A stretch of DNA of 64,000 nt from an uncultured Gemmatimonadaceae bacterium (GTDB lineage Bacteria > Gemmatimonadota > Gemmatimonadetes > Gemmatimonadales > Gemmatimonadaceae): contig CAWAGQ010000005.1 of assembly GCA_963781585.1 (NCBI GenBank), positions 64,001 through 128,000 on the forward strand, read 5' to 3'. The translations under genes were made by a program, and so were the position numbers. Shown here piece by piece: positions 1-64,000 of the stretch. Each line of letters begins with the position of its first letter. Position 1 is the stretch's first letter. The notes under the pieces are model-generated. The model saw only the letters and a list, made by a program, of their open reading frames with translations, was not told the DNA's origin and searched no databases.

Positions 1-337
1 GCTCGCCGACCCAGCCGGCCAATATCCGCTCGATGTGGTTCTGCCACAGCCCGAGCCCGTAGGGGTGGCGGGTGGGAAAGTCGCTGATGTCCAAGCGGAC
101 GGTGGCGAACCCCGCGACCTGAGCCTTCTGCCCCTGCGAGAGGAACCGATCGGCGATTCCACGCTGATCGAGAACCTCGATGGTGCGTGAGTGCAGACCG
201 CCCGAGCGCGAGCCGATGACGTCCTGGCTGGCGCGCCGCTCGACAATCGCGACGTCGACCCCCGCCAACGCCAGCTCGCCCGCCAACATCAGCCCGGTCG
301 GACCGCCTCCGGCTATCACCACCGCATGTTCGGTCAT
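1..337 (-). CDS. FAD-dependent monooxygenase (PheA/TfdB/Rox-like family), N-terminal part; runs off the window start
   Basis: My translation from ATG 337: MTEHAVVIAGGGPTGLMLAGELALAGVDVAIVERR...SRSGGLHSRTIEVLDQRG, with a GxGxxG Rossmann motif. AGGAG RBS upstream. Not in the ORF track. Confidence 0.88.
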   Translation of the reverse strand, partial: MTEHAVVIAGGGPTGLMLAGELALAGVDVAIVERRASQDVIGSRSGGLHSRTIEVLDQRGIADRFLSQGQKAQVAGFATVRLDISDFPTRHPYGLGLWQNHIERILAGWVGE

Positions 338-378
338 CGCAACTCCTGGTTCAGAATGAGCGCGAAGTTTGAACTGCC

Positions 379-506
379 ACCTAACGTGGTGCTGCTGCCG
401 GCGGCGTGGGGTAGAGAGGCCGTACGGCGCTCGCCTCAGCCACGGGAGTGTACCGATGGCCGCGCTGATCGCGCAGATACACAGCGCTGAAGTGTTCGCG
501 TTGGGC
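379..506 (+). mobile_element. degenerate attC-like site
   Basis: ACCTAAC (RYYYAAC), 5-nt spacer, then GCTGCTGC-CGGCG as a left arm. Ends ...GCTGAAGTGTTCGC-GTTGGGC (GTTRRRY). The arms pair poorly. Confidence 0.45.
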
Positions 507-807
507 GACGCGACGCGCCCTGCTTAAGAGGGGAAAGGCCACCGCGTAGCCGGTCCCGGCACTCGTGCTGTCAAGGTGCATAGTCTGTATAGCAATGCAC
601 CAGTCATCCGAACTGATCGGTACCAGCCGTGATGAAGCGTTGCGGCGTGAAGGCCGAGACGAGGATCACGGCACCGAAAATACCACGCCGCCACGATGCA
701 CAGCCGCCGGAAGATCACGCGCGCGCGCGCGCGACGCCCGCGAAGGGCGCCGATCGTGGCGACGATCAGAGTGCCGACGCCCGCGAGAAAGTGGATGAGG
801 AGCCGCT

Positions 808-899
808 GCAGAACGTGCGGGCAGCGTGCGCGCTCGGCTTCGCCAGCGCGCACGCATCCCATGACAGCCCGCCGCAGCATGGCAACGCGATATGCCGCA
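808..899 (+). mobile_element. degenerate attC-like site upstream of the toxin-antitoxin pair
   Basis: Perfect 11-bp hairpin GCGTGCGCGCT (824-834)/AGCGCGCACGC (845-855) around a CGGCTTCGCC loop. Right arm CGCCGCAGCA..., ending GATATGCCGCA (889-899), one mismatch from GTTATGC. Confidence 0.5.
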
Positions 900-965
900 A
901 CCGCCGGCACTTGCGCTCGTACGGATCGGTTGTAGTATTCGTACGTACACGATTCGGAGTGCGGA

Positions 966-1193
966 ATGACGACCACGAAGCGCACTACTTCGCGCCGGCC
1001 CGCTGGCCGCCGAGGGAAGGTGCGGAAGGAGTTCTGGCTCGACCCGAAGGCGCTGCGTCGCGCCCAGACCGTGCTTGGCACGGCGACCGAACGCGAAACG
1101 GTTGAGCGGGCGCTGGACATGGTTGCGTTCCGCGCCGAGGTCCAGGAAGGCGTTGCCGCGCTCGCGGGATTGGAGCTCGACCCGCGCGCGTAA
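966..1193 (+). CDS. vapB: VapB-like antitoxin
   Basis: 75 aa with LDPKALRRAQTVLGTATERETVERAL, a ribbon-helix-helix-type pattern. GGAG RBS. Lies directly before a PIN-domain gene. Confidence 0.75.
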   Translation: MTTTKRTTSRRPAGRRGKVRKEFWLDPKALRRAQTVLGTATERETVERALDMVAFRAEVQEGVAALAGLELDPRA

Positions 1194-1194
1194 C

Positions 1195-1644
1195 GTGCGC
1201 AGGTACGCGCTGGACTCGAGCTGCTATATCGACGCGAGCCGCGACGCGGCGGCGTTAGCCGCGTTGCAGAGGTTTGTGGCGCGTGCGGCGCCGGGCCTCT
1301 ACGTCAGCAGCGTGGTGGCGGCCGAACTACGGGGTGGGGCGCGCTCGGCGCGCGATCGCAAGGCGCTTGAGGAGAAGGTGCTTGGGCCGTTTGCGCGCCG
1401 CGACCGGATGCTCACCCCGAGCGCGGCGGCGTGGGATGCGTTGGGCCGCACCCTGACCACACTCCGAGAGCGCGAGGGGCTCCGGCTCGCGCAGGTGCCA
1501 CGCAGTTTCGCGTTCGACGTGTTGCTCGCCTACTCGTGCCGCGAGCATGGCGTTGTGCTCGTGACGGCCAACGCCCGCGATATGGCGCGCATCCGGCGCG
1601 TATTCGCCTTTGAGTACGTGGCGCCGTATCCCGAGGCCGCGTGA
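1195..1644 (+). CDS. vapC: PIN-domain toxin (VapC family)
   Basis: GTG start 1 nt after the antitoxin stop. PIN acidic motifs YALDSSCYID, SSVVAAEL, FDVLLA, LVTANARD. Confidence 0.85.
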   Translation: MRRYALDSSCYIDASRDAAALAALQRFVARAAPGLYVSSVVAAELRGGARSARDRKALEEKVLGPFARRDRMLTPSAAAWDALGRTLTTLREREGLRLAQVPRSFAFDVLLAYSCREHGVVLVTANARDMARIRRVFAFEYVAPYPEAA

Positions 1645-1653
1645 GGCCCAAGG

Positions 1654-1685
1654 TGCGGCATAACCAGCAATTGCGGTCGTTAGAC
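1654..1685 (+). mobile_element. internally deleted attC-like site
   Basis: TGCG-GCATAAC-CAGCA-ATTGC-GGTC-GTTAGAC. Both core-like boxes are present but span only 28 bp, starting 10 nt after the toxin stop. Confidence 0.55.
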
Positions 1686-1687
1686 CG

Positions 1688-1935
1688 CAGAATGAGCTCG
1701 CGGACGCTCTCGATGCTACGCCGGCTCTCGCCGGTGCGGAATTGATCATCGGTCTGCCCGAGCATCAGGTGAGCTTCGAGGGCGGAGGCCACGCATCACA
1801 GAATGACCTGTAGGCGCTTCTACGCCGTGGCAGCGAATTCCTCTCGATGGCCGTCGAAGCCAAAGCTGGAGAGAAACTCGATGATCTGGTGAAGGACTGG
1901 CTCCCGAAGGATGGTGAGCGCAGCCGGTTGCCCAC
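1688..1935 (+). pseudogene. DUF6946-like protein fragment with an internal stop
   Basis: Frame reads ELADALDATPALAGAELIIGLPEHQVSFEGGGHASQNDL*ALLRRGSEFLSMAVEAKAGEKLDDLVKDWL. TAG at 1811; no start codon; truncated. Family assigned from recalled motifs (PEHxV...ASQNDL...AVEAK). Confidence 0.6.
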
Positions 1936-1999
1936 GCATTCCTCCGGTCGCATACTCTCCCCATCCGGTCGCCCCCTCCACCTCGCCGCGAGCCCTCCC

Positions 2000-4318
2000 A
2001 TGTCCGCTCACTCGGTCCGCCCGGCCGTCCCCTCCGCCCTCCGCGCCCTCGTCTGGTCGACATTCGCTCTCGTCACGTTCAGCACGCGCGTCCCGGCGCA
2101 GCAGACGAGCGGCCGCGCCTACACCATCGACGACAACCTCAACCTGCGCTCGGTGCGCATCGAGGACGTCAGCAGCGACGGCCGCTGGGTGGCCATCACC
2201 GTGCGCGTGCGACGCGACGCGCTCGGCGTGGACAACGCCCGCTTCGGCGACCCGACCTACGTCACGCCGTCGATCGCGGAGTTCCAGCTGATCGACGCCA
2301 CCACCGGGCAGTCGCGCGCGATCCTCCCCGGCAAGGTGCAGGTGCGCGGCGCGACGTTCACGAAGGACGGGAGCAAGCTCGCCTTCTACCTCATGAAGGG
2401 CGACGACTGGGTGCTCGAGGTGACCGACGTCGCGGCCAACCGCACGCGGGCGATCGCCGTCCGTACCACGAAGCAGATCGCATCCAACGCGCCGCTCGAG
2501 TGGGCGCCCGACGGCAACTCGGTGCTGACGACGCTCCGCCCCGACGGCTGGGCAGCCGAGGCGCGCGCGGCATTTCTGCAGCTGACCGAAGGACCGATCG
2601 TCGTGCAGGACGCGAGGGAACCGTTCCTCTCCTGGGACGCGGTGCGCAACTTCGGCGACCGGCAGGTTCCGGCCATCGTCACCCTGGGCGACGGCGCCGT
2701 GCGCGAGCTCCTGCCCGAGACGCCGATCCGCGGCGCGCAGTTCTCTGCGGACGGCTCGTACCTCGCCTACTCCACCGCGGAACCGAAGAAGACGGCGTAC
2801 GACAACAACTCGGGAACGGCCTACGGCGTCTTCAAGCTCACGCTCGCCGCCGGCGCACGGCCCGACACGCTGGTGAAGCCCGCCGAGCACCGGCTGATGC
2901 CCCGATGGAACGACAGCGCGACCGCGTTCGCCTGGGCCGACAAGGGCAACGTATTCGTCCGCTGGCTGGACGCCGACAGCGCCCGAAACCTCACGGCGAA
3001 GTACCGGAAGCCGGAGCCGAAGACCGACACCGCGAAGACCGACACCGCGAAGCCCGACACCGCGAAGACCGACACCACCAGGACAGCGTACGCGCTGGTC
3101 AGCTGGCGGCCCGACGGTGGCGCACTGCTCGTGAGCGCGAAGGACGGCTACCACCTCCTCGACGCGCGCACGGATTCGATGACGCTCGTCTATCCGTTCG
3201 AGGCCGACACTGCCACGCGGCCCACACGCGGTTTCGCCGGATGGAGCCGCGACGGGCGCTACCTGTTCGTCTCCCGTTCGGCGAGGGACCGCTGGGCGCG
3301 CGGACTCGAGCGCTACGACCTCACTACGCGGCAGGCGGCCGACCTCGCGATCGACACCAATCTCTACTCCAGCTGGCACGTGTCCGACGACGGATCGCGC
3401 TTCGTGTTCGAGCGGTCCGACGGCGACCGTCCCAACGAGGTGTACACCGCCGGCCGTGACCTCGCCGACGCGCACGCGATCACGAGGCTCAATCCGCAGC
3501 TCGACGGCGTGGCGCTCACGCACTCGGAGCTGGTGAGCTATCGCGACGCGGACGGGAAGAAGCTCTACGGCGTGCTGTACTATCCGTACGGCTACCAGCC
3601 CGGAACGAAGTACCCGCTGGTCGCGGAGATCTACGAGACATTCTTCGACAACGGATTCAACGAGAACATGAACCTGCTCGCCGCGCGCGGGTGGTTCGTC
3701 TTCCACCCGTCGGTGGACCTGCAGATCGGCTACCCCGGCGAAGCGTGGGTGAAGGGCGTGACCGACGCGATCAACACGCTCGAGGACCGTGGCCTCGTGG
3801 ATGGAACGAAGCTCGGCGTCGAGGGGACGAGCTACGGCGGGTACGCCACCAACCTGCTGATCACGCAGACCAACCGGTTCGCCGCCGCGGTGAACATCTC
3901 CGGGAAGGTGAACATCATCTCCTTCCTCGGCGACAGCCCGAAGATCGGGACGCGCAACTACAGCGCCGCGGAGAACGGGCAGGACCGCATCGGCGCGACG
4001 CTGTGGGAGGCGCCGCTCAAGTACATCCAGCACTCGGCCGTCATGTTCGCCGACCGCATCCACACGCCGCTGCTCATGCTCACCGGCAAGCAGGACTGGA
4101 ACGTGCCGGACACCAACGAGCGCGAGATGTACTACGCGCTCCGCCGGCTGGGGAAGGAAGCGGTGTGGGTGCAGTACGCCGACGCCGGGCATGGCGCGGG
4201 CCGGGCCGGGAACGAGCCGGACTTCCGGGACCACTGGACGCGGATGTTCGACTGGTTCGGGACGCACTTCGAAAAGTCTGCGGCGAAGAAGAAGGCGGCG
4301 ACGTCCGGGGCGCGGTAA
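2000..4318 (+). CDS. secreted S9 family peptidase (dipeptidyl aminopeptidase/acylaminoacyl peptidase)
   Basis: Signal-like N-terminus from ATG 2000, beta-propeller (SxDG) repeats, nucleophile GTSYGG, Asp in GKQDWNV, His in AGHG. Confidence 0.92.
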   Translation: MSAHSVRPAVPSALRALVWSTFALVTFSTRVPAQQTSGRAYTIDDNLNLRSVRIEDVSSDGRWVAITVRVRRDALGVDNARFGDPTYVTPSIAEFQLIDATTGQSRAILPGKVQVRGATFTKDGSKLAFYLMKGDDWVLEVTDVAANRTRAIAVRTTKQIASNAPLEWAPDGNSVLTTLRPDGWAAEARAAFLQLTEGPIVVQDAREPFLSWDAVRNFGDRQVPAIVTLGDGAVRELLPETPIRGAQFSADGSYLAYSTAEPKKTAYDNNSGTAYGVFKLTLAAGARPDTLVKPAEHRLMPRWNDSATAFAWADKGNVFVRWLDADSARNLTAKYRKPEPKTDTAKTDTAKPDTAKTDTTRTAYALVSWRPDGGALLVSAKDGYHLLDARTDSMTLVYPFEADTATRPTRGFAGWSRDGRYLFVSRSARDRWARGLERYDLTTRQAADLAIDTNLYSSWHVSDDGSRFVFERSDGDRPNEVYTAGRDLADAHAITRLNPQLDGVALTHSELVSYRDADGKKLYGVLYYPYGYQPGTKYPLVAEIYETFFDNGFNENMNLLAARGWFVFHPSVDLQIGYPGEAWVKGVTDAINTLEDRGLVDGTKLGVEGTSYGGYATNLLITQTNRFAAAVNISGKVNIISFLGDSPKIGTRNYSAAENGQDRIGATLWEAPLKYIQHSAVMFADRIHTPLLMLTGKQDWNVPDTNEREMYYALRRLGKEAVWVQYADAGHGAGRAGNEPDFRDHWTRMFDWFGTHFEKSAAKKKAATSGAR
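3020..3079 (+). repeat. 15-bp in-frame tandem repeat x4 (KTDTA)
   Basis: AAGACCGACACCGCG repeated four times with few substitutions. Confidence 0.9.
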
Positions 4319-4414
4319 GCGCAACAAACCAACTGCAGGCCTGGCCGCCGTAGCTGACGCGACCGCGGTGTGCTATGATTTCTGCCCGGACAACCCTCAG
4401 CGCTGGTGGTCGCG

Positions 4415-5776
4415 ATGCCGCGTCCAGGTCTGGTCGTCATTCTCGCGTGCTGTGTCATCGCTGCCGGATGCCGTTCGATCGCAGACGCATTGGGCGCACC
4501 GCACATCGTCTCGGTCACCATCACTGCGCCGCCTGGGCTCCTCGTTGGTGATACGGCGACCGCGGTAGCAGTTGCCGTGGCTGACGACGGCAGAGAACGC
4601 CCCGGGTGGCCGAGGCACTGGAGCAGTAGCGATCCAGCCGCGCTCTCCGTTGACGCAAACGGCAAGATGGTTGCGCTGGTCGGTGGCCGCACGGTGACCA
4701 TCACGTGCGAGGTAGACGGCAAGAAGGGAACGGCAACCGTCGGGGTCTCGGGCGACGATAGCCGATTCGGATATGCGTTCGCCGACCAACCGACCGCCGC
4801 TGGTCCGTATGCGCCACCCGCCGGGACGAGCTTCACCTCGGGCGGCGGGACGATCGAGGTAACGCGGGCATCTGCCGGCGTCTATTCCGTGCGGTTCGCA
4901 GGACTGGGCCGGCAGCCCGGGCAGCGCGACAACGTCCAGGTGTCCGCCTACAGCAGCGTGCCAGTGTATTGCGACGTCGGCGTCTGGAGCACCAGCGGCG
5001 CAGATCTCGTGGTTCCTGTGCTCTGCTTCGAGGGCAAGCCGTCGACGAGCGGCGGGACTCCCACGGATAGCCGCTTCACGGTCATGGCGCTCGGCGCCTG
5101 GGCGTTCGGAAAAACCGCGCCGCTCGGCTTTCTCGCGTATCAACCTGACACTGTGCCGGTCTGGCTGGACACCTCCGCGATGGCTCGCAACTCATCCGGT
5201 GGGCACGTCGCCGCGGGACGTGACTCCGAAGGGAATTTCGGCGTGCAGTTCCAGGGTCTCGAGTCCGCGTGGCTGGCCGCACCCGCGGCAATTCACACCA
5301 CCGGTATCGGGGGCGGTGCGAGGCGTTGTCGATCTTCGGCGTACGACAAGGCCAGCGCGAGTCTCCACGTTGTCTGTGCCGGACAAGGCGGTAACCCTCG
5401 TGACTCGCCGTGGTCGCTGCTGTGGCTGCAGCACGGAAGACCGACGATGCGCTTCGGTTTCGCCTGGGCCACGAGCCAAACGTCGCTGGTCGATTATACT
5501 CCCTTTGCGGATTTTCTCATCAACTCGTCAGGCGGGTCGGTCAAGGCACGCAAGACGGCACTTGGCCAGTACCACGTGGTCTTCGCGGGCCTCGGCCGGC
5601 CCGCCGGGGCAACCGAGACTGTCCTCGTGTCGCCGCTCTTCACGCCTAACGATGGGATGTGCGACATCCTTTCGTGGGGGAACACTGGTGCGAGCGATCT
5701 GTTCGTCGACGTCGCCTGTTACGACCCCACAGCCGCCGCGGTCGACTCGCGGTTTGGCGTGATGGTGATTCAATAG
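4415..5776 (+). CDS. putative lipoprotein with an Ig-like domain and three ~105-aa Cys-containing repeats
   Basis: Lipobox-like IAAGC, Ig-like WSSSDPAALSVDANG, repeated YxVxFxGL...C...DSxF units. Extended -10 TGCTATGAT at 4371-4379. Confidence 0.75.
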   Translation: MPRPGLVVILACCVIAAGCRSIADALGAPHIVSVTITAPPGLLVGDTATAVAVAVADDGRERPGWPRHWSSSDPAALSVDANGKMVALVGGRTVTITCEVDGKKGTATVGVSGDDSRFGYAFADQPTAAGPYAPPAGTSFTSGGGTIEVTRASAGVYSVRFAGLGRQPGQRDNVQVSAYSSVPVYCDVGVWSTSGADLVVPVLCFEGKPSTSGGTPTDSRFTVMALGAWAFGKTAPLGFLAYQPDTVPVWLDTSAMARNSSGGHVAAGRDSEGNFGVQFQGLESAWLAAPAAIHTTGIGGGARRCRSSAYDKASASLHVVCAGQGGNPRDSPWSLLWLQHGRPTMRFGFAWATSQTSLVDYTPFADFLINSSGGSVKARKTALGQYHVVFAGLGRPAGATETVLVSPLFTPNDGMCDILSWGNTGASDLFVDVACYDPTAAAVDSRFGVMVIQ

Positions 5777-5877
5777 CGCACCACCGGTCCGCGCCCATGA
5801 GATCGTCGGACCGAGGATCACACCGACTCATGCGACAGCTTCGTTTGGCGGCATCGGACGACCGCGCGCACCTCAAG

Positions 5878-6010
5878 ATGACCTCCGACGGCATGGACCG
5901 CGGGCAGGCGCACGATTCCGCGGCACGACTGAGGGGTTTCGGCTCCCTCGGCTTGACGGCCATCACCGTGATATTGGCCGGCGGCGTGGTCGGACCACCG
6001 GTGAGCTCTG
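5878..6010 (+). pseudogene. possible N-terminal fragment of a CPBP/Abi intramembrane protease
   Basis: MTSDG...AARLRGFGSLGLTAITVILAGGVVGPPVS resembles the N-terminus I recall for such proteins, then the similarity ends. Confidence 0.35.
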
Positions 6011-6106
6011 GGAGGCGCCCATTGCTCATCTCCTGTTCCGGTAGCAGCCGCTCGGTATGACCGCGACGTTCCCGCAGTGCTCTCAGCGTGATGGCAGGAG
6101 GTTTCC

Positions 6107-7477
6107 ATGGCAGACCACCGGCACGGAAAGGACACACCGGCACACAAGTCGTCGACAGCGACCAGAGGGATTGGCGACGCATACGACCACGCGTACGAAG
6201 CCGCGCAGCCCGATAGGGGACGAGCCGTCGTGCCAGTCGAACTCGAGGCCGGAGAGGTTGACTGGGAGTTCGTGCCGGGGCGGCGGACTCGGGCCTGGGG
6301 GTTCGGCGGCAAGGTGCCCGGCCCGACTATCGAGGCTCAGGTCGGTGACGTGCTCGAGATCCGCCTCACGAATCACTTACCCGAGCCGACGGTAGTCCAC
6401 TGGCATGGGCTGCGCATTCCAGCGGCAATGGACGGGACGGAAATGGTGCAGCGACCGGTCATGCCGGGGAACACCTTTACCTATCGGTTCAAACTCCCGG
6501 ATGCGGGCACCTTCTGGTACCATTCTCATCTCAATGAGACAGTGCAGCTCGAGCGTGGACTCTACGGAGCACTAATCGTGCGATCCGGGGAGGAGCCGGG
6601 CTTCGATCGCGAGCGCGTTCTCGTATTCGATGATGTCGAGCTCCAGGACGATGGAACGATCAAGCCCCCGGGGTGGTGGCTTGAATCGCACGACGGACGC
6701 GAAGGCAGTACTCGACTCGTGAATGGGAAGCAGGAGCCCGAGCTCACGATGGCTGCCGGCCAGGTCGAACGTTGGCGGATCATCAACGCGGCGAGCGCCC
6801 GTTATGTGCGGCTGTCGATCGGCGGACGTCCATTCCGCATCATCGGCAGCGATGGAGGATTGATCGCCGCACCCGTCACCGCCGCGGATACACTCCTGGC
6901 ACCAGCGGACAGGGTAGAACTCGCGGTGGGGCCATTTGCCGAAGGGGAGATTCTTCGCGTCGAAGCGCTTCCGTTCAATCGTGGTTCCTTCAAGGCCCAC
7001 AAGAAGCCGGAGTTGTTCGCAACGCTCCGCGTTGGGTCCAGCGCCCCCTCGATAGCACATATCCCTGAGAAGCTCCGCCACATCGAGCCCCTGGTTACGG
7101 GACCGGTCAAGGTGGGCCGTGAGATCCGTCTGGGGTTCACCCTCGGCATCAGGCACGGCGTCGAGTTCACGATCAACCGGGAGCAGCATCACCACGCCGA
7201 TCCTGTGCGGGTGGGTGAATTGCAGGTCTGGGACGTCGTCAACCGTTCGCCGGTCCACCACCCGTTCCACCTCCACGGCTTCTTCTTCCAGGTGTTGGAG
7301 GTGAACGGGGAGGCTCCCGGCTTTCTGTCATGGGAAGACACGGTCAATGTTCCCGCATTCGGCAGGGTCCGCATCGCCTGGATGCCGGATGACCGGCCGG
7401 GTGAATGGATGTACCACTGCCACATCCTCGAGCACCACGCGGCCGGAATGATGGCGCACTTCGACGTCGTTCGGTGA
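6107..7477 (+). CDS. multicopper oxidase (three cupredoxin domains)
   Basis: Cu motifs HWHG, WYHSH, HPFHLHG, HCHILEHHAAGMM. AGGAGG RBS. Confidence 0.95.
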   Translation: MADHRHGKDTPAHKSSTATRGIGDAYDHAYEAAQPDRGRAVVPVELEAGEVDWEFVPGRRTRAWGFGGKVPGPTIEAQVGDVLEIRLTNHLPEPTVVHWHGLRIPAAMDGTEMVQRPVMPGNTFTYRFKLPDAGTFWYHSHLNETVQLERGLYGALIVRSGEEPGFDRERVLVFDDVELQDDGTIKPPGWWLESHDGREGSTRLVNGKQEPELTMAAGQVERWRIINAASARYVRLSIGGRPFRIIGSDGGLIAAPVTAADTLLAPADRVELAVGPFAEGEILRVEALPFNRGSFKAHKKPELFATLRVGSSAPSIAHIPEKLRHIEPLVTGPVKVGREIRLGFTLGIRHGVEFTINREQHHHADPVRVGELQVWDVVNRSPVHHPFHLHGFFFQVLEVNGEAPGFLSWEDTVNVPAFGRVRIAWMPDDRPGEWMYHCHILEHHAAGMMAHFDVVR

Positions 7478-7599
7478 ATTCAGACGAGGAGGATGGGCAT
7501 GAACAACAGAACATTCGTCGTTCGTGCTTACGCTGCCGAAGAAGTGAGGACAGATTCCCGACGGTTGCCAGCGTCGTTCGGCCTGCCGAGGAGCGTCCG

Positions 7600-8492
7600 A
7601 TGCATCATGACCGTGTGGCATGGTTCGCGCTGACCGCCGCGGCGGTGGCGATCGCCGGCGCTCCTCCCCCGCGTGCCGTCGCGCCGTTGACGTACGACGT
7701 CTACGCCGTGCGATACGGCGCGATGAGGGATTTTCCCCTCGCCTCGCTGATCGCCGGCGCTGACCCGCGCGCCGCACCGACATCGCGATGATGGTCTGGC
7801 TCCTCCAGGGATCCGATGGCCGCAAGGTGCTCGTCGACGCCGGCTTTCACCGCGCCGACTTCGTCAGGCGGTGGAAGCCCGTCGACTATCTCCCGCCTGA
7901 CGAAGCGGTGGCGCGCGCCGGCGTCCCCGCCGACAGCATCACGGACCTCATCATCACGCACATCCACTGGGACCACCTCGACGGCATCGACCTCTTCCCG
8001 CACGCGCACATCTGGATCCAGCGGGAGGAATACGAACACTATATAGATGCGGACGGACACCGGCTCGCGTCCGCGATCGACACCGGCGACGCGCGCCTGC
8101 TCGCCCAGGCCAGGGCGGCGGGGCGCGTGACGCTGATCGACGGCGACGGGGGCGAGATCCTCCCCGGGATCACGGTCTACACCGGTGGAAAGCACACCTT
8201 CGCATCGCAGTACGCCGGCGTGCGCACCACGTTCGGCACGGTGGTGGTGGCATCGGACAACGTGTATCTGTACGCCAACCTCGACGGCCACCGGCCCATC
8301 GCGCAGACGCTCGACAGCGTGTCGAACCTGCGCGCGCAGGACCGCATGCGCGAACTCGCGAGCGATCCGCGGTTCATCGTTCCCGGCCACGACCCCGCGG
8401 TGTTCGACCGGTTCCCCACTCCGGGAAACGGCGTGGCGCACATTCTTCCGCCGCGCGGTGCGGGCGCCGGCGGCCGTGGGCTTGATGGTTGA
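7600..8492 (+). CDS. secreted N-acyl homoserine lactonase-family metallo-beta-lactamase; frameshift near 7770
   Basis: Signal peptide and YDVYAVRYG in one frame; LVDAG, THIHWDH, SDNVY and PGHD in the next. Confidence 0.85.
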
Positions 8493-8568
8493 TAGGTCGC
8501 GAGACCGATGTGTCTTTCGTGAAATCCAGGCTGCACCCACTCGCATTCATTGCTCCGGAGCTGAGGCC

Positions 8569-9425
8569 ATGCGCGCACGCCACGTGAGCCTGACATCGTC
8601 AGGTATGCTTGCTGTCGCCTTGCTGCACTCGGGGTGTACCCCGGAGCGGCCGGATCACCCGGTGGAATACCGCTCCCCGGCCGGGGTCCAATACCTGGCC
8701 CTGTCGGACACCGGAGCCGTGGCGCACGCGGACTCCGCCCTGGCCGCCGACCCGCGCAACGTCGAGAAGATCCTGCAGCTCGGCCTCGCGCAGGCCGGCA
8801 TTCGCCGTACCGCGAGGCGATCGTGACCTTCACCCGCGCGATTGCGATCGCGCCCGACAGCGGAATCCTCTACCGCTGGCGCGGCCACCGCTACCTGTCG
8901 GTGCGGCAGCTGGACAGCGCGCGGGCCGACCTCGAGCACGGGCTCGCCCTCGATTCCACGCTGTACGGCTGCTGGTATCACCTGGGCGTGGTCAAGTACG
9001 TGACCGGGGACTTCGGCGGCGCAGCCGATGCCTTCGCGCGCGCCCTGCCGCTGGCGCCTAACGCCGAAGAGCACGCCGGATCGATCGACTGGGGCTGGAT
9101 GTCGCTGTCGCGGGCCGGGCACTCAGCCGATGCGCAGGCGTGGCTCGACCGCAACAGCGATTCGATCCCGGCGGTGAATGCCTACACCCGGCGACTGCAG
9201 TTGTATCGCGGCCAGATTCCGCCCGACCAGCTGATCACGCCCGCCGACACGCAGGACATCCAGGTGGCGACGTTGAAGTACGGACTGGGCAACTGGTACC
9301 TGGTGCGCGGCGACACGGCGCAGGCTCGTGCCGCCTTCCAGGCTTCGGTTGCGTCGGGTGGCTGGCCGGCGTTCGGGTTCATCGCCTCAGAGGCGGAGTT
9401 GCGCCGCCTGGGGGCTGCCAGGTAG
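8569..9425 (+). CDS. TPR-repeat lipoprotein; frameshift near 8808
   Basis: LHSGC lipobox-like segment, then TPR helices (YREAIVTFTRAIAIAP, WYHLGVVKYVTGDFGGAADAF) in the shifted frame. Confidence 0.8.
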
Positions 9426-9493
9426 CGGCGAGCGCAAGGAGCGCTGGTCGTCCCCCAGGTGTCTGCGACCGGCCTCCCTCGCGCCCCCTTCCC

Positions 9494-10822
9494 TCACATC
9501 GCCAGCGCCATCCCCACGAATCCCACCACACTCACGATCAGCGCGCCGGGCACCGCAAAGCGTAACCACCTGCCGAGCGGAACGCCCGCGGCGAGCAGCA
9601 TCGCCAGCAGCGCGCCGTTGCTCGGCGTGATCATGTCCATCATCGTCCCGCCGGTGAGATAGGCCATCACCGCCACCTGACGCGGAATCGACAGCAGATC
9701 GGCCACCGGCGCCATGATCGGCATGGTGAGCACCGCCTGCCCGCTGTTGGACACCACCGCCACGTGCAGCAGCGCCTGAATCGGCACCATCATCCCGGCC
9801 GCGAGCAGCCGCGGCATGTGATGGAGCGGTTGCGCAAGCCCGTGCACGATGGTGTCGATCACCCGGCCATCGGTCAGCACGACCGAGATGGCACGCGAGA
9901 CGCCGACGAACAGCGCCGCGGCGAGCATCGTCTCCATCGACTTGAGGAATTCCACCGCCGTTCCACGCAGCCCCATCCCCGCCACCAACCCGACCGCGAA
10001 CCCGGCCACCAGAAAGAGCGCCGACAGCTCGTTGAATCCCCAGTCCAGCGCAAGCACGCCGTACACGTACGGCCCGAATGGCACGATCACCAGCGCCAGC
10101 AGCACCCAGTCGCGGACGCGCACGCCCTGGTGCGGGAGCGCCTCGATCTCCGGGCGCACATCGTCATGCTTCGTCTGGGATGCGGTCCACGCGATCCAGA
10201 GCGCGACCGCGGCCACCAGCATCGCGAGCCGCAGCCCGCCTGACGTGAGCGGCGGGAGCTCCGAGTACCGCAACGCGACCCCCGACGCGAACGGGTTCGT
10301 CGGCCCGAACGACGCCCCGACCACCGCCGAGCCGACGCTCATCGCGAGCGCCGTCACCGCTCCGAAGCCGAGTCCGCGACTCAGCACGAGCATGACGGGA
10401 ACGAGCGCGATGATCTCCTCGTGCATGTTCTCGAGCGCGCCGAGCGACGCGAACAGCGTGCACACGATCGCCATTACAACGACCGGCCGCCACGACCGGC
10501 CCACCAGCCCGCCGACCAGGCGTCCCAGCGCGCCGGTACGGTCGAGGAGCGCGAACGCGCCGCCGACGAAGAGGACCACACAGATCACGTCGGCGCCGTC
10601 GACGATGCCCCGGGGCACCGAGATCACCGCGGCCATCGGCCGCACGGCCGCCGGCGGCACGGCGTGATACGTTCCCGCCTGGACGATGCGGCGTCCGGTC
10701 TGCGGATCGTCGCGGCGATCGTATTGGCCGGCCGGAAGTACCCACGTGAGCACGGCGGCGACGGCGACGCCACCGAGCAGGAGGACGAGTGGGTGGGGAA
10801 GCGACAGGCGGAACCGCGCCAT
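9494..10822 (-). CDS. YfcC/DcuD-family transporter
   Basis: LPHP...LTWVLPAGQYDR N-terminus, GPTNPF, SNSGQAVLTMPIMAPVADL, many transmembrane helices. Confidence 0.88.
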   Translation of the reverse strand: MARFRLSLPHPLVLLLGGVAVAAVLTWVLPAGQYDRRDDPQTGRRIVQAGTYHAVPPAAVRPMAAVISVPRGIVDGADVICVVLFVGGAFALLDRTGALGRLVGGLVGRSWRPVVVMAIVCTLFASLGALENMHEEIIALVPVMLVLSRGLGFGAVTALAMSVGSAVVGASFGPTNPFASGVALRYSELPPLTSGGLRLAMLVAAVALWIAWTASQTKHDDVRPEIEALPHQGVRVRDWVLLALVIVPFGPYVYGVLALDWGFNELSALFLVAGFAVGLVAGMGLRGTAVEFLKSMETMLAAALFVGVSRAISVVLTDGRVIDTIVHGLAQPLHHMPRLLAAGMMVPIQALLHVAVVSNSGQAVLTMPIMAPVADLLSIPRQVAVMAYLTGGTMMDMITPSNGALLAMLLAAGVPLGRWLRFAVPGALIVSVVGFVGMALAM

Positions 10823-11029
10823 CAACGCACCGCGCCGTGGCTCAACGTCTCGTCGCCTCGGCGATCTTCAGATCATCGTGGGGCATGAGCCGGATCCGGG
10901 AGCGGGACACGCGAAGCGGCGAGCGGCGAGACAGGGATGTCGTCGACGCGCAGGAGGATGCACGCCGATCCGGTTCAAGCGGTGGACGGGCGCAGTCCGC
11001 GCGCGGCGCTACGCCCGTCCTGGCCGCTT

Positions 11030-11539
11030 CTAGCCCTTCGCGGCCGGCGCCGGTCCGTCGGCGTTGACCTCGTACGTCACGCGCCAGACGCCGTCAGAAC
11101 CCTTCTTCCAGCTGTCGGCAAACGGATTCATCCGGCTCTCGGGCTTCTTCCCCTTCAGGGTCATCGTATAGACGCCGTGGGAGAACGTGACGGCCTCGGA
11201 GTCGCTGACGACGATCAGCTTGTCGATGACCACCTGACTGTACGTGGCCGACTCGAAGCTTCCGAAGAAGACCTTCGCCCCGGCCTCGATGTTGGCGCGC
11301 CCCGTAAAGGTGCTGGCGTCCGGCAGGATCCACGTCGCGTCCTCGGTGAAGATATTGGCTACGGCTGCCGCGTCCTTGGAGGCGATGGCGGGGGCGAACT
11401 TCCCGAGCGCGTCGGTGAGCGCGGTCCGGATTGCACTCTCGTCGGGCGGCGGCGGCGGCGGTGCGGGCTTCGGGGCACATGCGGTGACCACTGCGGCGAG
11501 GACGGCCAGGCGCAGGGCGACGGAGGCGTTCATGGGCAT
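11030..11539 (-). CDS. SnoaL/DUF4440 (NTF2-like) lipoprotein
   Basis: VTAC lipobox, poly-Pro linker, DAAAVANIFTEDA...GRANI, WKKGSDGVWRV. Confidence 0.85.
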   Translation of the reverse strand: MPMNASVALRLAVLAAVVTACAPKPAPPPPPPDESAIRTALTDALGKFAPAIASKDAAAVANIFTEDATWILPDASTFTGRANIEAGAKVFFGSFESATYSQVVIDKLIVVSDSEAVTFSHGVYTMTLKGKKPESRMNPFADSWKKGSDGVWRVTYEVNADGPAPAAKG

Positions 11540-11864
11540 CTCTGGGCACGGGTGAGCATGATTCGGGGAAGACTATGCTACCGCAAACCGACGTCCGGCA
11601 CAACGCGGGGGCGACGGCGCCGTTCGCGCCCTGCGGGGCTCCCATCACGCCGTCGACCCGTTGCGGCGCTGATTGAACAACGGCGGCCCGTGCGCCGGAT
11701 GGGGTCACGCGGGGCGGCGCGGAAAGAGCTCCGTCACCCGCAGTGCGGTGTCAGAGCGTGCGACGAGACGATGTCAGGGTTCGCCGGATGGTGCCCGGGT
11801 ACGATGACCACCACGCTGCGAACGGTGCCTTGGAAATCGGTGTCTCACTTACGACCCTGATGCG

Positions 11865-14300
11865 ATGCGCCCCGTGACTCCAATCACCCTCCTCATCCGC
11901 GACTTCGTCAACGACATCCGCCACGCCGTGCGCACGATGCATGTGCGCCCCGGATTCGTCGCAGTCGTCGTACTCACGCTCGCCCTGGGAATCGGCGCCA
12001 CCACGTCCATCTTCTCCGTGGTGAACGGGGTCGTCCTTCACCCACTCGGCTTCCCTGACGAAGGCCGCTTGTTCACGCTGTGCGAGCAGTATCCGGGCTC
12101 GCCTGCCGACTGGTGCTCCATCTCTCCACCGAACGTCAGCGAGATTGCCGAGCGCGCGAGTTCGATCGAGACCATCGGCTTCGGTCGCTCGTGGGAATCG
12201 CACATGACCACGGCCGGCGGCGAGCTCGCCGTTCGCAGCGGAATCGCGACGCCCGGCCTCTTTCGCGCGCTGGGCGTGCGGGTGGTGCGCGGGCGGATGA
12301 TCGACTCCACCGACCTGCTCGGCCGCGAAAGCGACGTCGCGCTGCTCACGTACGAGATGTGGCAGGCGCGGTTCAACGCAGACCCGGCCGTCGTCGGCAG
12401 CCTCGTCACCCTCGACAAGCATTCCGTGCAAGTCGTCGGCATCCTGCAGCCGGGGTTTCACCTGCCGCTCTTCGAGACGATCGAGCTCTGGCGCCCCGTT
12501 CATGTGCTGCCGCGGGACGAGCGGAACCGCGAGTGGCGCGGCTTCGTCGCCTACGGACTGCTGAAGCCGGGACGAACGATCGCACAGTTGCGCGCCGAGC
12601 TGGCGGGGATCACGTCCACGATCCGAAAGGAGCACTTCGCCGCCGTCCCGGTCTGGGGCGTCACGCCGATGCCGATGCGTGACCTCGTGATCCGCCACGT
12701 CCGCCCGATGCTCCTCCTCTTTCTCGGCGCGGTGTCGCTGGTGCTGCTCATCGCCTGTGCCAACGTGAGCAACCTCCTGCTCGCGCGCTCTGCAGAACGT
12801 GGCCGCGAGATGGCCATGCGCGCCGCGCTTGGTGCCGGGAAGGGACGGATCGTGCGCGCTCTGCTCGCCGAGAGTCTCGTGACGGCCGTCGCCGGAGCCG
12901 CGGCCGGCCTGGCGATCGCCGAGGGAGGTGTGCGTGCCTTCCGTGCGCTCGCGCCGCAGGGAATCCCGCGTGTATCGGAGGTCGGGATCGATGGGGCGGT
13001 CCTGGCGTTCGTGACCGCGCTTGCAGTGCTCACCGCGGTGCTGACCGGGTTCGTCCCCGCGCTGCGCGCAGGCCGTGTGGACCTCGCGCAGATGCTGCGC
13101 GAGGGCGGACGATCCGGCCCGGCGGCGCGCTCGCGGCTCAGCGCGGCGCTCGTGGTAGCCGAGCTCGCGATGGCAGTGGTGATCATCGCCTGTGCCGGAA
13201 CGCTGGCGCGGAGCTTCGCGCGATTCGTCTCCTGGGATCCCGGGTTCGATCGCGAGCACGTCGTGCTGTTCTCGCTCTCGCCGCCCACGGCCACCTACGG
13301 CACGAAAGAGAAGCTCGACCTCCTCTGGGATCGCACCGAGTCGGCCGTCGGCGCGATTCCGGGCGTGCGCGCGGTGGGAACGGCCAGTGCCGGACCGCTG
13401 TTCGGAGGGCGCGAGACATGGGAGATGGAGGTCGAAGGGCGGGCGCCGGATCAGCGGGAGTCGGTGCGGTGGTACGACGTGAGTCCCGGGTTCTTTGCGG
13501 CGGTGGGCGTACCACTGGTGACCGGGCGCCCGCTCGACGGGCACGATACTCCCAACTCGCCGCTCGTCGCGCTGGCGAACCAGACCCTCGCTCGTCGCTT
13601 CTGGCCCAGCTCGAGCTCGATCGGCAAGCACCTCGTCTTCGCGATCGGTCAGGAGCGCGCGGAATTCACGATCGTGGGAGTGGTTGCCGACGTGCCGCCG
13701 GTGCAGCCGGGCACCCTGCCGGAGCCAGAACTGTACTGGTCGAACCGTCAGATTCCGCGTCCCTTCACCTGGGTCTGGGTGCGGACCACCGTGCCCCCGG
13801 CAACAGTGACCGGGGCCATCACGAGCGCGGTGCAGGCGATCGACCGTGACCTCGTTCCGAGCACCTACCGCACGCTTCCCGAGCTCCTCGACCGCGAGCT
13901 CGCGTCGCCGCGCTTTGCGTCGTTGCTGTTCGCCAGTCTGAGCGGCGTGGCGCTGCTGCTCTCGGCAATCGGGACGTACGGACTGCTCGCGTACGTCGTG
14001 ACGCGGCGGCAGCGGGAATTCGGGATCCGGCTGGCAGTCGGCGCACAGCGTGGCGACGTGATGCGCGACGTCCTGTTGCGCGGCCTCGGCATGGCCGGCG
14101 CCGGGCTGGTCATCGGGCTGATCGCGTTCGTCGCGCTCGCATCGACGCTTGCGGCGTTCGCCCCCGGTGTTCCCCCCCGCTCCCCGGGCGTGCTCGCGCT
14201 GGCAAGCGCGGTGCTGCTCGTCGTGGTTGTACTCGCCTGCGTCCTGCCCGCCTGGCGCGCGGGACGGGTCGACCCCGCACTCACGCTCGCCGCCGAGTAA
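11865..14300 (+). CDS. ADOP-family duplicated ABC permease lacking the N-terminal prefix
   Basis: DIRHAVR...VLTLALGIGATTSIFSVVNGV, LLIACANV, REFGIRLAVGA, C-terminal PAWRAGRVDP. Confidence 0.92.
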   Translation: MRPVTPITLLIRDFVNDIRHAVRTMHVRPGFVAVVVLTLALGIGATTSIFSVVNGVVLHPLGFPDEGRLFTLCEQYPGSPADWCSISPPNVSEIAERASSIETIGFGRSWESHMTTAGGELAVRSGIATPGLFRALGVRVVRGRMIDSTDLLGRESDVALLTYEMWQARFNADPAVVGSLVTLDKHSVQVVGILQPGFHLPLFETIELWRPVHVLPRDERNREWRGFVAYGLLKPGRTIAQLRAELAGITSTIRKEHFAAVPVWGVTPMPMRDLVIRHVRPMLLLFLGAVSLVLLIACANVSNLLLARSAERGREMAMRAALGAGKGRIVRALLAESLVTAVAGAAAGLAIAEGGVRAFRALAPQGIPRVSEVGIDGAVLAFVTALAVLTAVLTGFVPALRAGRVDLAQMLREGGRSGPAARSRLSAALVVAELAMAVVIIACAGTLARSFARFVSWDPGFDREHVVLFSLSPPTATYGTKEKLDLLWDRTESAVGAIPGVRAVGTASAGPLFGGRETWEMEVEGRAPDQRESVRWYDVSPGFFAAVGVPLVTGRPLDGHDTPNSPLVALANQTLARRFWPSSSSIGKHLVFAIGQERAEFTIVGVVADVPPVQPGTLPEPELYWSNRQIPRPFTWVWVRTTVPPATVTGAITSAVQAIDRDLVPSTYRTLPELLDRELASPRFASLLFASLSGVALLLSAIGTYGLLAYVVTRRQREFGIRLAVGAQRGDVMRDVLLRGLGMAGAGLVIGLIAFVALASTLAAFAPGVPPRSPGVLALASAVLLVVVVLACVLPAWRAGRVDPALTLAAE

Positions 14301-14358
14301 CCGTCCTCGTCAGGCAGGCGGATTCGCGATCCGGCCACCCCACAGGGGGAGCGCGCGC

Positions 14359-17067
14359 CTACTCGGCGCGCAACGCGACCGCCGGATCGACCCGCGCCGC
14401 GCGAGCGGCCGGGAGCCAGCAAGCGGCCACCCCCACCACCGCGAGCATGAACGCGACGCCGACCAGCGTGGTTGGATCGTGCGGCGTGACTCCGAACAGG
14501 AGGCCGCGCAACAGCCGGGCCGCGGCGAGCGCACCGGTCGCGCCGACCGCCAGCCCCGCCGCGAGCAGCACGCCTCCCTCGCCGAGTACCATGCGATGGA
14601 CGCGTCCCGCGCCCGCCCCGAGACTCATCCGGATGCCGATCTCCGCGGTTCGTGAACTCACCGAGAACGCGAGGACGCCGGCGATGCCGACCATCGCGAT
14701 TACGAATGCCAGCGTGCCGAACGACGTGATGAACCGCGCATTCAGGCGGCGCGGCGCCACGGACTGGTCGCGAATCTGCTCGAGCGTCTCCACATGCTCG
14801 ATCAATTGCTGCGGATACATCTCGTGAATCGCGGCAACAATCGCCGGACCGATCAGCGCGGGATCCGACGTCGTTCTCACGACCAGCGCGCCGTTGACAA
14901 TCATCTCCTGCGCGAACGGCAGGTACACGGCGGGCGTCGGATCACTGTCGAGACCCCCGTCGCGCGTGTCACCCACGACGCCCACCACGGTGCGCCAGTC
15001 ATCGGTGAACGGGGTGAACCTCAACACCGCGCCCGTCCAGGCGACGTGACGGCCGATCGGATCCTGGTCGCCGAAGAGCTGTCTGGCGAAGGACTGGCTC
15101 AGCACAGCGACGAGCTCCGTACCGCGCCGGTCGGTCGTCCCGAATCCATGGCCCTCGACCAGCGGAATGCCTGCCGCCGTGAAGTAGTCGGGATCGACCA
15201 TCTTCATCGCAGCGTGGGGCGTCGGCCGGTTCGGGGGAACGGTGCGACCTTCGGCCTTTACGTCGAAGCCGACCATCGAATTGCGGAGCGGCACCCCGGT
15301 CCCGATCGCCGCCAGACGGACGCCGGGTAGTGCGGCCACGCGGTCCCGGATGCGGTCGTACTTCGCGAGGTTCTCGGGTTGCTTCAATACTTCGCGGAGC
15401 AGATCTCCCTGGAGTGGGAGATCGAGCGTCAGCACATGATCAACCCGCACTCCCGCGTCCACCGCCTGCAGCTTGTCCAGCGTGCGCATCAGGAGTCCTG
15501 CGCCGGTGAGCAGCACCATGCACAGGGCGACTTGCGCGACGACCAGCGACCGCTGAACGCGCTGCCGCCCGCGGCCCAGCGTCGTACGGCGGCCACCGCC
15601 CGTGGGAGTCAGCGACGCGGCGACCGCCCGCTCTCCGCCGATTCGGGGAACGAACGAGAGCGCGACCGACACCACGACGCTCGTGGCCAGCCCGACCGCG
15701 AGCACCACGCCGTCGACGCGAATCTCGCTGGCGCGCGGCGAGAACTGCCCGGCGAACGCCACCAGCAGCTTGAGCCCGGCGAGTGCCACCAGCACTCCCA
15801 GCGCAGCACCGATCAATGCGAGCGCGAGGTTCTCGACCAGCAACAGGCGCCGCAGCCGCCCCCTCCCCGCGCCGAGGGCCGCGCGCAGGTGCATCTCGCG
15901 CTCGCGGCCCACGCCGCGCATCAGCGTGAGGTTGGAGACGTTGGCGCATGCAATCAGGAGCACGAATGCCGCCGCGCCCATCAGCAGCCAGAAGGTGAGC
16001 GACGCGCGCTCGTTCTCCGCCTCCTTGAGCGGTGACAGGCTGATCTCGTAGTGCGCCGCCTTCTCGTATGCGTCCGGGTGATCGCGGAACACGTTCGACG
16101 CGAGCCGGCTGATCTCCTCACGCGCCTGCTCGACCGCGGTGTTCGGGGCGAGGCGCGCGAAGACCTCGGTCATGCGGTGGTTGCGGTCGGTCACCATCGT
16201 CGCGCTGAGATGGTGCGGGCTCGTCACGGTGTTCACGAACACGTCGGTGGCCTGCGGATACTGCGGCGCCGGCTGCATCACGCCGATGATCGTGGAGATC
16301 TGATCATTCATGCGGACCGTGCTGCCGAGGATGCCGGAGTCTCCACCGAAGTGCTCCATCCAGTACGGAAATGACAGGACGGAAACGGACGCCGCAGCCG
16401 CGCCGTCGTCACGTGGAGTCGTGAGCCGGCCCAGCACCGGCTCGAGGCCCATCACGTCGAAGTAGTTGCCGCTGACGACCGCGGCCCGCACGCGCACCGG
16501 ATGCCCGTCGCTGCCGACGAGGGTGAACGGCATGACGTTGGAATACTCGGCGATGGCGGCAAGCGTCTTCGAGCCCGTTCGGTAGTCGGCGATCTCGGGA
16601 ATGGAGAAGAGGACGTTGTGTTCCTTCGCCCCAGGCGCCGATTGTCGCAGGTACACGAGCCGCTCGCCATCGCGATTCGGCAACGGCCGCAGGAGCGTGC
16701 CACGCAGCAGCGTGAACATCGCCGTGTTCGCCCCGATTCCGAGCGCGAGCGTGAGGACGACCGTCGTCGTGAAGCCCTTTGCGCGCCGGAGACTGCGAAA
16801 GGCGAAGGCGATGTCGCGAGCCAGTTCCTCGAGCCACCGGGTGCCGCGAGTGTCGCGCACCCGCTCCTTCTGGAACTCGATCCCGCCCAGGGCGCGCCTC
16901 GCGGCGTAGCGGGCTTCGGCGCGCGACATGCCGCGGGCCATGTTCTCGTCGATCTGGTGTTCCAGGTGGTACTGCAGTTCCTCGTCGAGCTCGCGCTCCA
17001 CGTCGGCTCGCCGGAACAGCGAACGAAGACGGAGGGGCACGACGCTCAGCCACCGGTCGAGGCTCAT
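14359..17067 (-). CDS. ADOP-family duplicated ABC permease with permease-prefix domain
   Basis: MSLDRWL...VERELDEELQYHLE prefix, TLALGIGANTAMF, LLIACANV, RVDPAVALRAE. Confidence 0.93.
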   Translation of the reverse strand: MSLDRWLSVVPLRLRSLFRRADVERELDEELQYHLEHQIDENMARGMSRAEARYAARRALGGIEFQKERVRDTRGTRWLEELARDIAFAFRSLRRAKGFTTTVVLTLALGIGANTAMFTLLRGTLLRPLPNRDGERLVYLRQSAPGAKEHNVLFSIPEIADYRTGSKTLAAIAEYSNVMPFTLVGSDGHPVRVRAAVVSGNYFDVMGLEPVLGRLTTPRDDGAAAASVSVLSFPYWMEHFGGDSGILGSTVRMNDQISTIIGVMQPAPQYPQATDVFVNTVTSPHHLSATMVTDRNHRMTEVFARLAPNTAVEQAREEISRLASNVFRDHPDAYEKAAHYEISLSPLKEAENERASLTFWLLMGAAAFVLLIACANVSNLTLMRGVGREREMHLRAALGAGRGRLRRLLLVENLALALIGAALGVLVALAGLKLLVAFAGQFSPRASEIRVDGVVLAVGLATSVVVSVALSFVPRIGGERAVAASLTPTGGGRRTTLGRGRQRVQRSLVVAQVALCMVLLTGAGLLMRTLDKLQAVDAGVRVDHVLTLDLPLQGDLLREVLKQPENLAKYDRIRDRVAALPGVRLAAIGTGVPLRNSMVGFDVKAEGRTVPPNRPTPHAAMKMVDPDYFTAAGIPLVEGHGFGTTDRRGTELVAVLSQSFARQLFGDQDPIGRHVAWTGAVLRFTPFTDDWRTVVGVVGDTRDGGLDSDPTPAVYLPFAQEMIVNGALVVRTTSDPALIGPAIVAAIHEMYPQQLIEHVETLEQIRDQSVAPRRLNARFITSFGTLAFVIAMVGIAGVLAFSVSSRTAEIGIRMSLGAGAGRVHRMVLGEGGVLLAAGLAVGATGALAAARLLRGLLFGVTPHDPTTLVGVAFMLAVVGVAACWLPAARAARVDPAVALRAE

Positions 17068-17068
17068 G

Positions 17069-17404
17069 TCAGACCTCCCGGAGACGAAGCATCGCGGTGA
17101 TGGCGCCGGCGAGCCGGTCCCAGTTGCCCGATTCGACCTGCAGCTGCCTTCGTCCGGCACGCGTGACGGAGTAGAACTTGGCGCGCCTGTTGTTCTCGCT
17201 TTGCCGCCACTCCGAGGCGATCCATCCTTCCTGCTCCAGCTTGTGGAGCGCCGGATAGAGCGATCCGTCGCTGACCTGCAGCACGTCCGAGGACAGGCGC
17301 TTCAGGCGCTGTCCGATCGCCCATCCGTTCATGGGCTCCAGCGCCAGCATCTTGAGAACGAGCAGGTCCAGGGTGCCCTGCACCAGGTCCGTCGGCTTGC
17401 TCAT
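17069..17404 (-). CDS. PadR-family transcriptional regulator (ADOP-associated)
   Basis: DLVQGTLDLLVLKML...GSLYPALHKLEQEGWI...NNRRAKFYSVT. Ends 1 nt before the permease start. Confidence 0.95.
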   Translation of the reverse strand: MSKPTDLVQGTLDLLVLKMLALEPMNGWAIGQRLKRLSSDVLQVSDGSLYPALHKLEQEGWIASEWRQSENNRRAKFYSVTRAGRRQLQVESGNWDRLAGAITAMLRLREV

Positions 17405-17410
17405 GCAGTC

Positions 17411-17465
17411 CTCACTCGGTTACCGAGATGAGAATACCATTGCTCCACTCGGTAAGCAAGGGGAG
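17411..17465 (-). promoter_or_regulatory. putative PadR operator pair and -10
   Basis: CTCA-CTCGG-TTA-CCGAG-A-TGAG palindrome (17411-17432), related copy CTCCACTCGGTAAGCAAGGGGAG (17443-17465), TATTCT on the minus strand between them. Confidence 0.6.
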
Positions 17466-17531
17466 GACCGTCCAGCCATTACGTCCTGGTGATCATGGGT
17501 CGGCGACCGGGATTCCCTTCTGGCGCTGCGC

Positions 17532-20193
17532 TTATTCCGCCCGCAGCGCGATCGTTGGGTCAACTCCCGCCGCCCGGCGCGACGGCGCCCACGCGGCCAG
17601 AAGCGCCACGGCCACCATCAACCCGATCACGACGCCATACGTGACGGGATCGAGCGGATGTCACACCGAACAACATGGACGCAATCAGCCGGGTGGAGGC
17701 GAACGCCCCGGCCAGTCCGACGGCAGCCCCCGTGAGTGAGAGCGCGAGCGCGCCACGCACCACCTCGCCCACCACTTCTCTCGGTGTGGCACCCAGCGCC
17801 GTGCGGATCCCGATCTCGCGAGTGCGGTCGCTGACGTTTCCGGAAACGAGCCCGTAGAGCCCGATCGCGGCCAGGAGGAGTGCGATCACTGCCGCCGTTT
17901 CGATGGCCAGCAGGACGAACCGTCGATTCCCCGCCGACTCGGTGATGTAGCCATCCATCGTCCGGACGCGCTGGATCGGCACGTTCGCGTTCACCGACCA
18001 GATGGCGCGCTGGAGACTCGGGACCAGCGCCGACGCGCGCCCTGCGGCGCGCGCCACGAGCGTGACCACGTTGTCCGCCCACACCCACTGTCCGTTCGCC
18101 ACGTAGAAGGCATCCGGCGCACGCACCGCCAGCGAGTAGTGCCTGACGTCTCCCACCACGCCCACCACCTCGGCCCATGGTCGAGCCGTTTCGATCTCCG
18201 GCCCGAACCGCAGGCGCTGGCCGATCGGATTCGCGGCCCCGAACAGCCGCTTCGCGAAGGTCTCGTTGATGACCACCGCCTCCGGCGCCCCCGGCCGATC
18301 GGTTGCGTCGAGCAGCCGCCCGCGAACCAGCGGAACGCGCATCGTCGCGAAGTAGTCCGGCGTCACGGCGTACCGGAGTGCGCTGCCGTTTTCGCCGGCT
18401 TTCGCATCGGGCAGCGACTGCGCTTCATACCCGTAGCCGTCCACATCGCCGGACAGCGGCAACTCGCTCGTGAACGCGGCGCTCGCGACGCCGGGTACGC
18501 GCCGGACGGCGTCGAGCGCCTGGTCGAAGAACTGGAGCCGAGCCGCATCGGAGTCGAACGCGTGCCCCGCCTCGATCACCTGCATGGTCACCACCTGCGA
18601 CGGATCGAATCCGGGTGGCACCGACACCAGCCGGCGAACACTCCGGAGAAGCAGGCCGGCGCTGACGAGCAGCATCAGCGCGAGCGCCACTTCGGCGACC
18701 ACCAGCGCGCTCCGTGCGCCGCCCCGGACGGCTGTGGCGCGGAGCGACCGGTGCTGCAGTCCCTCGGTGACCCCGGCGCGCATTGCGCCTAACGCCGGCG
18801 TGACGCCCACGAGCAATCCGATGAGTGCGGTGAGCGCCGCCGCGAAGGCGAAGACCGGCGCGTCCAGCCGGATGGCGTCGACTCGCGGCAACCCGGGCGG
18901 GCTCACCGCAACCAGTGCGCGTATCCCCAGCCGGGCAACGGCCAGCCCGAGCGTTCCGCCCAGCAGCGCGATCGCCACGCTCTCGGTAAGCAGCTGGCGC
19001 AGAATCCGCCGCCGCCCCGCGCCGAGCGCCATGCGCATGGCGAATTCGGTGCGCCGCCGCGCACTCCGGGCGAGCAGGAGACTCGCGACGTTCGCCGACG
19101 CGATCAGAAGCAGGAGCAATACCGAACCGATGATGGCGAAGAGGGCCGGCCTGGCACTTCCGGTGACGGCCTCCTGCAATGGCCGCACGAGCAGACCCTG
19201 CTCGAGATCGGCCCACGGCGGACGCGGAAAATCGGCGGCCGGCGTGCGGCCGACGGCAAGCATCTCGCGCGTCGCCCCATCGACCGTCGCCGACGGTGCG
19301 AGCCGCCCTACCAGCTGGTAATGATGGCCCCACTGGCGCGTGTTGAAGTCGGCCGTGACACGCTCCCGGAGCGGCGACCAGATCTCGGCCGCCGGCGCGA
19401 GGACGTTCGTGAAGGCGTGCGGCATGACGCCGATCACCAGATGCGGATCGCCGTTCAGGTCGATGGACCGGCCCACGATCTCCCGGGCGCCGCCGAACCG
19501 TCGCGCCGCCAGTGCGTCACTGAGGATCACGACGCCAGGCGCGCCGGGTTGATCGTCCGCGGCGGTGAACCCCCGACCGGCGATCGGCACCGCGCCGAAC
19601 ACGTCGAAGTAGTCCGCGGTCACGCGCTGTCCGTCGATCCGCTCCGGCGTGCCCGCTCCGGTGAGCGACGGCTGCCAGCGGTCGGCGGCGGCCAGCGCTC
19701 CGAAGGAATGGGCGCGCGCCCGCAGCTCGTCGTAGGTGCCGAGGGTCGCGGCCATTGGAACGCCCGCGTCGTTCCAATCGTCCACGGTGACCAGGCGGTG
19801 CGCCTCCGGAAAGGGCAGCGGTTCGAGCAGGATCGGACTCGCGGCGCTGAACACGGCGGTGCTTGCACCGATGCCGACCGCGAGCGTCGCCACGGCGGTA
19901 AACGTGAACACGGGACTTCGCCGGAGGCCGCGCAGCGCATAGCGCAGGTCGAGCCAGGTCGTCTCCATCGCGTGCTCCCACCCGGAGGCACGCACCTGTT
20001 CGCGAACGGCGATGGCTCCGCCGGCCTCGGCGAGCGCCGTCCGTCGCGCGACCTCCGGAGGCAGCCCGCTCCTGACGTGCGCGGCGGTGGCTTCGTCGAG
20101 ATAGTGCGCCACCTCGTCCGCGACGTCGTCATCTGTCTGGCGCGACCGGACGAGCGCACGAATCCCCCGCCCCACCTGCCGGAGCAGCGACAC
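17532..20193 (-). CDS. ADOP-family duplicated ABC permease; frameshift near 17660
   Basis: DDDVADEVAHYL prefix, TLAVGIGASTAVF, TREIGIRTALGA. The true C-terminus ...VDPTIALRAE* is in another frame and ends at 17532. Confidence 0.9.
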
Positions 20194-20196
20194 GGC

Positions 20197-20532
20197 TCAG
20201 CTCTCGGCGCTGAGCAGCCGCGCGACGGCGGCCGAGCGCCGTTTCCAGTCGGCGGTCTCGGCGTCGAGCCGCTTCCGGCCGGCCAGTGTGAGCGAGTAGT
20301 ACCTGGCGCGCCGCGAGTTCTGGGTGGACCGCCACTCGGCGTCGAGCAGCCCCGCCCGCTCGAGCCGCTGGAGCGCAGTGAGGAGCGAACCGGGGTTCAC
20401 CTTGAACACGTCGCGCGACACCTGCTCGATGCGGCGCGCGATCCCGAAGCCGTGCAGTGGCTGCAGGCTCAGCGTCTTGAGGATGAGCAGATCCAGGGTG
20501 CCCTGGATGACATCGGTGTGCGGTCCCGGCAT
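20197..20532 (-). CDS. PadR-family transcriptional regulator (ADOP-associated)
   Basis: DVIQGTLDLLILKTL...HGFGIARRIEQ...NSRRARYYSLT. Confidence 0.95.
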   Translation of the reverse strand: MPGPHTDVIQGTLDLLILKTLSLQPLHGFGIARRIEQVSRDVFKVNPGSLLTALQRLERAGLLDAEWRSTQNSRRARYYSLTLAGRKRLDAETADWKRRSAAVARLLSAES

Positions 20533-20553
20533 GGAAGCGACAGTATCGCTTCT

Positions 20554-20572
20554 CATCTTGACTGTCAAGATG
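20554..20572. promoter_or_regulatory. perfect palindrome, putative PadR operator
   Basis: CATCTTGAC-T-GTCAAGATG, about 21 nt upstream of the padR ATG. Confidence 0.7.
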
Positions 20573-20739
20573 TGACCGTCATACCAAGGGCCCCGGCGCC
20601 TTCCGCGCTGTGCAGCCGTATTGGGCTATCTCCGGCCCCCGTTGCTGGCGTGGGGGTGCCGGAGCGGCATTCCGTCCTGCGGAGAAGGGCCGCCTATCCG
20701 ACGTCCCCGCACTCTTTGACACCGTCACGGTCTCCCCCC

Positions 20740-23724
20740 ATGATCCCCGTCAACATGCTGCGCCTGTTGACATTCGGAGGGCTCGCCCTCGAGCGGCCAG
20801 GGGGACCGCCGCCGCCGCGGCTCCGTCCGCAACGGCTGGCGATTCTCGCTGTCCTGGCTGCCGCCGGCGACCGCGGCGTGTCGCGCGAGCGCATGACCGG
20901 ACTCTTCTGGCCGGAAGCGGACGAGGAACGGGCCCGTCACTCGCTGCGCCAGGCGCTGTATTCCTTGCGTCAGGAGCTGGGCGCCGGCGTGATCCGGTCC
21001 GGCGCGCAGTTGTCGTTCGATGGCGCCGCCTTTACCTCCGACGTCGGTGACTTCCGGGCCGCCGTCGCCGCGGGCGACCGGGCTCGTGCCGCAGCGCTCG
21101 CGACCGGGCCGTTTCTTCTCGGATTCTATCTCGCTGACAGTCCCGAATTCGAGCGCTGGGTGGAAGAGGAGCGCGGCGCCCTCACGGCCGAGGCCACCCG
21201 CGTCGTCCTCGCGCTCACCAGGGAGGCCGACGCCGGCGGCGATCACGATGCCGCGGTGGAGTGGTGGCGCCGGCTCACGACGCTCGACCCGCTGAGCGGC
21301 CGCTTCGCGTTAGGCTACCTGAAGGCGCTGGCTGCCCGCGGCGACCGTGCCGGGGCGCTGGCCTTCGCCCGGTCGCACGAGAACATCGTCCGCCGCGAAC
21401 TGGAGGCCGATTCCGATCCGGAGATTCGCCGGCTGGAGGCGGAGTTGCGCGCCATCCCGTCGCCCGCGGTGGTCCGCGCCGCCCCGCCACGGGCGCTCGA
21501 CGCCGGTGTCGCGGTCGATGGGGCGCCCGCCCGCACGCCTGACGAGGCAGGGCCCGACGCGAAGCCATCCGGCCTCCCGATGCCGGCGGGTTCGACCGCC
21601 GGGACGAACGCGCCGCGTGACCCCAGTGCGGATGCAACCCCATCGCGCGCCGCCGCCATCCCGCCGCCACGCTCACCGAAACGACCCTGGCTCGTCCCGA
21701 GCGTGGCGGCCGCGGGCGTGTTGGTCGTCGTGTCCATCCTGACCGCCGACCGGTGGGGCCCGGCGTTGGGCCTCGGCGCCCATCGCAAGTCACCAACGTT
21801 TGCGGTGGGGATCATCCGCGAGGAAGGCGTTCCCGATACACTGCGAATCGGGGGCGTGCTCACCGACATGCTGGCCACCAACCTGGCGCGCGTGGGCGGG
21901 CTCTCGGTGCTGGCCAATGCGAGGCTCTTCGAGTTGATGCTCCCGGGTCAGGATACGCTCGAAACGGGATACCTCGAGGCGGCACGCCGCGCCGGCGCCA
22001 CCGAGATCTTCCAGGGGCGTCTGCTTTCCGGCCCGCAGTGGAGCCTGGCGATGGAGATGCAGCGCGTGGATCTCGCAACCGGCATCGTTCGCAGCGCCTA
22101 TCGCGTCGCCGCCGCCAACCGGTATGCTCTGATCGACAGCATGACGGCGGCGATCGCGCGTGACCTGCGTGTCGGCATGCCCAGCAGCTCGGTGGCCGAC
22201 GCCACGACCGACTCGCCGATGGCGTATCGCCTCTACGAGGAGGGACTCCGCGCCTACTATCAGTACGACCAGCCCGCGGCACGGCGCCTGATGCAGGCAG
22301 CGCTCGACGAGGACTCGAGCTTCGCGATGGCGGCGTATTACGATGCGCTGCTCGCGCCAAGCGGGGGCCACGAGGAAGTCGACACCCGCCGGCGGGCGCT
22401 GCAGCTCGCCGCCCGCGCGCCCGAGCGCGAGCGTCTGACGATTTCGGCCGATCTGCTCACACAGGACATGGAACCGGCGGCGCTGGCCGTCGCCGAGTCC
22501 TTGACCACGAGATATCCCACCAACCCGCGCGCGTTTGCGTTGTACGCGAGCGCCCTGCACTTCGCCGGCCAATGGCGCGACGCCGTGACGGCGATCGAGC
22601 GCGCGATCGCGCTGGACTCGGCGTCGGAGCCCGTAGAGCGGCAAAACTGCAGGCTTTGCTCGGACCTCGGACAGCTCGCCGAGGTCTACTTCTGGTGGGA
22701 TTCGCTGCCCGCAGCAGAGCGCACCGCGCGACGCTTCCTCCGACTTCGTCCGAGCTCGCACTATCCCTGGCATCTCCTGGTCCGTTCGGCGGCTGCGCGT
22801 GGCGACCTGACCGCCTTCCGCGAGTATTTGCGACACTACGACGCGGCGAATCCATCGATCACGTCGGCGAACTACCTGCTCCACTTCGTGACGCTCGCCG
22901 AGGATTACGACGAGGTCGAACGGAGCGTGCAGAGGGCCCTGGACTCACCGAGAGCGGACGACGCCAGCGAGGCCCGGTGGTTTCGCTCTATCTCGCTCCG
23001 GAACGAGGGGCGTCTGGAGGAGGCCCTCAGGCTGGCGCGCGTGCGTCCGAACCCGAACGACCTGGCCGAAGGACTGATCGCGCTCGAGCGTGGGGATCCC
23101 CGCACCGCCGTATCGATCTTCGGCGCATACGCCCGGGGGGATCAGTCCATGTGGTCGCCCGGCGTTCAGGCGCGGCACGACGCCTGGAACCGCACACTCC
23201 TGGGAATGGCTCTGGCCGCGGCGGGCGACACGATTGCCCTGCGCGCGCTCGCCGACACGGTGGAGAATCTGGGACGCCGGAGCATCTACGGCCGCGACCG
23301 GCGCGCACACCACTACTTGCGCGGGATGCTGCTGGTGGCCGAGCACCGCGACACCGAGGCGGCCGACGAGTTGCGTCAGGCAATCCACTCGCCGACCAAC
23401 GGATTCACCCGCATCAACTACGAGCTGGGGAAGACGCTCATGCGGTTGGGGCGTCCCGCCGAAGCGGTGCCGGTGGTTCGAGCGGCGCTGCACGGAGACA
23501 TCGACGGGTCGAATCTGTACATGACGCGAACCGATCTCCACGAGCTCCTCGCCCAGGCATTCGATCGGCTGGGGAGTCGCGACAGCGCGTCAGTGCATTA
23601 TCGCGCGGTGGTCAAGGCCTGGGAGCACGCCGACCCGCTATACCACGCGCGGCGCGAGCAGGCGCGCGCATGGCTGGCGCGGAATCCGGAGCCCCGGACC
23701 ACCGGTACGGCCAGGGATCGTTAG
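20740..23724 (+). CDS. SARP/BTAD-domain transcriptional regulator with a transmembrane segment and TPR C-terminus
   Basis: MLRLLTFGGL...LAILAVLAAA...LFWPEADEERARHSLRQALYSLR (winged HTH), GPFLLGF...FERWVEEER (BTAD), Pro-rich linker, hydrophobic helix, TPRs. Confidence 0.9.
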   Translation: MIPVNMLRLLTFGGLALERPGGPPPPRLRPQRLAILAVLAAAGDRGVSRERMTGLFWPEADEERARHSLRQALYSLRQELGAGVIRSGAQLSFDGAAFTSDVGDFRAAVAAGDRARAAALATGPFLLGFYLADSPEFERWVEEERGALTAEATRVVLALTREADAGGDHDAAVEWWRRLTTLDPLSGRFALGYLKALAARGDRAGALAFARSHENIVRRELEADSDPEIRRLEAELRAIPSPAVVRAAPPRALDAGVAVDGAPARTPDEAGPDAKPSGLPMPAGSTAGTNAPRDPSADATPSRAAAIPPPRSPKRPWLVPSVAAAGVLVVVSILTADRWGPALGLGAHRKSPTFAVGIIREEGVPDTLRIGGVLTDMLATNLARVGGLSVLANARLFELMLPGQDTLETGYLEAARRAGATEIFQGRLLSGPQWSLAMEMQRVDLATGIVRSAYRVAAANRYALIDSMTAAIARDLRVGMPSSSVADATTDSPMAYRLYEEGLRAYYQYDQPAARRLMQAALDEDSSFAMAAYYDALLAPSGGHEEVDTRRRALQLAARAPERERLTISADLLTQDMEPAALAVAESLTTRYPTNPRAFALYASALHFAGQWRDAVTAIERAIALDSASEPVERQNCRLCSDLGQLAEVYFWWDSLPAAERTARRFLRLRPSSHYPWHLLVRSAAARGDLTAFREYLRHYDAANPSITSANYLLHFVTLAEDYDEVERSVQRALDSPRADDASEARWFRSISLRNEGRLEEALRLARVRPNPNDLAEGLIALERGDPRTAVSIFGAYARGDQSMWSPGVQARHDAWNRTLLGMALAAAGDTIALRALADTVENLGRRSIYGRDRRAHHYLRGMLLVAEHRDTEAADELRQAIHSPTNGFTRINYELGKTLMRLGRPAEAVPVVRAALHGDIDGSNLYMTRTDLHELLAQAFDRLGSRDSASVHYRAVVKAWEHADPLYHARREQARAWLARNPEPRTTGTARDR

Positions 23725-23825
23725 GCTGTGGCCGGTCAGAGGTGTTCATCGAGCGGGCACCTGAGTGCCCACGGGCAACGGCAAGGCCGGCGCGTTGACT
23801 ACCCCCGCTGGGGTGCCCGGCGCCC

Positions 23826-24509
23826 CTATTGGCTCGATTCGTTCGTCTCGATCCACCGCTCCAGCAGGGCGAGATGCCGCGTCAGGACGGCCTCGGCATC
23901 GAGGGCGCCCTGGTCCGACGGATCACTCGGTCCCGCGCCTTGCAACGCGAGGTCCGCATCGATGAAGAACGCGGCATCGACCGCTGCCCGGCCCTCGACT
24001 TCGATACCGGGCATGGCGTCGACGTGGCCCTGACCGCGAGCGCCGAGAAGTCTGAGGTAGATCGCGTAATACCGGTCGGCGGCGGCAATGTACGGTGCCA
24101 CGCCCTGCGACTCGATGTACTCGCCAGCGGTCCCGTCTGCGCCGTACACTCCTTCAGTCTCCGGGTGCGGCTCATTCTCGACGAACGTTTCGCTCCCGTC
24201 GGCCTGCACGATCCGGCCGAGCGGGTAGAGGCGACAGACGAGCGGCCGGTCGGCGTGTACGGTGCAGCCTCGAGGCCCGAGAAAGACGCACGCCGGATCG
24301 CCGCGCGTGGCCAGCGCGGTGCCGCCGTCTACGGTGAAGCGCGCGATCACCTCCGTGGTCGTCGTGCCGAGATTCCGCGAAAGGCGCACCAGCTCGTATG
24401 GGTTGACCTGGATGCGCTTGCCGTAGCAGCACCGGCTGCACGCGCGGCATTGGTAGGAGAACGCCGACGTGCGCGCGTGCAGCACCGGCAGCGGCACCGG
24501 CACCGCCAC
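23826..24509 (-). CDS. YkgJ-family CxxCxxCC cysteine-cluster protein
   Basis: FSYQCRACSRCC...CVFL...CTVHADRPLVCRLYP. Confidence 0.88.
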   Translation of the reverse strand: MAVPVPLPVLHARTSAFSYQCRACSRCCYGKRIQVNPYELVRLSRNLGTTTTEVIARFTVDGGTALATRGDPACVFLGPRGCTVHADRPLVCRLYPLGRIVQADGSETFVENEPHPETEGVYGADGTAGEYIESQGVAPYIAAADRYYAIYLRLLGARGQGHVDAMPGIEVEGRAAVDAAFFIDADLALQGAGPSDPSDQGALDAEAVLTRHLALLERWIETNESSQ

Positions 24510-24512
24510 CGG

Positions 24513-24875
24513 TCAGTCTCCGGGCGCCGACATCACCGCGCGCACCTTGTCCTGGATCATCGAGGGGATGCCCATCATGCCCAGCTCACGCGCCAACGAA
24601 TCGTACCACTTGACCTGGACGCGGGCCCCGGCGGGTGAACCGAGGAATATGCTGACGGCATCCATCAGGTCGGTGCTGCCCACGAGCGCGCCGCCATCGC
24701 CGGGCGCCTTGTAGAACTTGATCTGCAGCCGAGCCGCGCTCGGTGCCGCGGCCAGGAGTTCCGCCGGCACGCCCAGGCCCGCTCCCAGCGCCAGGGCCGC
24801 CGCCAGCCGGACGCTGTCACGTCGGGAGACCGCAGGAGCGTCGTCGGGCTTGAGTCCGATCTTCTCGTCAGGCAT
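24513..24875 (-). CDS. small hypothetical protein with a Tat-like signal
   Basis: GGAGG RBS, SRRDSVRLAAALALGAGLG twin-arginine-like motif. Ends 3 nt before the YkgJ gene. Confidence 0.7.
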   Translation of the reverse strand: MPDEKIGLKPDDAPAVSRRDSVRLAAALALGAGLGVPAELLAAAPSAARLQIKFYKAPGDGGALVGSTDLMDAVSIFLGSPAGARVQVKWYDSLARELGMMGIPSMIQDKVRAVMSAPGD

Positions 24876-25010
24876 GACCGCCTCCATTTGTGGGTCGCCT
24901 CGTCAGTGTGCGTCACGGCGAGACGCCCAAGTCGTACTTGCACCGCATCGTGACGCCGGCACCGGGGCGGGGCCGTGAAGCCCGCAATGAACGACTTGCC
25001 GTCCGTGGCG

Positions 25011-25850
25011 TCAGGGCTTCTTCGCGCTGTCGGGGTCGGGAGCGCGGCGGATGCCGTACCCGTCGGCCGCTTTCTTCAGGAAGTAGTCTGCCGCTTCGTA
25101 GCCCGCAGTCGACTGGAGCGCGGATGCGGCGTCACCCATCGCCATGACCATCTGCAGGACGTTGGCCCGGTGAGCCTCTTCGATCTTGGGAACAACGTCC
25201 GTCCTGAGGTATTCTCCGTAGGCCCTCAGCCAGGTCTGGAGCTTGCCCTCCGGGCCCAGATATCCCATGCAGACCTTGTCGTACTCCGTCTTCAGCTGTT
25301 CCTGCAGCGCGTCGAACTTTCTCTGGTCAGCGGGATCGGGGAAGTAGGCCCCGCCTTCGCCGGGCTTCGACCTGGTCTTGATGAGCTGGTCGATCGCCAG
25401 ATGGACCGGCGCCTGCGCCTTCTTTGCCGCCGGGTTGAACTCGTCCCGCAGGCCCTTGAATTCCTCATCCTTGTACACGTCCGCACCGCGAAAGAGAGAC
25501 TGCAGGTCGGCCGACGCTGTCTTCGCGGCCTGCATCGCCTTCATCGCCTCCTGCGGATTCTTCATCATGTACGCCTGCATGTTGCGCGCTTTGGTGGCGC
25601 CATCTATCGAATCGAGCCCCGCTTTGATGCCGCCGTTGATCTTCTCCTGCTTCGCCTGCTCGGCCTTGTTGGCCTCGATGGCCTTGTCCAGCCGCGTGCC
25701 GATGTCGTTGGCCGGGTCGCACGTCTTCGGAAGGTCCGGGACGACCCGCCACGGATCAGCTTTCGTCTTTGTCTGAGCGATGGCGGTGCCAGTGCAGAGC
25801 ACCAGGGCGCCGAGTGCGCAGGTGATGGTTCGAGACACGAATCGGGTCAT
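25011..25850 (-). CDS. secreted helical hypothetical protein
   Basis: Signal peptide ending AIA-Q, AGGAGAGG RBS, Lys/Met-rich helices. Confidence 0.75.
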   Translation of the reverse strand: MTRFVSRTITCALGALVLCTGTAIAQTKTKADPWRVVPDLPKTCDPANDIGTRLDKAIEANKAEQAKQEKINGGIKAGLDSIDGATKARNMQAYMMKNPQEAMKAMQAAKTASADLQSLFRGADVYKDEEFKGLRDEFNPAAKKAQAPVHLAIDQLIKTRSKPGEGGAYFPDPADQRKFDALQEQLKTEYDKVCMGYLGPEGKLQTWLRAYGEYLRTDVVPKIEEAHRANVLQMVMAMGDAASALQSTAGYEAADYFLKKAADGYGIRRAPDPDSAKKP

Positions 25851-25896
25851 TTAATCCTCTCCTGGGTTGGCGCGGTGCCGGCGTCGGCGGGGCGCT

Positions 25897-27159
25897 TCAT
25901 TGCTTCACCACCTCCACCCGCCGATTCTGCGCCCGGCCGGCGAGCGTGGTATTCGGGACCGCCGGTTTGGTGTCGCCGAGTCCCTGCGTGGTGATGCGGT
26001 CGGCGTCGGCGCCGAAGTCGGAGACGAGCGCCGCCTTCACCGCCGCCGCGCGCGCGTCGCTCAGTGTGAGGTTGCTCGCCGCCGAGCCGACGTTGTCGGT
26101 GTGCCCTTCGATCAGGATCTTCAGGTCGGCGTGCTGCTTCATCGTGGCGGCGATATCCTTCAGCACCGGCCGCGACTCGGGCTGCAGGTCCGCCTTGCCG
26201 GTGGCGAAGAGGATCCCCTGCGTTACCCATCGCCCCTTGCTGGCGAGCGCGTCGTACAGCACGTCGGTCTCGCTCTCGGCCACCCGGATGCTGGTGATGA
26301 AGAGCGCCTGATCATTCGCCTCGCTCCCGCCCAGCAGCACGCGGATGACGGTGTCGCGCTTGAACTGGAGCTCGGGATTGTTGTAGAGGCGCTTCTCGTT
26401 CGCGTACATCTTGAAGTACGCACTGTCCATCAGGATACGGAGGTGGGCCACCTTGCCGTAGTACAGCTGGGCCATGTCGGCCGGGGGATGCAGCTGGCTG
26501 GTGGCGATGCTCTGCCCGCCGCCAATGATGAAACCACTGTGCGTATGCCAGTTGATCTCGGCCGACTTCGGGCTCCGGTCCATGGCCGCGCCGCCCTCCA
26601 CCGCCACCAGCGGCGACGTGCTGGGGTAGACGGGAGGCACCAGCACATCGATCTCGAGCGTGAAGCGTTGCGGCAGGACGCGGCCTAACGGGACGAGGAG
26701 CGTTCCGGTGCCGGTGGCCCGGAGCATCTTCACGTCATCGCGCTCCACGACTTCCATCGGGCCGCCGACGTACTTCAGTCCCCGGGCGAAGTTGCCGACC
26801 TTGTCCTCGGAGAAGTCGGTGTAGAAGAGCACCTTGTTCCCGGGCACGAAGTCGTAGTTCTCCCAGATCTTCGGGTCGGCCTTCGCCGCGGGTTCCGTTC
26901 CGCCGGGGGTTGTCGCGGCGGGTGCCTGCCCGGACGGCGGCGCCGCTCCTCCAGCCGCGTTAGGCTTCGTGGAATCGGCGGCGGCTTTCGCCCTGGCGCT
27001 GTCGGCGGCGGACTTCCTGGCGGCCTCGTCGATCTTCTTCTTCGCTGCCTCGGCCTTCTTCTTCAGCGAACCGAGACCCTGCGCGGAGCCGGCGCCCGGA
27101 GATGCCACGGCGAAGCCGAGCGCCGCCAGACCGATCGCCAACCGTCTCATGATGTGCAT
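25897..27159 (-). CDS. OmpA-family peptidoglycan-binding protein
   Basis: Signal peptide, YDFVPG domain, C-terminal ILFATGKADL...IEGHTD...GRAQNRRVE. Confidence 0.92.
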   Translation of the reverse strand: MHIMRRLAIGLAALGFAVASPGAGSAQGLGSLKKKAEAAKKKIDEAARKSAADSARAKAAADSTKPNAAGGAAPPSGQAPAATTPGGTEPAAKADPKIWENYDFVPGNKVLFYTDFSEDKVGNFARGLKYVGGPMEVVERDDVKMLRATGTGTLLVPLGRVLPQRFTLEIDVLVPPVYPSTSPLVAVEGGAAMDRSPKSAEINWHTHSGFIIGGGQSIATSQLHPPADMAQLYYGKVAHLRILMDSAYFKMYANEKRLYNNPELQFKRDTVIRVLLGGSEANDQALFITSIRVAESETDVLYDALASKGRWVTQGILFATGKADLQPESRPVLKDIAATMKQHADLKILIEGHTDNVGSAASNLTLSDARAAAVKAALVSDFGADADRITTQGLGDTKPAVPNTTLAGRAQNRRVEVVKQ

Positions 27160-27309
27160 CGCATCCTCCTTGCACCGATTTCACCGGGCCTTACCGTCGA
27201 CAAGCCAATACCGAAATGCGAGCCTTGTCTGGTCTGTCGAAGCGATCGGCTCGGACGAGTGAGTGTACGTTCTGTCCGTATCGCGTGAGTGTTGCAGCAG
27301 GTGGTCCCT

Positions 27310-27530
27310 GCCCCCGAGGCGCCGAGATCCTGCTCCTGCTGCACCTGCGGCAGCGCCATCCGCTCGAGCACGATGAACCGCGAAGTCGCGGCCAGCGACG
27401 TCGTCAGCGCCTCGGTGAGCGAGCGGGCGAACTCAGCCGGAGCCGGAATGGAGATGGTGGTCTGCGTGGTCTGCTGGTATCCGCCGCCTGGAGCCATCGC
27501 GGGCTGGCCCATCTGCGTCATCTGCATCCG
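27310..27530 (-). pseudogene. CsgG/HfaB-family internal fragment
   Basis: ARSLTEALTTSLAATSRFIVLERMALPQVQQEQDLGASG resembles the CsgG core. No signal peptide or C-terminal half. Confidence 0.6.
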
Positions 27531-27541
27531 GACGACATGCC

Positions 27542-28006
27542 TCACGGAATCGTCCTCTCGGCGTAGTTGTTGCCCGGTACCGGGTCCGGAGTGCTGCTGT
27601 ACGTGAACACGCCGAAGCGCCTCGGCAGCCCATCGGCCGGGAGCGTGGTAGAGACGGCGACCTCGCGGAATCCGGCATTGGGAATGGCACCGAGGTCGCA
27701 CAGCACCGCGGCGCGTTGCACGAGGCTCAGGGAAGAACCAGCCGAGGCCGCGCACCCGGGACCGAGGCGCTCGATGTCGACACCCACCGGGAGCAGAAAC
27801 AGGAGACGCGCATCGCGGGCGTCGTCCTTGTTCTCCGTATAGATGACGACCCGCGCGCTCATGTTCGTGCGGGTCTTCGTCACTTCGAGCGTGCGGATCC
27901 GGATGTCCGCCTGCCACAGCTGCGACTGTGGCATCGCCGTCGGCAGACTGGCACCGACGGCAACCAGGAGGAGCCCCAGGGCCGTGACAGTACGTGCGGC
28001 TTTCAT
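27542..28006 (-). CDS. secreted DUF11-like Ig-fold hypothetical protein
   Basis: Signal peptide, ADIRI..., VLCDLGAI, STPDPVPGNN. Confidence 0.75.
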   Translation of the reverse strand: MKAARTVTALGLLLVAVGASLPTAMPQSQLWQADIRIRTLEVTKTRTNMSARVVIYTENKDDARDARLLFLLPVGVDIERLGPGCAASAGSSLSLVQRAAVLCDLGAIPNAGFREVAVSTTLPADGLPRRFGVFTYSSTPDPVPGNNYAERTIP

Positions 28007-28014
28007 GGCGGGCG

Positions 28015-28067
28015 ATCCTAGCCTGCCCCTGTCAGCCGCGCGTCCGGCCGCCGTCAGTGTGGCGTCA
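28015..28067 (-). promoter_or_regulatory. promoter with four 11-bp-phased TGACG-like repeats
   Basis: Minus strand TGACG (28067), TGACG (28056), GGACG (28045), TGACA (28034), then 9 nt to TAGGAT (28020-28015) and ATG at 28006. Confidence 0.65.
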
Positions 28068-28132
28068 ACGCGCTCGCGCTATTCGAGTTGGATCCATCCG
28101 GCGAGGCGCTCTTGCCCGCCGAATCCGCGACG

Positions 28133-29632
28133 TTACGGCCCCCCGGCCTGGATCTGCTTCGCCACGCGCTCCGTCTCTTCCATCACCCGCAGTACGTTCC
28201 CGCCCCAGAGCTTGAGGATCTGTTCCTCGGTGTAGCCGCGCTTCACCAGCTCGGCCGTGACGTTGATCGCCTCGCTGGTGCAGTTGTAGCCGTCGATCCC
28301 GCCGCCCCCGTCGAAGTCGGAGCTGATGCCGACATGATCGATGCCGATCAGCTTCACGGCGTAGTCGATGTGGTTCACGAAGTCCTGCACATTCGCACGC
28401 ACCGGCGCCGGCGACGGATACTTCGCGTTGATCTCGGCCAGCCGCGACTGAAAGCGCGCCTGGGTCGCACTGTCCATCGCCGCCAGCGGATTGCCGCGGC
28501 CACCGCCTCCACGTGCGCCACCGCGACCCGCACCGCCACCACGCGCGCCTCCGCGCCCTCCACCGGCACCGCCACGCGCGGCTCCGGCCGGCGCCGAGTC
28601 ATATCCCACGCTGCACGCCGCGCTGCGCGCGGGCGCACCACCGGCTGCGCCACCGCGAGCACCGCCTCCCCCTCCACCCCCACCGCGACCGATCGCGGCG
28701 ACCGGGATACTGAATTCCTGCGCCAGGGCCTGAAGCGCCGCGGTCCGTTCGGGCGACGGCGGCTCCGGACACTTCACATATCCGGAGAACGCCACCGTCT
28801 GCATCACGCCGCCGTTCTTCCCGAGCGCCAGGAGCTGCTCGTCGTCGAGGTCGCGCGACGCGGTGGGACACAGTGCGCGCACGGCCGAGTGCGACGCGAT
28901 CACCGGCGCCTTGCTGTTCGCCATCACCCACATGTTCGACTCCTTCGACGGGTGGGAGATGTCGAGCATGATCCCCCACTTGTTCGCCTCGGCCACCACC
29001 TGCTTGCCGAGCGGACTCACGCCGTGCCACTTCCACTCGTTGTTCGACTCGCCGGTGTTGGAGTCGGAGAGCTGGTTGTGCCCGTTGTGGGCAAGCGAGA
29101 GGTATCGCCCACCGCGGTCGTAGAACTCCTTGACTCGCGTGATGTCCTGGCCGATGCCGTAGCCGTTCTCGACACCCATCAGCGCGATGAGCTTTCCCCT
29201 GGCGTGGATTCGCCGCACGTCGGCCGCGGTGAGCGCGAGCTCGATCTGGTCCGGCGCCAGCTTCTCCACCAGGTGGTGGACGGCGTCGAACTTCGCGACA
29301 TCGGTTTCGTACGCCCGCTGGTATCCCTCGGGGGTGAGATCTCCCTGGCCCACATAGATGCTGAAGAAGATCCCATTCATCCCGCCGTTCTTCATCTTCA
29401 CCAGGTCCACCTGGTGCGGATGGCCGGTGCGGTAGTTCGGCGCGCTGTCGCCCATGAATGACGGTTCGATGTCGACGTGGGTGTCGATTTTGATCGCCTT
29501 GTCATGGATGGCGCGGGCGCGCGCCATCAGGGCGACATCCGGCTGCTGGGCGCAAAGCGGGAGCGCAAAGAACGCGACCAGGGGCGCGACCGCCCACTGC
29601 GCAACGCGCGGGCGGTGAGACATGCGCGTCAT
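28133..29632 (-). CDS. membrane dipeptidase (M19 family), secreted, with a Gly/Arg-rich insertion
   Basis: IDTHVD, GVENG, LAHNGHN, DISH, ASHS, HVGISSDFDGGG. Confidence 0.93.
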   Translation of the reverse strand: MTRMSHRPRVAQWAVAPLVAFFALPLCAQQPDVALMARARAIHDKAIKIDTHVDIEPSFMGDSAPNYRTGHPHQVDLVKMKNGGMNGIFFSIYVGQGDLTPEGYQRAYETDVAKFDAVHHLVEKLAPDQIELALTAADVRRIHARGKLIALMGVENGYGIGQDITRVKEFYDRGGRYLSLAHNGHNQLSDSNTGESNNEWKWHGVSPLGKQVVAEANKWGIMLDISHPSKESNMWVMANSKAPVIASHSAVRALCPTASRDLDDEQLLALGKNGGVMQTVAFSGYVKCPEPPSPERTAALQALAQEFSIPVAAIGRGGGGGGGGARGGAAGGAPARSAACSVGYDSAPAGAARGGAGGGRGGARGGGAGRGGARGGGGRGNPLAAMDSATQARFQSRLAEINAKYPSPAPVRANVQDFVNHIDYAVKLIGIDHVGISSDFDGGGGIDGYNCTSEAINVTAELVKRGYTEEQILKLWGGNVLRVMEETERVAKQIQAGGP

Positions 29633-29750
29633 GGGAACCTCGACCGAACGGGGGTGGGAGGGGGCGCCTGCCGGCGCTCGCGATAACGTATGCGCTGGCG
29701 AACGACTCGGGGAGGCCGCTGCGCGGTCGCGAGGCGGTCGCGAGTCGCGG

Positions 29751-30083
29751 TCACGCCTTGGCCGGGAAACCAACCCCGCGCAGATCGATCCCTCGCCACA
29801 ACCGGTCCCGCATCAGCCGCGTCGCCGCCAGTGCTCGCATTCCCGCCGGCGTGATCCGGAAGATGCGCCGTGATGTCCCCGCGCCGCGCGACCGGACCGA
29901 CGCCACCAGGCTCTTCGCCTCCAGCCGGTCGAGCGTCGCGTATACCGCGCCGATGGCTACCCCGCGCGCCGTGCGGTGCTCGATCTCACGCCGCACGTTC
30001 ATCCCGAAGGCATCGTCGCCGGCATGCACCACCGCGAGCATCACGTGCTCCTCGAAAACGCCGAGTGGCGCCTCGGCCGTCAC
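29751..30083 (-). CDS. PadR-family transcriptional regulator
   Basis: LGVFEEHVMLAV...AFGMNVRREIE...GAVYATLDRLEAK. Lies downstream of an ADOP permease. Confidence 0.88.
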   Translation of the reverse strand: MTAEAPLGVFEEHVMLAVVHAGDDAFGMNVRREIEHRTARGVAIGAVYATLDRLEAKSLVASVRSRGAGTSRRIFRITPAGMRALAATRLMRDRLWRGIDLRGVGFPAKA

Positions 30084-30099
30084 CGCCCACTCCGATCGA

Positions 30100-32766
30100 T
30101 CATTGCTCGCGAAGCACCACGGCGGGATCCGTCCGGCTGGCGCGGGCGGCCGGAACCAGCGCAGCCACGATGCCCACCACCAGCAGGGCGGTAAGCGAGG
30201 CCAGCATCGCCAATGGGTCGGTGGGACCCACACCATATACAAGGGCGGTGAGGAACCGCGCCACCACCACGAAAGCGATCAGGCCGACCGCGGCGCCGAC
30301 GATCACCAGGAGCGCTCCGCGCGTGACGATGCCCGACACCACCCGCGCCGGTCGCAAGCCGAGCGCGATGCGTATGCCCCAGTCGCGCCGTCGACGCGCG
30401 ACGAAGTGCGACATCACGCCGTAGATCCCGATGGCGCACAGCACCAGTGCCAGGCCGGTGAGAATCGCGGCCAGCATCATCACCTGCCGCACGGGTCCGA
30501 CGGCCCGCTCGAAGACGCGCTCCATGGTCGTTGCCTCGGCAACCGCCGCTCGTGGCGCCTCCCGCTGGATCGTGGCCCGAACGGTCGGCAGCAGCGGTGC
30601 CGGATCCTGGTCGGCCATGGTACGGAAGACGAGTGTCTGCTTGCTCGAAACAAACGCCAGCGTTTCCAGGGGCGAATACCGCACCGGTGCCGGCGCTTCG
30701 GTGAGCGCTCCTTCCGCGACGTTGCCGACCACGCCGACGATGCGCGCCATCGTGGGCTTGAAACCGGCGTTGACGCGGCGTCCCACCGGATTCTCCCCGT
30801 TCAGGAATTTCCTGGCGAAGGCCTCGTTGATCACCACCACGCCGGCCGAGGTGTCGTCCGACACGCGCGGTCCGTCCGCGGTCTCGAGGGCCCTCCCCTG
30901 CCTGACGGGAATCCCCATGGTGGTGAAGTAGTCTGACGAGACGAACCGCACGAACGTCGACGTGCGCGGGAGGTCCCGCTTCCCTTCCACCAGGATGCCT
31001 CCACTCCACCCGCCGCCCCGGAGCGGTAACTGTTGCACGACCGCCGAGCTGGCGACGCCGGAAATACCGCGGACGCCCGCGAGGAGCTCCCGGACTGTCG
31101 CCAGTCGCTCGGGCGCTCGCATCGCATCCGGAAGCACGACGTCCACCACGCCGACGCCGCGGGCGCGGATTCCCGGATCGATGGCGGACAGACGGTTCAC
31201 GCTCCGGAGCAGCACGCCCGCGCCGGCCGTCATGAGCACCGCCAGCGCAACCTGGGCGACAACCAGCAGGCTCTCGAGACGCGCACCGCCGCCGACCACG
31301 CCGCCTGTACGATCGGCGCCGATGGTGTGACGCAGGCGCCCGTGCCAGAGCGCCAGGGCCGGCACGACTGAAATGCCGAGCGCCGAACCCAGGGCCACGA
31401 TCAGCGCGACCGCGAAGACGGTCCAGTCGAGCGACGCCGTCTCGGCCCAGGCGCCGAGCGGCAGCGCGGCAACGATGACGCGAAACGCTGCCCCGGCCAG
31501 AACCGCGCCTACCGCCCCCGACACGACTCCGAGCATCATCCCTTCGGCCACGAGCTGACCCCCCAGCCGCCGGCGATTCGCGCCTAACGCGGAGCGGATG
31601 GCCAGCTCGGTGGCGCGCCCTTCGACCTGACCGAGCATGAGCGCGGCCACGTTGACGCAGGCGATAAGCAGGATCAGGCCCATGGCCGCCAGCGTCGCCA
31701 CCACGGCCGGCCGGAGCGGGCGCACGAAGCCTTCGCGAATGGGTCGGATCCAGGGGTCGCGCGTCTTGTCGAACTGCTGCGTATACCGAAACCGCTCGCC
31801 CAGCATACGCGTGAGCTGGGCGAGCTGGCCGGACAGTCGGTCGAGGCGCTGGCCGGGAGCGGCGCGGCCCACCAGCGAGTAGCTGCCGTTGTCGTCGTTC
31901 GGGTCGACCGCCGCCGGCACCCAGACCCGGATCGTCGGCGTCGGGAACCAGAATCCGCGCGGCATCACGCCGATCACCGCACGATCCACGCCGTCGAGGC
32001 GGACCGTTCGGCCGATAATCGATCGGTCGGCCCCCAGTTCCTGCCAGAGGCCGTAACTCAACACCGCCGTCGCTGCCGCGCCGGGCCGGTCGTCGCCGGT
32101 CTCGAACGTCCGGCCGAACAGCGCGTGGACGCCGAGGACGCTGAAGAGCTCCCACGAAGCAGCGATGCCGGAAACGAGGCGGGACGGGGCGTCTCCCAGC
32201 TCGAGCGTCTCGTCGTCCGTGGTGTACTGCGCCACCCGGGAAAAGCCCGGGAAGTGCCCGCGAAGATACGCGAACTCCTGCGGCGTCCAGGAATACGGTT
32301 TCCAGAAGACGCCGATCGTGCTCTGGTCGTGGAACGGGAGCGGGTCCAGCAGTACGGCGCGGGCGATCCCGAAGACCGCCGCGGTACCGCCGATTCCCAG
32401 GGCCAGGGTCAGGACGGCAACGGTGGCATAGACCGGCCGGCGAACCAGCCGGCGGGCCGCGTATCGCGCGTCGATGAGCCAGCGTTCGAGGAATGGCCCT
32501 CCGGGTCGCACCACGTTTGCCGCCGCCTCGAATCCCGTCCATCCACGCCACCAGCTGCGCCTGACGAGCGCCGGCAGCGATGCTGCGGCCTGCCGCCACC
32601 ACCACAGGCGGGCCCGCCAGGAGCCGTCCCTGGCAACCCGGTCTCCGAATTCGGCAGACAGGTCGGCGAGCACCTCCTCGCGCTCGGCGACCGGGAGGAG
32701 CGCCCGCAGCAGCGCCGCCGGCAGGCGAGGGACCGAACTGGGACGCGGACGGTGAAGATGAGTCAT
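30100..32766 (-). CDS. ADOP-family duplicated ABC permease
   Basis: EREEVLADLSAEF prefix, TLALGIGGTAAVF, LLIACVNV, RTDPAVVLREQ. Confidence 0.92.
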   Translation of the reverse strand: MTHLHRPRPSSVPRLPAALLRALLPVAEREEVLADLSAEFGDRVARDGSWRARLWWWRQAAASLPALVRRSWWRGWTGFEAAANVVRPGGPFLERWLIDARYAARRLVRRPVYATVAVLTLALGIGGTAAVFGIARAVLLDPLPFHDQSTIGVFWKPYSWTPQEFAYLRGHFPGFSRVAQYTTDDETLELGDAPSRLVSGIAASWELFSVLGVHALFGRTFETGDDRPGAAATAVLSYGLWQELGADRSIIGRTVRLDGVDRAVIGVMPRGFWFPTPTIRVWVPAAVDPNDDNGSYSLVGRAAPGQRLDRLSGQLAQLTRMLGERFRYTQQFDKTRDPWIRPIREGFVRPLRPAVVATLAAMGLILLIACVNVAALMLGQVEGRATELAIRSALGANRRRLGGQLVAEGMMLGVVSGAVGAVLAGAAFRVIVAALPLGAWAETASLDWTVFAVALIVALGSALGISVVPALALWHGRLRHTIGADRTGGVVGGGARLESLLVVAQVALAVLMTAGAGVLLRSVNRLSAIDPGIRARGVGVVDVVLPDAMRAPERLATVRELLAGVRGISGVASSAVVQQLPLRGGGWSGGILVEGKRDLPRTSTFVRFVSSDYFTTMGIPVRQGRALETADGPRVSDDTSAGVVVINEAFARKFLNGENPVGRRVNAGFKPTMARIVGVVGNVAEGALTEAPAPVRYSPLETLAFVSSKQTLVFRTMADQDPAPLLPTVRATIQREAPRAAVAEATTMERVFERAVGPVRQVMMLAAILTGLALVLCAIGIYGVMSHFVARRRRDWGIRIALGLRPARVVSGIVTRGALLVIVGAAVGLIAFVVVARFLTALVYGVGPTDPLAMLASLTALLVVGIVAALVPAARASRTDPAVVLREQ

Positions 32767-32768
32767 GA

Positions 32769-32783
32769 TTCTACAATGTAGAA
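32769..32783. promoter_or_regulatory. perfect palindrome, putative PadR operator
   Basis: TTCTACA-A-TGTAGAA, 2 nt upstream of the permease ATG and AT-rich against the background. Confidence 0.7.
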
Positions 32784-32903
32784 ATAGCCGTCGGCTCTGT
32801 CACTGCAAGGCTCGCGGCGTTTCAGTTGGATGGGCGGGGCGCCTGAAATGGTTGGAACGCCGAGGCGGAGCGCGGTCTGAGGCGCCGCAGCCGCGCGAGA
32901 GAC

Positions 32904-33443
32904 CTACCGAAAGACGTCGTCCAGCTCGACCGTCAGCGTCGCCGCGACCCCCTCCACCGTCCACGTGAGCCGGTCACGGGACTCCAGATCATCCCGTCCT
33001 GGGCGCACCGAGGTAATGGCGCGCTGCCCGGGATCCACGATCCAGTACTCGGCGACACCCGCATCCATGTAGAGGTCTCTCTTCTGCATGCGATCGCGGC
33101 GGCGCGTGGAGTCGGAGAGCACCTCTACGATCAGGATGGGCACGGGCCAGTCCTCCCAGGCAATGTCAGGGCCCGGTGGAGGCTGACGTACCATGAGATC
33201 CGGCTCCACCTCAGAGCCCTCGTACCGCACCACCGCGCGGGGGTGGTAGATGAATCCGAGTCCGTGCGTGCGTATGAAGGGTTCGAGGATCCGCGTCAGG
33301 CGCGCGAGTACAGTCTCATGACCCACGGTTGGCGGGGGCGTCACGAACAAGTCGCCCCGCACGAGCTCGTACTTGTTGCCGTCGTCGGGGAGGCTGTGCA
33401 GTTCCTCGAGAGTCCACCTCTTGGTCGTCGTGGCCATGTGCAT
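32904..33443 (-). CDS. Uma2-family (DUF820) restriction-fold endonuclease
   Basis: WTLEELHSLPDDGNKYELVRG...PDLMV...VEVLSDST...GVAEYWIVDP. Confidence 0.92.
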   Translation of the reverse strand: MHMATTTKRWTLEELHSLPDDGNKYELVRGDLFVTPPPTVGHETVLARLTRILEPFIRTHGLGFIYHPRAVVRYEGSEVEPDLMVRQPPPGPDIAWEDWPVPILIVEVLSDSTRRRDRMQKRDLYMDAGVAEYWIVDPGQRAITSVRPGRDDLESRDRLTWTVEGVAATLTVELDDVFR

Positions 33444-33608
33444 GACGCCTGCCTCCTCGGCCGATTGCCACACGCGCGCATGCGCCGAGGGTAGCAGCGC
33501 GCCGGCAGGTCACCCGCATCGTTCCACCGCAACTCGCATCATCACGCTGCGCGATCGGGCCGCAGGCGAGCCCCATGCCGAGGGTACGCTCGGCCGCACC
33601 GCCGAGTC

Positions 33609-33794
33609 AAGGCACGCGCCGTGTATCGCTGGACGCTCACCGGGACAAACACCGGCGCCGAAGGCGACGGCAGGCGGGTTCGGATCAGCGGGTACGAGAA
33701 ATGGACGATGGGCCCGGACGGCCTGATCAGGGAGTCCATGGGACACTTTGACGATGCCGAGTACCGGCGGCAGTTGAAGGCGCGCTCGCCGTAG
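33609..33794 (+). pseudogene. C-terminal fragment of a SnoaL-like ester cyclase
   Basis: RAVYRWTLTGTNTG...RRVRISGYEKWTMGPDGLIRESMGHFDDAEYRRQL*. I found no plausible in-frame N-terminal half. Confidence 0.65.
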
Positions 33795-33891
33795 CCGGTC
33801 TGACAGCACCGCCGCTCCTCGCCATGTGCGCCTCCGTGTGCTACCGTGAAAGCCGTTGGAGCCCATCCCCCCAGGTTCACAGGAGAGCCCC

Positions 33892-34101
33892 ATGGACGAC
33901 GCAACGCGCGCCAGCACCGGCACGAGGCGCTCGAACGGCGCCATCGCGCTGAGCATCATTGGATCCGGCCTGGCCGGCGTGATCGCGATGCTGGCGGTGA
34001 TCCCGGCCTGGTTCGCCCACGACTGGACGGCCGTCGGCGTTCTCACGGGAGCGGCGGGACTTTCGTTCGGACTGCTCGCCAACGCGCTCCTGCGGCAGTG
34101 A
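33892..34101 (+). CDS. small two-TM membrane protein
   Basis: AGGAG RBS, 69 aa, two hydrophobic helices. Confidence 0.7.
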   Translation: MDDATRASTGTRRSNGAIALSIIGSGLAGVIAMLAVIPAWFAHDWTAVGVLTGAAGLSFGLLANALLRQ

Positions 34102-34268
34102 TGCTCGTCGCGGTACATCGGCGGAGGAGCGGGGCGGGAGGCGTCACGCGGGGCGCACCGCGCCTCTCTCCTGTGCGCCCCAGGCAGGAACAAGGGTCCG
34201 ATGGGGATGCGATCCGTCGCCCACCATTGATTCACATCCACCACCGTCATCTCCCCCGGAGCATCAAG

Positions 34269-35914
34269 ATGAATTCGCGTCGTTCGTTGCGTGCCATGAA
34301 GTCTTCCCTTCTTGCCGCCTTCAGCTCGGCGGTGCTCGTGCTCCCCGCACTTGCGCAGGGTGCCGGCACCGATCCGCGGCTCGAGAAGCTCAAGGCCGAG
34401 GCGCTCACCAGGGTCGACGCGCGTGCCAAGTTGATTCAGGAGATGGTCGACGAGGTCTTCTCGTTCGGCGAGCTCGGGTTCCAGGAGTTCGAGACGTCGA
34501 AGTACCTCACGGGCATCCTCGAGCAGAACGGCTTCACGGTGGAGCGCGGCGTGGCCGGCATTCCCACGGCGTGGGTCGCGCGCTGGGGCTCCGGCAAGCC
34601 GGTGATCTCGCTCGGATCGGACCTCGACGACATTCCGCAGGCGAGCCAGAAACCGGCCGTCGGTTACCACGACCCGATGATCGCCGGTGCGCCGGGGCAC
34701 GGTGAGGGACACAACTCCGGCCAGGCGGTGAACATCGCGGCGGCGCTGGTGGTGAAGGAGATCATGGGGCGCGAGAAGATCCCGGGCACGCTGGTGCTCT
34801 GGCCCGGGGTTGCCGAGGAGCAGCTCGGGTCGAAGGCGTATCTCGTTCGCGCCGGCGTCTTCAAGGACGTGGACGTGACGCTCTTCTCCCACGTGGACAG
34901 CAACCTCGGCGTCTCGGCGGGTCCGTCGGGCCAGCTCGCGCTGCTGTCGGCGCTGTTCAAGTTCCGCGGTCAGACGGCGCACGCCGCGGCGGCACCGTGG
35001 CGCGGGAAGTCGGCGCTCGACGCGGTGATGTTGATGGCCCAGGGGTGGGAGTTCCACCGGGAGCACATGGAACCGGTCCAGCGGTCGCACTACGTGATTC
35101 CCGATGGGGGCGATCAGCCTAACGTGGTTCCGGCGACGGCGTCCATCTGGTTCTACTTCCGCAACGTCGACTACCAGGGCGTCGAGGAGATGTTCGCGGC
35201 CGCCAGGGACATGGCCAGGGGTGCGGCCCTGATGACCGGTGCGCAGCTCGATACAGTCATCATCCTCGGCTCAGCGTGGAACGGGTGGTTCAACCGGACC
35301 ATCGCGCAGACGATGCAGAAGAACATCGAGCGCGTGGGAATGCCCTGCGTGGGACGCAAACGATGAGGCGATGGCGCGGGGGCTGCAGCGCGAGCTCGGC
35401 GTGCGCGAGTCAGGATTGGCGACCCAGGTGAACCAGCTGCGCGACGCCACGCCCACCGGTGGACGCGGTGGCCGGGGCGGTGGTGGGGGCGGCGGGGGCT
35501 CCGACGACATCGGCGATGTGTCGTGGACCGTGCCGACCGTCACGCTGCGGTATCCGTCCAACATCCCCGGTGGACCGGGGCACAACTGGGCGAACGCGAT
35601 CTCGATGGCGACGCCGATCGCCCACAAGGGCGCGGTGGCGGGGGCCAAGGTCCAGGCACTCACGCATGCTCGACATCCTGCTCACGCCGAAGGTCGTGGC
35701 AGACGCGTGGGACTACTTCCGCAACGTCCAGACGAAGGACATCAAGTACACGCCGTTCATCGGGCCGAACGACCAGCCGGCGATCTGGCTCAACGCCGAG
35801 ATCATGGCGAAGTACCGGCCGGAGATGAAGAAGTACTACTACGATCCGGCGAAGTACAAAACGTATCTGGAGCAATTGGGGATCACGTATCCGACGCTGA
35901 GGTCGATCCAATAG
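34269..35914 (+). CDS. secreted M20 amidohydrolase (AbgB-like); frameshifts near 35348 and 35664
   Basis: ELGFQEFETS, GHGEGHN, PGVAEE, GSDDIGDVSW, GHNW spread over three frames. Confidence 0.88.
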
Positions 35915-36030
35915 ACAGCGGACAGCAGACATTCAGCGCATCGCACTCAGCACTCAGCACTCAATCGCTCAGCACTCAGCACTCCATCGCTCAACACTCA
36001 ACACCCAACACCCAACACCCAACACTCAAC
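35915..36030 (+). repeat. heptamer tandem array (CAGCACT/CAACACC)
   Basis: About 16 degenerate 7-nt units fill the intergenic gap. Confidence 0.85.
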
Positions 36031-36035
36031 AGACA

Positions 36036-37548
36036 TTGCCTCTTCGCGCCTCCCTGCACCAGAACCCGCTCGACATCACGCCGGATGAGTTCCGGCGATT
36101 GGGCCACGCAGTCGTCGACGACCTCGCGGACTTCCTCGACGCCCTGCCGCACCGTCAGGTGACCTCCGGCGCATTCCCGGCGGCCGTCCGCGCCGCACTC
36201 GGCGGTGACGGACTCCCCGAGCATGGGGCCGATCCGGGCGATCTGCTCCGCGAGGCCACACGGCTGCTGGTGAGGGACTCCCTCTTCAACGGACATCCGC
36301 GGTTCCTGGGCTTCATCACCTCATCGGCGTCACCCACTCGGCGCCCTGGCCGACCTGCTCGCCGCCGCGATCAATCCGAACGTTGGCGGCTATGTCCTTT
36401 CCCCCGTGGCTACCGAAATCGAAGCCCAGGCGATACGGTGGATCGCCGAGTTGTTAGGCTATCCCGCATCGTGCGGCGGCCTGTTCGTGAGCGGCGGCAA
36501 CATGGCGAACTTCGTAGCCTTCCTCGCCGCGCGGCGCGCGAAGGCGCCGTGGGACGTTCGCGCGCTGGGGCTCCGTGGTGGCGAGCGCCAGCTCATCGCC
36601 TACGCCTCGAAGGAAACGCATACCTGGTTCCAGAAGGCGGCCGACCTCTTCGGACTCGGCCTCGAAGCCATCCGCTGGATTGCCGTGGACGACCAGCAGC
36701 GCATGGATGTCTCCGAACTCGAGCGTCAGGTCGCGGCCGATCGTCAGGCGGGCACGTTCCCGTTTCTGGTGGTGGGCACCGCCGGCACGGTGAGCACCGG
36801 CGCCGTCGATCCGCTGCGCGAGATCGCCTCCGTCTGCCGGACACACGACCTCTGGTTTCACGTCGACGGCGCATACGGGGCGCCGGCGGCGGCGCTGTCC
36901 GAGGCGCCCGACGATCTCAAGGCGCTGTCGCTGGCGGACTCGGTGGCGGTCGATCCTCACAAGTGGCTCTACGCGCCGATCGAAGCAGGGTGCACGCTGG
37001 TGCGCGACCCGCAGCATCTCATGGATGCGTTCAGTTTTCATCCCGAGTACTACCACTTCGCCGATATGGAGGGCGAGCAGCCGCGCAACTATCACGAGTA
37101 CGGGCCACAGAATTCGCGCGGATTCCGCGCGCTCAAAGTGTGGCTGGGGTTGCGCCAGGCGGGTCGGGCCGGACACACGCGGCTCGTTCGCGAAGACATC
37201 GCCCTGGCACGGCAGCTGTTCGACGAGGTCCGGAAGACGCCCGAGCTCGAGGCGCTCACCCACAACCTCAGCATCACCACATTCCGCTACGTGCCTCCGG
37301 ATGGTGCGGCGTCAGGTTCTGAATCTCGGGAATACCTCAACGAACTGAACGCGGCGATTCTCGAGCGGCTGCAGGCCGAGGGGGAGGTGTTCGTCTCGAA
37401 TGCGCTGATCGACGGGGCGTTCGTGCTGCGCGCGTGCGTGGTGAACTTCCGGACGACGCGGAGCGACATCGAAGCCATCCCGGGCATCGTAGTGCGCGTG
37501 GGACGCGAGGTCGCGGCCAGCCTGAGTGCGCATAGGCCAGCGGACTGA
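36036..37548 (+). CDS. PLP-dependent group II (aromatic amino acid-type) decarboxylase; frameshift near 36338
   Basis: EFRRLGHAVVD, HPRFLGFI, SGGNMAN, GTVSTGAVDPL, HVDGAYG, DPHKWLY. Confidence 0.92.
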
Positions 37549-37602
37549 GGCGGGTCGGTCGACTGAGGGGGAGAGCAACCCTCTTCGCCGGAGCGGACTT
37601 AG

Positions 37603-37651
37603 CCTTTGACCTTTGGCCTTTGACCTTTGGCCTTTGACCTTTGGCCTTTGA
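37603..37651 (+). repeat. heptamer tandem array CCTTTGR x7
   Basis: Alternating CCTTTGA/CCTTTGG. Confidence 0.92.
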
Positions 37652-37701
37652 CCCCGGCCTTCGCCTTCCCCACATCAAACGCTTTCCGTCGAGGCGGTGT
37701 C

Positions 37702-37729
37702 TATTATCCCGACAATGTCAGTGAAATAG
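37702..37729 (+). promoter_or_regulatory. putative -10 and PadR operator
   Basis: TATTAT (37702) followed by the GACA-A-TGTC palindrome (37711-37719), which shares the ACAATGT core with 32769. Confidence 0.55.
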
Positions 37730-37843
37730 CTTTGGCCTTTGACCTTTGGCCTTTGACCTTTGGCCTTTGACCTTTGGCCTTTGGCCTTTGGCCTTTGTTT
37801 GACCTTTGGCCTTTGGCCTTTGGCCTTTGGCCTTTGACCCTGG
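37730..37843 (+). repeat. heptamer tandem array CCTTTGR, about 16 units, in the padR leader
   Basis: CCTTTGG/CCTTTGA units run to within about 11 nt of the padR ATG. Confidence 0.92.
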
Positions 37844-37854
37844 ACTCTCGCCCC

Positions 37855-38181
37855 ATGCCCCAGTCCCTCGGTGAATTCGAGCAGCTCGTGCTTCTCGCCC
37901 TCGCCCGGCTGGACGATGAAGCCTACGGCGTCACGGTGCAGCAGGAGATCACGCGACACGCACGCCGCGAGGTCGGACTCGGCAGTGTCTACAAGACCCT
38001 CAGCCGACTCGAGGACAAGGGAATGGTCGAGTCCTGGGCCGGCGAGCCTTCGCCCGTGCGCGGTGGACGGCGCAAGAAACACTATCACCTCCTCCCTGCG
38101 GGATCCCGCGAGCTCCAGCGGTCACTGGCCGCGCTCCGGGGCATGACGCGCGGTCTCACGCCACGGCTGGAGCTGCGATGA
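37855..38181 (+). CDS. PadR-family transcriptional regulator
   Basis: SLGEFEQLVLLAL...AYGVTVQQEI...GSVYKTLSRLEDKG...RGGRRKKHY. Confidence 0.93.
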   Translation: MPQSLGEFEQLVLLALARLDDEAYGVTVQQEITRHARREVGLGSVYKTLSRLEDKGMVESWAGEPSPVRGGRRKKHYHLLPAGSRELQRSLAALRGMTRGLTPRLELR

Positions 38182-40934
38182 CGGACTATCCCCGGGATCG
38201 CACGCCGGATCCGGCGGGTGGTCAATTGCATCCAACGAATACCCGTCCGATTCCCGACGAACACGCCGCCACCGATCCGGCGCGGCCCGGTCATGGTCTG
38301 CCGCCGAGGCTCGCGGTGTCCCTCGTCGTGCACCGCGTCCCCGACCGCGATCGCGAGTTCCTTCTCGGCGACCTCGAGGAAGCCTTTCACCATCGGGTGA
38401 GCGCAGTCGGCCGGCGACGGGCCCGACGCTGGTTCTGGCGCGAGGCCCTTCGGATGCTCCTCTCCCCCTGGCCATCACCTCGGGCGCCTCGCGTGCCTGA
38501 CGCTCCACAGGAGACCGGTATGCGCTCGCTCCTCAGTGATCTGCGATTCGCCGTCCGCACCATCGCTCGCACGCCCGGCGTGAGCGCGCTCATCGTACTC
38601 ACGCTGGCGCTCGGCATTGGCGCGGCGAGCGGCATCTTCAGCATCGTCTATCCGGCGCTGTTCGAGCTCCCCGGCCTGCGCGAGCCCTCCCGGGTGGTGC
38701 TCCTCTGGGAGCGCGAGCGCGCGGGTACCGAGAGCAACGTCGGCTACCTCACCTTCACCGACCTCCAGCGCGAGACGAAAAGCCTCGAGTCAGCCGCTGC
38801 GATGAGCTATTGGCAGCCGATCATTCGGGGAGGCATCGAGCCTGAGCGCCTCGACGGCCAACGCGTCACCGCCCGGTTCTTCCACGTGCTCGGCGTCCAG
38901 CCGTTGTTAGGCAGGGACTTCACGCCGGAGGAGGACCGGAACGGCGCCAACCGCGTCCTCATCCTGACCTACGGCCTCTGGCAACGCCGCTTCGCGGGCG
39001 ACAGTGGCATCATCGGCCGGACGGTCCCCCTCGGCGACACGCCCTATACCGTGGTCGGCGTGCTTCCACCGGACTTCGAGAGCGTTCTCGCCCCCGGCTC
39101 GGAGGTCTTCGGGCCGCTGGGATATGACGCTTCGCTCCCCTACGCCTGCCGGAGCTGTCGCCACCTTCGCGTGGTCGCCCGCGTCCGTGACGGCTTCACG
39201 ATTGCGAGCGCCGAGCGCGAGCTGAGTGCGCTGATGCCCGCGATCATCGCGCAAGCGCCGCGGGACTACGACGACAACGGCGTTTCGCTCGTCCCGCTGC
39301 ACGACTACATGACTCGCATGGCCAGGCCGGCGCTCCTGGCACTGGTGGGAGCCGTCGGGTTCGTCTTGCTGATCGCGTGCGCGAATGCCGCCAATCTCAT
39401 CCTGGGGCGCACGATTCGTCGTGAGTCGGAGTTCGCGGTGCGCACGGCGCTCGGCGCCGGCCGACGCCGCCTGGTTCGACTGATCCTGAGTGAGAGTCTG
39501 GTGCTGGCCCTGGTCGCGGGGGCGCTTGGGGCGGTTCTCGCGGTCGTGGGAGTACGCCTCTTCCTTCGATTCCAGCCCGCAGGCATACCCCGAATCGAGC
39601 ACATTCGCGTCAACGGAGTCGTGCTCGCGTTCACCTTCCTGGTGGCGATGCTGACGGGGCTGGCGGCAAGTCTGCTGCCTGCGATCGCGACGGCCCGCAG
39701 CGATCTGCACGGGTTGCTGAAGGCCGGCGCGCGTGGATTGTCGCAGGGGGTGCGGCATCGTCTCCGGGCGACGCTGGTGATCACCGAAGTCGCGCTCGCC
39801 GTCACGTTGCTCGCCGGCGCGACCCTGCTGTTCGAGAGTCTCAGCCGGCTCCTGGCCGTCAATGCCGGCTTCGACATGCGCAACCGCCTGACGATGGAGG
39901 TACAGGTCTCCGGTTCGAAGTACAGTGACAACGCCGTGGTTCAGCAGTTCTTCCACGACGCCATGGATGCCGTCCGCGCGGTTCCCGGGGTGCTGGCGGT
40001 GGGAGCGGCGAGTGAGCTCCCACTGGGCGGCAACGTCGACATGTACGGCGTGCACAGTGACGTGAACCCGGACCCCGCTTCCGAGCGGGATCCGGCTGCC
40101 CTTCGCTACACCATGACCGCCGACTTCCTTCAGGCGATGGGCATCCCCCTGCTGCGGGGGCGCACGGTCACGGCCGACGAGGTGCGTCGATCAGACCGCG
40201 TCGTGCTGATCAACCGGGCAATGGGACAGCGGCTGTACGGTTCGGCCGATCCGCTTGGCCACCGCATTCACATCGGTGGTCCGGACAGTCCCTGGCTGAC
40301 GATCGTGGGGGAGGTGGGGAACGTGCATCATCGCGGCCTCGACTCCGGTGACGAGCTGCAGATGTACCTGCCGTTCGGCCAGCCCTACACCGACGGTGGC
40401 ATGTCGTTCGTGGTGAAGACGGCGGCCGATCCCGCCTCCTTTCCCGCGGCGGTCCGGCGTGCGATCTGGTCGGTGGATCCCAACGTGGCGATCGAAAAGG
40501 TGGCGACGATGGAATCGCTGCTGGCGCAATCGACGTCGCAGCGCCGGCTCGCGCTGACGACGTTCGGGGTATTCGCGCTGATCGCGCTGGCGCTGGCCGC
40601 GGCCGGCATCTTCGGCGTGCTGGCCACGTCGGTCGCCGAGCGCACCCGGGAGATCGGCGTCCGCACCGCGTTAGGCGCTCCGCAGTCGCGGATCCTCGGC
40701 ATGGTGGTGCGGCAGGGACTGCGCCTCACGACGGTGGGACTGGTGCTGGGCATCGGCGGGGCGCAGGCGGCCGGCCGGCTGATCGAGCGGCTGCTGTTCG
40801 GCGTGCGCCCGCACGATCCGCTGGTGCTCCTGCTGGTCAGCGCCGTGCTGGGCGTGATTGCGATGGTGGCGTGTGCGATCCCCGCGCTGCGTGCCTCACG
40901 CGTCGATCCGGTGATCGCCCTGCGGGACAGTTAG
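38178..40934 (+). CDS. ADOP-family duplicated ABC permease
   Basis: ATGA overlap with padR, DREFLLGDLEE prefix, TLALGIGAASGIF, LLIACANA, RVDPVIALRDS. Confidence 0.93.
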   Translation: MTDYPRDRTPDPAGGQLHPTNTRPIPDEHAATDPARPGHGLPPRLAVSLVVHRVPDRDREFLLGDLEEAFHHRVSAVGRRRARRWFWREALRMLLSPWPSPRAPRVPDAPQETGMRSLLSDLRFAVRTIARTPGVSALIVLTLALGIGAASGIFSIVYPALFELPGLREPSRVVLLWERERAGTESNVGYLTFTDLQRETKSLESAAAMSYWQPIIRGGIEPERLDGQRVTARFFHVLGVQPLLGRDFTPEEDRNGANRVLILTYGLWQRRFAGDSGIIGRTVPLGDTPYTVVGVLPPDFESVLAPGSEVFGPLGYDASLPYACRSCRHLRVVARVRDGFTIASAERELSALMPAIIAQAPRDYDDNGVSLVPLHDYMTRMARPALLALVGAVGFVLLIACANAANLILGRTIRRESEFAVRTALGAGRRRLVRLILSESLVLALVAGALGAVLAVVGVRLFLRFQPAGIPRIEHIRVNGVVLAFTFLVAMLTGLAASLLPAIATARSDLHGLLKAGARGLSQGVRHRLRATLVITEVALAVTLLAGATLLFESLSRLLAVNAGFDMRNRLTMEVQVSGSKYSDNAVVQQFFHDAMDAVRAVPGVLAVGAASELPLGGNVDMYGVHSDVNPDPASERDPAALRYTMTADFLQAMGIPLLRGRTVTADEVRRSDRVVLINRAMGQRLYGSADPLGHRIHIGGPDSPWLTIVGEVGNVHHRGLDSGDELQMYLPFGQPYTDGGMSFVVKTAADPASFPAAVRRAIWSVDPNVAIEKVATMESLLAQSTSQRRLALTTFGVFALIALALAAAGIFGVLATSVAERTREIGVRTALGAPQSRILGMVVRQGLRLTTVGLVLGIGGAQAAGRLIERLLFGVRPHDPLVLLLVSAVLGVIAMVACAIPALRASRVDPVIALRDS

Positions 40935-41030
40935 GTCTCAGGCCACAGGCCAAAAACCAGACAGCGTCCATCGAGCGGGCCGCGGGGCGGCGGATGACCG
41001 ACGCCCTCAGACTGGCGAGTCGGTGTTGTG

Positions 41031-41209
41031 CCTTGGCCTTTGACCTTTGGCCTCTGGCCTTTGACCTTTGGCCTTTGGCCCTTGGCCCTTGGCCCTTGGC
41101 CTCTGGCCTTTGACCTTTGGCCTTTGACCTTTGGCCTTTGGCCCTTGGCCTTTGACCTTTGGCCTTTGGCCCTTGGCCCTTGGCCTCTGGCCTCTGGCCT
41201 TTGACCTTT
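41031..41209 (+). repeat. heptamer tandem array (CCTTTGR/CCTCTGG/CCCTTGG), about 25 units
   Basis: Same unit family as 37603-37843. A short complementary run GGCCACAGGCCAAAA lies at about 40941. Confidence 0.92.
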
Positions 41210-41276
41210 CAGTTCTATTGACTCCCTTCCCCGGGCAGGCTAGCGTCGTCCTGGCACTGGCCCCGTAGGTGTTGTC

Positions 41277-43151
41277 ATGAGTCGAAATCCCTGGACCGCC
41301 CTGGCAGGCCGCTGCGCGCTCGTCGTCGCCTCGGGACTTCTCATCGCCAGTCGCCCGCTGCCGGCGCAGATCGTCACCGGGACGGTCACCGATGCCCAGT
41401 CGGGCGCACCGGTGCGGGGCGCCGTCGTGACGCTCACCGCGCGCGCGGGGAACGGCAGTGTGCGACGCACCGTCAGCGACCCGGCCGGGACGTTCGCCCT
41501 CGGCGCTCCCGCCCCCGGATCGTACACCCTGGACGTGCGCGCCATCGGCTTCACCCCCTGGATCGACAGCACCGTGACGTTAGGCGCGGGCGAATCGCGC
41601 GTCGAACAGGTCGCCCTCAAGCCGTTCACCGTCCGGTTGGCGACCGTCCGTGTGCAGGGGCGCAGTGCCTGTCGCCGGTCCGGCGATCTCGATGTGGTCA
41701 CCACCGAGGTCTGGGACAACGTGTGGGCGGCGCTGGCATCCACCGAAATCGCGCACGCGCAGCAGGTGCAGGCCGACGTCTTCATGTACACCCGGGAGTT
41801 CGACGCCGAGTCGGGCGTGGTGCTCTCCGAGGACCACAACACCATTCAGGTGCGGGATGAGCGTCCGTTCCGCACCGCGCCGCCGGCCGAGCTTGCCCGG
41901 TACGGCTACTGGCGCCAGACCGTCGGCGGGCAGATCAACTACTACGGGCCCGACGCGCAGGTGCTGATGTCCCCGGAGTTCCTGGCCAGCCACTGCTTCT
42001 CGCTCGTCCGGGACGACAGCGCCGCCGCTCCCCGCATCGGACTCACCTTCCGGCCCAGCCGGGGCAACGCCAACGACGTGGAAGGAGTGCTCTGGATCGA
42101 TGCGCTCAGCGGCGAGTTGCGCGATCTCGAGTATGCCTACACCGGCCTTCCGCCTCTGCGTGGACGCCGCGCCGAGGGGCAGATCTCGTTCTCGCGCCTG
42201 CCCAACGGTGTCTGGGTGGACGATCGCTGGCTGATTCGCCATCCGCTGCAGCCGGGCGACGGATCCAGGCCGTCTCGTGACGCCCGCTCGCTGGAGATGC
42301 GGGAGGGGGGCGGCTTCGTGCTGACCAGCTTGTCGAGGGAGAACTATTTCGTCACCGCCGTGGGGCACATCCGGGATGGCGTGAACCAGCCGGCTCGCGG
42401 CGCGACGGTGGAGGTCATCGGAACGGACAAGCACGTGCTGGTGGATGAGGAGGGGGCATTCCGCATCGATACGATTCTGGAGGGCACGTACGAGATCCGC
42501 GTGATGCGTGCGGGCTCGGCGGAGGCTGGCGGCTTCGTCCAGCTGGGCACGGTCCCCTTCGAGGCGGGTGGCGCCACGCGTGTGGACGTCCGCGTTCCGG
42601 AGGTCGGACGCATGGTGGCGGACCTCTGTGAGGGAAAGACGCGACCCGATGGCGTTGCGCTCTACGGTGTGCTGCGCGACATCCATTCCGGTCGACCGGT
42701 CGCCAACTACGGCATGGAGGTCGGGTGGTCAACGCTCCTCGATTCGTCGGCCGGTACGCCGGTGCGGCGTCGCGCCGGCGGCGCCACCGTGACGTCCGAT
42801 TGGCGCGGTGCCTTCCTCGTGTGCAACGTCACGCCGGGAAGTGACGTGCGCTTCCGCGCCGCGCGCGCGAAGGACGAGGACTGGAGCCAGTTCCTCCCGG
42901 CAGGCTCGCACCTGTTCGCCATCGAGATCGCGGTGGACACCGCCGCGAAGGGCTCGGCGGGCAGGGGGACTTCAGCCGATCCAGACGCTCGGCGAGATCC
43001 TACCGAAGACCAGGCCGTGGAAATAGAACGGCCCCGGCACCTGCCGGGGCCGCCGCCTGACGAGTCATCCCCTCCGGTCAGGGAGAGCCGGGTGGCCGTC
43101 CCGGGCGACCTCCCTATCCCGGCCCGGCGCCGAACCCGCGGCCATTCTTGA
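41277..43151 (+). CDS. carboxypeptidase-regulatory-like domain protein, secreted
   Basis: Signal peptide, VTGTVTDAQSGAPVRGAVV...YTLDVRAIGF, a second similar domain. The C-terminal tail may be read-through. Confidence 0.8.
   Translation: MSRNPWTALAGRCALVVASGLLIASRPLPAQIVTGTVTDAQSGAPVRGAVVTLTARAGNGSVRRTVSDPAGTFALGAPAPGSYTLDVRAIGFTPWIDSTVTLGAGESRVEQVALKPFTVRLATVRVQGRSACRRSGDLDVVTTEVWDNVWAALASTEIAHAQQVQADVFMYTREFDAESGVVLSEDHNTIQVRDERPFRTAPPAELARYGYWRQTVGGQINYYGPDAQVLMSPEFLASHCFSLVRDDSAAAPRIGLTFRPSRGNANDVEGVLWIDALSGELRDLEYAYTGLPPLRGRRAEGQISFSRLPNGVWVDDRWLIRHPLQPGDGSRPSRDARSLEMREGGGFVLTSLSRENYFVTAVGHIRDGVNQPARGATVEVIGTDKHVLVDEEGAFRIDTILEGTYEIRVMRAGSAEAGGFVQLGTVPFEAGGATRVDVRVPEVGRMVADLCEGKTRPDGVALYGVLRDIHSGRPVANYGMEVGWSTLLDSSAGTPVRRRAGGATVTSDWRGAFLVCNVTPGSDVRFRAARAKDEDWSQFLPAGSHLFAIEIAVDTAAKGSAGRGTSADPDARRDPTEDQAVEIERPRHLPGPPPDESSPPVRESRVAVPGDLPIPARRRTRGHS
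43021..43052 (-). terminator. putative intrinsic terminator for the TonB receptor gene
   Basis: CGGCCCCGGCA-CC-TGCCGGGGCCG stem followed by TTCTATTT on the minus strand. Confidence 0.55.
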
Positions 43152-46100
43152 CCCGGTTGGGCACTTTCGCCCACTGGTCGGTCGTGAGGATCGCCTGCGC
43201 CTGCTTCAGGGCGTCCTGCTGATTCTTCTGGAGCTTGTCCAGCTGGGGCCGGAGCTTCGGCATCAGCGCCGCCATATCCGGGTTCGCCCCGGCGTTCGCC
43301 ACCTGCTTCTGCACGTCCTGACCAAGCACGGTGTTCTTCGCATTCAGTGAGTCCGCGATCACCTGCAGCTTCGCGACCTGATCATCGCTGAGCTTGAGGG
43401 TGTCCTTCATCTGAATGATGGAATTTACCGGATTCACGTTCGCCAGCGCCGTCGCGAATCCAGCGGGACCTCCGCCTCCGGGACCGCCACCGCCACCACG
43501 CCCGCCACGGCCGCCGAACGCCGCGCCGCGAACGGCGTCGATCGCGTCACGGACGCGGTCGGGGCCGAGCGTGTAGCGTGCGTTGATGCCCACCTGGAAC
43601 GGGATCTGGATGCCGTTCTGCCCCTGCCGCGACGAACCGAAGCGCTCGTTGACCTGATAGATGTAGCTCTGCGACGACGGATCGAAGCCACGCACGTAGA
43701 GCAGCGTGTTGTCCTCGCCGCGGAACGAGCCCCAGCCATGCAGGCTGTTCTTGCCGTGGAGGAGCTGGTCCATGCCGCCCAGGAAATTCTGGGTCACCAC
43801 CGACACCATCAGGCGACGGTTCAGTCCAAGCACCGCCGGGCGCCAGTTGAGCTGGAACTCCAGGCTGGTCTGCCACGGTCCGCGGCACGAGTTGCGCTCG
43901 GCGATGGTGCCGAGGTTCCTGCTCAGGCACTCCCGCACCCCCGGCGACGTGCCGGCGAGCAGGCGCTCCATGCCGCTGGCGACCGCGGTATCGCCGACGC
44001 TGGACGGGTTGAACAGGAACGCCCGGTCGTTTCGTGCGCCGTCACCGTTGATGTCCGCACTCACCATCGGTGTGAACGGCGATCCCGACGACAGCCGTCC
44101 CACGGCAGTCACTTCCATGCCGAGGTTGATCGGATAGGTGATCGATCCGGTGATCGAGTGGCGGCGATCGAAGTTGCTCACGGCCCACTCGTGCACATTG
44201 GGGTCGCCGGCGGTGGTGGCCGACGAGAAGCCTCCGCCGCCCGAGGAGAAGCCGCCACCGGTGTTGCGCCCGAAGCCTCCGCCGCCGAATCCGCCGCCCG
44301 AGGACTGGTCACGCGAAAAGCCGAGCGTGTAACCCAGGTTGAAGATCGCGCCCCGGGTGGTGATGCCGTTCAGCGAAAGCGACAGCTGCTTCGATTCCGA
44401 TCCGAGGTTGGAACTCGTCAGCAGCACCTGACTGAAGTTCGGATTGAGTCGCGAGGCGAGGAGGTTGGTGGTGCCGCTGGTGGGCACGATCGAGGCCGGG
44501 TCGGCATACACCGGCCGCCCGTCCTCCGCCGCCAGATTGAACTGCGGGGTCTCGCGCAGATTGAGGTCGCGATATCCGGTCTGGGCCACCCCGCGCGAGT
44601 AGCTGAGGTCGGCGCTGAACGAATAGCGCTCGAAGAACCGGCGCTGGGCACCTAACGAGGCGCGCCATGCGCGGGGCGCCTGGAAGTTCTTGTCGAACAG
44701 CGTGACGTTGGGCACGCCGGTGGGAGAGTAGAGGTTCCCGCCGCCGACGCACTCGGTGGGAATGCTCGACGGGTCGAGCTCGAACGCCGACCAGTCCGGT
44801 TGCGGGACGTAGGCGCCGGTGCACACCAGCTGCGCTTCCGAATTGGCGAGGCCGGTTGCCGCCGCCGCCGCCGAAAACAGGTTGGAGCTCACCGTGCTGC
44901 GGAATTCACCGATTCCACCGCGCAGGATGAGCGGATTGCTCCCGCCACCGCGACCGCCGAATCCGCCACCGAATCCGCCCCCGCCGCGACCACCAAATCC
45001 GCCGCCGCCGCGACCGCCGAAGCCGCCCCCACCACCCGCCCCTCCACGACCGCCACCGTCCGCGCCACCCGGGCCGCCACCCGACGAACCGAGCGTCATC
45101 GTGAATCCCACCCGCGGACTGACGTGCACCTCCTTCGGCAGGAAGTCGGTGCGGTGTCCGAACGCCTGCTCCACCGCCGGATTCTCCCTGGGCGCATTGC
45201 CGAAACGTCCCCCCTCCAACCGGCCGCCGTAGGTGACCTGCAGAGACCGCGAGACCCGCCAGACATCTCCGAGATAGAGCCCCGCATTGATCTGCGACCC
45301 CTGTCGCACGTTAGGCTGCAGCGTCCGGGTGAAGCTCGTCGCCTGGCCGGCGTCGAAGTCCGCCAGCGAGTTGAACATGTAGGTCCCGAACCGGTTCGAC
45401 GTCACGTCCTGCTTGAACGTCTGCTGGTTGAGCAGCCCGCCCAGCTTGAACCGGTGTCCCGGCGTGAGCCAGGAGACTTCGTCGGTGGCCTCGAATCCGG
45501 TGCTGCGTCCGTTCTGCGGCAGGCCGGTGTTCCCGCCGAAGGTGAGGGTGGACACCGCGCGCGTGGCGTCGCTGGTCAGGTCGGAGGCGACCTGGACGCG
45601 GCCGGCCGGCAACGTGAGGAACGCTCCCTGGTTCCGCTGGCTGCCGGAGTAGTACGCCTTCAGCTCGTTGATGTACTTGCCGGCGAAGATTGACGTATAC
45701 GTGGCCATCATCCCGGCACCCCGGTTCTTCGACGTCCCGCCTGTCTGCGGCAGAGACAGCGTCCCCACCCGCGCCGGATCCTGGTCACTCCAGTTCCAGT
45801 CCCATCGCAGCGACAACGAATGCCCATTGGGCATCAGCCAATCCGAGCGGACCAGTCCGGAGAGGTTATTCGACGTGCGGTTGGGATCGAAATACGACCC
45901 CGCCTTCATGCCATTCTGCGCCGCGATGCTGAAGAAGCGCGCTACCGAATCGGAGCTCACCCCGAAGCGCGACAGCGTGGTGGCATCGGCATTGTACAGG
46001 GACGGAAGAATGTCCTGGCGCTGGCGAAGCTGGAGCGACCCGAACGCGAACAGGTTGTCCTGCACGATGGCCCGGCCGAACCCGCCGGACAGCTGGTTCT

Positions 46101-46950
46101 GCGTGTAGCCCTGTGACAGCGGCGACACATCCTCGCCGCTGATCACGAGCTGATCGTCGCGGAGCTGGTAGGAGAAGTTCCCCTGGGGCCGATTGGTGCC
46201 CGACCGCGTCGTCGACGCGATCAGACCGCCCGAAAACTGCCCGCGGGTGACATCGTAGGTGCTGGTGATCACCCGGGTGCTGCGGGTGGCCTCGGACGGC
46301 ACCTCGGTGGTGCCGAAGCTCACGCCATCCAGCGTGATGGCGTTCGCCTCGGGGCGCTGCCCGGCCACCGAGAACCCCGCCGCTGTGGTGTCGGACCCGG
46401 TGATCGCCACCACGTTAGGCGACAGGAGCGCCAGGTTCAGCAGGTCACTGGCATCCACCGGGAGCCGGGCCGCCTGGTCGGGCGTAAACGCCCGCTCGAT
46501 CGACCCCGGCGTGGGGAGATCACCACCGCGCGGGAGTGGCTGCCGTGCCTGGACATTGACGCCCTGCAGCGTGGTCGCGTTCATCGACAGCACCGCGTCG
46601 GCCACCAGCCGGTCCTCGTCGGCGATCCGCGTGAGCCGCTGGGCGTTTGGCGCGAGACCGATCTGGCGGATCACCACCTGGTAGTCGCCGCCACCGTCCG
46701 GGAACAGGATCGTGTATCGGCCCTGCGCGTTCGTGCGAGCGCGCCGCGTCACGCTGGTCTCGAGCGACGTGACCTCGACGGTCGCGCCCTCGATCGGGGC
46801 GCCGTTCTCCGCCTTGACGGTCCCGGTGATGATGTCGGTGGTGACGCCGATCTGCGCGCGCGCCACGGCGGGTGCAGTGAGAAACAGCGCGAACACGAAT
46901 GCAATGCGGTGCCAGCGTCGAGCGCCAGGCGCCAGGGCACGAAGTGGCAC
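43114..46950 (-). CDS. TonB-dependent receptor (Oar-like) with an N-terminal carboxypeptidase-regulatory domain and a helical C-terminal extension
   Basis: Signal peptide ARA-Q, ITGTVKAENGAPIEGATV, plug NAITLDG...YDVTRGQFSGG, DINGDGARND. Confidence 0.88.
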   Translation of the reverse strand: MPLRALAPGARRWHRIAFVFALFLTAPAVARAQIGVTTDIITGTVKAENGAPIEGATVEVTSLETSVTRRARTNAQGRYTILFPDGGGDYQVVIRQIGLAPNAQRLTRIADEDRLVADAVLSMNATTLQGVNVQARQPLPRGGDLPTPGSIERAFTPDQAARLPVDASDLLNLALLSPNVVAITGSDTTAAGFSVAGQRPEANAITLDGVSFGTTEVPSEATRSTRVITSTYDVTRGQFSGGLIASTTRSGTNRPQGNFSYQLRDDQLVISGEDVSPLSQGYTQNQLSGGFGRAIVQDNLFAFGSLQLRQRQDILPSLYNADATTLSRFGVSSDSVARFFSIAAQNGMKAGSYFDPNRTSNNLSGLVRSDWLMPNGHSLSLRWDWNWSDQDPARVGTLSLPQTGGTSKNRGAGMMATYTSIFAGKYINELKAYYSGSQRNQGAFLTLPAGRVQVASDLTSDATRAVSTLTFGGNTGLPQNGRSTGFEATDEVSWLTPGHRFKLGGLLNQQTFKQDVTSNRFGTYMFNSLADFDAGQATSFTRTLQPNVRQGSQINAGLYLGDVWRVSRSLQVTYGGRLEGGRFGNAPRENPAVEQAFGHRTDFLPKEVHVSPRVGFTMTLGSSGGGPGGADGGGRGGAGGGGGFGGRGGGGFGGRGGGGFGGGFGGRGGGSNPLILRGGIGEFRSTVSSNLFSAAAAATGLANSEAQLVCTGAYVPQPDWSAFELDPSSIPTECVGGGNLYSPTGVPNVTLFDKNFQAPRAWRASLGAQRRFFERYSFSADLSYSRGVAQTGYRDLNLRETPQFNLAAEDGRPVYADPASIVPTSGTTNLLASRLNPNFSQVLLTSSNLGSESKQLSLSLNGITTRGAIFNLGYTLGFSRDQSSGGGFGGGGFGRNTGGGFSSGGGGFSSATTAGDPNVHEWAVSNFDRRHSITGSITYPINLGMEVTAVGRLSSGSPFTPMVSADINGDGARNDRAFLFNPSSVGDTAVASGMERLLAGTSPGVRECLSRNLGTIAERNSCRGPWQTSLEFQLNWRPAVLGLNRRLMVSVVTQNFLGGMDQLLHGKNSLHGWGSFRGEDNTLLYVRGFDPSSQSYIYQVNERFGSSRQGQNGIQIPFQVGINARYTLGPDRVRDAIDAVRGAAFGGRGGRGGGGGPGGGGPAGFATALANVNPVNSIIQMKDTLKLSDDQVAKLQVIADSLNAKNTVLGQDVQKQVANAGANPDMAALMPKLRPQLDKLQKNQQDALKQAQAILTTDQWAKVPNRVKNGRGFGAGPG

Positions 46951-46989
46951 TGAGGAACTCCTCTAAGCCGAAGGGGGCCAGCAGGTTCT

Positions 46990-47018
46990 TAGACGCGCAG
47001 CCGGCACAGGACGTTAAA
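46990..47018 (-). promoter_or_regulatory. ECF-sigma-type promoter
   Basis: Minus strand TTTAAC-N17-CGTCTA, about 40 nt upstream of the receptor start. Confidence 0.55.
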
Positions 47019-47374
47019 CGTGTTCCGACGGCAACTCGCTGCGTGGCTGTCCCCTGGGTCACCCGAAGTGCAGTCCGACGCCCGGGACGCCGCAGTCGCC
47101 GCCCCCCTCACAGTCGCGCGCCAACGCCCTGCGCCCGGCACGCCCGTTGCGCAGCCGCAGGCACCCCATGGGGTTGGAGGAAAGATTCGGGTCCGTGACT
47201 GTTTGACAGGCCCCTGTCAGGTCGGCGATGCATTCTCCATGTCGCGCCCGCGAGCGCGAGTGGCCGGCGCCGCCGGCGCTCATACCGACCGCCAGCAGCG
47301 CTCAGGCGTGCCAGTTCGGTCCTCGGCGCGCTCCCCCTCAGCGCTGGACAGATCCACGAATCGCGACAGACCAC

Positions 47375-48589
47375 ATGCTGCTTGCCGAGATCATCGTCGT
47401 TGCCCTCGCCGCACTCCGCGCGAACAAGCTCCGCTCGCTGCTCACCATGCTCGGGATCATGATCGGCGTCGGCTCGGTGATCACCATGGTCGCGCTCGGG
47501 AACGGGGCCGAGCGATCGGTGCGCGACCGGATCCAGCGCCTCGGAACGACCATCATCCAGATCGATCCGCGACGGGTGCGGCAGGGTGGAATCGGCACCG
47601 CCGACCCCGCACGCCTGACGACGAAGGACGTCGACATGATCCTCGAGCGGGCGCCGAACGTGGTTGGGGTGAACTACACGCAGGACCGGACCCTCCATGT
47701 GGTGTGGGGCGCCCACAATGCGAGCGTGCAGGTGACCGGGAGCAACGCGAACTTCCTTGCGGTTCGCGGATTCAAGCTCGCCTACGGGCGGATGTTCACG
47801 GAACTGGAGGATCATCAGAAGCGGCGGGTGGCGGTCATCGGCGCGGGGGTGCTGCCCTACCTCACCGGGGACGACGGCGCCGGCCTGGTTGGAGAGCAGA
47901 TCCGCATCTCGGGCCGCGCATTCATCGTGGTCGGCGTGCTGCAGGACCGGGGTGTGACCGGTGTCGGTGACGCTGACGAGCAGATCCTGATTCCCTACGA
48001 AACCGGTCGCTTCGAGGTGTTCGGGCAAAACCGCATCGACGACATCTGGGCCCGCGCGGTGTCCGAAGACTCACTGATGCGCGCGATGGCCGAGATCCAG
48101 TCCGCATTGCGTCGATCCCAGAGGCTGCGCCCGGGGAGCCCCGACAACTTCAATATGCGCAATCAGGCCGACTTCCTGGTCGCCCTGAGCGAGACCACCG
48201 CCGTGTTCACCCTGCTGCTGGCGGGCATCGCCGCGGTGAGCCTGCTGGTGGGCGGGATCGGAATCATGAACATCATGCTCGTCTCCGTTACGGAGCGCAC
48301 GCGCGAGATCGGCGTTCGGAAGGCCCTGGGCGCCACCCGCTCGAACATCCTCCTGCAGTTCCTGGCGGAGGCTGTGGTACTCTGTCTGCTCGGCGGGGCC
48401 ATCGGCATCGCGGTGGGTGTCGGTGCATCGCAGGCGTCGCAGCGCACCATGGGGTGGAATACGGCGGTCGACCCCTGGTCGGTCGCGGTGGCATTCGGAT
48501 TCGCGAGCGCGATCGGACTCGTGTTCGGCATCTGGCCGGCGCGGCGGGCTGCGCGCCTCGATCCGGTCGAGGCACTGAGGTACGAGTGA
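47375..48589 (+). CDS. MacB/FtsX-family ABC permease (single unit)
   Basis: LRANKLRSLLTMLGIMIGVGSVI, GGIGIMNIMLVSVTERTREIGVRKALGA, LDPVEALRYE. Confidence 0.93.
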   Translation: MLLAEIIVVALAALRANKLRSLLTMLGIMIGVGSVITMVALGNGAERSVRDRIQRLGTTIIQIDPRRVRQGGIGTADPARLTTKDVDMILERAPNVVGVNYTQDRTLHVVWGAHNASVQVTGSNANFLAVRGFKLAYGRMFTELEDHQKRRVAVIGAGVLPYLTGDDGAGLVGEQIRISGRAFIVVGVLQDRGVTGVGDADEQILIPYETGRFEVFGQNRIDDIWARAVSEDSLMRAMAEIQSALRRSQRLRPGSPDNFNMRNQADFLVALSETTAVFTLLLAGIAAVSLLVGGIGIMNIMLVSVTERTREIGVRKALGATRSNILLQFLAEAVVLCLLGGAIGIAVGVGASQASQRTMGWNTAVDPWSVAVAFGFASAIGLVFGIWPARRAARLDPVEALRYE

Positions 48590-48591
48590 AG

Positions 48592-48650
48592 GAGGCCAGA
48601 GGCCAGAGAGGAGACGCTCATGTGGCGTATGGCCTCTGGCCTATGGCCTC
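48592..48650. repeat. inverted heptamer repeats between convergent genes, terminator-like
   Basis: GAGGCCAGAGGCCA pairs with TGGCCTCTGGCCTA. Units belong to the CCTCTGG family. Confidence 0.6.
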
Positions 48651-50740
48651 TCTCCGCTCCCCACCGCCACCCGCAACCCCACCCACACCGTCCGGCCGGG
48701 CCCCGGCTCGAAGAACCGCCCGTTCGACGCGTTCGACACCACGTTCGCGGCATACGTCCGGTCGAAGACGTTGTCGACGCCGATCACGGGCTGTGCCCCG
48801 AGTCTCCGCACATCGAGCATGACCCTGGTGTTGACGAGGGTGTAGGCGGCGGCGTAGTTGGCATTCGCATCGTCGGCCGGCTGCCGCGCGGCGTGCTGCA
48901 GCTCCACGGCGACCAGGCCCCACGCCGGCCGCGCGTTGGCATACGCGGTCCAGGTGGACGGCGCCACGCCCGGCACGTGGTTGTCGCGGTAGCTGGTGCC
49001 GCTGACGACGAAGTCTTCGTACGTATAGCGGAGCCAGCCTCCCGACACGCCTAACGAAAAGATGCCGCGGGCGGCGGCAAGACCGATCTCGGCGCCGCGG
49101 CGTGCGGTGCGCCCGGCGTTCCGATAGTAGCGGCGTCCGCTGCCATCGGGGACTTCGAACGGGATCAGTTCGTCGGTCGTGGTAACGCGATACAGCGCTA
49201 CATCATAGCTCAGCTGGCCGTGCCAGATGCCCTTGGCGCCCGCCTCGATGGTGCGTCCGTGCTGCGGCTTGAGCGTGCGATTGAGCCCACCGCTCCCGTC
49301 CGGTTGATTAGCCAGCTCGGTGGTCGTCGGCGTCTCGAACGACGAGGAGACATTCACGTAGACCGACGCCAGCCCCGCGACCCGCCAGTTGATCCCCGCC
49401 ATCGGCGTCACGTCGCTCAGCGTGCGCGACTGCTCGCCCGGCACACCGGTGGGGCGGTGGTCCAGTACGCCAAAGCGGGTCCGATCGCCCCGTACGGTCG
49501 CGGTGAGCGATAGCCGTTCGGTCGGGTCCACTTCGGCGCGGGCATAGGCTCCCAGCCCCAGGACCCGCTCGCGCTGATCCACCGTGATGCTGCCCTGATC
49601 GGACGTACCGGGGCAGGTGGCCGGCCGGGTCCCGGTGAGGCCGGCGCAGTTTGCGAAATTCTGCCGGTCGTCGTCCTGACTGAGCACGTCGATGCCTGCG
49701 GCAAGGCGTACCGGATGCCCGGCGGCGGTGAGATTATACTGACCGCGAGCCGCTCCGCCTAACGTCTTCCGGTCGAACGACACGATCGCGAAACTCTGGG
49801 GATTGTCGAGCGACCGCAGGCCGCCGTGCAGGTTGACGTTGAGGGAGCCGCGATCGCCGTCGTGAGACGCCTGGAGCGCCAGGATCGATTGCGTGACCGT
49901 CTTGCTCGCTCTCTTCCTCACGTTGGTGGGATCGGCGAGCGTGCGGTCGGAGGCCATCTCCGCCGCGGTGAGCGATCCCGGATTCTGCGCCAGCGGCGAA
50001 TCGAACCAGGTGACCTGGGCCAGGGACCGCGTGCCGCCGGCAGTCCATCGGGCGTCGGCGTTGGCGCTGGTATTCCGGAAGCGGGAATACGTGCGCGGCC
50101 CCTGGCCCTCGTTTCTCGTGGAGGTCGCCTGCATGCCCACCGCACCGGCGTGGCCACCCGCATACACCGACGCCCGTTTCACGCCGTCGGCGTAGAACGC
50201 GCGGACGCGCGCCTCGCCTCCGGAGTCGGGGGGCGGTGCGGTGCGGAAGTCCACCACGCCGCCTGACGAGTTGCCGTAGAGGGCACCGGCGCTGCCGCGA
50301 ATGACCTCGGCGGCGCCCACCGTCTCGAGGTCGAGATAGTCGACCGCGGTCTGACCGTCGGCGAGCGTGAGCGGGATGCCGTCGCGCAGGATGCGCACTC
50401 CGCGGATCCCGAACGCCGAGCGGGCGCCGAAGCCGCGGATGGCGAGCCGGGGATCCTGGGTGGGGTTGAACCGGTTGGCGACACTCACCCCGGGAACGAA
50501 CGCCAGCATTTCGGTGAGCGCGGCCCGCCTGGTCCCGGCGCGCGACGAGTCGATCGTCAGGCGCGTGAGGGCGAACGGCAGGTCGAACGTGGACCGGGCC
50601 GCGTCGCGGGTGACGGTGACGCGCACCGGCGTGATCCGGACGGCGGCGGAGTCCTGGCACTCCACCGGCGGTGCGTGCAGGACCAGCAGGAGCGAGACGA
50701 CCACGCCGGCAGCGCGGACTCGCGCGAATATGTCAGGCAC
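48641..50740 (-). CDS. TonB-dependent receptor (YncD-like)
   Basis: RLAIRGFGARSAFGIRGVRILRDGIPLTLADGQ, EVIRGSAGALYGN, FETPTTTEL, RFFEPGPGRT. Confidence 0.92.
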   Translation of the reverse strand: MPDIFARVRAAGVVVSLLLVLHAPPVECQDSAAVRITPVRVTVTRDAARSTFDLPFALTRLTIDSSRAGTRRAALTEMLAFVPGVSVANRFNPTQDPRLAIRGFGARSAFGIRGVRILRDGIPLTLADGQTAVDYLDLETVGAAEVIRGSAGALYGNSSGGVVDFRTAPPPDSGGEARVRAFYADGVKRASVYAGGHAGAVGMQATSTRNEGQGPRTYSRFRNTSANADARWTAGGTRSLAQVTWFDSPLAQNPGSLTAAEMASDRTLADPTNVRKRASKTVTQSILALQASHDGDRGSLNVNLHGGLRSLDNPQSFAIVSFDRKTLGGAARGQYNLTAAGHPVRLAAGIDVLSQDDDRQNFANCAGLTGTRPATCPGTSDQGSITVDQRERVLGLGAYARAEVDPTERLSLTATVRGDRTRFGVLDHRPTGVPGEQSRTLSDVTPMAGINWRVAGLASVYVNVSSSFETPTTTELANQPDGSGGLNRTLKPQHGRTIEAGAKGIWHGQLSYDVALYRVTTTDELIPFEVPDGSGRRYYRNAGRTARRGAEIGLAAARGIFSLGVSGGWLRYTYEDFVVSGTSYRDNHVPGVAPSTWTAYANARPAWGLVAVELQHAARQPADDANANYAAAYTLVNTRVMLDVRRLGAQPVIGVDNVFDRTYAANVVSNASNGRFFEPGPGRTVWVGLRVAVGSGERP

Positions 50741-50845
50741 GATGAGATATCGTCCGGATCAGGATTTGATGCGCCGCCACCATCGGCGTGACGGGGCGAC
50801 CCTCGGTTGCCCCGAACGGTGCACCGGTGAATCGGGTCACGGAAG

Positions 50846-50884
50846 ATGTTCTCTACGCATGTTCTCTACGCATGTTCTCTACGC
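50846..50884 (+). repeat. perfect 13-bp tandem repeat x3
   Basis: ATGTTCTCTACGC three times in a divergent intergenic region. Confidence 0.92.
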
Positions 50885-51110
50885 CTGCCGCACCGCGTCA
50901 CCACACGTCGAAACGCCGTTGTCGCTCCGCCGCAGGGGTACTCGCAACACCGTGCCCCGGTGCGCTTTGATCTCACGCCGCCGGGAATCTCCCGATACGT
51001 GGTGGGGGATTCCCCCGTGCGTTGCGGTGAAACCACCTGCAGCAAATCCGACGGCTTCGACGCGATCCGACTGACCCGTCCAAGCTGGCTGTTCCAGTCG
51101 GCGTCCCGCT

Positions 51111-51139
51111 CAAACCCGCTGGCTCTTGTGGTTGTCCTA
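51111..51139 (+). promoter_or_regulatory. ECF-sigma-type promoter
   Basis: CAAAC-N17-TGTCCTA, about 50 nt before the DUF4097 gene. Confidence 0.45.
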
Positions 51140-51189
51140 TTATTCGAGTCACCTGCTTGATTCGAGTCGTCTACCCGGGAACAGCCACG

Positions 51190-52115
51190 ATGCGAGCACT
51201 CTCTCCTGTCCGCGCCGCCCTGGCGGGTCTCACCACTGCCGTGGCCATCACCGCGTTTGCGCCGGCCGTATCCGCGCAGAACGTGGTCGGGCGCAGTCAG
51301 GACGTCTGGACCTGGTCCGACCGTGTCGCGCCCGGCGATTGGCTTCGCTTCAATGCCAGCATGGGCGGTGTGGAAGTGACCGAGGGGTCGGGCGATCAGG
51401 TTCAGGTCCGCGCCGAGAAGGTGCTGCGACGCGGTCGCGCCTCGGACATCGGCTTCATCGTCGTGCACGACAACGACGGCACGACCATCTGCGCTGTGTA
51501 CGAGGATGACGACCAGTGCGAGGCGGACGGGGTGCACGGCGGTCGGGGGCACTCGTGGCGGGACCGCGCCAGCCTCCGTGTGAGCATCCAGCTGCCGCGC
51601 GGCGTGCGGATCCGCGCCGCCTCGGGGAATGGCGACGTGAGCGTGAGCGGCGCCAGCGACGAGGTAGTGGCGGTGAGCGGGAATGGGCGTGTGGATGTGC
51701 ACGGCTCGGGTGGCCGGGTGCGTGCCACGTCAGGCAACGGCGCCATGACGGTGGAGGGGCTCGCGGCCCGGTGGAGGCCAACTCAGGCAACGGCGACGTG
51801 TCGATCGCGACGTCGGTCGGTCCGGTGTCGGCGAACTCCGGCAACGGGGACATCACGGTTTCCATCGACGCGCTGCGCAGCACCGAGGCGATGACCTTTA
51901 CCACCGGTAACGGCCGGATCATGGTCACGCTGCCGACGGACTATTCGGCCGACCTCGACGCCTCCACGGGGAATGGCAGCATCGAGAGCGATTTCCCGAT
52001 CACGGTGTCGGGCCGGATCACCCGGTCGCACGTGCGCGGCACGATTGGCAAGGGCGGTCCGCGCCTGCGACTGGTGTCGGGCAACGGCCGGATCGAGCTG
52101 CGGAAGGGACGCTGA
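51190..52115 (+). CDS. DUF4097-family beta-strand repeat protein; frameshift near 51760
   Basis: Signal peptide, repeated SGNGxV units, GTIGKGGPRLRLVSGNGRIEL. Confidence 0.88.
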
Positions 52116-52156
52116 ATCGGCGCGCGGCTCCGCGCTGGCACCTGTTGATCGCGGCA

Positions 52157-53341
52157 TCAGGGAATCGCCGCGCCCGCGAGACTCCGTCGCAGCACCAGAA
52201 ACCCCGCCGCGGCCACGACCTTCAGGGTGACACCAAACAGGACGAGTGCAACGATCGAGTGATCGTAGAGGCGGCCCATGATCACGCTGCCAACGAACCA
52301 GAGCACGCCGTAGACGCCGTTGAAGCTGCCGAATGCCGTTCCGCGCTTGTTCATCGAGACCACGCGGGCTATCGCCGGCCTGAGGGTGGCGTCGGCGGCG
52401 CCGAGGCCGATCCCCCAGCAGGTCACGGCAACCGCCACCGCGCCGGGGCCGCCGAGGAATCCCAGCGGCAGCGCGAATACGGAGACGAGTATTCCGGCCG
52501 ACAGCACGGCGATGCCGTAGCGGTCGAACAGCCGCCCGAAGAGCAGCGCGGCCGCCCCGTTCACCGCCATCGCCCCCGCGTAGAACAACGGAATTGTCGG
52601 GGCGGAAACGAGCGCGGTCTTCTCGAGGTGATACGCGAGGAGCGCGAAATCGACGAAGCCGCACGCCATGAGGCCGGCCACCGCGCAGTAGATCCAGAAG
52701 ACGCGGGGGAGCGATTGCTCGTGGATCGGTAGTGGTGGCGGCGCGCCGCGCGACGGGTGCGTGATGCGCGCGAGGACGAGCGCCACGATCGAGGCCAGCG
52801 CCGGCACGGCAAGGATGAGGAAACCCGTCGCGAAGTGCTGCGAGCGGGCGACGACGGCCGCGACAACCAGCGGACCCAGCACGGCGCCCGTCTGATCGAG
52901 CGCGGTGTGCAGGCCGAAGCCCCAGCCATGCCCCACCTCCTGGGTGGCTTCGGACAGCAGGACGTCCCTGGCTGGCCCGCGCACGCTCTTGCCGAATCGC
53001 TCGGCGACCACGAGGAGGGCGGCTGCCTGCCAGCTGCCGGTGAACGCCAGTGCGGGAACGACGATCAGGTTGAGCGCGTAACCGCCGATGGTGATCGGCC
53101 AATAGGCGCGCGTGCGGTCGGCCAGTCGGCCGGTGAAGAATCGGAGGCCCGCCGCGACCATCTCGCCGAATCCGGCGACGAAGCCGACCTGCATGGCGGT
53201 CGCCCCGAATTCGCTGAGGAAGGGGCCGATGATGCTGCGGGCTCCTTCGTAGGTCATGTCGGCGAACAGGCTGACGATGCCGAGCCAGACGATGAAGCGG
53301 GTGGCGGCGCGGCGGGCGGCGGGGGAAGACCTGGCGGTCAC
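52157..53341 (-). CDS. MFS transporter
   Basis: GIVSLFADMTYEGARS, GRLADRT, ERFGKSVRGPARD, about 12 transmembrane helices. Confidence 0.92.
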   Translation of the reverse strand: MTARSSPAARRAATRFIVWLGIVSLFADMTYEGARSIIGPFLSEFGATAMQVGFVAGFGEMVAAGLRFFTGRLADRTRAYWPITIGGYALNLIVVPALAFTGSWQAAALLVVAERFGKSVRGPARDVLLSEATQEVGHGWGFGLHTALDQTGAVLGPLVVAAVVARSQHFATGFLILAVPALASIVALVLARITHPSRGAPPPLPIHEQSLPRVFWIYCAVAGLMACGFVDFALLAYHLEKTALVSAPTIPLFYAGAMAVNGAAALLFGRLFDRYGIAVLSAGILVSVFALPLGFLGGPGAVAVAVTCWGIGLGAADATLRPAIARVVSMNKRGTAFGSFNGVYGVLWFVGSVIMGRLYDHSIVALVLFGVTLKVVAAAGFLVLRRSLAGAAIP

Positions 53342-53423
53342 CGAATGTCTCTGCGACGGCGGCCCGGCGCTCTCGCCGAATCGTGTGTGTGTGTTACCAT
53401 TTCTCCGGGGCGACGAGCACACC

Positions 53424-53530
53424 GTGAGCGACCTGTCATCGACATTACGCGACGCACTCTCCGGCCGCTATACGATCGACCGGGAGAGTGGACGTCGGGG
53501 GAGGGCGAACGTCTCGCAGGCGATCATGGC
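53424..53530 (+). pseudogene. decayed N-terminus of a Ser/Thr protein kinase
   Basis: VSDLSSTLRDALSGRYTIDRESGRRGRANVSQA resembles ...ALxxRYxIERELGRGGMATVYLA, then the similarity stops. Confidence 0.55.
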
Positions 53531-53608
53531 GCGGCGGTTGCCCTCACCCGCGCCACCGGTGCGCGGGCGTCGCAGCGGTTCCGGCGTCCTGGTGAGCTGG
53601 TCGCAGGC

Positions 53609-54301
53609 ATGCGCACCACCGCGCTGATCATCGACGATGAAGCGCAGATCCGGCGCGTGGTGGCGAACGCGCTGCGGGATCTCGTGTCGCGCACCCTGGA
53701 AGCCTCCGCCGGGCGGCTGGCGATCGACCTGGCGGCGTCCGAACGTCCGGACCTCATCGTTCTGGATCTCGCGCTCCCCGACATGCCTGGGCGCGATGTC
53801 TGTCTGGAGATCCGCAAGTGGTCCACCGCACCCATCATCGTCCTGTCGGCACGCGATTCGGATCAGGAGAAGATTGCTCTGCTCGATGCCGGGGCCGATG
53901 ACTACGTGACCAAGCCGTTTTCCGCCGCCGAGCTGCGGGCCCGCGCGGGGGCGCAGCTCCGCCGTGCGCGGCTGGCCGCAGTCGCGGGCCCGGAGCAGGT
54001 GTTGCGCGTCGGCGCCCTCGAGATCGATCTGGCAAAGCCTGCCGTGCGGCGAGGGAGCGGCGCGGTGCATCTCACCCGGACGGAGTGGGATATCCTCCGG
54101 GCCCTGGTGCGTCACGCGGGCCGTACCCTGACGCACCAGCAGATCATTCGGGCAGTCTGGGGGAACGCGTTCGGGGACATGCAGCAGACGCTCCGCGTGC
54201 ATATCCGGGGGTTGCGACGGAAGCTCGAGATGGATCCCGTTCGGCCGTCACTCATCGTGACCGAGCCGGGCGTGGGGTATCGATTCGAGACCGGACCATG
54301 A
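53609..54301 (+). CDS. kdpE: response regulator KdpE
   Basis: IIDDEAQIRR, DLIVLDLALPD, LLDAGADDYVTKPF, IVTEPGVGYRF. Next to the kdp genes. Confidence 0.9.
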   Translation: MRTTALIIDDEAQIRRVVANALRDLVSRTLEASAGRLAIDLAASERPDLIVLDLALPDMPGRDVCLEIRKWSTAPIIVLSARDSDQEKIALLDAGADDYVTKPFSAAELRARAGAQLRRARLAAVAGPEQVLRVGALEIDLAKPAVRRGSGAVHLTRTEWDILRALVRHAGRTLTHQQIIRAVWGNAFGDMQQTLRVHIRGLRRKLEMDPVRPSLIVTEPGVGYRFETGP

Positions 54302-55886
54302 ACCGGACGTCCGAGCGCGGACCCGTGCCCGGCGGGTGGCACTGGGTGCTGTGGCTGGGTGGGCTGGGGGTTCTCACCGCCACGCTGGTGCCGGTGCGCT
54401 CCCGGCTCAACGAGGCGCACATCGCGCTCGCGTTCCTGCTCCTGGTGCAATTCGCGAGTGCCCGTGGCGGCCGGGCGCTCGGGTTCACGGTGGCAGTTGC
54501 GGCGTTCTTCTGCTTCGACTTCTTCCTCCTTCCGCCCTACTACACGCTCCATCTCGACAATCCGGTAGACTGGCTGGTGCTGGCGGCGTTCCTGGTGACC
54601 GCGCTGGTGTCGGCGCAGCTCCTGTATCGAGCGCAGGCCGAAGCGGAGAACGCACGGCAGCGCGCGCACGAAGTCGACCGCCTGGCGTCGTTAGGCGCCG
54701 AGACCCTCAGCGCCGGGCGCGCCGATGCGGCGCTGGCCTCGATCGCCGGTATCATTCGCGCTACCCTGCAATTCGACGCGTGCATCGTTTACACCGTCGA
54801 TGCCGCGGTCGGCCAGCCGGCGGTGGCCGCCCAGGCGGGCATCCCCGGCTCGCCCCCGCCCCACGAGACCGCCCGCGAGGCGCGGTCCCTGGCGACCTGG
54901 GTGGCGGAGCACGGACAGGCGGCGGCACAGCGACTGGACCGGACCTCCACCCTCGGGGTCGCCCCGCGGGACGGCCGGCCGGGATCGCGGACCTGGCGCA
55001 GGTTCGCCTGCTCCTTCGCCCATTACGGGTCCGCGACCGCGTGGTCGGCGTGCTGGCCGTTCTCCGCGAAGGTGGTCTGGCGCTCTCGCCCGAGCAATTG
55101 CGCGTGCTCGACGCGCTCGACTACTACGCCGCGCTGGCGGTGGAGCGGGTGCGCCTGGTGGCCGAGGCCGAGCGCGCCGAGGTCCTGAAGGAAGCCGATC
55201 GCGCCAAGGATGCCCTGCTGGCGTCCGTGTCGCACGACCTGCGCACTCCGCTCACGACCATCAAGGGACTGGCGCACGAACTGGCGGAGGGCGGTGACGA
55301 CCGGGCGGTGGTGATCGAGGAGGAAGCCGACCGACTGGGCCGCCTGGTGGGCGACCTCCTCGATCTCTCCGCGATCAGCAGCGGAACGGTGCGACTCGAT
55401 CTGCAGCCTAACGAAGCGGAGGATCTCCTCGGCGCGGCCGCGCAACGTGCGGCCGGTGTACTTGGCGATCACGAGCTGCGGATCTCGGTGGCCGGCGGGG
55501 AGCAGCTCCTGTTCGGTCGCTTCGACTTCGCCCAGACGCTGCGCGCGCTGGTGAACCTCATCGAGAACGCCGCGAAGTACTCGCCGCCCGGCATGCCGAT
55601 CGCCCTCACGGCGGGGCGTGAGGGCGCGTGGCTGCGCTTCGACGTCGCCGACCGCGGTCCGGGCGTTGATTCCGCCGAACGCGAGCGCGTGTTCGAGGCG
55701 TTCTATCGCCGATCCGTCGGGGACCCCGCGCCACCGGGGTCCGGGCTCGGCCTCTCGATCGCCCGCAGCCTCATCGCGGCACAGGGCGGATCCATCACCT
55801 ATGGCGACCGCGACGGCGGCGGCAGCGTGTTCTCCATTCGCCTCCCCGCGCTCGACATCACCGAGACTTCCGCGCTCCCGGGATAA
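54298..55886 (+). CDS. kdpD: KdpD-type sensor kinase, membrane/GAF/kinase part only; frameshift near 54985
   Basis: DUF4118 helices (FFCFDFFLLPPYYTL), ALLASVSHDLRTPL, NLIENAAKYS, GSGLGLSI. No N-terminal KdpD/Usp domains. Confidence 0.85.
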
Positions 55887-55894
55887 GCCACCGG

Positions 55895-55968
55895 AATCTT
55901 CACGAAATCTTCACGCGGTGGTCGTAGTCCCTCACAATGGATTCACCAGTCCCCCGATATCGTACTGT
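55895..55968 (+). promoter_or_regulatory. putative KdpE boxes and kdp promoter
   Basis: AATCTTCACG twice at an 11-bp period (55895, 55906), further TCAC at 55932 and 55943, and TACTGT at 55963. Confidence 0.65.
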
Positions 55969-56013
55969 CGCCGGTGGACGGTATCGTCTCTGACGATTCG
56001 ACGGAGCACAGCG

Positions 56014-56136
56014 ATGATCGACCTGATCTACATCCTCATAACGGTGGCGTTCTTCGGCCTCATGCTCGCCTACTTGCGCGGCTGCGAAGTGCTCGGCCGC
56101 GGCGGAGTGGACGTCGACGAGGTGCGGAAGTCATGA
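56014..56136 (+). CDS. small hydrophobic peptide upstream of kdpF
   Basis: MIDLIYILITVAFFGLMLAYLRGCEVL..., GGAG RBS, ATGA overlap with kdpF. Confidence 0.7.
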   Translation: MIDLIYILITVAFFGLMLAYLRGCEVLGRGGVDVDEVRKS

Positions 56137-56222
56137 GTATCGAAAACGTGGTGGGCATACTCCTCTCGATGGGCGTGCTCGTGTACCTGATCTACACGTT
56201 GCTCCGGCCAGAGAAGTTCTGA
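56133..56222 (+). CDS. kdpF: KdpF subunit
   Basis: MSIENVVGILLSMGVLVYLIYTLLRPEKF with the YLxYxLLRPEKF signature. Confidence 0.9.
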   Translation: MSIENVVGILLSMGVLVYLIYTLLRPEKF

Positions 56223-56223
56223 T

Positions 56224-57954
56224 ATGACCGCGAACGGCTGGCTGCAGATCCTCTTCTACTCCGTGGTGCTGTTGGCGCTCACCAAGCCGCTCGGGCTGTA
56301 CATGGTGCGCGTCTACGACGGCTCCATGGGCTGGCTGCGCGCCATCGAGCGGCCGATCTACCGCGTCTGCGGCGTCGATCCGGACGAGGATCAGCACTGG
56401 ACGCGCTACGGCGCCGCGTTGCTGCTCTTCAGTCTCGCGGGGATGCTGCTCACGTATCTCGTGCTGCGGCTGCAAGCGCATGCTGCCGCTCAATCCCGCC
56501 CACATGCCGGCGGTGACCGACCATCAGTCGTTCGAGACCGCGGCGTCGTTCACCACGAACACGAACTGGCAGTCGTACGGCGGCGAGACGACGATGTCGT
56601 ACTTCTCGCAGATGACGCAGCTCGCGTTCCACAACTTCGTCTCGGCCGCCGCGGGCATGGCCGCCGTGATCGCGCATGATCCGCGGCATCGCGCGGAACG
56701 GCACGGAAGCGAAGGGCCGCATCGGCAACTTCTGGGCGGACCTGGTGCGGGGCACGCTGTACATCCTGCTGCCGCTCTCGCTGGTCGTCGCGCTCGTGCA
56801 TCGTCCAGCAGGGCGTGATCCAGAACTTCAAGGCGTACCTCGAAGTGACGACGCTCGAAGGCGCGAAGCAGGTGCTCGCGATGGGTCCGGCGGCGAGCCA
56901 GATCGCCATCAAGCAGCTCGGCACGAACGGCGGCGGCTTCTTCAACGTCAATTCCGCGCATCCGTTCGAGAACCCCACGCCGTGGTCGAACTTCGTCGAG
57001 ATGTTCTCGATCCTCGTGATCTCGAGCGCGCTCACCTGGACCTTCGGCCGGATGGTGAGGAAGCAGGCGCACGGCTGGGCGGTCTGGGCGGCGATGTTCG
57101 TGCTTTTCTTCGGCGGCGTGACGATGGCGTACTGGGCCGAGGCGCGGGGCAATCCGATTCACGCCGCGCGCGGCGTGGACGTCGTGGCCAGCCCCGTGAA
57201 TCCGGGCGGCAACATGGAGGGGAAGGAGGTGCGCTTCGGGATCGCCAACTCCGCGCTCTGGGCCGTCGCCACCACGGATGCGTCCAACGGCTCGGTGAAC
57301 TCGATGCACGACTCGTACACGCCGCTAGGCGGCATGGTCCGATCATGAACATGCAGCTCGGCGAAGTGGTGTTCGGCGGCGTGGGGTCGGGGCTGTACGG
57401 AATGATCGTGATGGCGGTGCTTACGGTGTTCATCGCCGGCCTGATGGTGGGACGCACGCCGGAGTATCTCGGGAAGAAGATCCAGGCGCGCGAGATCCAG
57501 ATGGTGATGCTGTACGTGCTGATCTTCCCCGCCGCCATCCTCATTCCCGACGGCGATCTCGGTGCTGTTGCCCGCTGGGCTCAAGGGGCTCAACAACGCC
57601 GGGCCGCACGGGCTCTCGGAGATCCTGTACGCCTTCACGTCGACCGGCGGCGAACAATGGCAGCGCCTTCGCCGGGCTGACGGGATCCACGTACTACTAC
57701 AACACGCTGTTCGGGCTGAATACGCTCATCGGCCGCTTCGCGATGATGGTGCCGATGCTGGCGCTCGGCGGATTCCTCGCCGAGAAGAAGCTGGTCCCTG
57801 AATCGGCGGGGACGTTCCCGGTCACGACGCCGCTCTTCGTCGTGCTGCTCGTGTCGCGTCATGCTGATCGTCGGTGCGCTGACGTTCTTCCCCGTGCTCT
57901 CGCTCGGCCCGCATCGTCGAGCACCTGCTGATGGGCGCGGGGAGGGTGTTCTGA
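56224..57954 (+). CDS. kdpA: K+-transporting ATPase subunit A; multiple frameshifts
   Basis: [54 protein letters not shown] across frames. Confidence 0.9.
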
Positions 57955-57956
57955 CC

Positions 57957-60098
<2,142 letters not shown>

Positions 60099-60107
60099 CG
60101 ATGCACG

Positions 60108-60692
60108 ATGCTCCGCAAACAGGTCCGGCCGGCGATCGTCATGACGCTCGTGCTGTGCGTCATCACCGGCTTCATCTACCCGGCATCATGACGGGGATCG
60201 CGCAGCTGCTCTTTCCCCGTCAGGCCAACGGCTCGCTCGTCACGGTGAACGGGCGCGTGGTCGGCAGCGCGTTGATCGGGCAGCCGTTCACGCAGCCGTA
60301 CTACTTTCATCCCCGGCCGTCGGCGGCCGGGAACGGCTACGACGCGTCCGCCTCGTCCGGCACGAACAAGGGCCCCACCGACGCGAAGCTCGCCGACACG
60401 CTCATCGCTCCGCGCGTGGACAGCGCTGGTGGCGGCCGGGGAAGTGACGAAGGGGCATGTGCCGTCCGACATGGTCACCGCGTCGGCATCGGGACTCGAT
60501 CCGCACATCTCGCCGGCGAACGCGCTTCGCGCAGGTGGGGCGCGTGGCGCGAGCGCGGAGCGCCGATTCCGCCGCCGTGCTCGCGCTGGTCGGCGCCACG
60601 TCGAGGGACGGACGTTCGGATTCCTCGGCGAGCCGCGGGTGAACGTCCTCCTGCTCAACATCGCGCTCGACTCGGCGTTCGCGCGCCGGTAG
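60108..60692 (+). CDS. kdpC: K+-transporting ATPase subunit C; multiple frameshifts
   Basis: [44 protein letters not shown]. Confidence 0.9.
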
Positions 60693-60719
60693 GGGACAAG
60701 GAGCTCATTCAATATGCGC

Positions 60720-61855
60720 ATGTCATCTCAGACGCCAACGATGGCGCCTGCCTGTGGCCTGGCCCGGTGCGCCGTCTGGCTCGTCGCTCGCGGCGCCACT
60801 CGCCGCGCAATCCCCGGCCCCCGACTCCGCGAACAAGGTGCAGCTCAGCGGTTACGTCACAGCCTCGTACTTCTACGCCACCGAACCCGACGGGCGGCGG
60901 ATTACCGGGCGATTGTACGATCGCTTTCATGACGAGTTCGAGGTGAATGCCGCACGCCTCACGATTCAGAAGCCGGTCGCGATCGACAGGCGCGATGCCG
61001 GCTTCCAGGTGGACCTGCTCTACGGGCAGAACGCCTCGCAGATCCGCTCGGCGGGCCTCTCGCTCGGTGACGATGGCGACATTCCGCAGGCGTTCGTGAC
61101 CCTGAACGTGCCCACCGGGCAGGACCGGTACGTGCGGTTCGCGGCCGGAAAGCGCTGGACCATGATGGACGTGGAGTACGTCGACGATATCCTGAATCCC
61201 AACTACTCGCACGGCTACCCGTACATCTACGTGTCGAACTTCACCGACGTCGGCTTGAGCGTCGAAGCGAAGGTCTTCGGCGTCGTGGAGGCCGACGTGC
61301 GGTTGATCAATGGCTGGGACGTCGTGGAGGACAACAACAAGGCGAAGTCCGTCATGGCCCGACTCGGCATCACGCCATCGGACAAGGTGGCGCTGTCGTT
61401 CCTGGCCGGCGCGGGACCTGAACAGGCGGACAATACACACGACAATCGGTACGTGGGGCAGTTCGTCGGAACCTTCAAGCCGGCTCAGAAGACTACGTTC
61501 TACACGGAGTTCGACGCCGGAAGCGAGGAAGGACTTGGCCGCGGATGGTGGAAGCGCTTCATGGTGGAGCGCCGGCGTGTGGGGCGTCTTCGATCTCTGG
61601 CCCGCGGCGTCGCTCGCGCTGCGCGGCGACTATCTCGACGACACGGACGGGGTGCGCACCTCGGGCGTGTTCGGATTCCCCGATGCCGCCTCGCGACGGT
61701 TGCAGAGCCTGACAGCGACATTCAATGTGAAGTGGTGGGAGCATGCGCTGGTCCGGCCGGAGGTCCGCTTCGAGCATTCGAACCGGGACGACTTCGGCGG
61801 TGGAGTGAAGGCCAGCCAGCTGACGCTTGGTCTCGCGATGTCGTACATCTTCTGA
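60720..61855 (+). CDS. outer-membrane beta-barrel porin (BBP2-like); frameshifted
   Basis: VQLSGYV...GFQVDLLYG...INGWD...DNNKAK...VRPEVRFE with a C-terminal Phe. Start position uncertain. Confidence 0.75.
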
Positions 61856-61936
61856 CGGATGGGTGCCGCCTCGCCGGGGCACAGCGGCGCGCGCAGAAAG
61901 GTCATCGCCCAGGAACAGATGGTGTCAGCCCATATC

Positions 61937-63194
61937 ATGGCCGAATCCGCACCCGAAGATCGGGCAGTGCCGGGGCCACCGCCCCTGAAGGGGCCTCGCC
62001 AGGCGCGGCGGAGGTCGCGGGCGAATCGCAGATCGGAACCACCGGTTTCTTCGAGATCGTCCGCCGCCGCGAGCGCGGCAAACTCAAGGTGTACATCGGC
62101 TCGGCAGCGGGCACCGGGAAATCGTATCGCATGCTGCAGGAGGCGCACGAGCTTCGGCGTCGCGGCGTGGATGTCGTCGTGGGGTTCATCGAGTCTCACG
62201 GCCGCTCCGAGACCGAGGCGCAGATCGGCAGCATCGAGGTGGTGGCCCGAAAGCAGATCCCGTATCGCGGCGTCATGCTCGAGGAGATGGACCTCGATGC
62301 GGTCATTGCACGCCGCCCCGAGGTGGCGATCGTCGACGAACTGGCGCACTCGAACGTGCCCGGCACCAAGCATCGCAAGCGCTGGGAGGACGTGCTCGAT
62401 CTGCTCGACGAGGGCATCAACGTCATTTCCGCCGTCAACGTGCAGCATCTGGAGTCGCTCAACGACGTCATCTCCCGTACGCTGGGCGTCACCGTGCGCG
62501 AGACGGTGCCCGACTGGGTCATCATGCAGGCCGACCAGGTCGTCAACCTCGACATTTCCGCGCAGGATCTCCAGCAGCGGCTGCGCGAGGGCAAGATCTA
62601 CAAGCCGGAGAAGATCGCGACGGCGTTATCGAACTTCTTCACCCATGAGAATCTGACGACGCTCCGCGAGCTCGCGCTGCGAGAGGTGGCCAAGTTCGGT
62701 GGACCGGGTGCGCGAGGAGATCGTGCGCCGCGAGGAAGGAACCGCGACGCGCCGGACGGTCGATCGTATCCTGGTCGCGATGTCCAGCAATCCGACGTAC
62801 ACGGCCGAGCTGCTCCGCAAGGGGAGCCGGGTGGCGGGGCGGCTCAACTCGGACTGGTACTGCGTCTACGTCCAGACGCCGGAGGAGACGTGCGTCGCGC
62901 ATCGACTCGGCCGTCCAGCGGAAGCTGGTGGACAACATCCAGCTGGCGCAGACGCTGGGCGCGGAGGTGGTGAAACTGGAAGGGGACGACGTGGCCGCGG
63001 CGCTCCTCCGGTTCGCACGGGAGAAGGGTGTCACGCTCATCCTGGTGGGACAGAGCCGCCGCTCGTGGTGGCAGCGGTTCCGTCAGGGATCGGTGACCGA
63101 TCGCCTGATGAAGAACACGCAAGGACTCGACGTGCTGGTGGTGGCGTTCGATTCGTCCACCGCGGCGGGAAGCCGCGCGGAGAGCGTGCGGTGA
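61937..63194 (+). CDS. stand-alone KdpD N-terminal sensor plus Usp domain; frameshifted
   Basis: RGKLKVYIGSAAGTGKSYRMLQEA, VDELAHSN, NVQHLESLND, LRELALREVA, then Usp (RILVAMSSNP...LGAEVV). Confidence 0.88.
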
Positions 63195-64000
63195 GAGTCG
63201 GCCAGCGGCTCTTCCTGGCCGTTATCCCGGCGGTCATCGGCATTCTCGCCGTCGCCGCGCTCTACTACTGGGGACAGTTCGCGCGCGTCGTGCCTGAGTG
63301 GGTCGTGGCGATCGCGATCGTCGCGGCGACCCTGTCCCTGGTCATCTCGTGGATGAACACGCGCTACATCGCCACCCGTATCGATCGCCTGGCCGCGCGC
63401 GTCGGCGAGACGCGGGCCGCCGACGTCCGCGCGCCCCGCGCTCGGTTGCGCAGGCCATCACCGAGGTTGCGCAGACGGTCACCGACGTCGTCGCTCCGCG
63501 CGAGGCGAACCGCGGATCGCCTGACGAAATCGACGCGATCGAACAGACGGTCCAGCGGCTGAGCACCGCCGTCTCCGATGCCGAAGCCGAGCGGAAAGCC
63601 AAGCTCGAGGCGCTGGCGGTGCGCGAGCGCGAATACGCGGAGCTGGTGACGCAGACATCCAACGTCGGTGGCAAAGGCGCTCGACGAGGTTCGTCTGCCA
63701 CTTCACATTCTCCTCGAAAATCGCTTCGGGGAGCTGAACGAGAATCAGGAGGAGATGCTCGGCGCCGCCAACGTGGCCACGGAGGAGGCCACTGAGCGGG
63801 TACATCGCCCTGCGCGACATCGCCGACTTCGATCGGGGCGCGGTCGCGAACCGCGACGAGGCGGTGCGGTTCAGGGACATCTTCGGTTCGCTGGCGCCCA
63901 TGCTGCTTGCCGAGGCCGGGCTGCGTGGGGTCGTGGTACGGATCGACCTGGCTCCGGGGCTCCCTTCCATTGTGGGCGATCGCCGGCGCATTCAGGAGAG
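63191..64000 (+). CDS. membrane histidine-kinase-like protein with a degenerate H-box; frameshifted, runs off the window end
   Basis: Two transmembrane helices, HAMP-like DEIDAIE, LHILLENRFGELNENQEEML, LPSIVGDRRRIQE. Confidence 0.7.

What the first reader, a model, noticed from the sequence alone, without database searches (positions are those of the whole stretch)
379..55412. Dispersed, orientation-neutral CGTTAGGC motif written into coding sequence with rare synonymous codons
Seen in sequence: 17 exact CGTTAGGC/GCCTAACG copies (heptamer starts 5644, 9056, 18787, 21309, 23720, 26683, 26959, 31582, 35117, 40670, 41579, 45310, 46414, 49049, 49757, 54690, 55406) and 5 variants (379, 36453, 38906, 40930, 44650). 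The exact copies split 9:8 between strands. A base-composition estimate at about 69% GC gives roughly 2 expected. By my count these sites are 22 of about 29 TTAG/CTAA tetramers in the window. Inside genes the motif reads as TTA-GGY (Leu-Gly), CCT-AAC (Pro-Asn) or a TAG stop, so disfavoured codons create it without changing the protein. Established: Neisseria/Pasteurellaceae uptake sequences and cyanobacterial HIP1 behave this way, whereas Chi and KOPS are strand-polarised. Inference: a lineage-specific DNA signal (uptake sequence, nucleoid-protein or methylation/repair site) that I do not know to be characterised.
Basis: partly seen in the sequence, partly recalled or inferred. Interest (0 to 1): 0.85.

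Follow-up and report, generated by a model that had tools for sequence, protein, structure and literature searches.

The report
Hyper-abundant DNA word CGTTAGGC
This soil bacterium writes the eight-letter DNA word CGTTAGGC into its genes about every 4,000 bases with its rarest codons, as do many relatives and some unrelated soil Verrucomicrobia, so it looks like a DNA-level tag of the kind Neisseria and Haemophilus use to recognise their own DNA, though its reader is unknown.

Summary
CGTTAGGC occurs 17 times in the window (0.97 expected) and 1,442 times in the 5.7-Mb genome. It is the most over-represented 8-mer (about 30-fold) and holds 47% of all TTAG tetramers. It lies on both strands, on all 17 contigs, at equal density in genes and spacers. 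Its orientation follows gene strand, not replication. In genes it is mostly xCG-TTA-GGC or CCT-AAC. A synonymous-codon shuffle gives 45 copies against 1,119 observed.

Copies are conserved between two species of the genus (89% against 42% for flanking 8-mers). They avoid each other below about 300 bp. They are rare in genes of atypical composition. CGTCAGGC is a weaker second form.

About 31 of 77 genera of the family carry the word (250 to 7,800 copies). So do one genus of a sister family and, as TCGTTAGGC, some Chthoniobacterales (Verrucomicrobiota); earlier notes of this scan had reported the latter.

No methyltransferase, Vsr, integron integrase, ComP-like pilin, ComEC or ComEA tracks the carriers. 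The best reading is an uptake-sequence-like self tag (about 0.4), with an intracellular binding site as the main rival. My paper searches found no description of it.

The parts
5644..5651 (-). exact copy; antisense in gene 4667-5776(+), read ACG-CCT-AAC-GAT (Pro-Asn)
9056..9063 (-). exact copy; antisense in gene 8823-9425(+), read GCG-CCT-AAC-GCC
18787..18794 (-). exact copy; sense in gene 17560-20193(-), read GCG-TTA-GGC (Ala-Leu-Gly)
21308..21315 (+). exact copy; sense in gene 20740-23724(+), read GCG-TTA-GGC
23719..23726 (+). exact copy; supplies the TAG stop codon (23722-23724) of gene 20740-23724(+)
26683..26690 (-). exact copy; sense in gene 25897-27141(-), read CCG-TTA-GGC
26958..26965 (+). 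exact copy; antisense in gene 25897-27141(-), read AAG-CCT-AAC-GCG
31582..31589 (-). exact copy; sense in gene 30100-32766(-), read GCG-TTA-GGC
35117..35124 (-). exact copy; antisense in gene 34296-35366(+), read CAG-CCT-AAC-GTG
40669..40676 (+). exact copy; sense in gene 38520-40934(+), read GCG-TTA-GGC
41578..41585 (+). exact copy; sense in gene 41277-43151(+), read ACG-TTA-GGC
45309..45316 (+). exact copy; antisense in gene 43114-46896(-), read CAG-CCT-AAC-GTG
46413..46420 (+). exact copy; antisense in gene 43114-46896(-), read TCG-CCT-AAC-GTG
49049..49056 (-). exact copy; sense in gene 48641-50704(-), read TCG-TTA-GGC
49757..49764 (-). exact copy; sense in gene 48641-50704(-), read ACG-TTA-GGC
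54689..54696 (+). exact copy; between my gene calls 53609-54301 and 55041-55886, but inside the longer ORF 54336-55886 listed mechanically
55406..55413 (-). exact copy; antisense in gene 55041-55886(+), read CAG-CCT-AAC-GAA
379..386 (-). variant CGTTAGGT (position 8 C>T, an enriched form); intergenic
36452..36459 (+). variant TGTTAGGC (position 1 C>T, an enriched form); TTG-TTA-GGC in gene 36406-37548(+)
38905..38912 (+). variant TGTTAGGC; TTG-TTA-GGC in gene 38520-40934(+)
40929..40936 (+). two-mismatch variant AGTTAGGT; supplies the TAG stop of gene 38520-40934(+)
44650..44657 (-). variant CGTTAGGT; TCG-TTA-GGT in gene 43114-46896(-)
1253..1260 (+). one-mismatch variant CGTTAGCC (not an enriched form); GCG-TTA-GCC in gene 1195-1644(+)
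1678..1685 (+). one-mismatch variant CGTTAGAC (not an enriched form); intergenic

Best explanation
CGTTAGGC is a genome-wide tag read on double-stranded or incoming DNA by an unidentified sequence-specific protein. The core is GTTAGG, the edges prefer C, and CGTCAGGC and CGTTAGGT are weaker accepted forms. It is not a codon, peptide or RNA signal. The most likely way it works is as an uptake or recombination 'self' tag of the USS/DUS kind. In that model, DNA fragments carrying the word are taken up or recombined preferentially through a type IV pilus/ComEA/ComEC route. Alleles with the word then replace alleles without it (molecular drive, possibly helped by weak selection). Copies pile up wherever the protein sequence tolerates them, even at the cost of the rarest codons. 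Shown here: the over-representation, its DNA-level nature, site conservation, mutual avoidance of copies, depletion in genes of atypical composition, its distribution across clades, and the presence of competence genes. Inferred: that a protein reads it, that reading occurs during uptake or recombination, and that drive rather than selection on each site maintains it.
For: (1) DNA-level signal. There are 1,442 copies (724 on +, 718 on -). It ranks first among 8-mers under Markov orders 2 to 4, at 28 to 32 times expectation for orders 2 and 3. The codon-shuffle null gives 45 copies against 1,119. Density is the same in spacers: 223 of 1,442 copies lie in the 16% of the genome that is non-coding, and the word is 16-fold enriched in spacers alone. 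All 17 contigs carry it at 0.19 to 0.34 per kb.
(2) No replication polarity. With the gene on +, the word is on + in 69% of cases where GC skew is positive and 73% where it is negative. In spacers the figures are 45% and 43%.
(3) Frame bias with partial saturation, as in USS/DUS (passages of PMC2817400). 757 copies read xCG-TTA-GGC and 269 read CCT-AAC. The word encodes 15.7% of all [APST]LG and 24% of PN[VADEG] tripeptides. In dense carriers PN[VADEG] is 2 to 3 times its reverse.
(4) Maintenance. 64 of 72 orthologous sites are identical between G001 and G000, against a mean of 42% (maximum 57%) for flanking 8-mers. Few sites are shared between genera (0 to 3 of 3 to 10 aligned sites; 7 of 16 with the densest carrier). 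This implies continuing gain and turnover.
(5) Diminishing returns in cis. Gaps under 100 bp: 8 observed against 36 expected. Under 300 bp: 29 against 106. Under 1,000 bp: 211 against 322. Five control words show no deficit. The same holds in G009 (2 against 20 under 100 bp). The word also avoids its weaker forms (129 against 213, and 10 against 27, under 300 bp). Passages of PMC7811141 call an even distribution an expected result of uptake-driven drive.
(6) Native DNA is favoured. Density rises from 0.044 to 0.406 per kb from the lowest to the highest GC3 class of genes. TTA takes 16% rising to 48% of Leu in NCG-Leu-GGC, while elsewhere it falls from 1.0% to 0.3%. Three of the 8 largest deserts have low GC (0.62).
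(7) Copy number grades from 250 to 7,800 per genome among carriers, with a 'dialect' in another phylum (T before the core in 87% of copies).
(8) Uptake hardware is encoded: ComEC, two secretins, and a comEA-like/pilB/pilT/pilC operon. Every carrier genus sampled has ComEC. Genera g23 and g49, which lack both ComEC and the ComEA-type domain in every genome listed, are non-carriers, as is g68, which lacks ComEC throughout.
Against: There is no functional test, and I know of no report of natural transformation in these lineages. One search found 0 papers holding both 'Gemmatimonad' and 'uptake sequence'. The competence genes do not discriminate: ComEC is in 184 of 201 genomes and the HHH_3 domain in 178 of 201, including most non-carriers. 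The non-carrier G115 has the same comEA-pilB-pilT locus as its three carrier congeners. No ComP_DUS-type pilin passes its cut-off in any carrier. Unlike USS/DUS, the word is not enriched in spacers and does not form inverted terminator pairs. Avoidance is stronger within a gene (11 against 76 under 300 bp) than across genes (18 against 28), so part of it may reflect translation cost. G001 segments without a G000 counterpart are not poorer in the word (0.178 against 0.200 per kb; 9 of 79 copies). No unusually similar DNA was seen between G000 and 235 kb of verrucomicrobial carriers (at most 69% nucleotide and 63% protein identity). Every statistical feature above would also arise from an intracellular binding site under weak selection in a very large population.
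Confidence: 0.4

Rival explanations
1. The word is an intracellular binding site for a nucleoid-associated or chromosome-organising protein. Weak selection on each site keeps it in very large soil populations. Copies space out because a second site near an existing one adds little.
For: It accounts for the orientation neutrality, equal density in genes and spacers, site conservation, mutual avoidance and graded copy number. Equal density in genes and spacers fits this reading better than the uptake model. HIP1 was read this way in the abstract of PMC5861425.
Against: No candidate protein was found. An exact, asymmetric 8-mer that is patchy among genera and shared with a distant phylum is unusual for nucleoid proteins, which as far as I recall mostly bind degenerate sites. 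I did not test for long-range periodicity.
Confidence: 0.25
2. This is a HIP1-like, methylation-linked motif. An orphan methyltransferase marks the word, and methyl-dependent repair or transformation favours it.
For: HIP1 is an 8-mer with comparable enrichment and conservation. It is now linked to methylation-dependent transformation (abstract and Discussion of PMC13756078; search listing only for bioRxiv 10.1101/2024.09.10.611283). The central A, and the C of the weaker CGTCAGGC form, could be methylated.
Against: G000 shows only two DNA methyltransferases. One is an HTH-Dcm-Vsr fusion beside an EcoRII-type nuclease; it was not found in carriers G001, G005 or G009 but was found in non-carriers G002 (Vsr part) and G007. 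The other is a TaqI/Eco57I-like enzyme with clear homologues in 13 of 201 family genomes, in carriers and non-carriers alike. There were no PF01555 or PF02086 matches in G000. The word is not palindromic. Vsr-type repair drives T to C (recalled), which is the wrong direction for the T form.
Confidence: 0.1
3. The word is a recombination or repair signal, or a defence 'self' marker, read inside the cell. Examples would be a Chi-like site for an end-processing nuclease, or a marker that spares own DNA.
For: A density of 1 per 4 kb resembles E. coli Chi (recalled). Depletion in atypical DNA fits a self marker. Full-length AddAB-like genes were found in 14 of 201 family genomes, 13 of them non-carriers, so carriers may process DNA ends differently.
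Against: There is no strand polarity with respect to replication. Enrichment of 16 to 50 times far exceeds that of known Chi sites (recalled). RecC was not found in G000, G009, G003 or G115, yet it is present in the verrucomicrobial carrier G366. Most non-carriers also lack the AddAB-like pair, and that search scored only 3 candidates per genome.
Confidence: 0.1
4. The word is tied to integrons or another tyrosine recombinase. It equals C plus GTTAGGC, the core recombination site of integron attC/attI (GTTRRRY, recalled), so dispersed copies could be recombinase-binding or secondary integration sites.
For: Integron integrase passes its cut-off in 13 of 21 relatives, including G000. Cassette-array-like, same-strand series ending in CGTTAGGC occur in this phylum and others. 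A random 8-mer would match GTTRRRY with a probability of about 0.004 (my estimate).
Against: Integrase does not track carriers. G005 has no match above cut-off and G009 has only fragments, while non-carriers G002, G003, G004, G006, G007 and G011 have intact genes. Dispersed copies lack the conserved upstream arm seen in the arrays. The tolerated variants (positions 1, 4 and 8) do not follow GTTRRRY: A to G at position 5 and G to A at positions 6 and 7 are not enriched, while T to C inside the GTT is.
Confidence: 0.05
5. It is a by-product of translation or composition: codon-pair bias, a peptide motif, or a mutational hotspot without any reader.
For: 69 to 73% of genic copies are in the sense orientation, and 757 lie in a single frame.
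Against: The word is 16-fold enriched in spacers alone and present in all usable frames on both strands. The codon shuffle gives 45 copies against 1,119. The exact 8-mer is conserved far above its flanks. Relatives of the same GC content lack it: 1 copy in 400 kb of G003.
Confidence: 0.02

Closest known systems
USS of Pasteurellaceae (9-bp core AAGTGCGGT or ACAAGCGGT, as printed in PMC2817400)
   Same: A fixed short asymmetric word in hundreds to thousands of copies, on both strands and inside genes. It shows strong reading-frame bias, enrichment of the encodable tripeptides, scarcity in atypical DNA and an even spread. Density differs between genera. (Passages of PMC2817400 and PMC7811141; compare.)
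   Different: There are no flanking AT-rich segments. There is no excess in spacers. It is built from the rarest codons of a 67% GC genome. The same core occurs in two phyla. Uptake preference is untested, and competence is unknown for these lineages.
DUS of Neisseriaceae and its dialects (10-bp GCCGTCTGAA as printed in PMC2817400; ComP receptor recalled)
   Same: Clade-wide word with 'dialects': [G/T]CGTTAGGC[G/A] here, TCGTTAGGC in Verrucomicrobia. Copy number varies widely among genera.
   Different: No ComP_DUS-type pilin passes its cut-off in carriers. There are no inverted-repeat terminator pairs. DUS lies mostly in spacers (34.5% in ORFs per PMC2817400), whereas here 84.5% of copies overlap my gene calls.
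HIP1 (GCGATCGC) of cyanobacteria
   Same: An 8-mer, over-represented 15 to 300 times and conserved within and between ORFs (abstract of PMC5861425). Its function is long unknown, and it is now proposed as an uptake 'watermark' correlated with type IV pilus and ComEA genes (PMC13756078).
   Different: HIP1 is a palindrome recognised by two conserved methyltransferases. This word is asymmetric, and no conserved methyltransferase was found.
Chi and KOPS / architecture-imparting sequences (recalled)
   Same: 8-mers at about 1 per 4 kb, read by DNA-processing machines.
   Different: Those are strand-polarised with replication. This word is not, and it is far more enriched.
Integron attC/attI core site GTTRRRY (recalled)
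   Same: The word contains GTTAGGC. Real cassette-array-like series ending in CGTTAGGC occur in this phylum.
   Different: Dispersed copies have no partner arm and sit in frame inside ordinary genes. They tolerate different variants and do not track integrase.

Membership tests
DNA uptake sequences (USS/DUS class) | One fixed short word is grossly over-represented genome-wide | tested here: met
   1,442 copies, top 8-mer, 28 to 32 times the Markov order 2-3 expectation. Window: 17 against 0.97.
DNA uptake sequences (USS/DUS class) | Both orientations, no replication polarity | tested here: met
   724 on + and 718 on -. Orientation is independent of GC-skew sign once gene strand is fixed.
DNA uptake sequences (USS/DUS class) | Reading-frame bias and enrichment of the encodable tripeptides | tested here: met
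   757, 269, 64 and 29 copies in the four open frames. PN[VADEG] runs at 1.59 against 0.51 per 1,000 aa in G009, and 0.71 against 0.71 in non-carrier G003; the samples are small.
DNA uptake sequences (USS/DUS class) | Scarce in recently acquired or atypical DNA | tested here: inconclusive
   There is a 9-fold gradient with gene GC3, and some deserts have low GC. But G001-only segments are not depleted (9 of 79 copies in 12.7% of tiles).
DNA uptake sequences (USS/DUS class) | More even spacing than random | tested here: met
   Gaps under 300 bp: 29 against 106 expected. Controls are not depleted.
DNA uptake sequences (USS/DUS class) | Denser in spacers than in genes; terminator-like inverted pairs (DUS) | tested here: not met
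   15.5% of copies lie in the 16% of the genome that is non-coding. Inverted pairs under 300 bp: 13 against 52 expected.
DNA uptake sequences (USS/DUS class) | Competent cells prefer DNA carrying the word | not testable with these tools
   This needs uptake or transformation assays in a cultured carrier.
DNA uptake sequences (USS/DUS class) | Uptake machinery is encoded | tested here: met
   ComEC, secretins, comEA-like/pilB/pilT/pilC operon. These are also present in most non-carriers.
DUS of Neisseriaceae | ComP-type minor pilin receptor (Pfam ComP_DUS) | tested here: not met
   Only 1 of 21 genomes passes the cut-off, and it is a non-carrier (G011). G000 scores E = 0.006; G001, G005 and G009 have no match.
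HIP1-type iterated palindromes | Palindromic word | tested here: not met
   The reverse complement is GCCTAACG, so the word is not its own complement.
HIP1-type iterated palindromes | Cognate methyltransferase co-occurs with the word | tested here: not met
   The two methyltransferases of G000 are sporadic and found in non-carriers too. Only five Pfam methyltransferase families were searched, and methylation itself was not measured.
HIP1-type iterated palindromes | Sites conserved between genomes beyond neutral expectation | tested here: met
   88.9% against 42%.
Chi / KOPS polar sequences | Orientation skewed with replication direction | tested here: not met
   Adjacent copies share orientation in 752 of 1,425 cases.
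Integron attC/attI sites | Core GTTRRRY with a partner inverse core and arm, in same-strand arrays beside intI | tested here: not met
   Dispersed copies have unrelated flanks. Only about 4 copies near intI (G000:C7:170-183 kb) look like attC ends. Integrase does not track carriers.
REP/MITE-type repeats | Conserved flanks or palindromic units, intergenic location | tested here: not met
   There is no information outside the 8 bp beyond weak preferences at -1 and +1. 84.5% of copies overlap gene calls.

The most novel reading that the evidence does not exclude
Two unrelated, globally abundant soil phyla share one DNA 'watermark': Gemmatimonadota (about 31 of 77 genera of one family plus one genus of a sister family) and Verrucomicrobiota (some Chthoniobacterales). 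The shared core is CGTTAGGC, which is also the integron core recombination site. This would mean that a single, horizontally spread reader writes the same tag into distant genomes. It could define a cross-phylum gene-exchange community in soil. In both phyla the distribution is patchy, which fits gain and loss of such a reader.
Probability: 0.15. Interest if true: 0.9.

Novelty: new member of a known kind. Interest (0 to 1): 0.7.

Why it matters
Sequence-tagged 'self' DNA is firmly established only for Pasteurellaceae and Neisseriaceae, and has recently been argued for cyanobacterial HIP1. A further case in Gemmatimonadota would show that such tags are more widespread in environmental bacteria, all the more because the core is shared with soil Verrucomicrobia. 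It would also suggest that natural transformation or another genome-wide reading process shapes codon use and even protein sequence in dominant soil lineages. The word takes about half of all synonymous opportunities in the most native genes. Practically, it offers a marker for binning and for spotting foreign DNA in these phyla, and a concrete sequence to add to DNA constructs for genetics in hard-to-transform soil bacteria. The patchy distribution across about 300 genomes in two phyla makes the unknown reader findable by phylogenetic profiling.

Tried and rejected
(1) Replication polarity. In the genome search listings some contigs appeared to carry runs of + copies only. This was a listing artefact: the fetched contigs carry both orientations, for example G156:C1 with 21 on + and 18 on -.
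(2) Dcm-Vsr/EcoRII system as driver: rejected.
(3) TaqI/Eco57I-like methyltransferase beside a MutS paralogue as driver: rejected as sporadic.
(4) ComEC and ComEA-type domain as discriminators: nearly universal.
(5) Within-genus contrast of G115 (66 copies) against three congeners (3,479 to 4,141): secretin, HHH_3 and pilus ATPases are present in all of them.
(6) ComP_DUS: no support.
(7) Integron integrase: no tracking of carriers.
(8) A 333-codon ORF upstream of comEA: its matches contain stop codons and occur in non-carriers, so it is probably the wrong frame.
(9) RecC and AddAB: no consistent pattern.
(10) A different 'dialect' in non-carrier G003: no comparable 8- to 10-mer in 400 kb.
(11) Recent DNA exchange with Verrucomicrobia: none seen in 235 kb.
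(12) Core against accessory DNA in G001: no difference.
(13) Maximal-order Markov ranking did not flag the word, because its sub-words are equally enriched. Orders 2 to 4 did.
(14) Literature. The 8-mer or 9-mer appears only in unrelated primers and constructs among the listed hits. One search found nothing for Gemmatimonad plus 'uptake sequence'. None of the 12 papers listed held the phrase 'DNA uptake sequence'. The Gemmatirosa methylome note (PMC3974934, whole text) lists three m6A motifs, none of them this word; I did not determine whether that strain carries the word. Maughan et al. 2010 was not held and is cited only through PMC7811141.

Full report
**Observation**

The window is G000:C5:64001-128000, part of a 5.72-Mb assembly of 17 contigs at 67% GC. 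One search finds 17 exact CGTTAGGC copies, 8 on + and 9 on -. Dinucleotide-preserving shuffles give 0.97 on average and at most 4. One search confirms 29 TTAG/CTAA tetramers in the window. Two further one-mismatch variants lie at 1253 and 1678.

Genome-wide there are 1,442 copies, 724 on + and 718 on -. TTAG itself is depleted: 3,056 copies against 17,181 expected from base composition. Yet 47% of all TTAG lie in the exact 8-mer. Information is confined to the 8 bp, with only weak preferences next to it: G or T before, G or A after. The word ranks first among all 8-mers under Markov orders 2, 3 and 4, at 32, 28 and 3 times expectation. A maximal-order model misses it because its sub-words are equally enriched.

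**It is a DNA-level signal**

I called 4,433 genes (84% coding) with a codon-likelihood ORF picker of my own. This is approximate: it mis-called ORFs inside a CRISPR array.
- 223 of 1,442 copies (15.5%) lie outside genes, which is the non-coding share of the genome.
- Within genes, 757 copies read xCG-TTA-GGC, 269 read xxG-CCT-AAC-G (antisense), 64 read xGC-CTA-ACG and 29 read C-GTT-AGG-C.
- 70 genes end in the word's TAG and 43 in its complement's TAA.
- Shuffling synonymous codons within each gene gives 19.2 sense and 26.0 antisense copies, against 786 and 333 observed. This null still contains the TTA codons that the word itself supplies.
- TTA is 6.7% of Leu codons before Gly and 0.26% elsewhere.
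- 15.7% of all [APST]LG and 24% of all PN[VADEG] tripeptides are encoded by the word.
- In spacers alone, with the CRISPR region masked, the word is 16-fold enriched.
- Orientation follows the gene strand (69 to 73% sense) and is blind to GC-skew sign. In spacers 45% and 43% of copies are on + for the two skew signs. There is therefore no Chi- or KOPS-like polarity.
- All 17 contigs carry it at 0.19 to 0.34 per kb, and counts in 50-kb bins are Poisson-like (variance/mean 1.09).

**Recognition profile**

Among the 24 single-base variants, only a few exceed their nulls, both in genes and in spacers:
- CGTTAGGT: 13-fold over the codon null and 5.7-fold in spacers.
- TGTTAGGC: 4-fold and 2.5-fold.
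- CGTCAGGC: 2.9-fold and 2.4-fold.

G to A at positions 2, 6 and 7 is not enriched. CGTCAGGC (1,519 copies, 89 of them CRISPR repeats) is enriched in every frame. The enrichment is greatest where the T form would give a stop codon or GTT-AGG. Simple mutational decay would favour all transitions, so this pattern points to a reader with a GTTAGG core and relaxed edges.

**Dynamics**

*Conservation.* G001 is a congener with about 89% nucleotide identity in flanks. In G000, 64 of 72 orthologous sites keep the exact word (88.9%), against a mean of 42% and a maximum of 57% for 8-mers at 286 flanking offsets.

*Turnover between genera.* With carriers from other genera (58 to 65% protein identity), few G000 sites are shared: G156 0 of 10, G114 0 of 6, G189 0 of 8, G005 0 of 3, G056 1 of 10, G171 3 of 10, and G009 7 of 16.

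*Comparison with a non-carrier.* In G003 the counterparts are ordinary codons such as CGCTCGGC and CCCTGGGC. The amino acids are identical at 20 of 54 sites.

*Effect on proteins.* In dense carriers the proteome is shifted: PN[VADEG] runs at 1.59 against 0.51 per 1,000 aa for its reverse in G009, and 0.71 against 0.71 in G003. The samples are small, 16,000 to 31,000 aa.

*Mutual avoidance.* Copies avoid one another. Gaps under 100, 300 and 1,000 bp number 8, 29 and 211, against 36, 106 and 322 expected. Five control words show no deficit.
- The same holds in G009 (2 against 20 under 100 bp).
- It holds between the word and CGTCAGGC (129 against 213 under 300 bp) and CGTTAGGT (10 against 27).
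- It holds for direct and inverted pairs alike.
- It is stronger within a gene (11 against 76) than across genes (18 against 28).

*Link to gene composition.* Density climbs 9-fold with gene GC3. Within the fixed context NCG-Leu-GGC, the TTA share rises from 16% to 48%, while TTA elsewhere falls from 1.0% to 0.3%.

*Deserts.* Three of the eight largest deserts have low GC (0.62). One desert holds the EcoRII-type restriction system.

**Distribution**

*Own family.* In 201 genomes of the family (77 genera), the word outnumbers its reversed control in about 70 genomes of 31 genera. This is my hand count. Carriers have 233 to 7,821 copies. The rest have 1 to about 200 copies, all but two borderline genomes (G065, G106) below their control count. 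Status is consistent within genera, with exceptions: G115 has 66 copies against 3,479 to 4,141 in three congeners, and G024 and G106 also depart. Forward and reverse counts are near-equal everywhere.

*Own phylum.* Across the phylum (162 genomes outside the family, 11 further families), only genus g109 of the sister family exceeds control, in 3 of its 5 genomes.

*Taxonomy.* Earlier notes of this scan call the genome Gemmatimonadota. Consistent with that, G000 proteins are 70 to 85% identical to contigs titled Gemmatimonadaceae or Gemmatimonadota, and at most 63% identical to verrucomicrobial ones.

*Unpublished genomes.* The status of genera g39 and g40 rests on genomes flagged unpublished (G042, G043). 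G008, G141, G250, G277 and G347 add single rows. No conclusion depends on any of them.

*Other phyla.* I scanned one genome per species for two copies 270 to 300 bp apart. Besides Gemmatimonadaceae MAGs, it returned many Chthoniobacterales and Verrucomicrobiae MAGs. In 224 kb of their loci there are 254 dispersed copies on both strands, with unrelated flanks and T before the core in 87%. Five such genomes hold 1,872 to 4,633 copies of TCGTTAGGC, against 57 to 78 of the control. Nine of 101 genomes sampled from that order exceed control. After finding this I saw that earlier notes of this scan (e1-3015718, e1-2962804, e1-3897594) had already reported the 9-mer in soil Verrucomicrobia.

*Integron-like arrays.* The remaining hits are same-strand series with a conserved upstream arm. 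I read these as integron cassette arrays, whose attC ends in GTTAGGC (GTTRRRY is recalled, not tested). A few others are CRISPR-like or tandem repeats.

- *C5 methyltransferase.* The only one in G000 is an HTH-Dcm-Vsr fusion beside an EcoRII-type nuclease. It does not track carriers.
- *TaqI/Eco57I-like methyltransferase.* It lies next to a MutS paralogue and has clear homologues in 13 of 201 genomes, on both sides of the divide.
- *Other methyltransferase families.* There are no N6_N4 or D12 matches in G000.
- *Integron integrase.* It is common in the order (13 of 21 above cut-off), but absent or fragmentary in carriers G005 and G009.
- *ComP_DUS.* No support.
- *Competence genes.* ComEC (184 of 201) and the ComEA-type domain (178 of 201) are near-universal. 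The genera that lack ComEC in every listed genome (g23, g49, g68) are non-carriers, and g23 and g49 lack the ComEA-type domain as well. G000 has a comEA-like/pilB/pilT/pilC operon and two secretins, and so does the non-carrier G115.
- *End-processing nucleases.* RecC and AddAB show no consistent pattern.

**Interpretation**

The statistics match the class formed by USS, DUS and HIP1 (passages of PMC2817400 and PMC7811141; abstract of PMC5861425; abstract and Discussion of PMC13756078).
- For an uptake- or recombination-linked tag: the mutual avoidance of copies, the link to native, high-GC3 genes, the graded copy number and the dialects.
- Against it: the lack of a spacer excess, non-discriminating competence genes, and the absence of any functional evidence.
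- Main rival: an intracellular binding site under weak selection, which fits the same statistics.
- Weakened: methylation-linked, Chi-like and integron-linked readings each failed a specific test.

I put the uptake-like reading at 0.4.

**Novelty**

My searches found no description of this word in Gemmatimonadota or Verrucomicrobiota. The library lacks most subscription journals. I did not open supplements of genome-wide oligonucleotide surveys such as PMC2843746, which I saw as a search listing only; they could bear on this claim.

Noticed in passing
G000:C7:185885-186829 and G000:C7:170123-182762: There is an intact integron integrase (TIGR02249, 434 bits). About four attC-like ends ('...GCAGCTGAAT...CGTTAGGC') lie nearby, interleaved with duplicated 303-codon tyrosine-recombinase ORFs. 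Integron integrases pass their cut-off in 13 of 21 relatives, so chromosomal integrons seem common in this order.
   Followed up: partly
L090, L114, L147 (Gemmatimonadales); L107; L086/L087; L088; L132; L156/L157; L095; also G013:C3, G015:C95, G015:C43: These hold same-strand series of CGTTAGGC at 300 to 650 bp spacing with a conserved upstream arm. They look like integron cassette arrays (15 to 30 or more cassettes) in several phyla. The G013 and G015 clusters were not inspected.
   Followed up: partly
G000:C7:379141-404980: 89 CGTCAGGC copies at 70 to 74 bp spacing indicate one or more CRISPR arrays whose repeat contains the weaker form of the word. A Cas4-like PDDEXK match lies at C7:393933.
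   Followed up: no
genome-wide in G000; also in G001:C25: AGGCCAAA/TTTGGCCT occurs 257 times, 214 of them in spacers, as short tandem runs (AAAGGCCAAAGGNCA...). It is the second most enriched 8-mer family.
   Followed up: partly
window 56224-57680: kdpA is split into three ORFs (151, 177 and 111 codons matching successive parts of the KdpA profile). It is either a broken gene or the result of assembly frameshifts.
   Followed up: no
G000:C7:476337-480000 (L036:8337-11892): One 779-codon ORF fuses an HTH, a Dcm-type C5 methyltransferase and a Vsr mismatch endonuclease. An EcoRII-type nuclease follows. The locus sits in a 24.6-kb desert of the word.
   Followed up: partly
G000:C6:301474-305422 (L077): A TaqI/Eco57I-like N6 methyltransferase (439 aa) lies beside a 441-aa MutS domain III/V paralogue and three large proteins of no known family. 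This may be a defence island. Clear homologues of the methyltransferase occur in 13 of 201 family genomes.
   Followed up: partly
window 11865-48589: Six MacB/FtsX-type permease genes are present, several of them paired with PadR-family regulators.
   Followed up: no
L057-L076 (G003:C4:500001-900000): The non-carrier G003 has a moderately enriched 10- to 11-mer, CTGYCCGACTG: about 38 copies in 400 kb against about 1 expected.
   Followed up: no
family survey: Full-length AddAB-like pairs were found in only 14 of 201 family genomes, 13 of them non-carriers of the word. The search scored only 3 candidates per genome, so absences are uncertain.
   Followed up: partly
G000 gene calls: Stop codon usage is TGA 2,758, TAG 1,337 and TAA 338. 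70 TAG stops and 43 TAA stops are supplied by the word.
   Followed up: no
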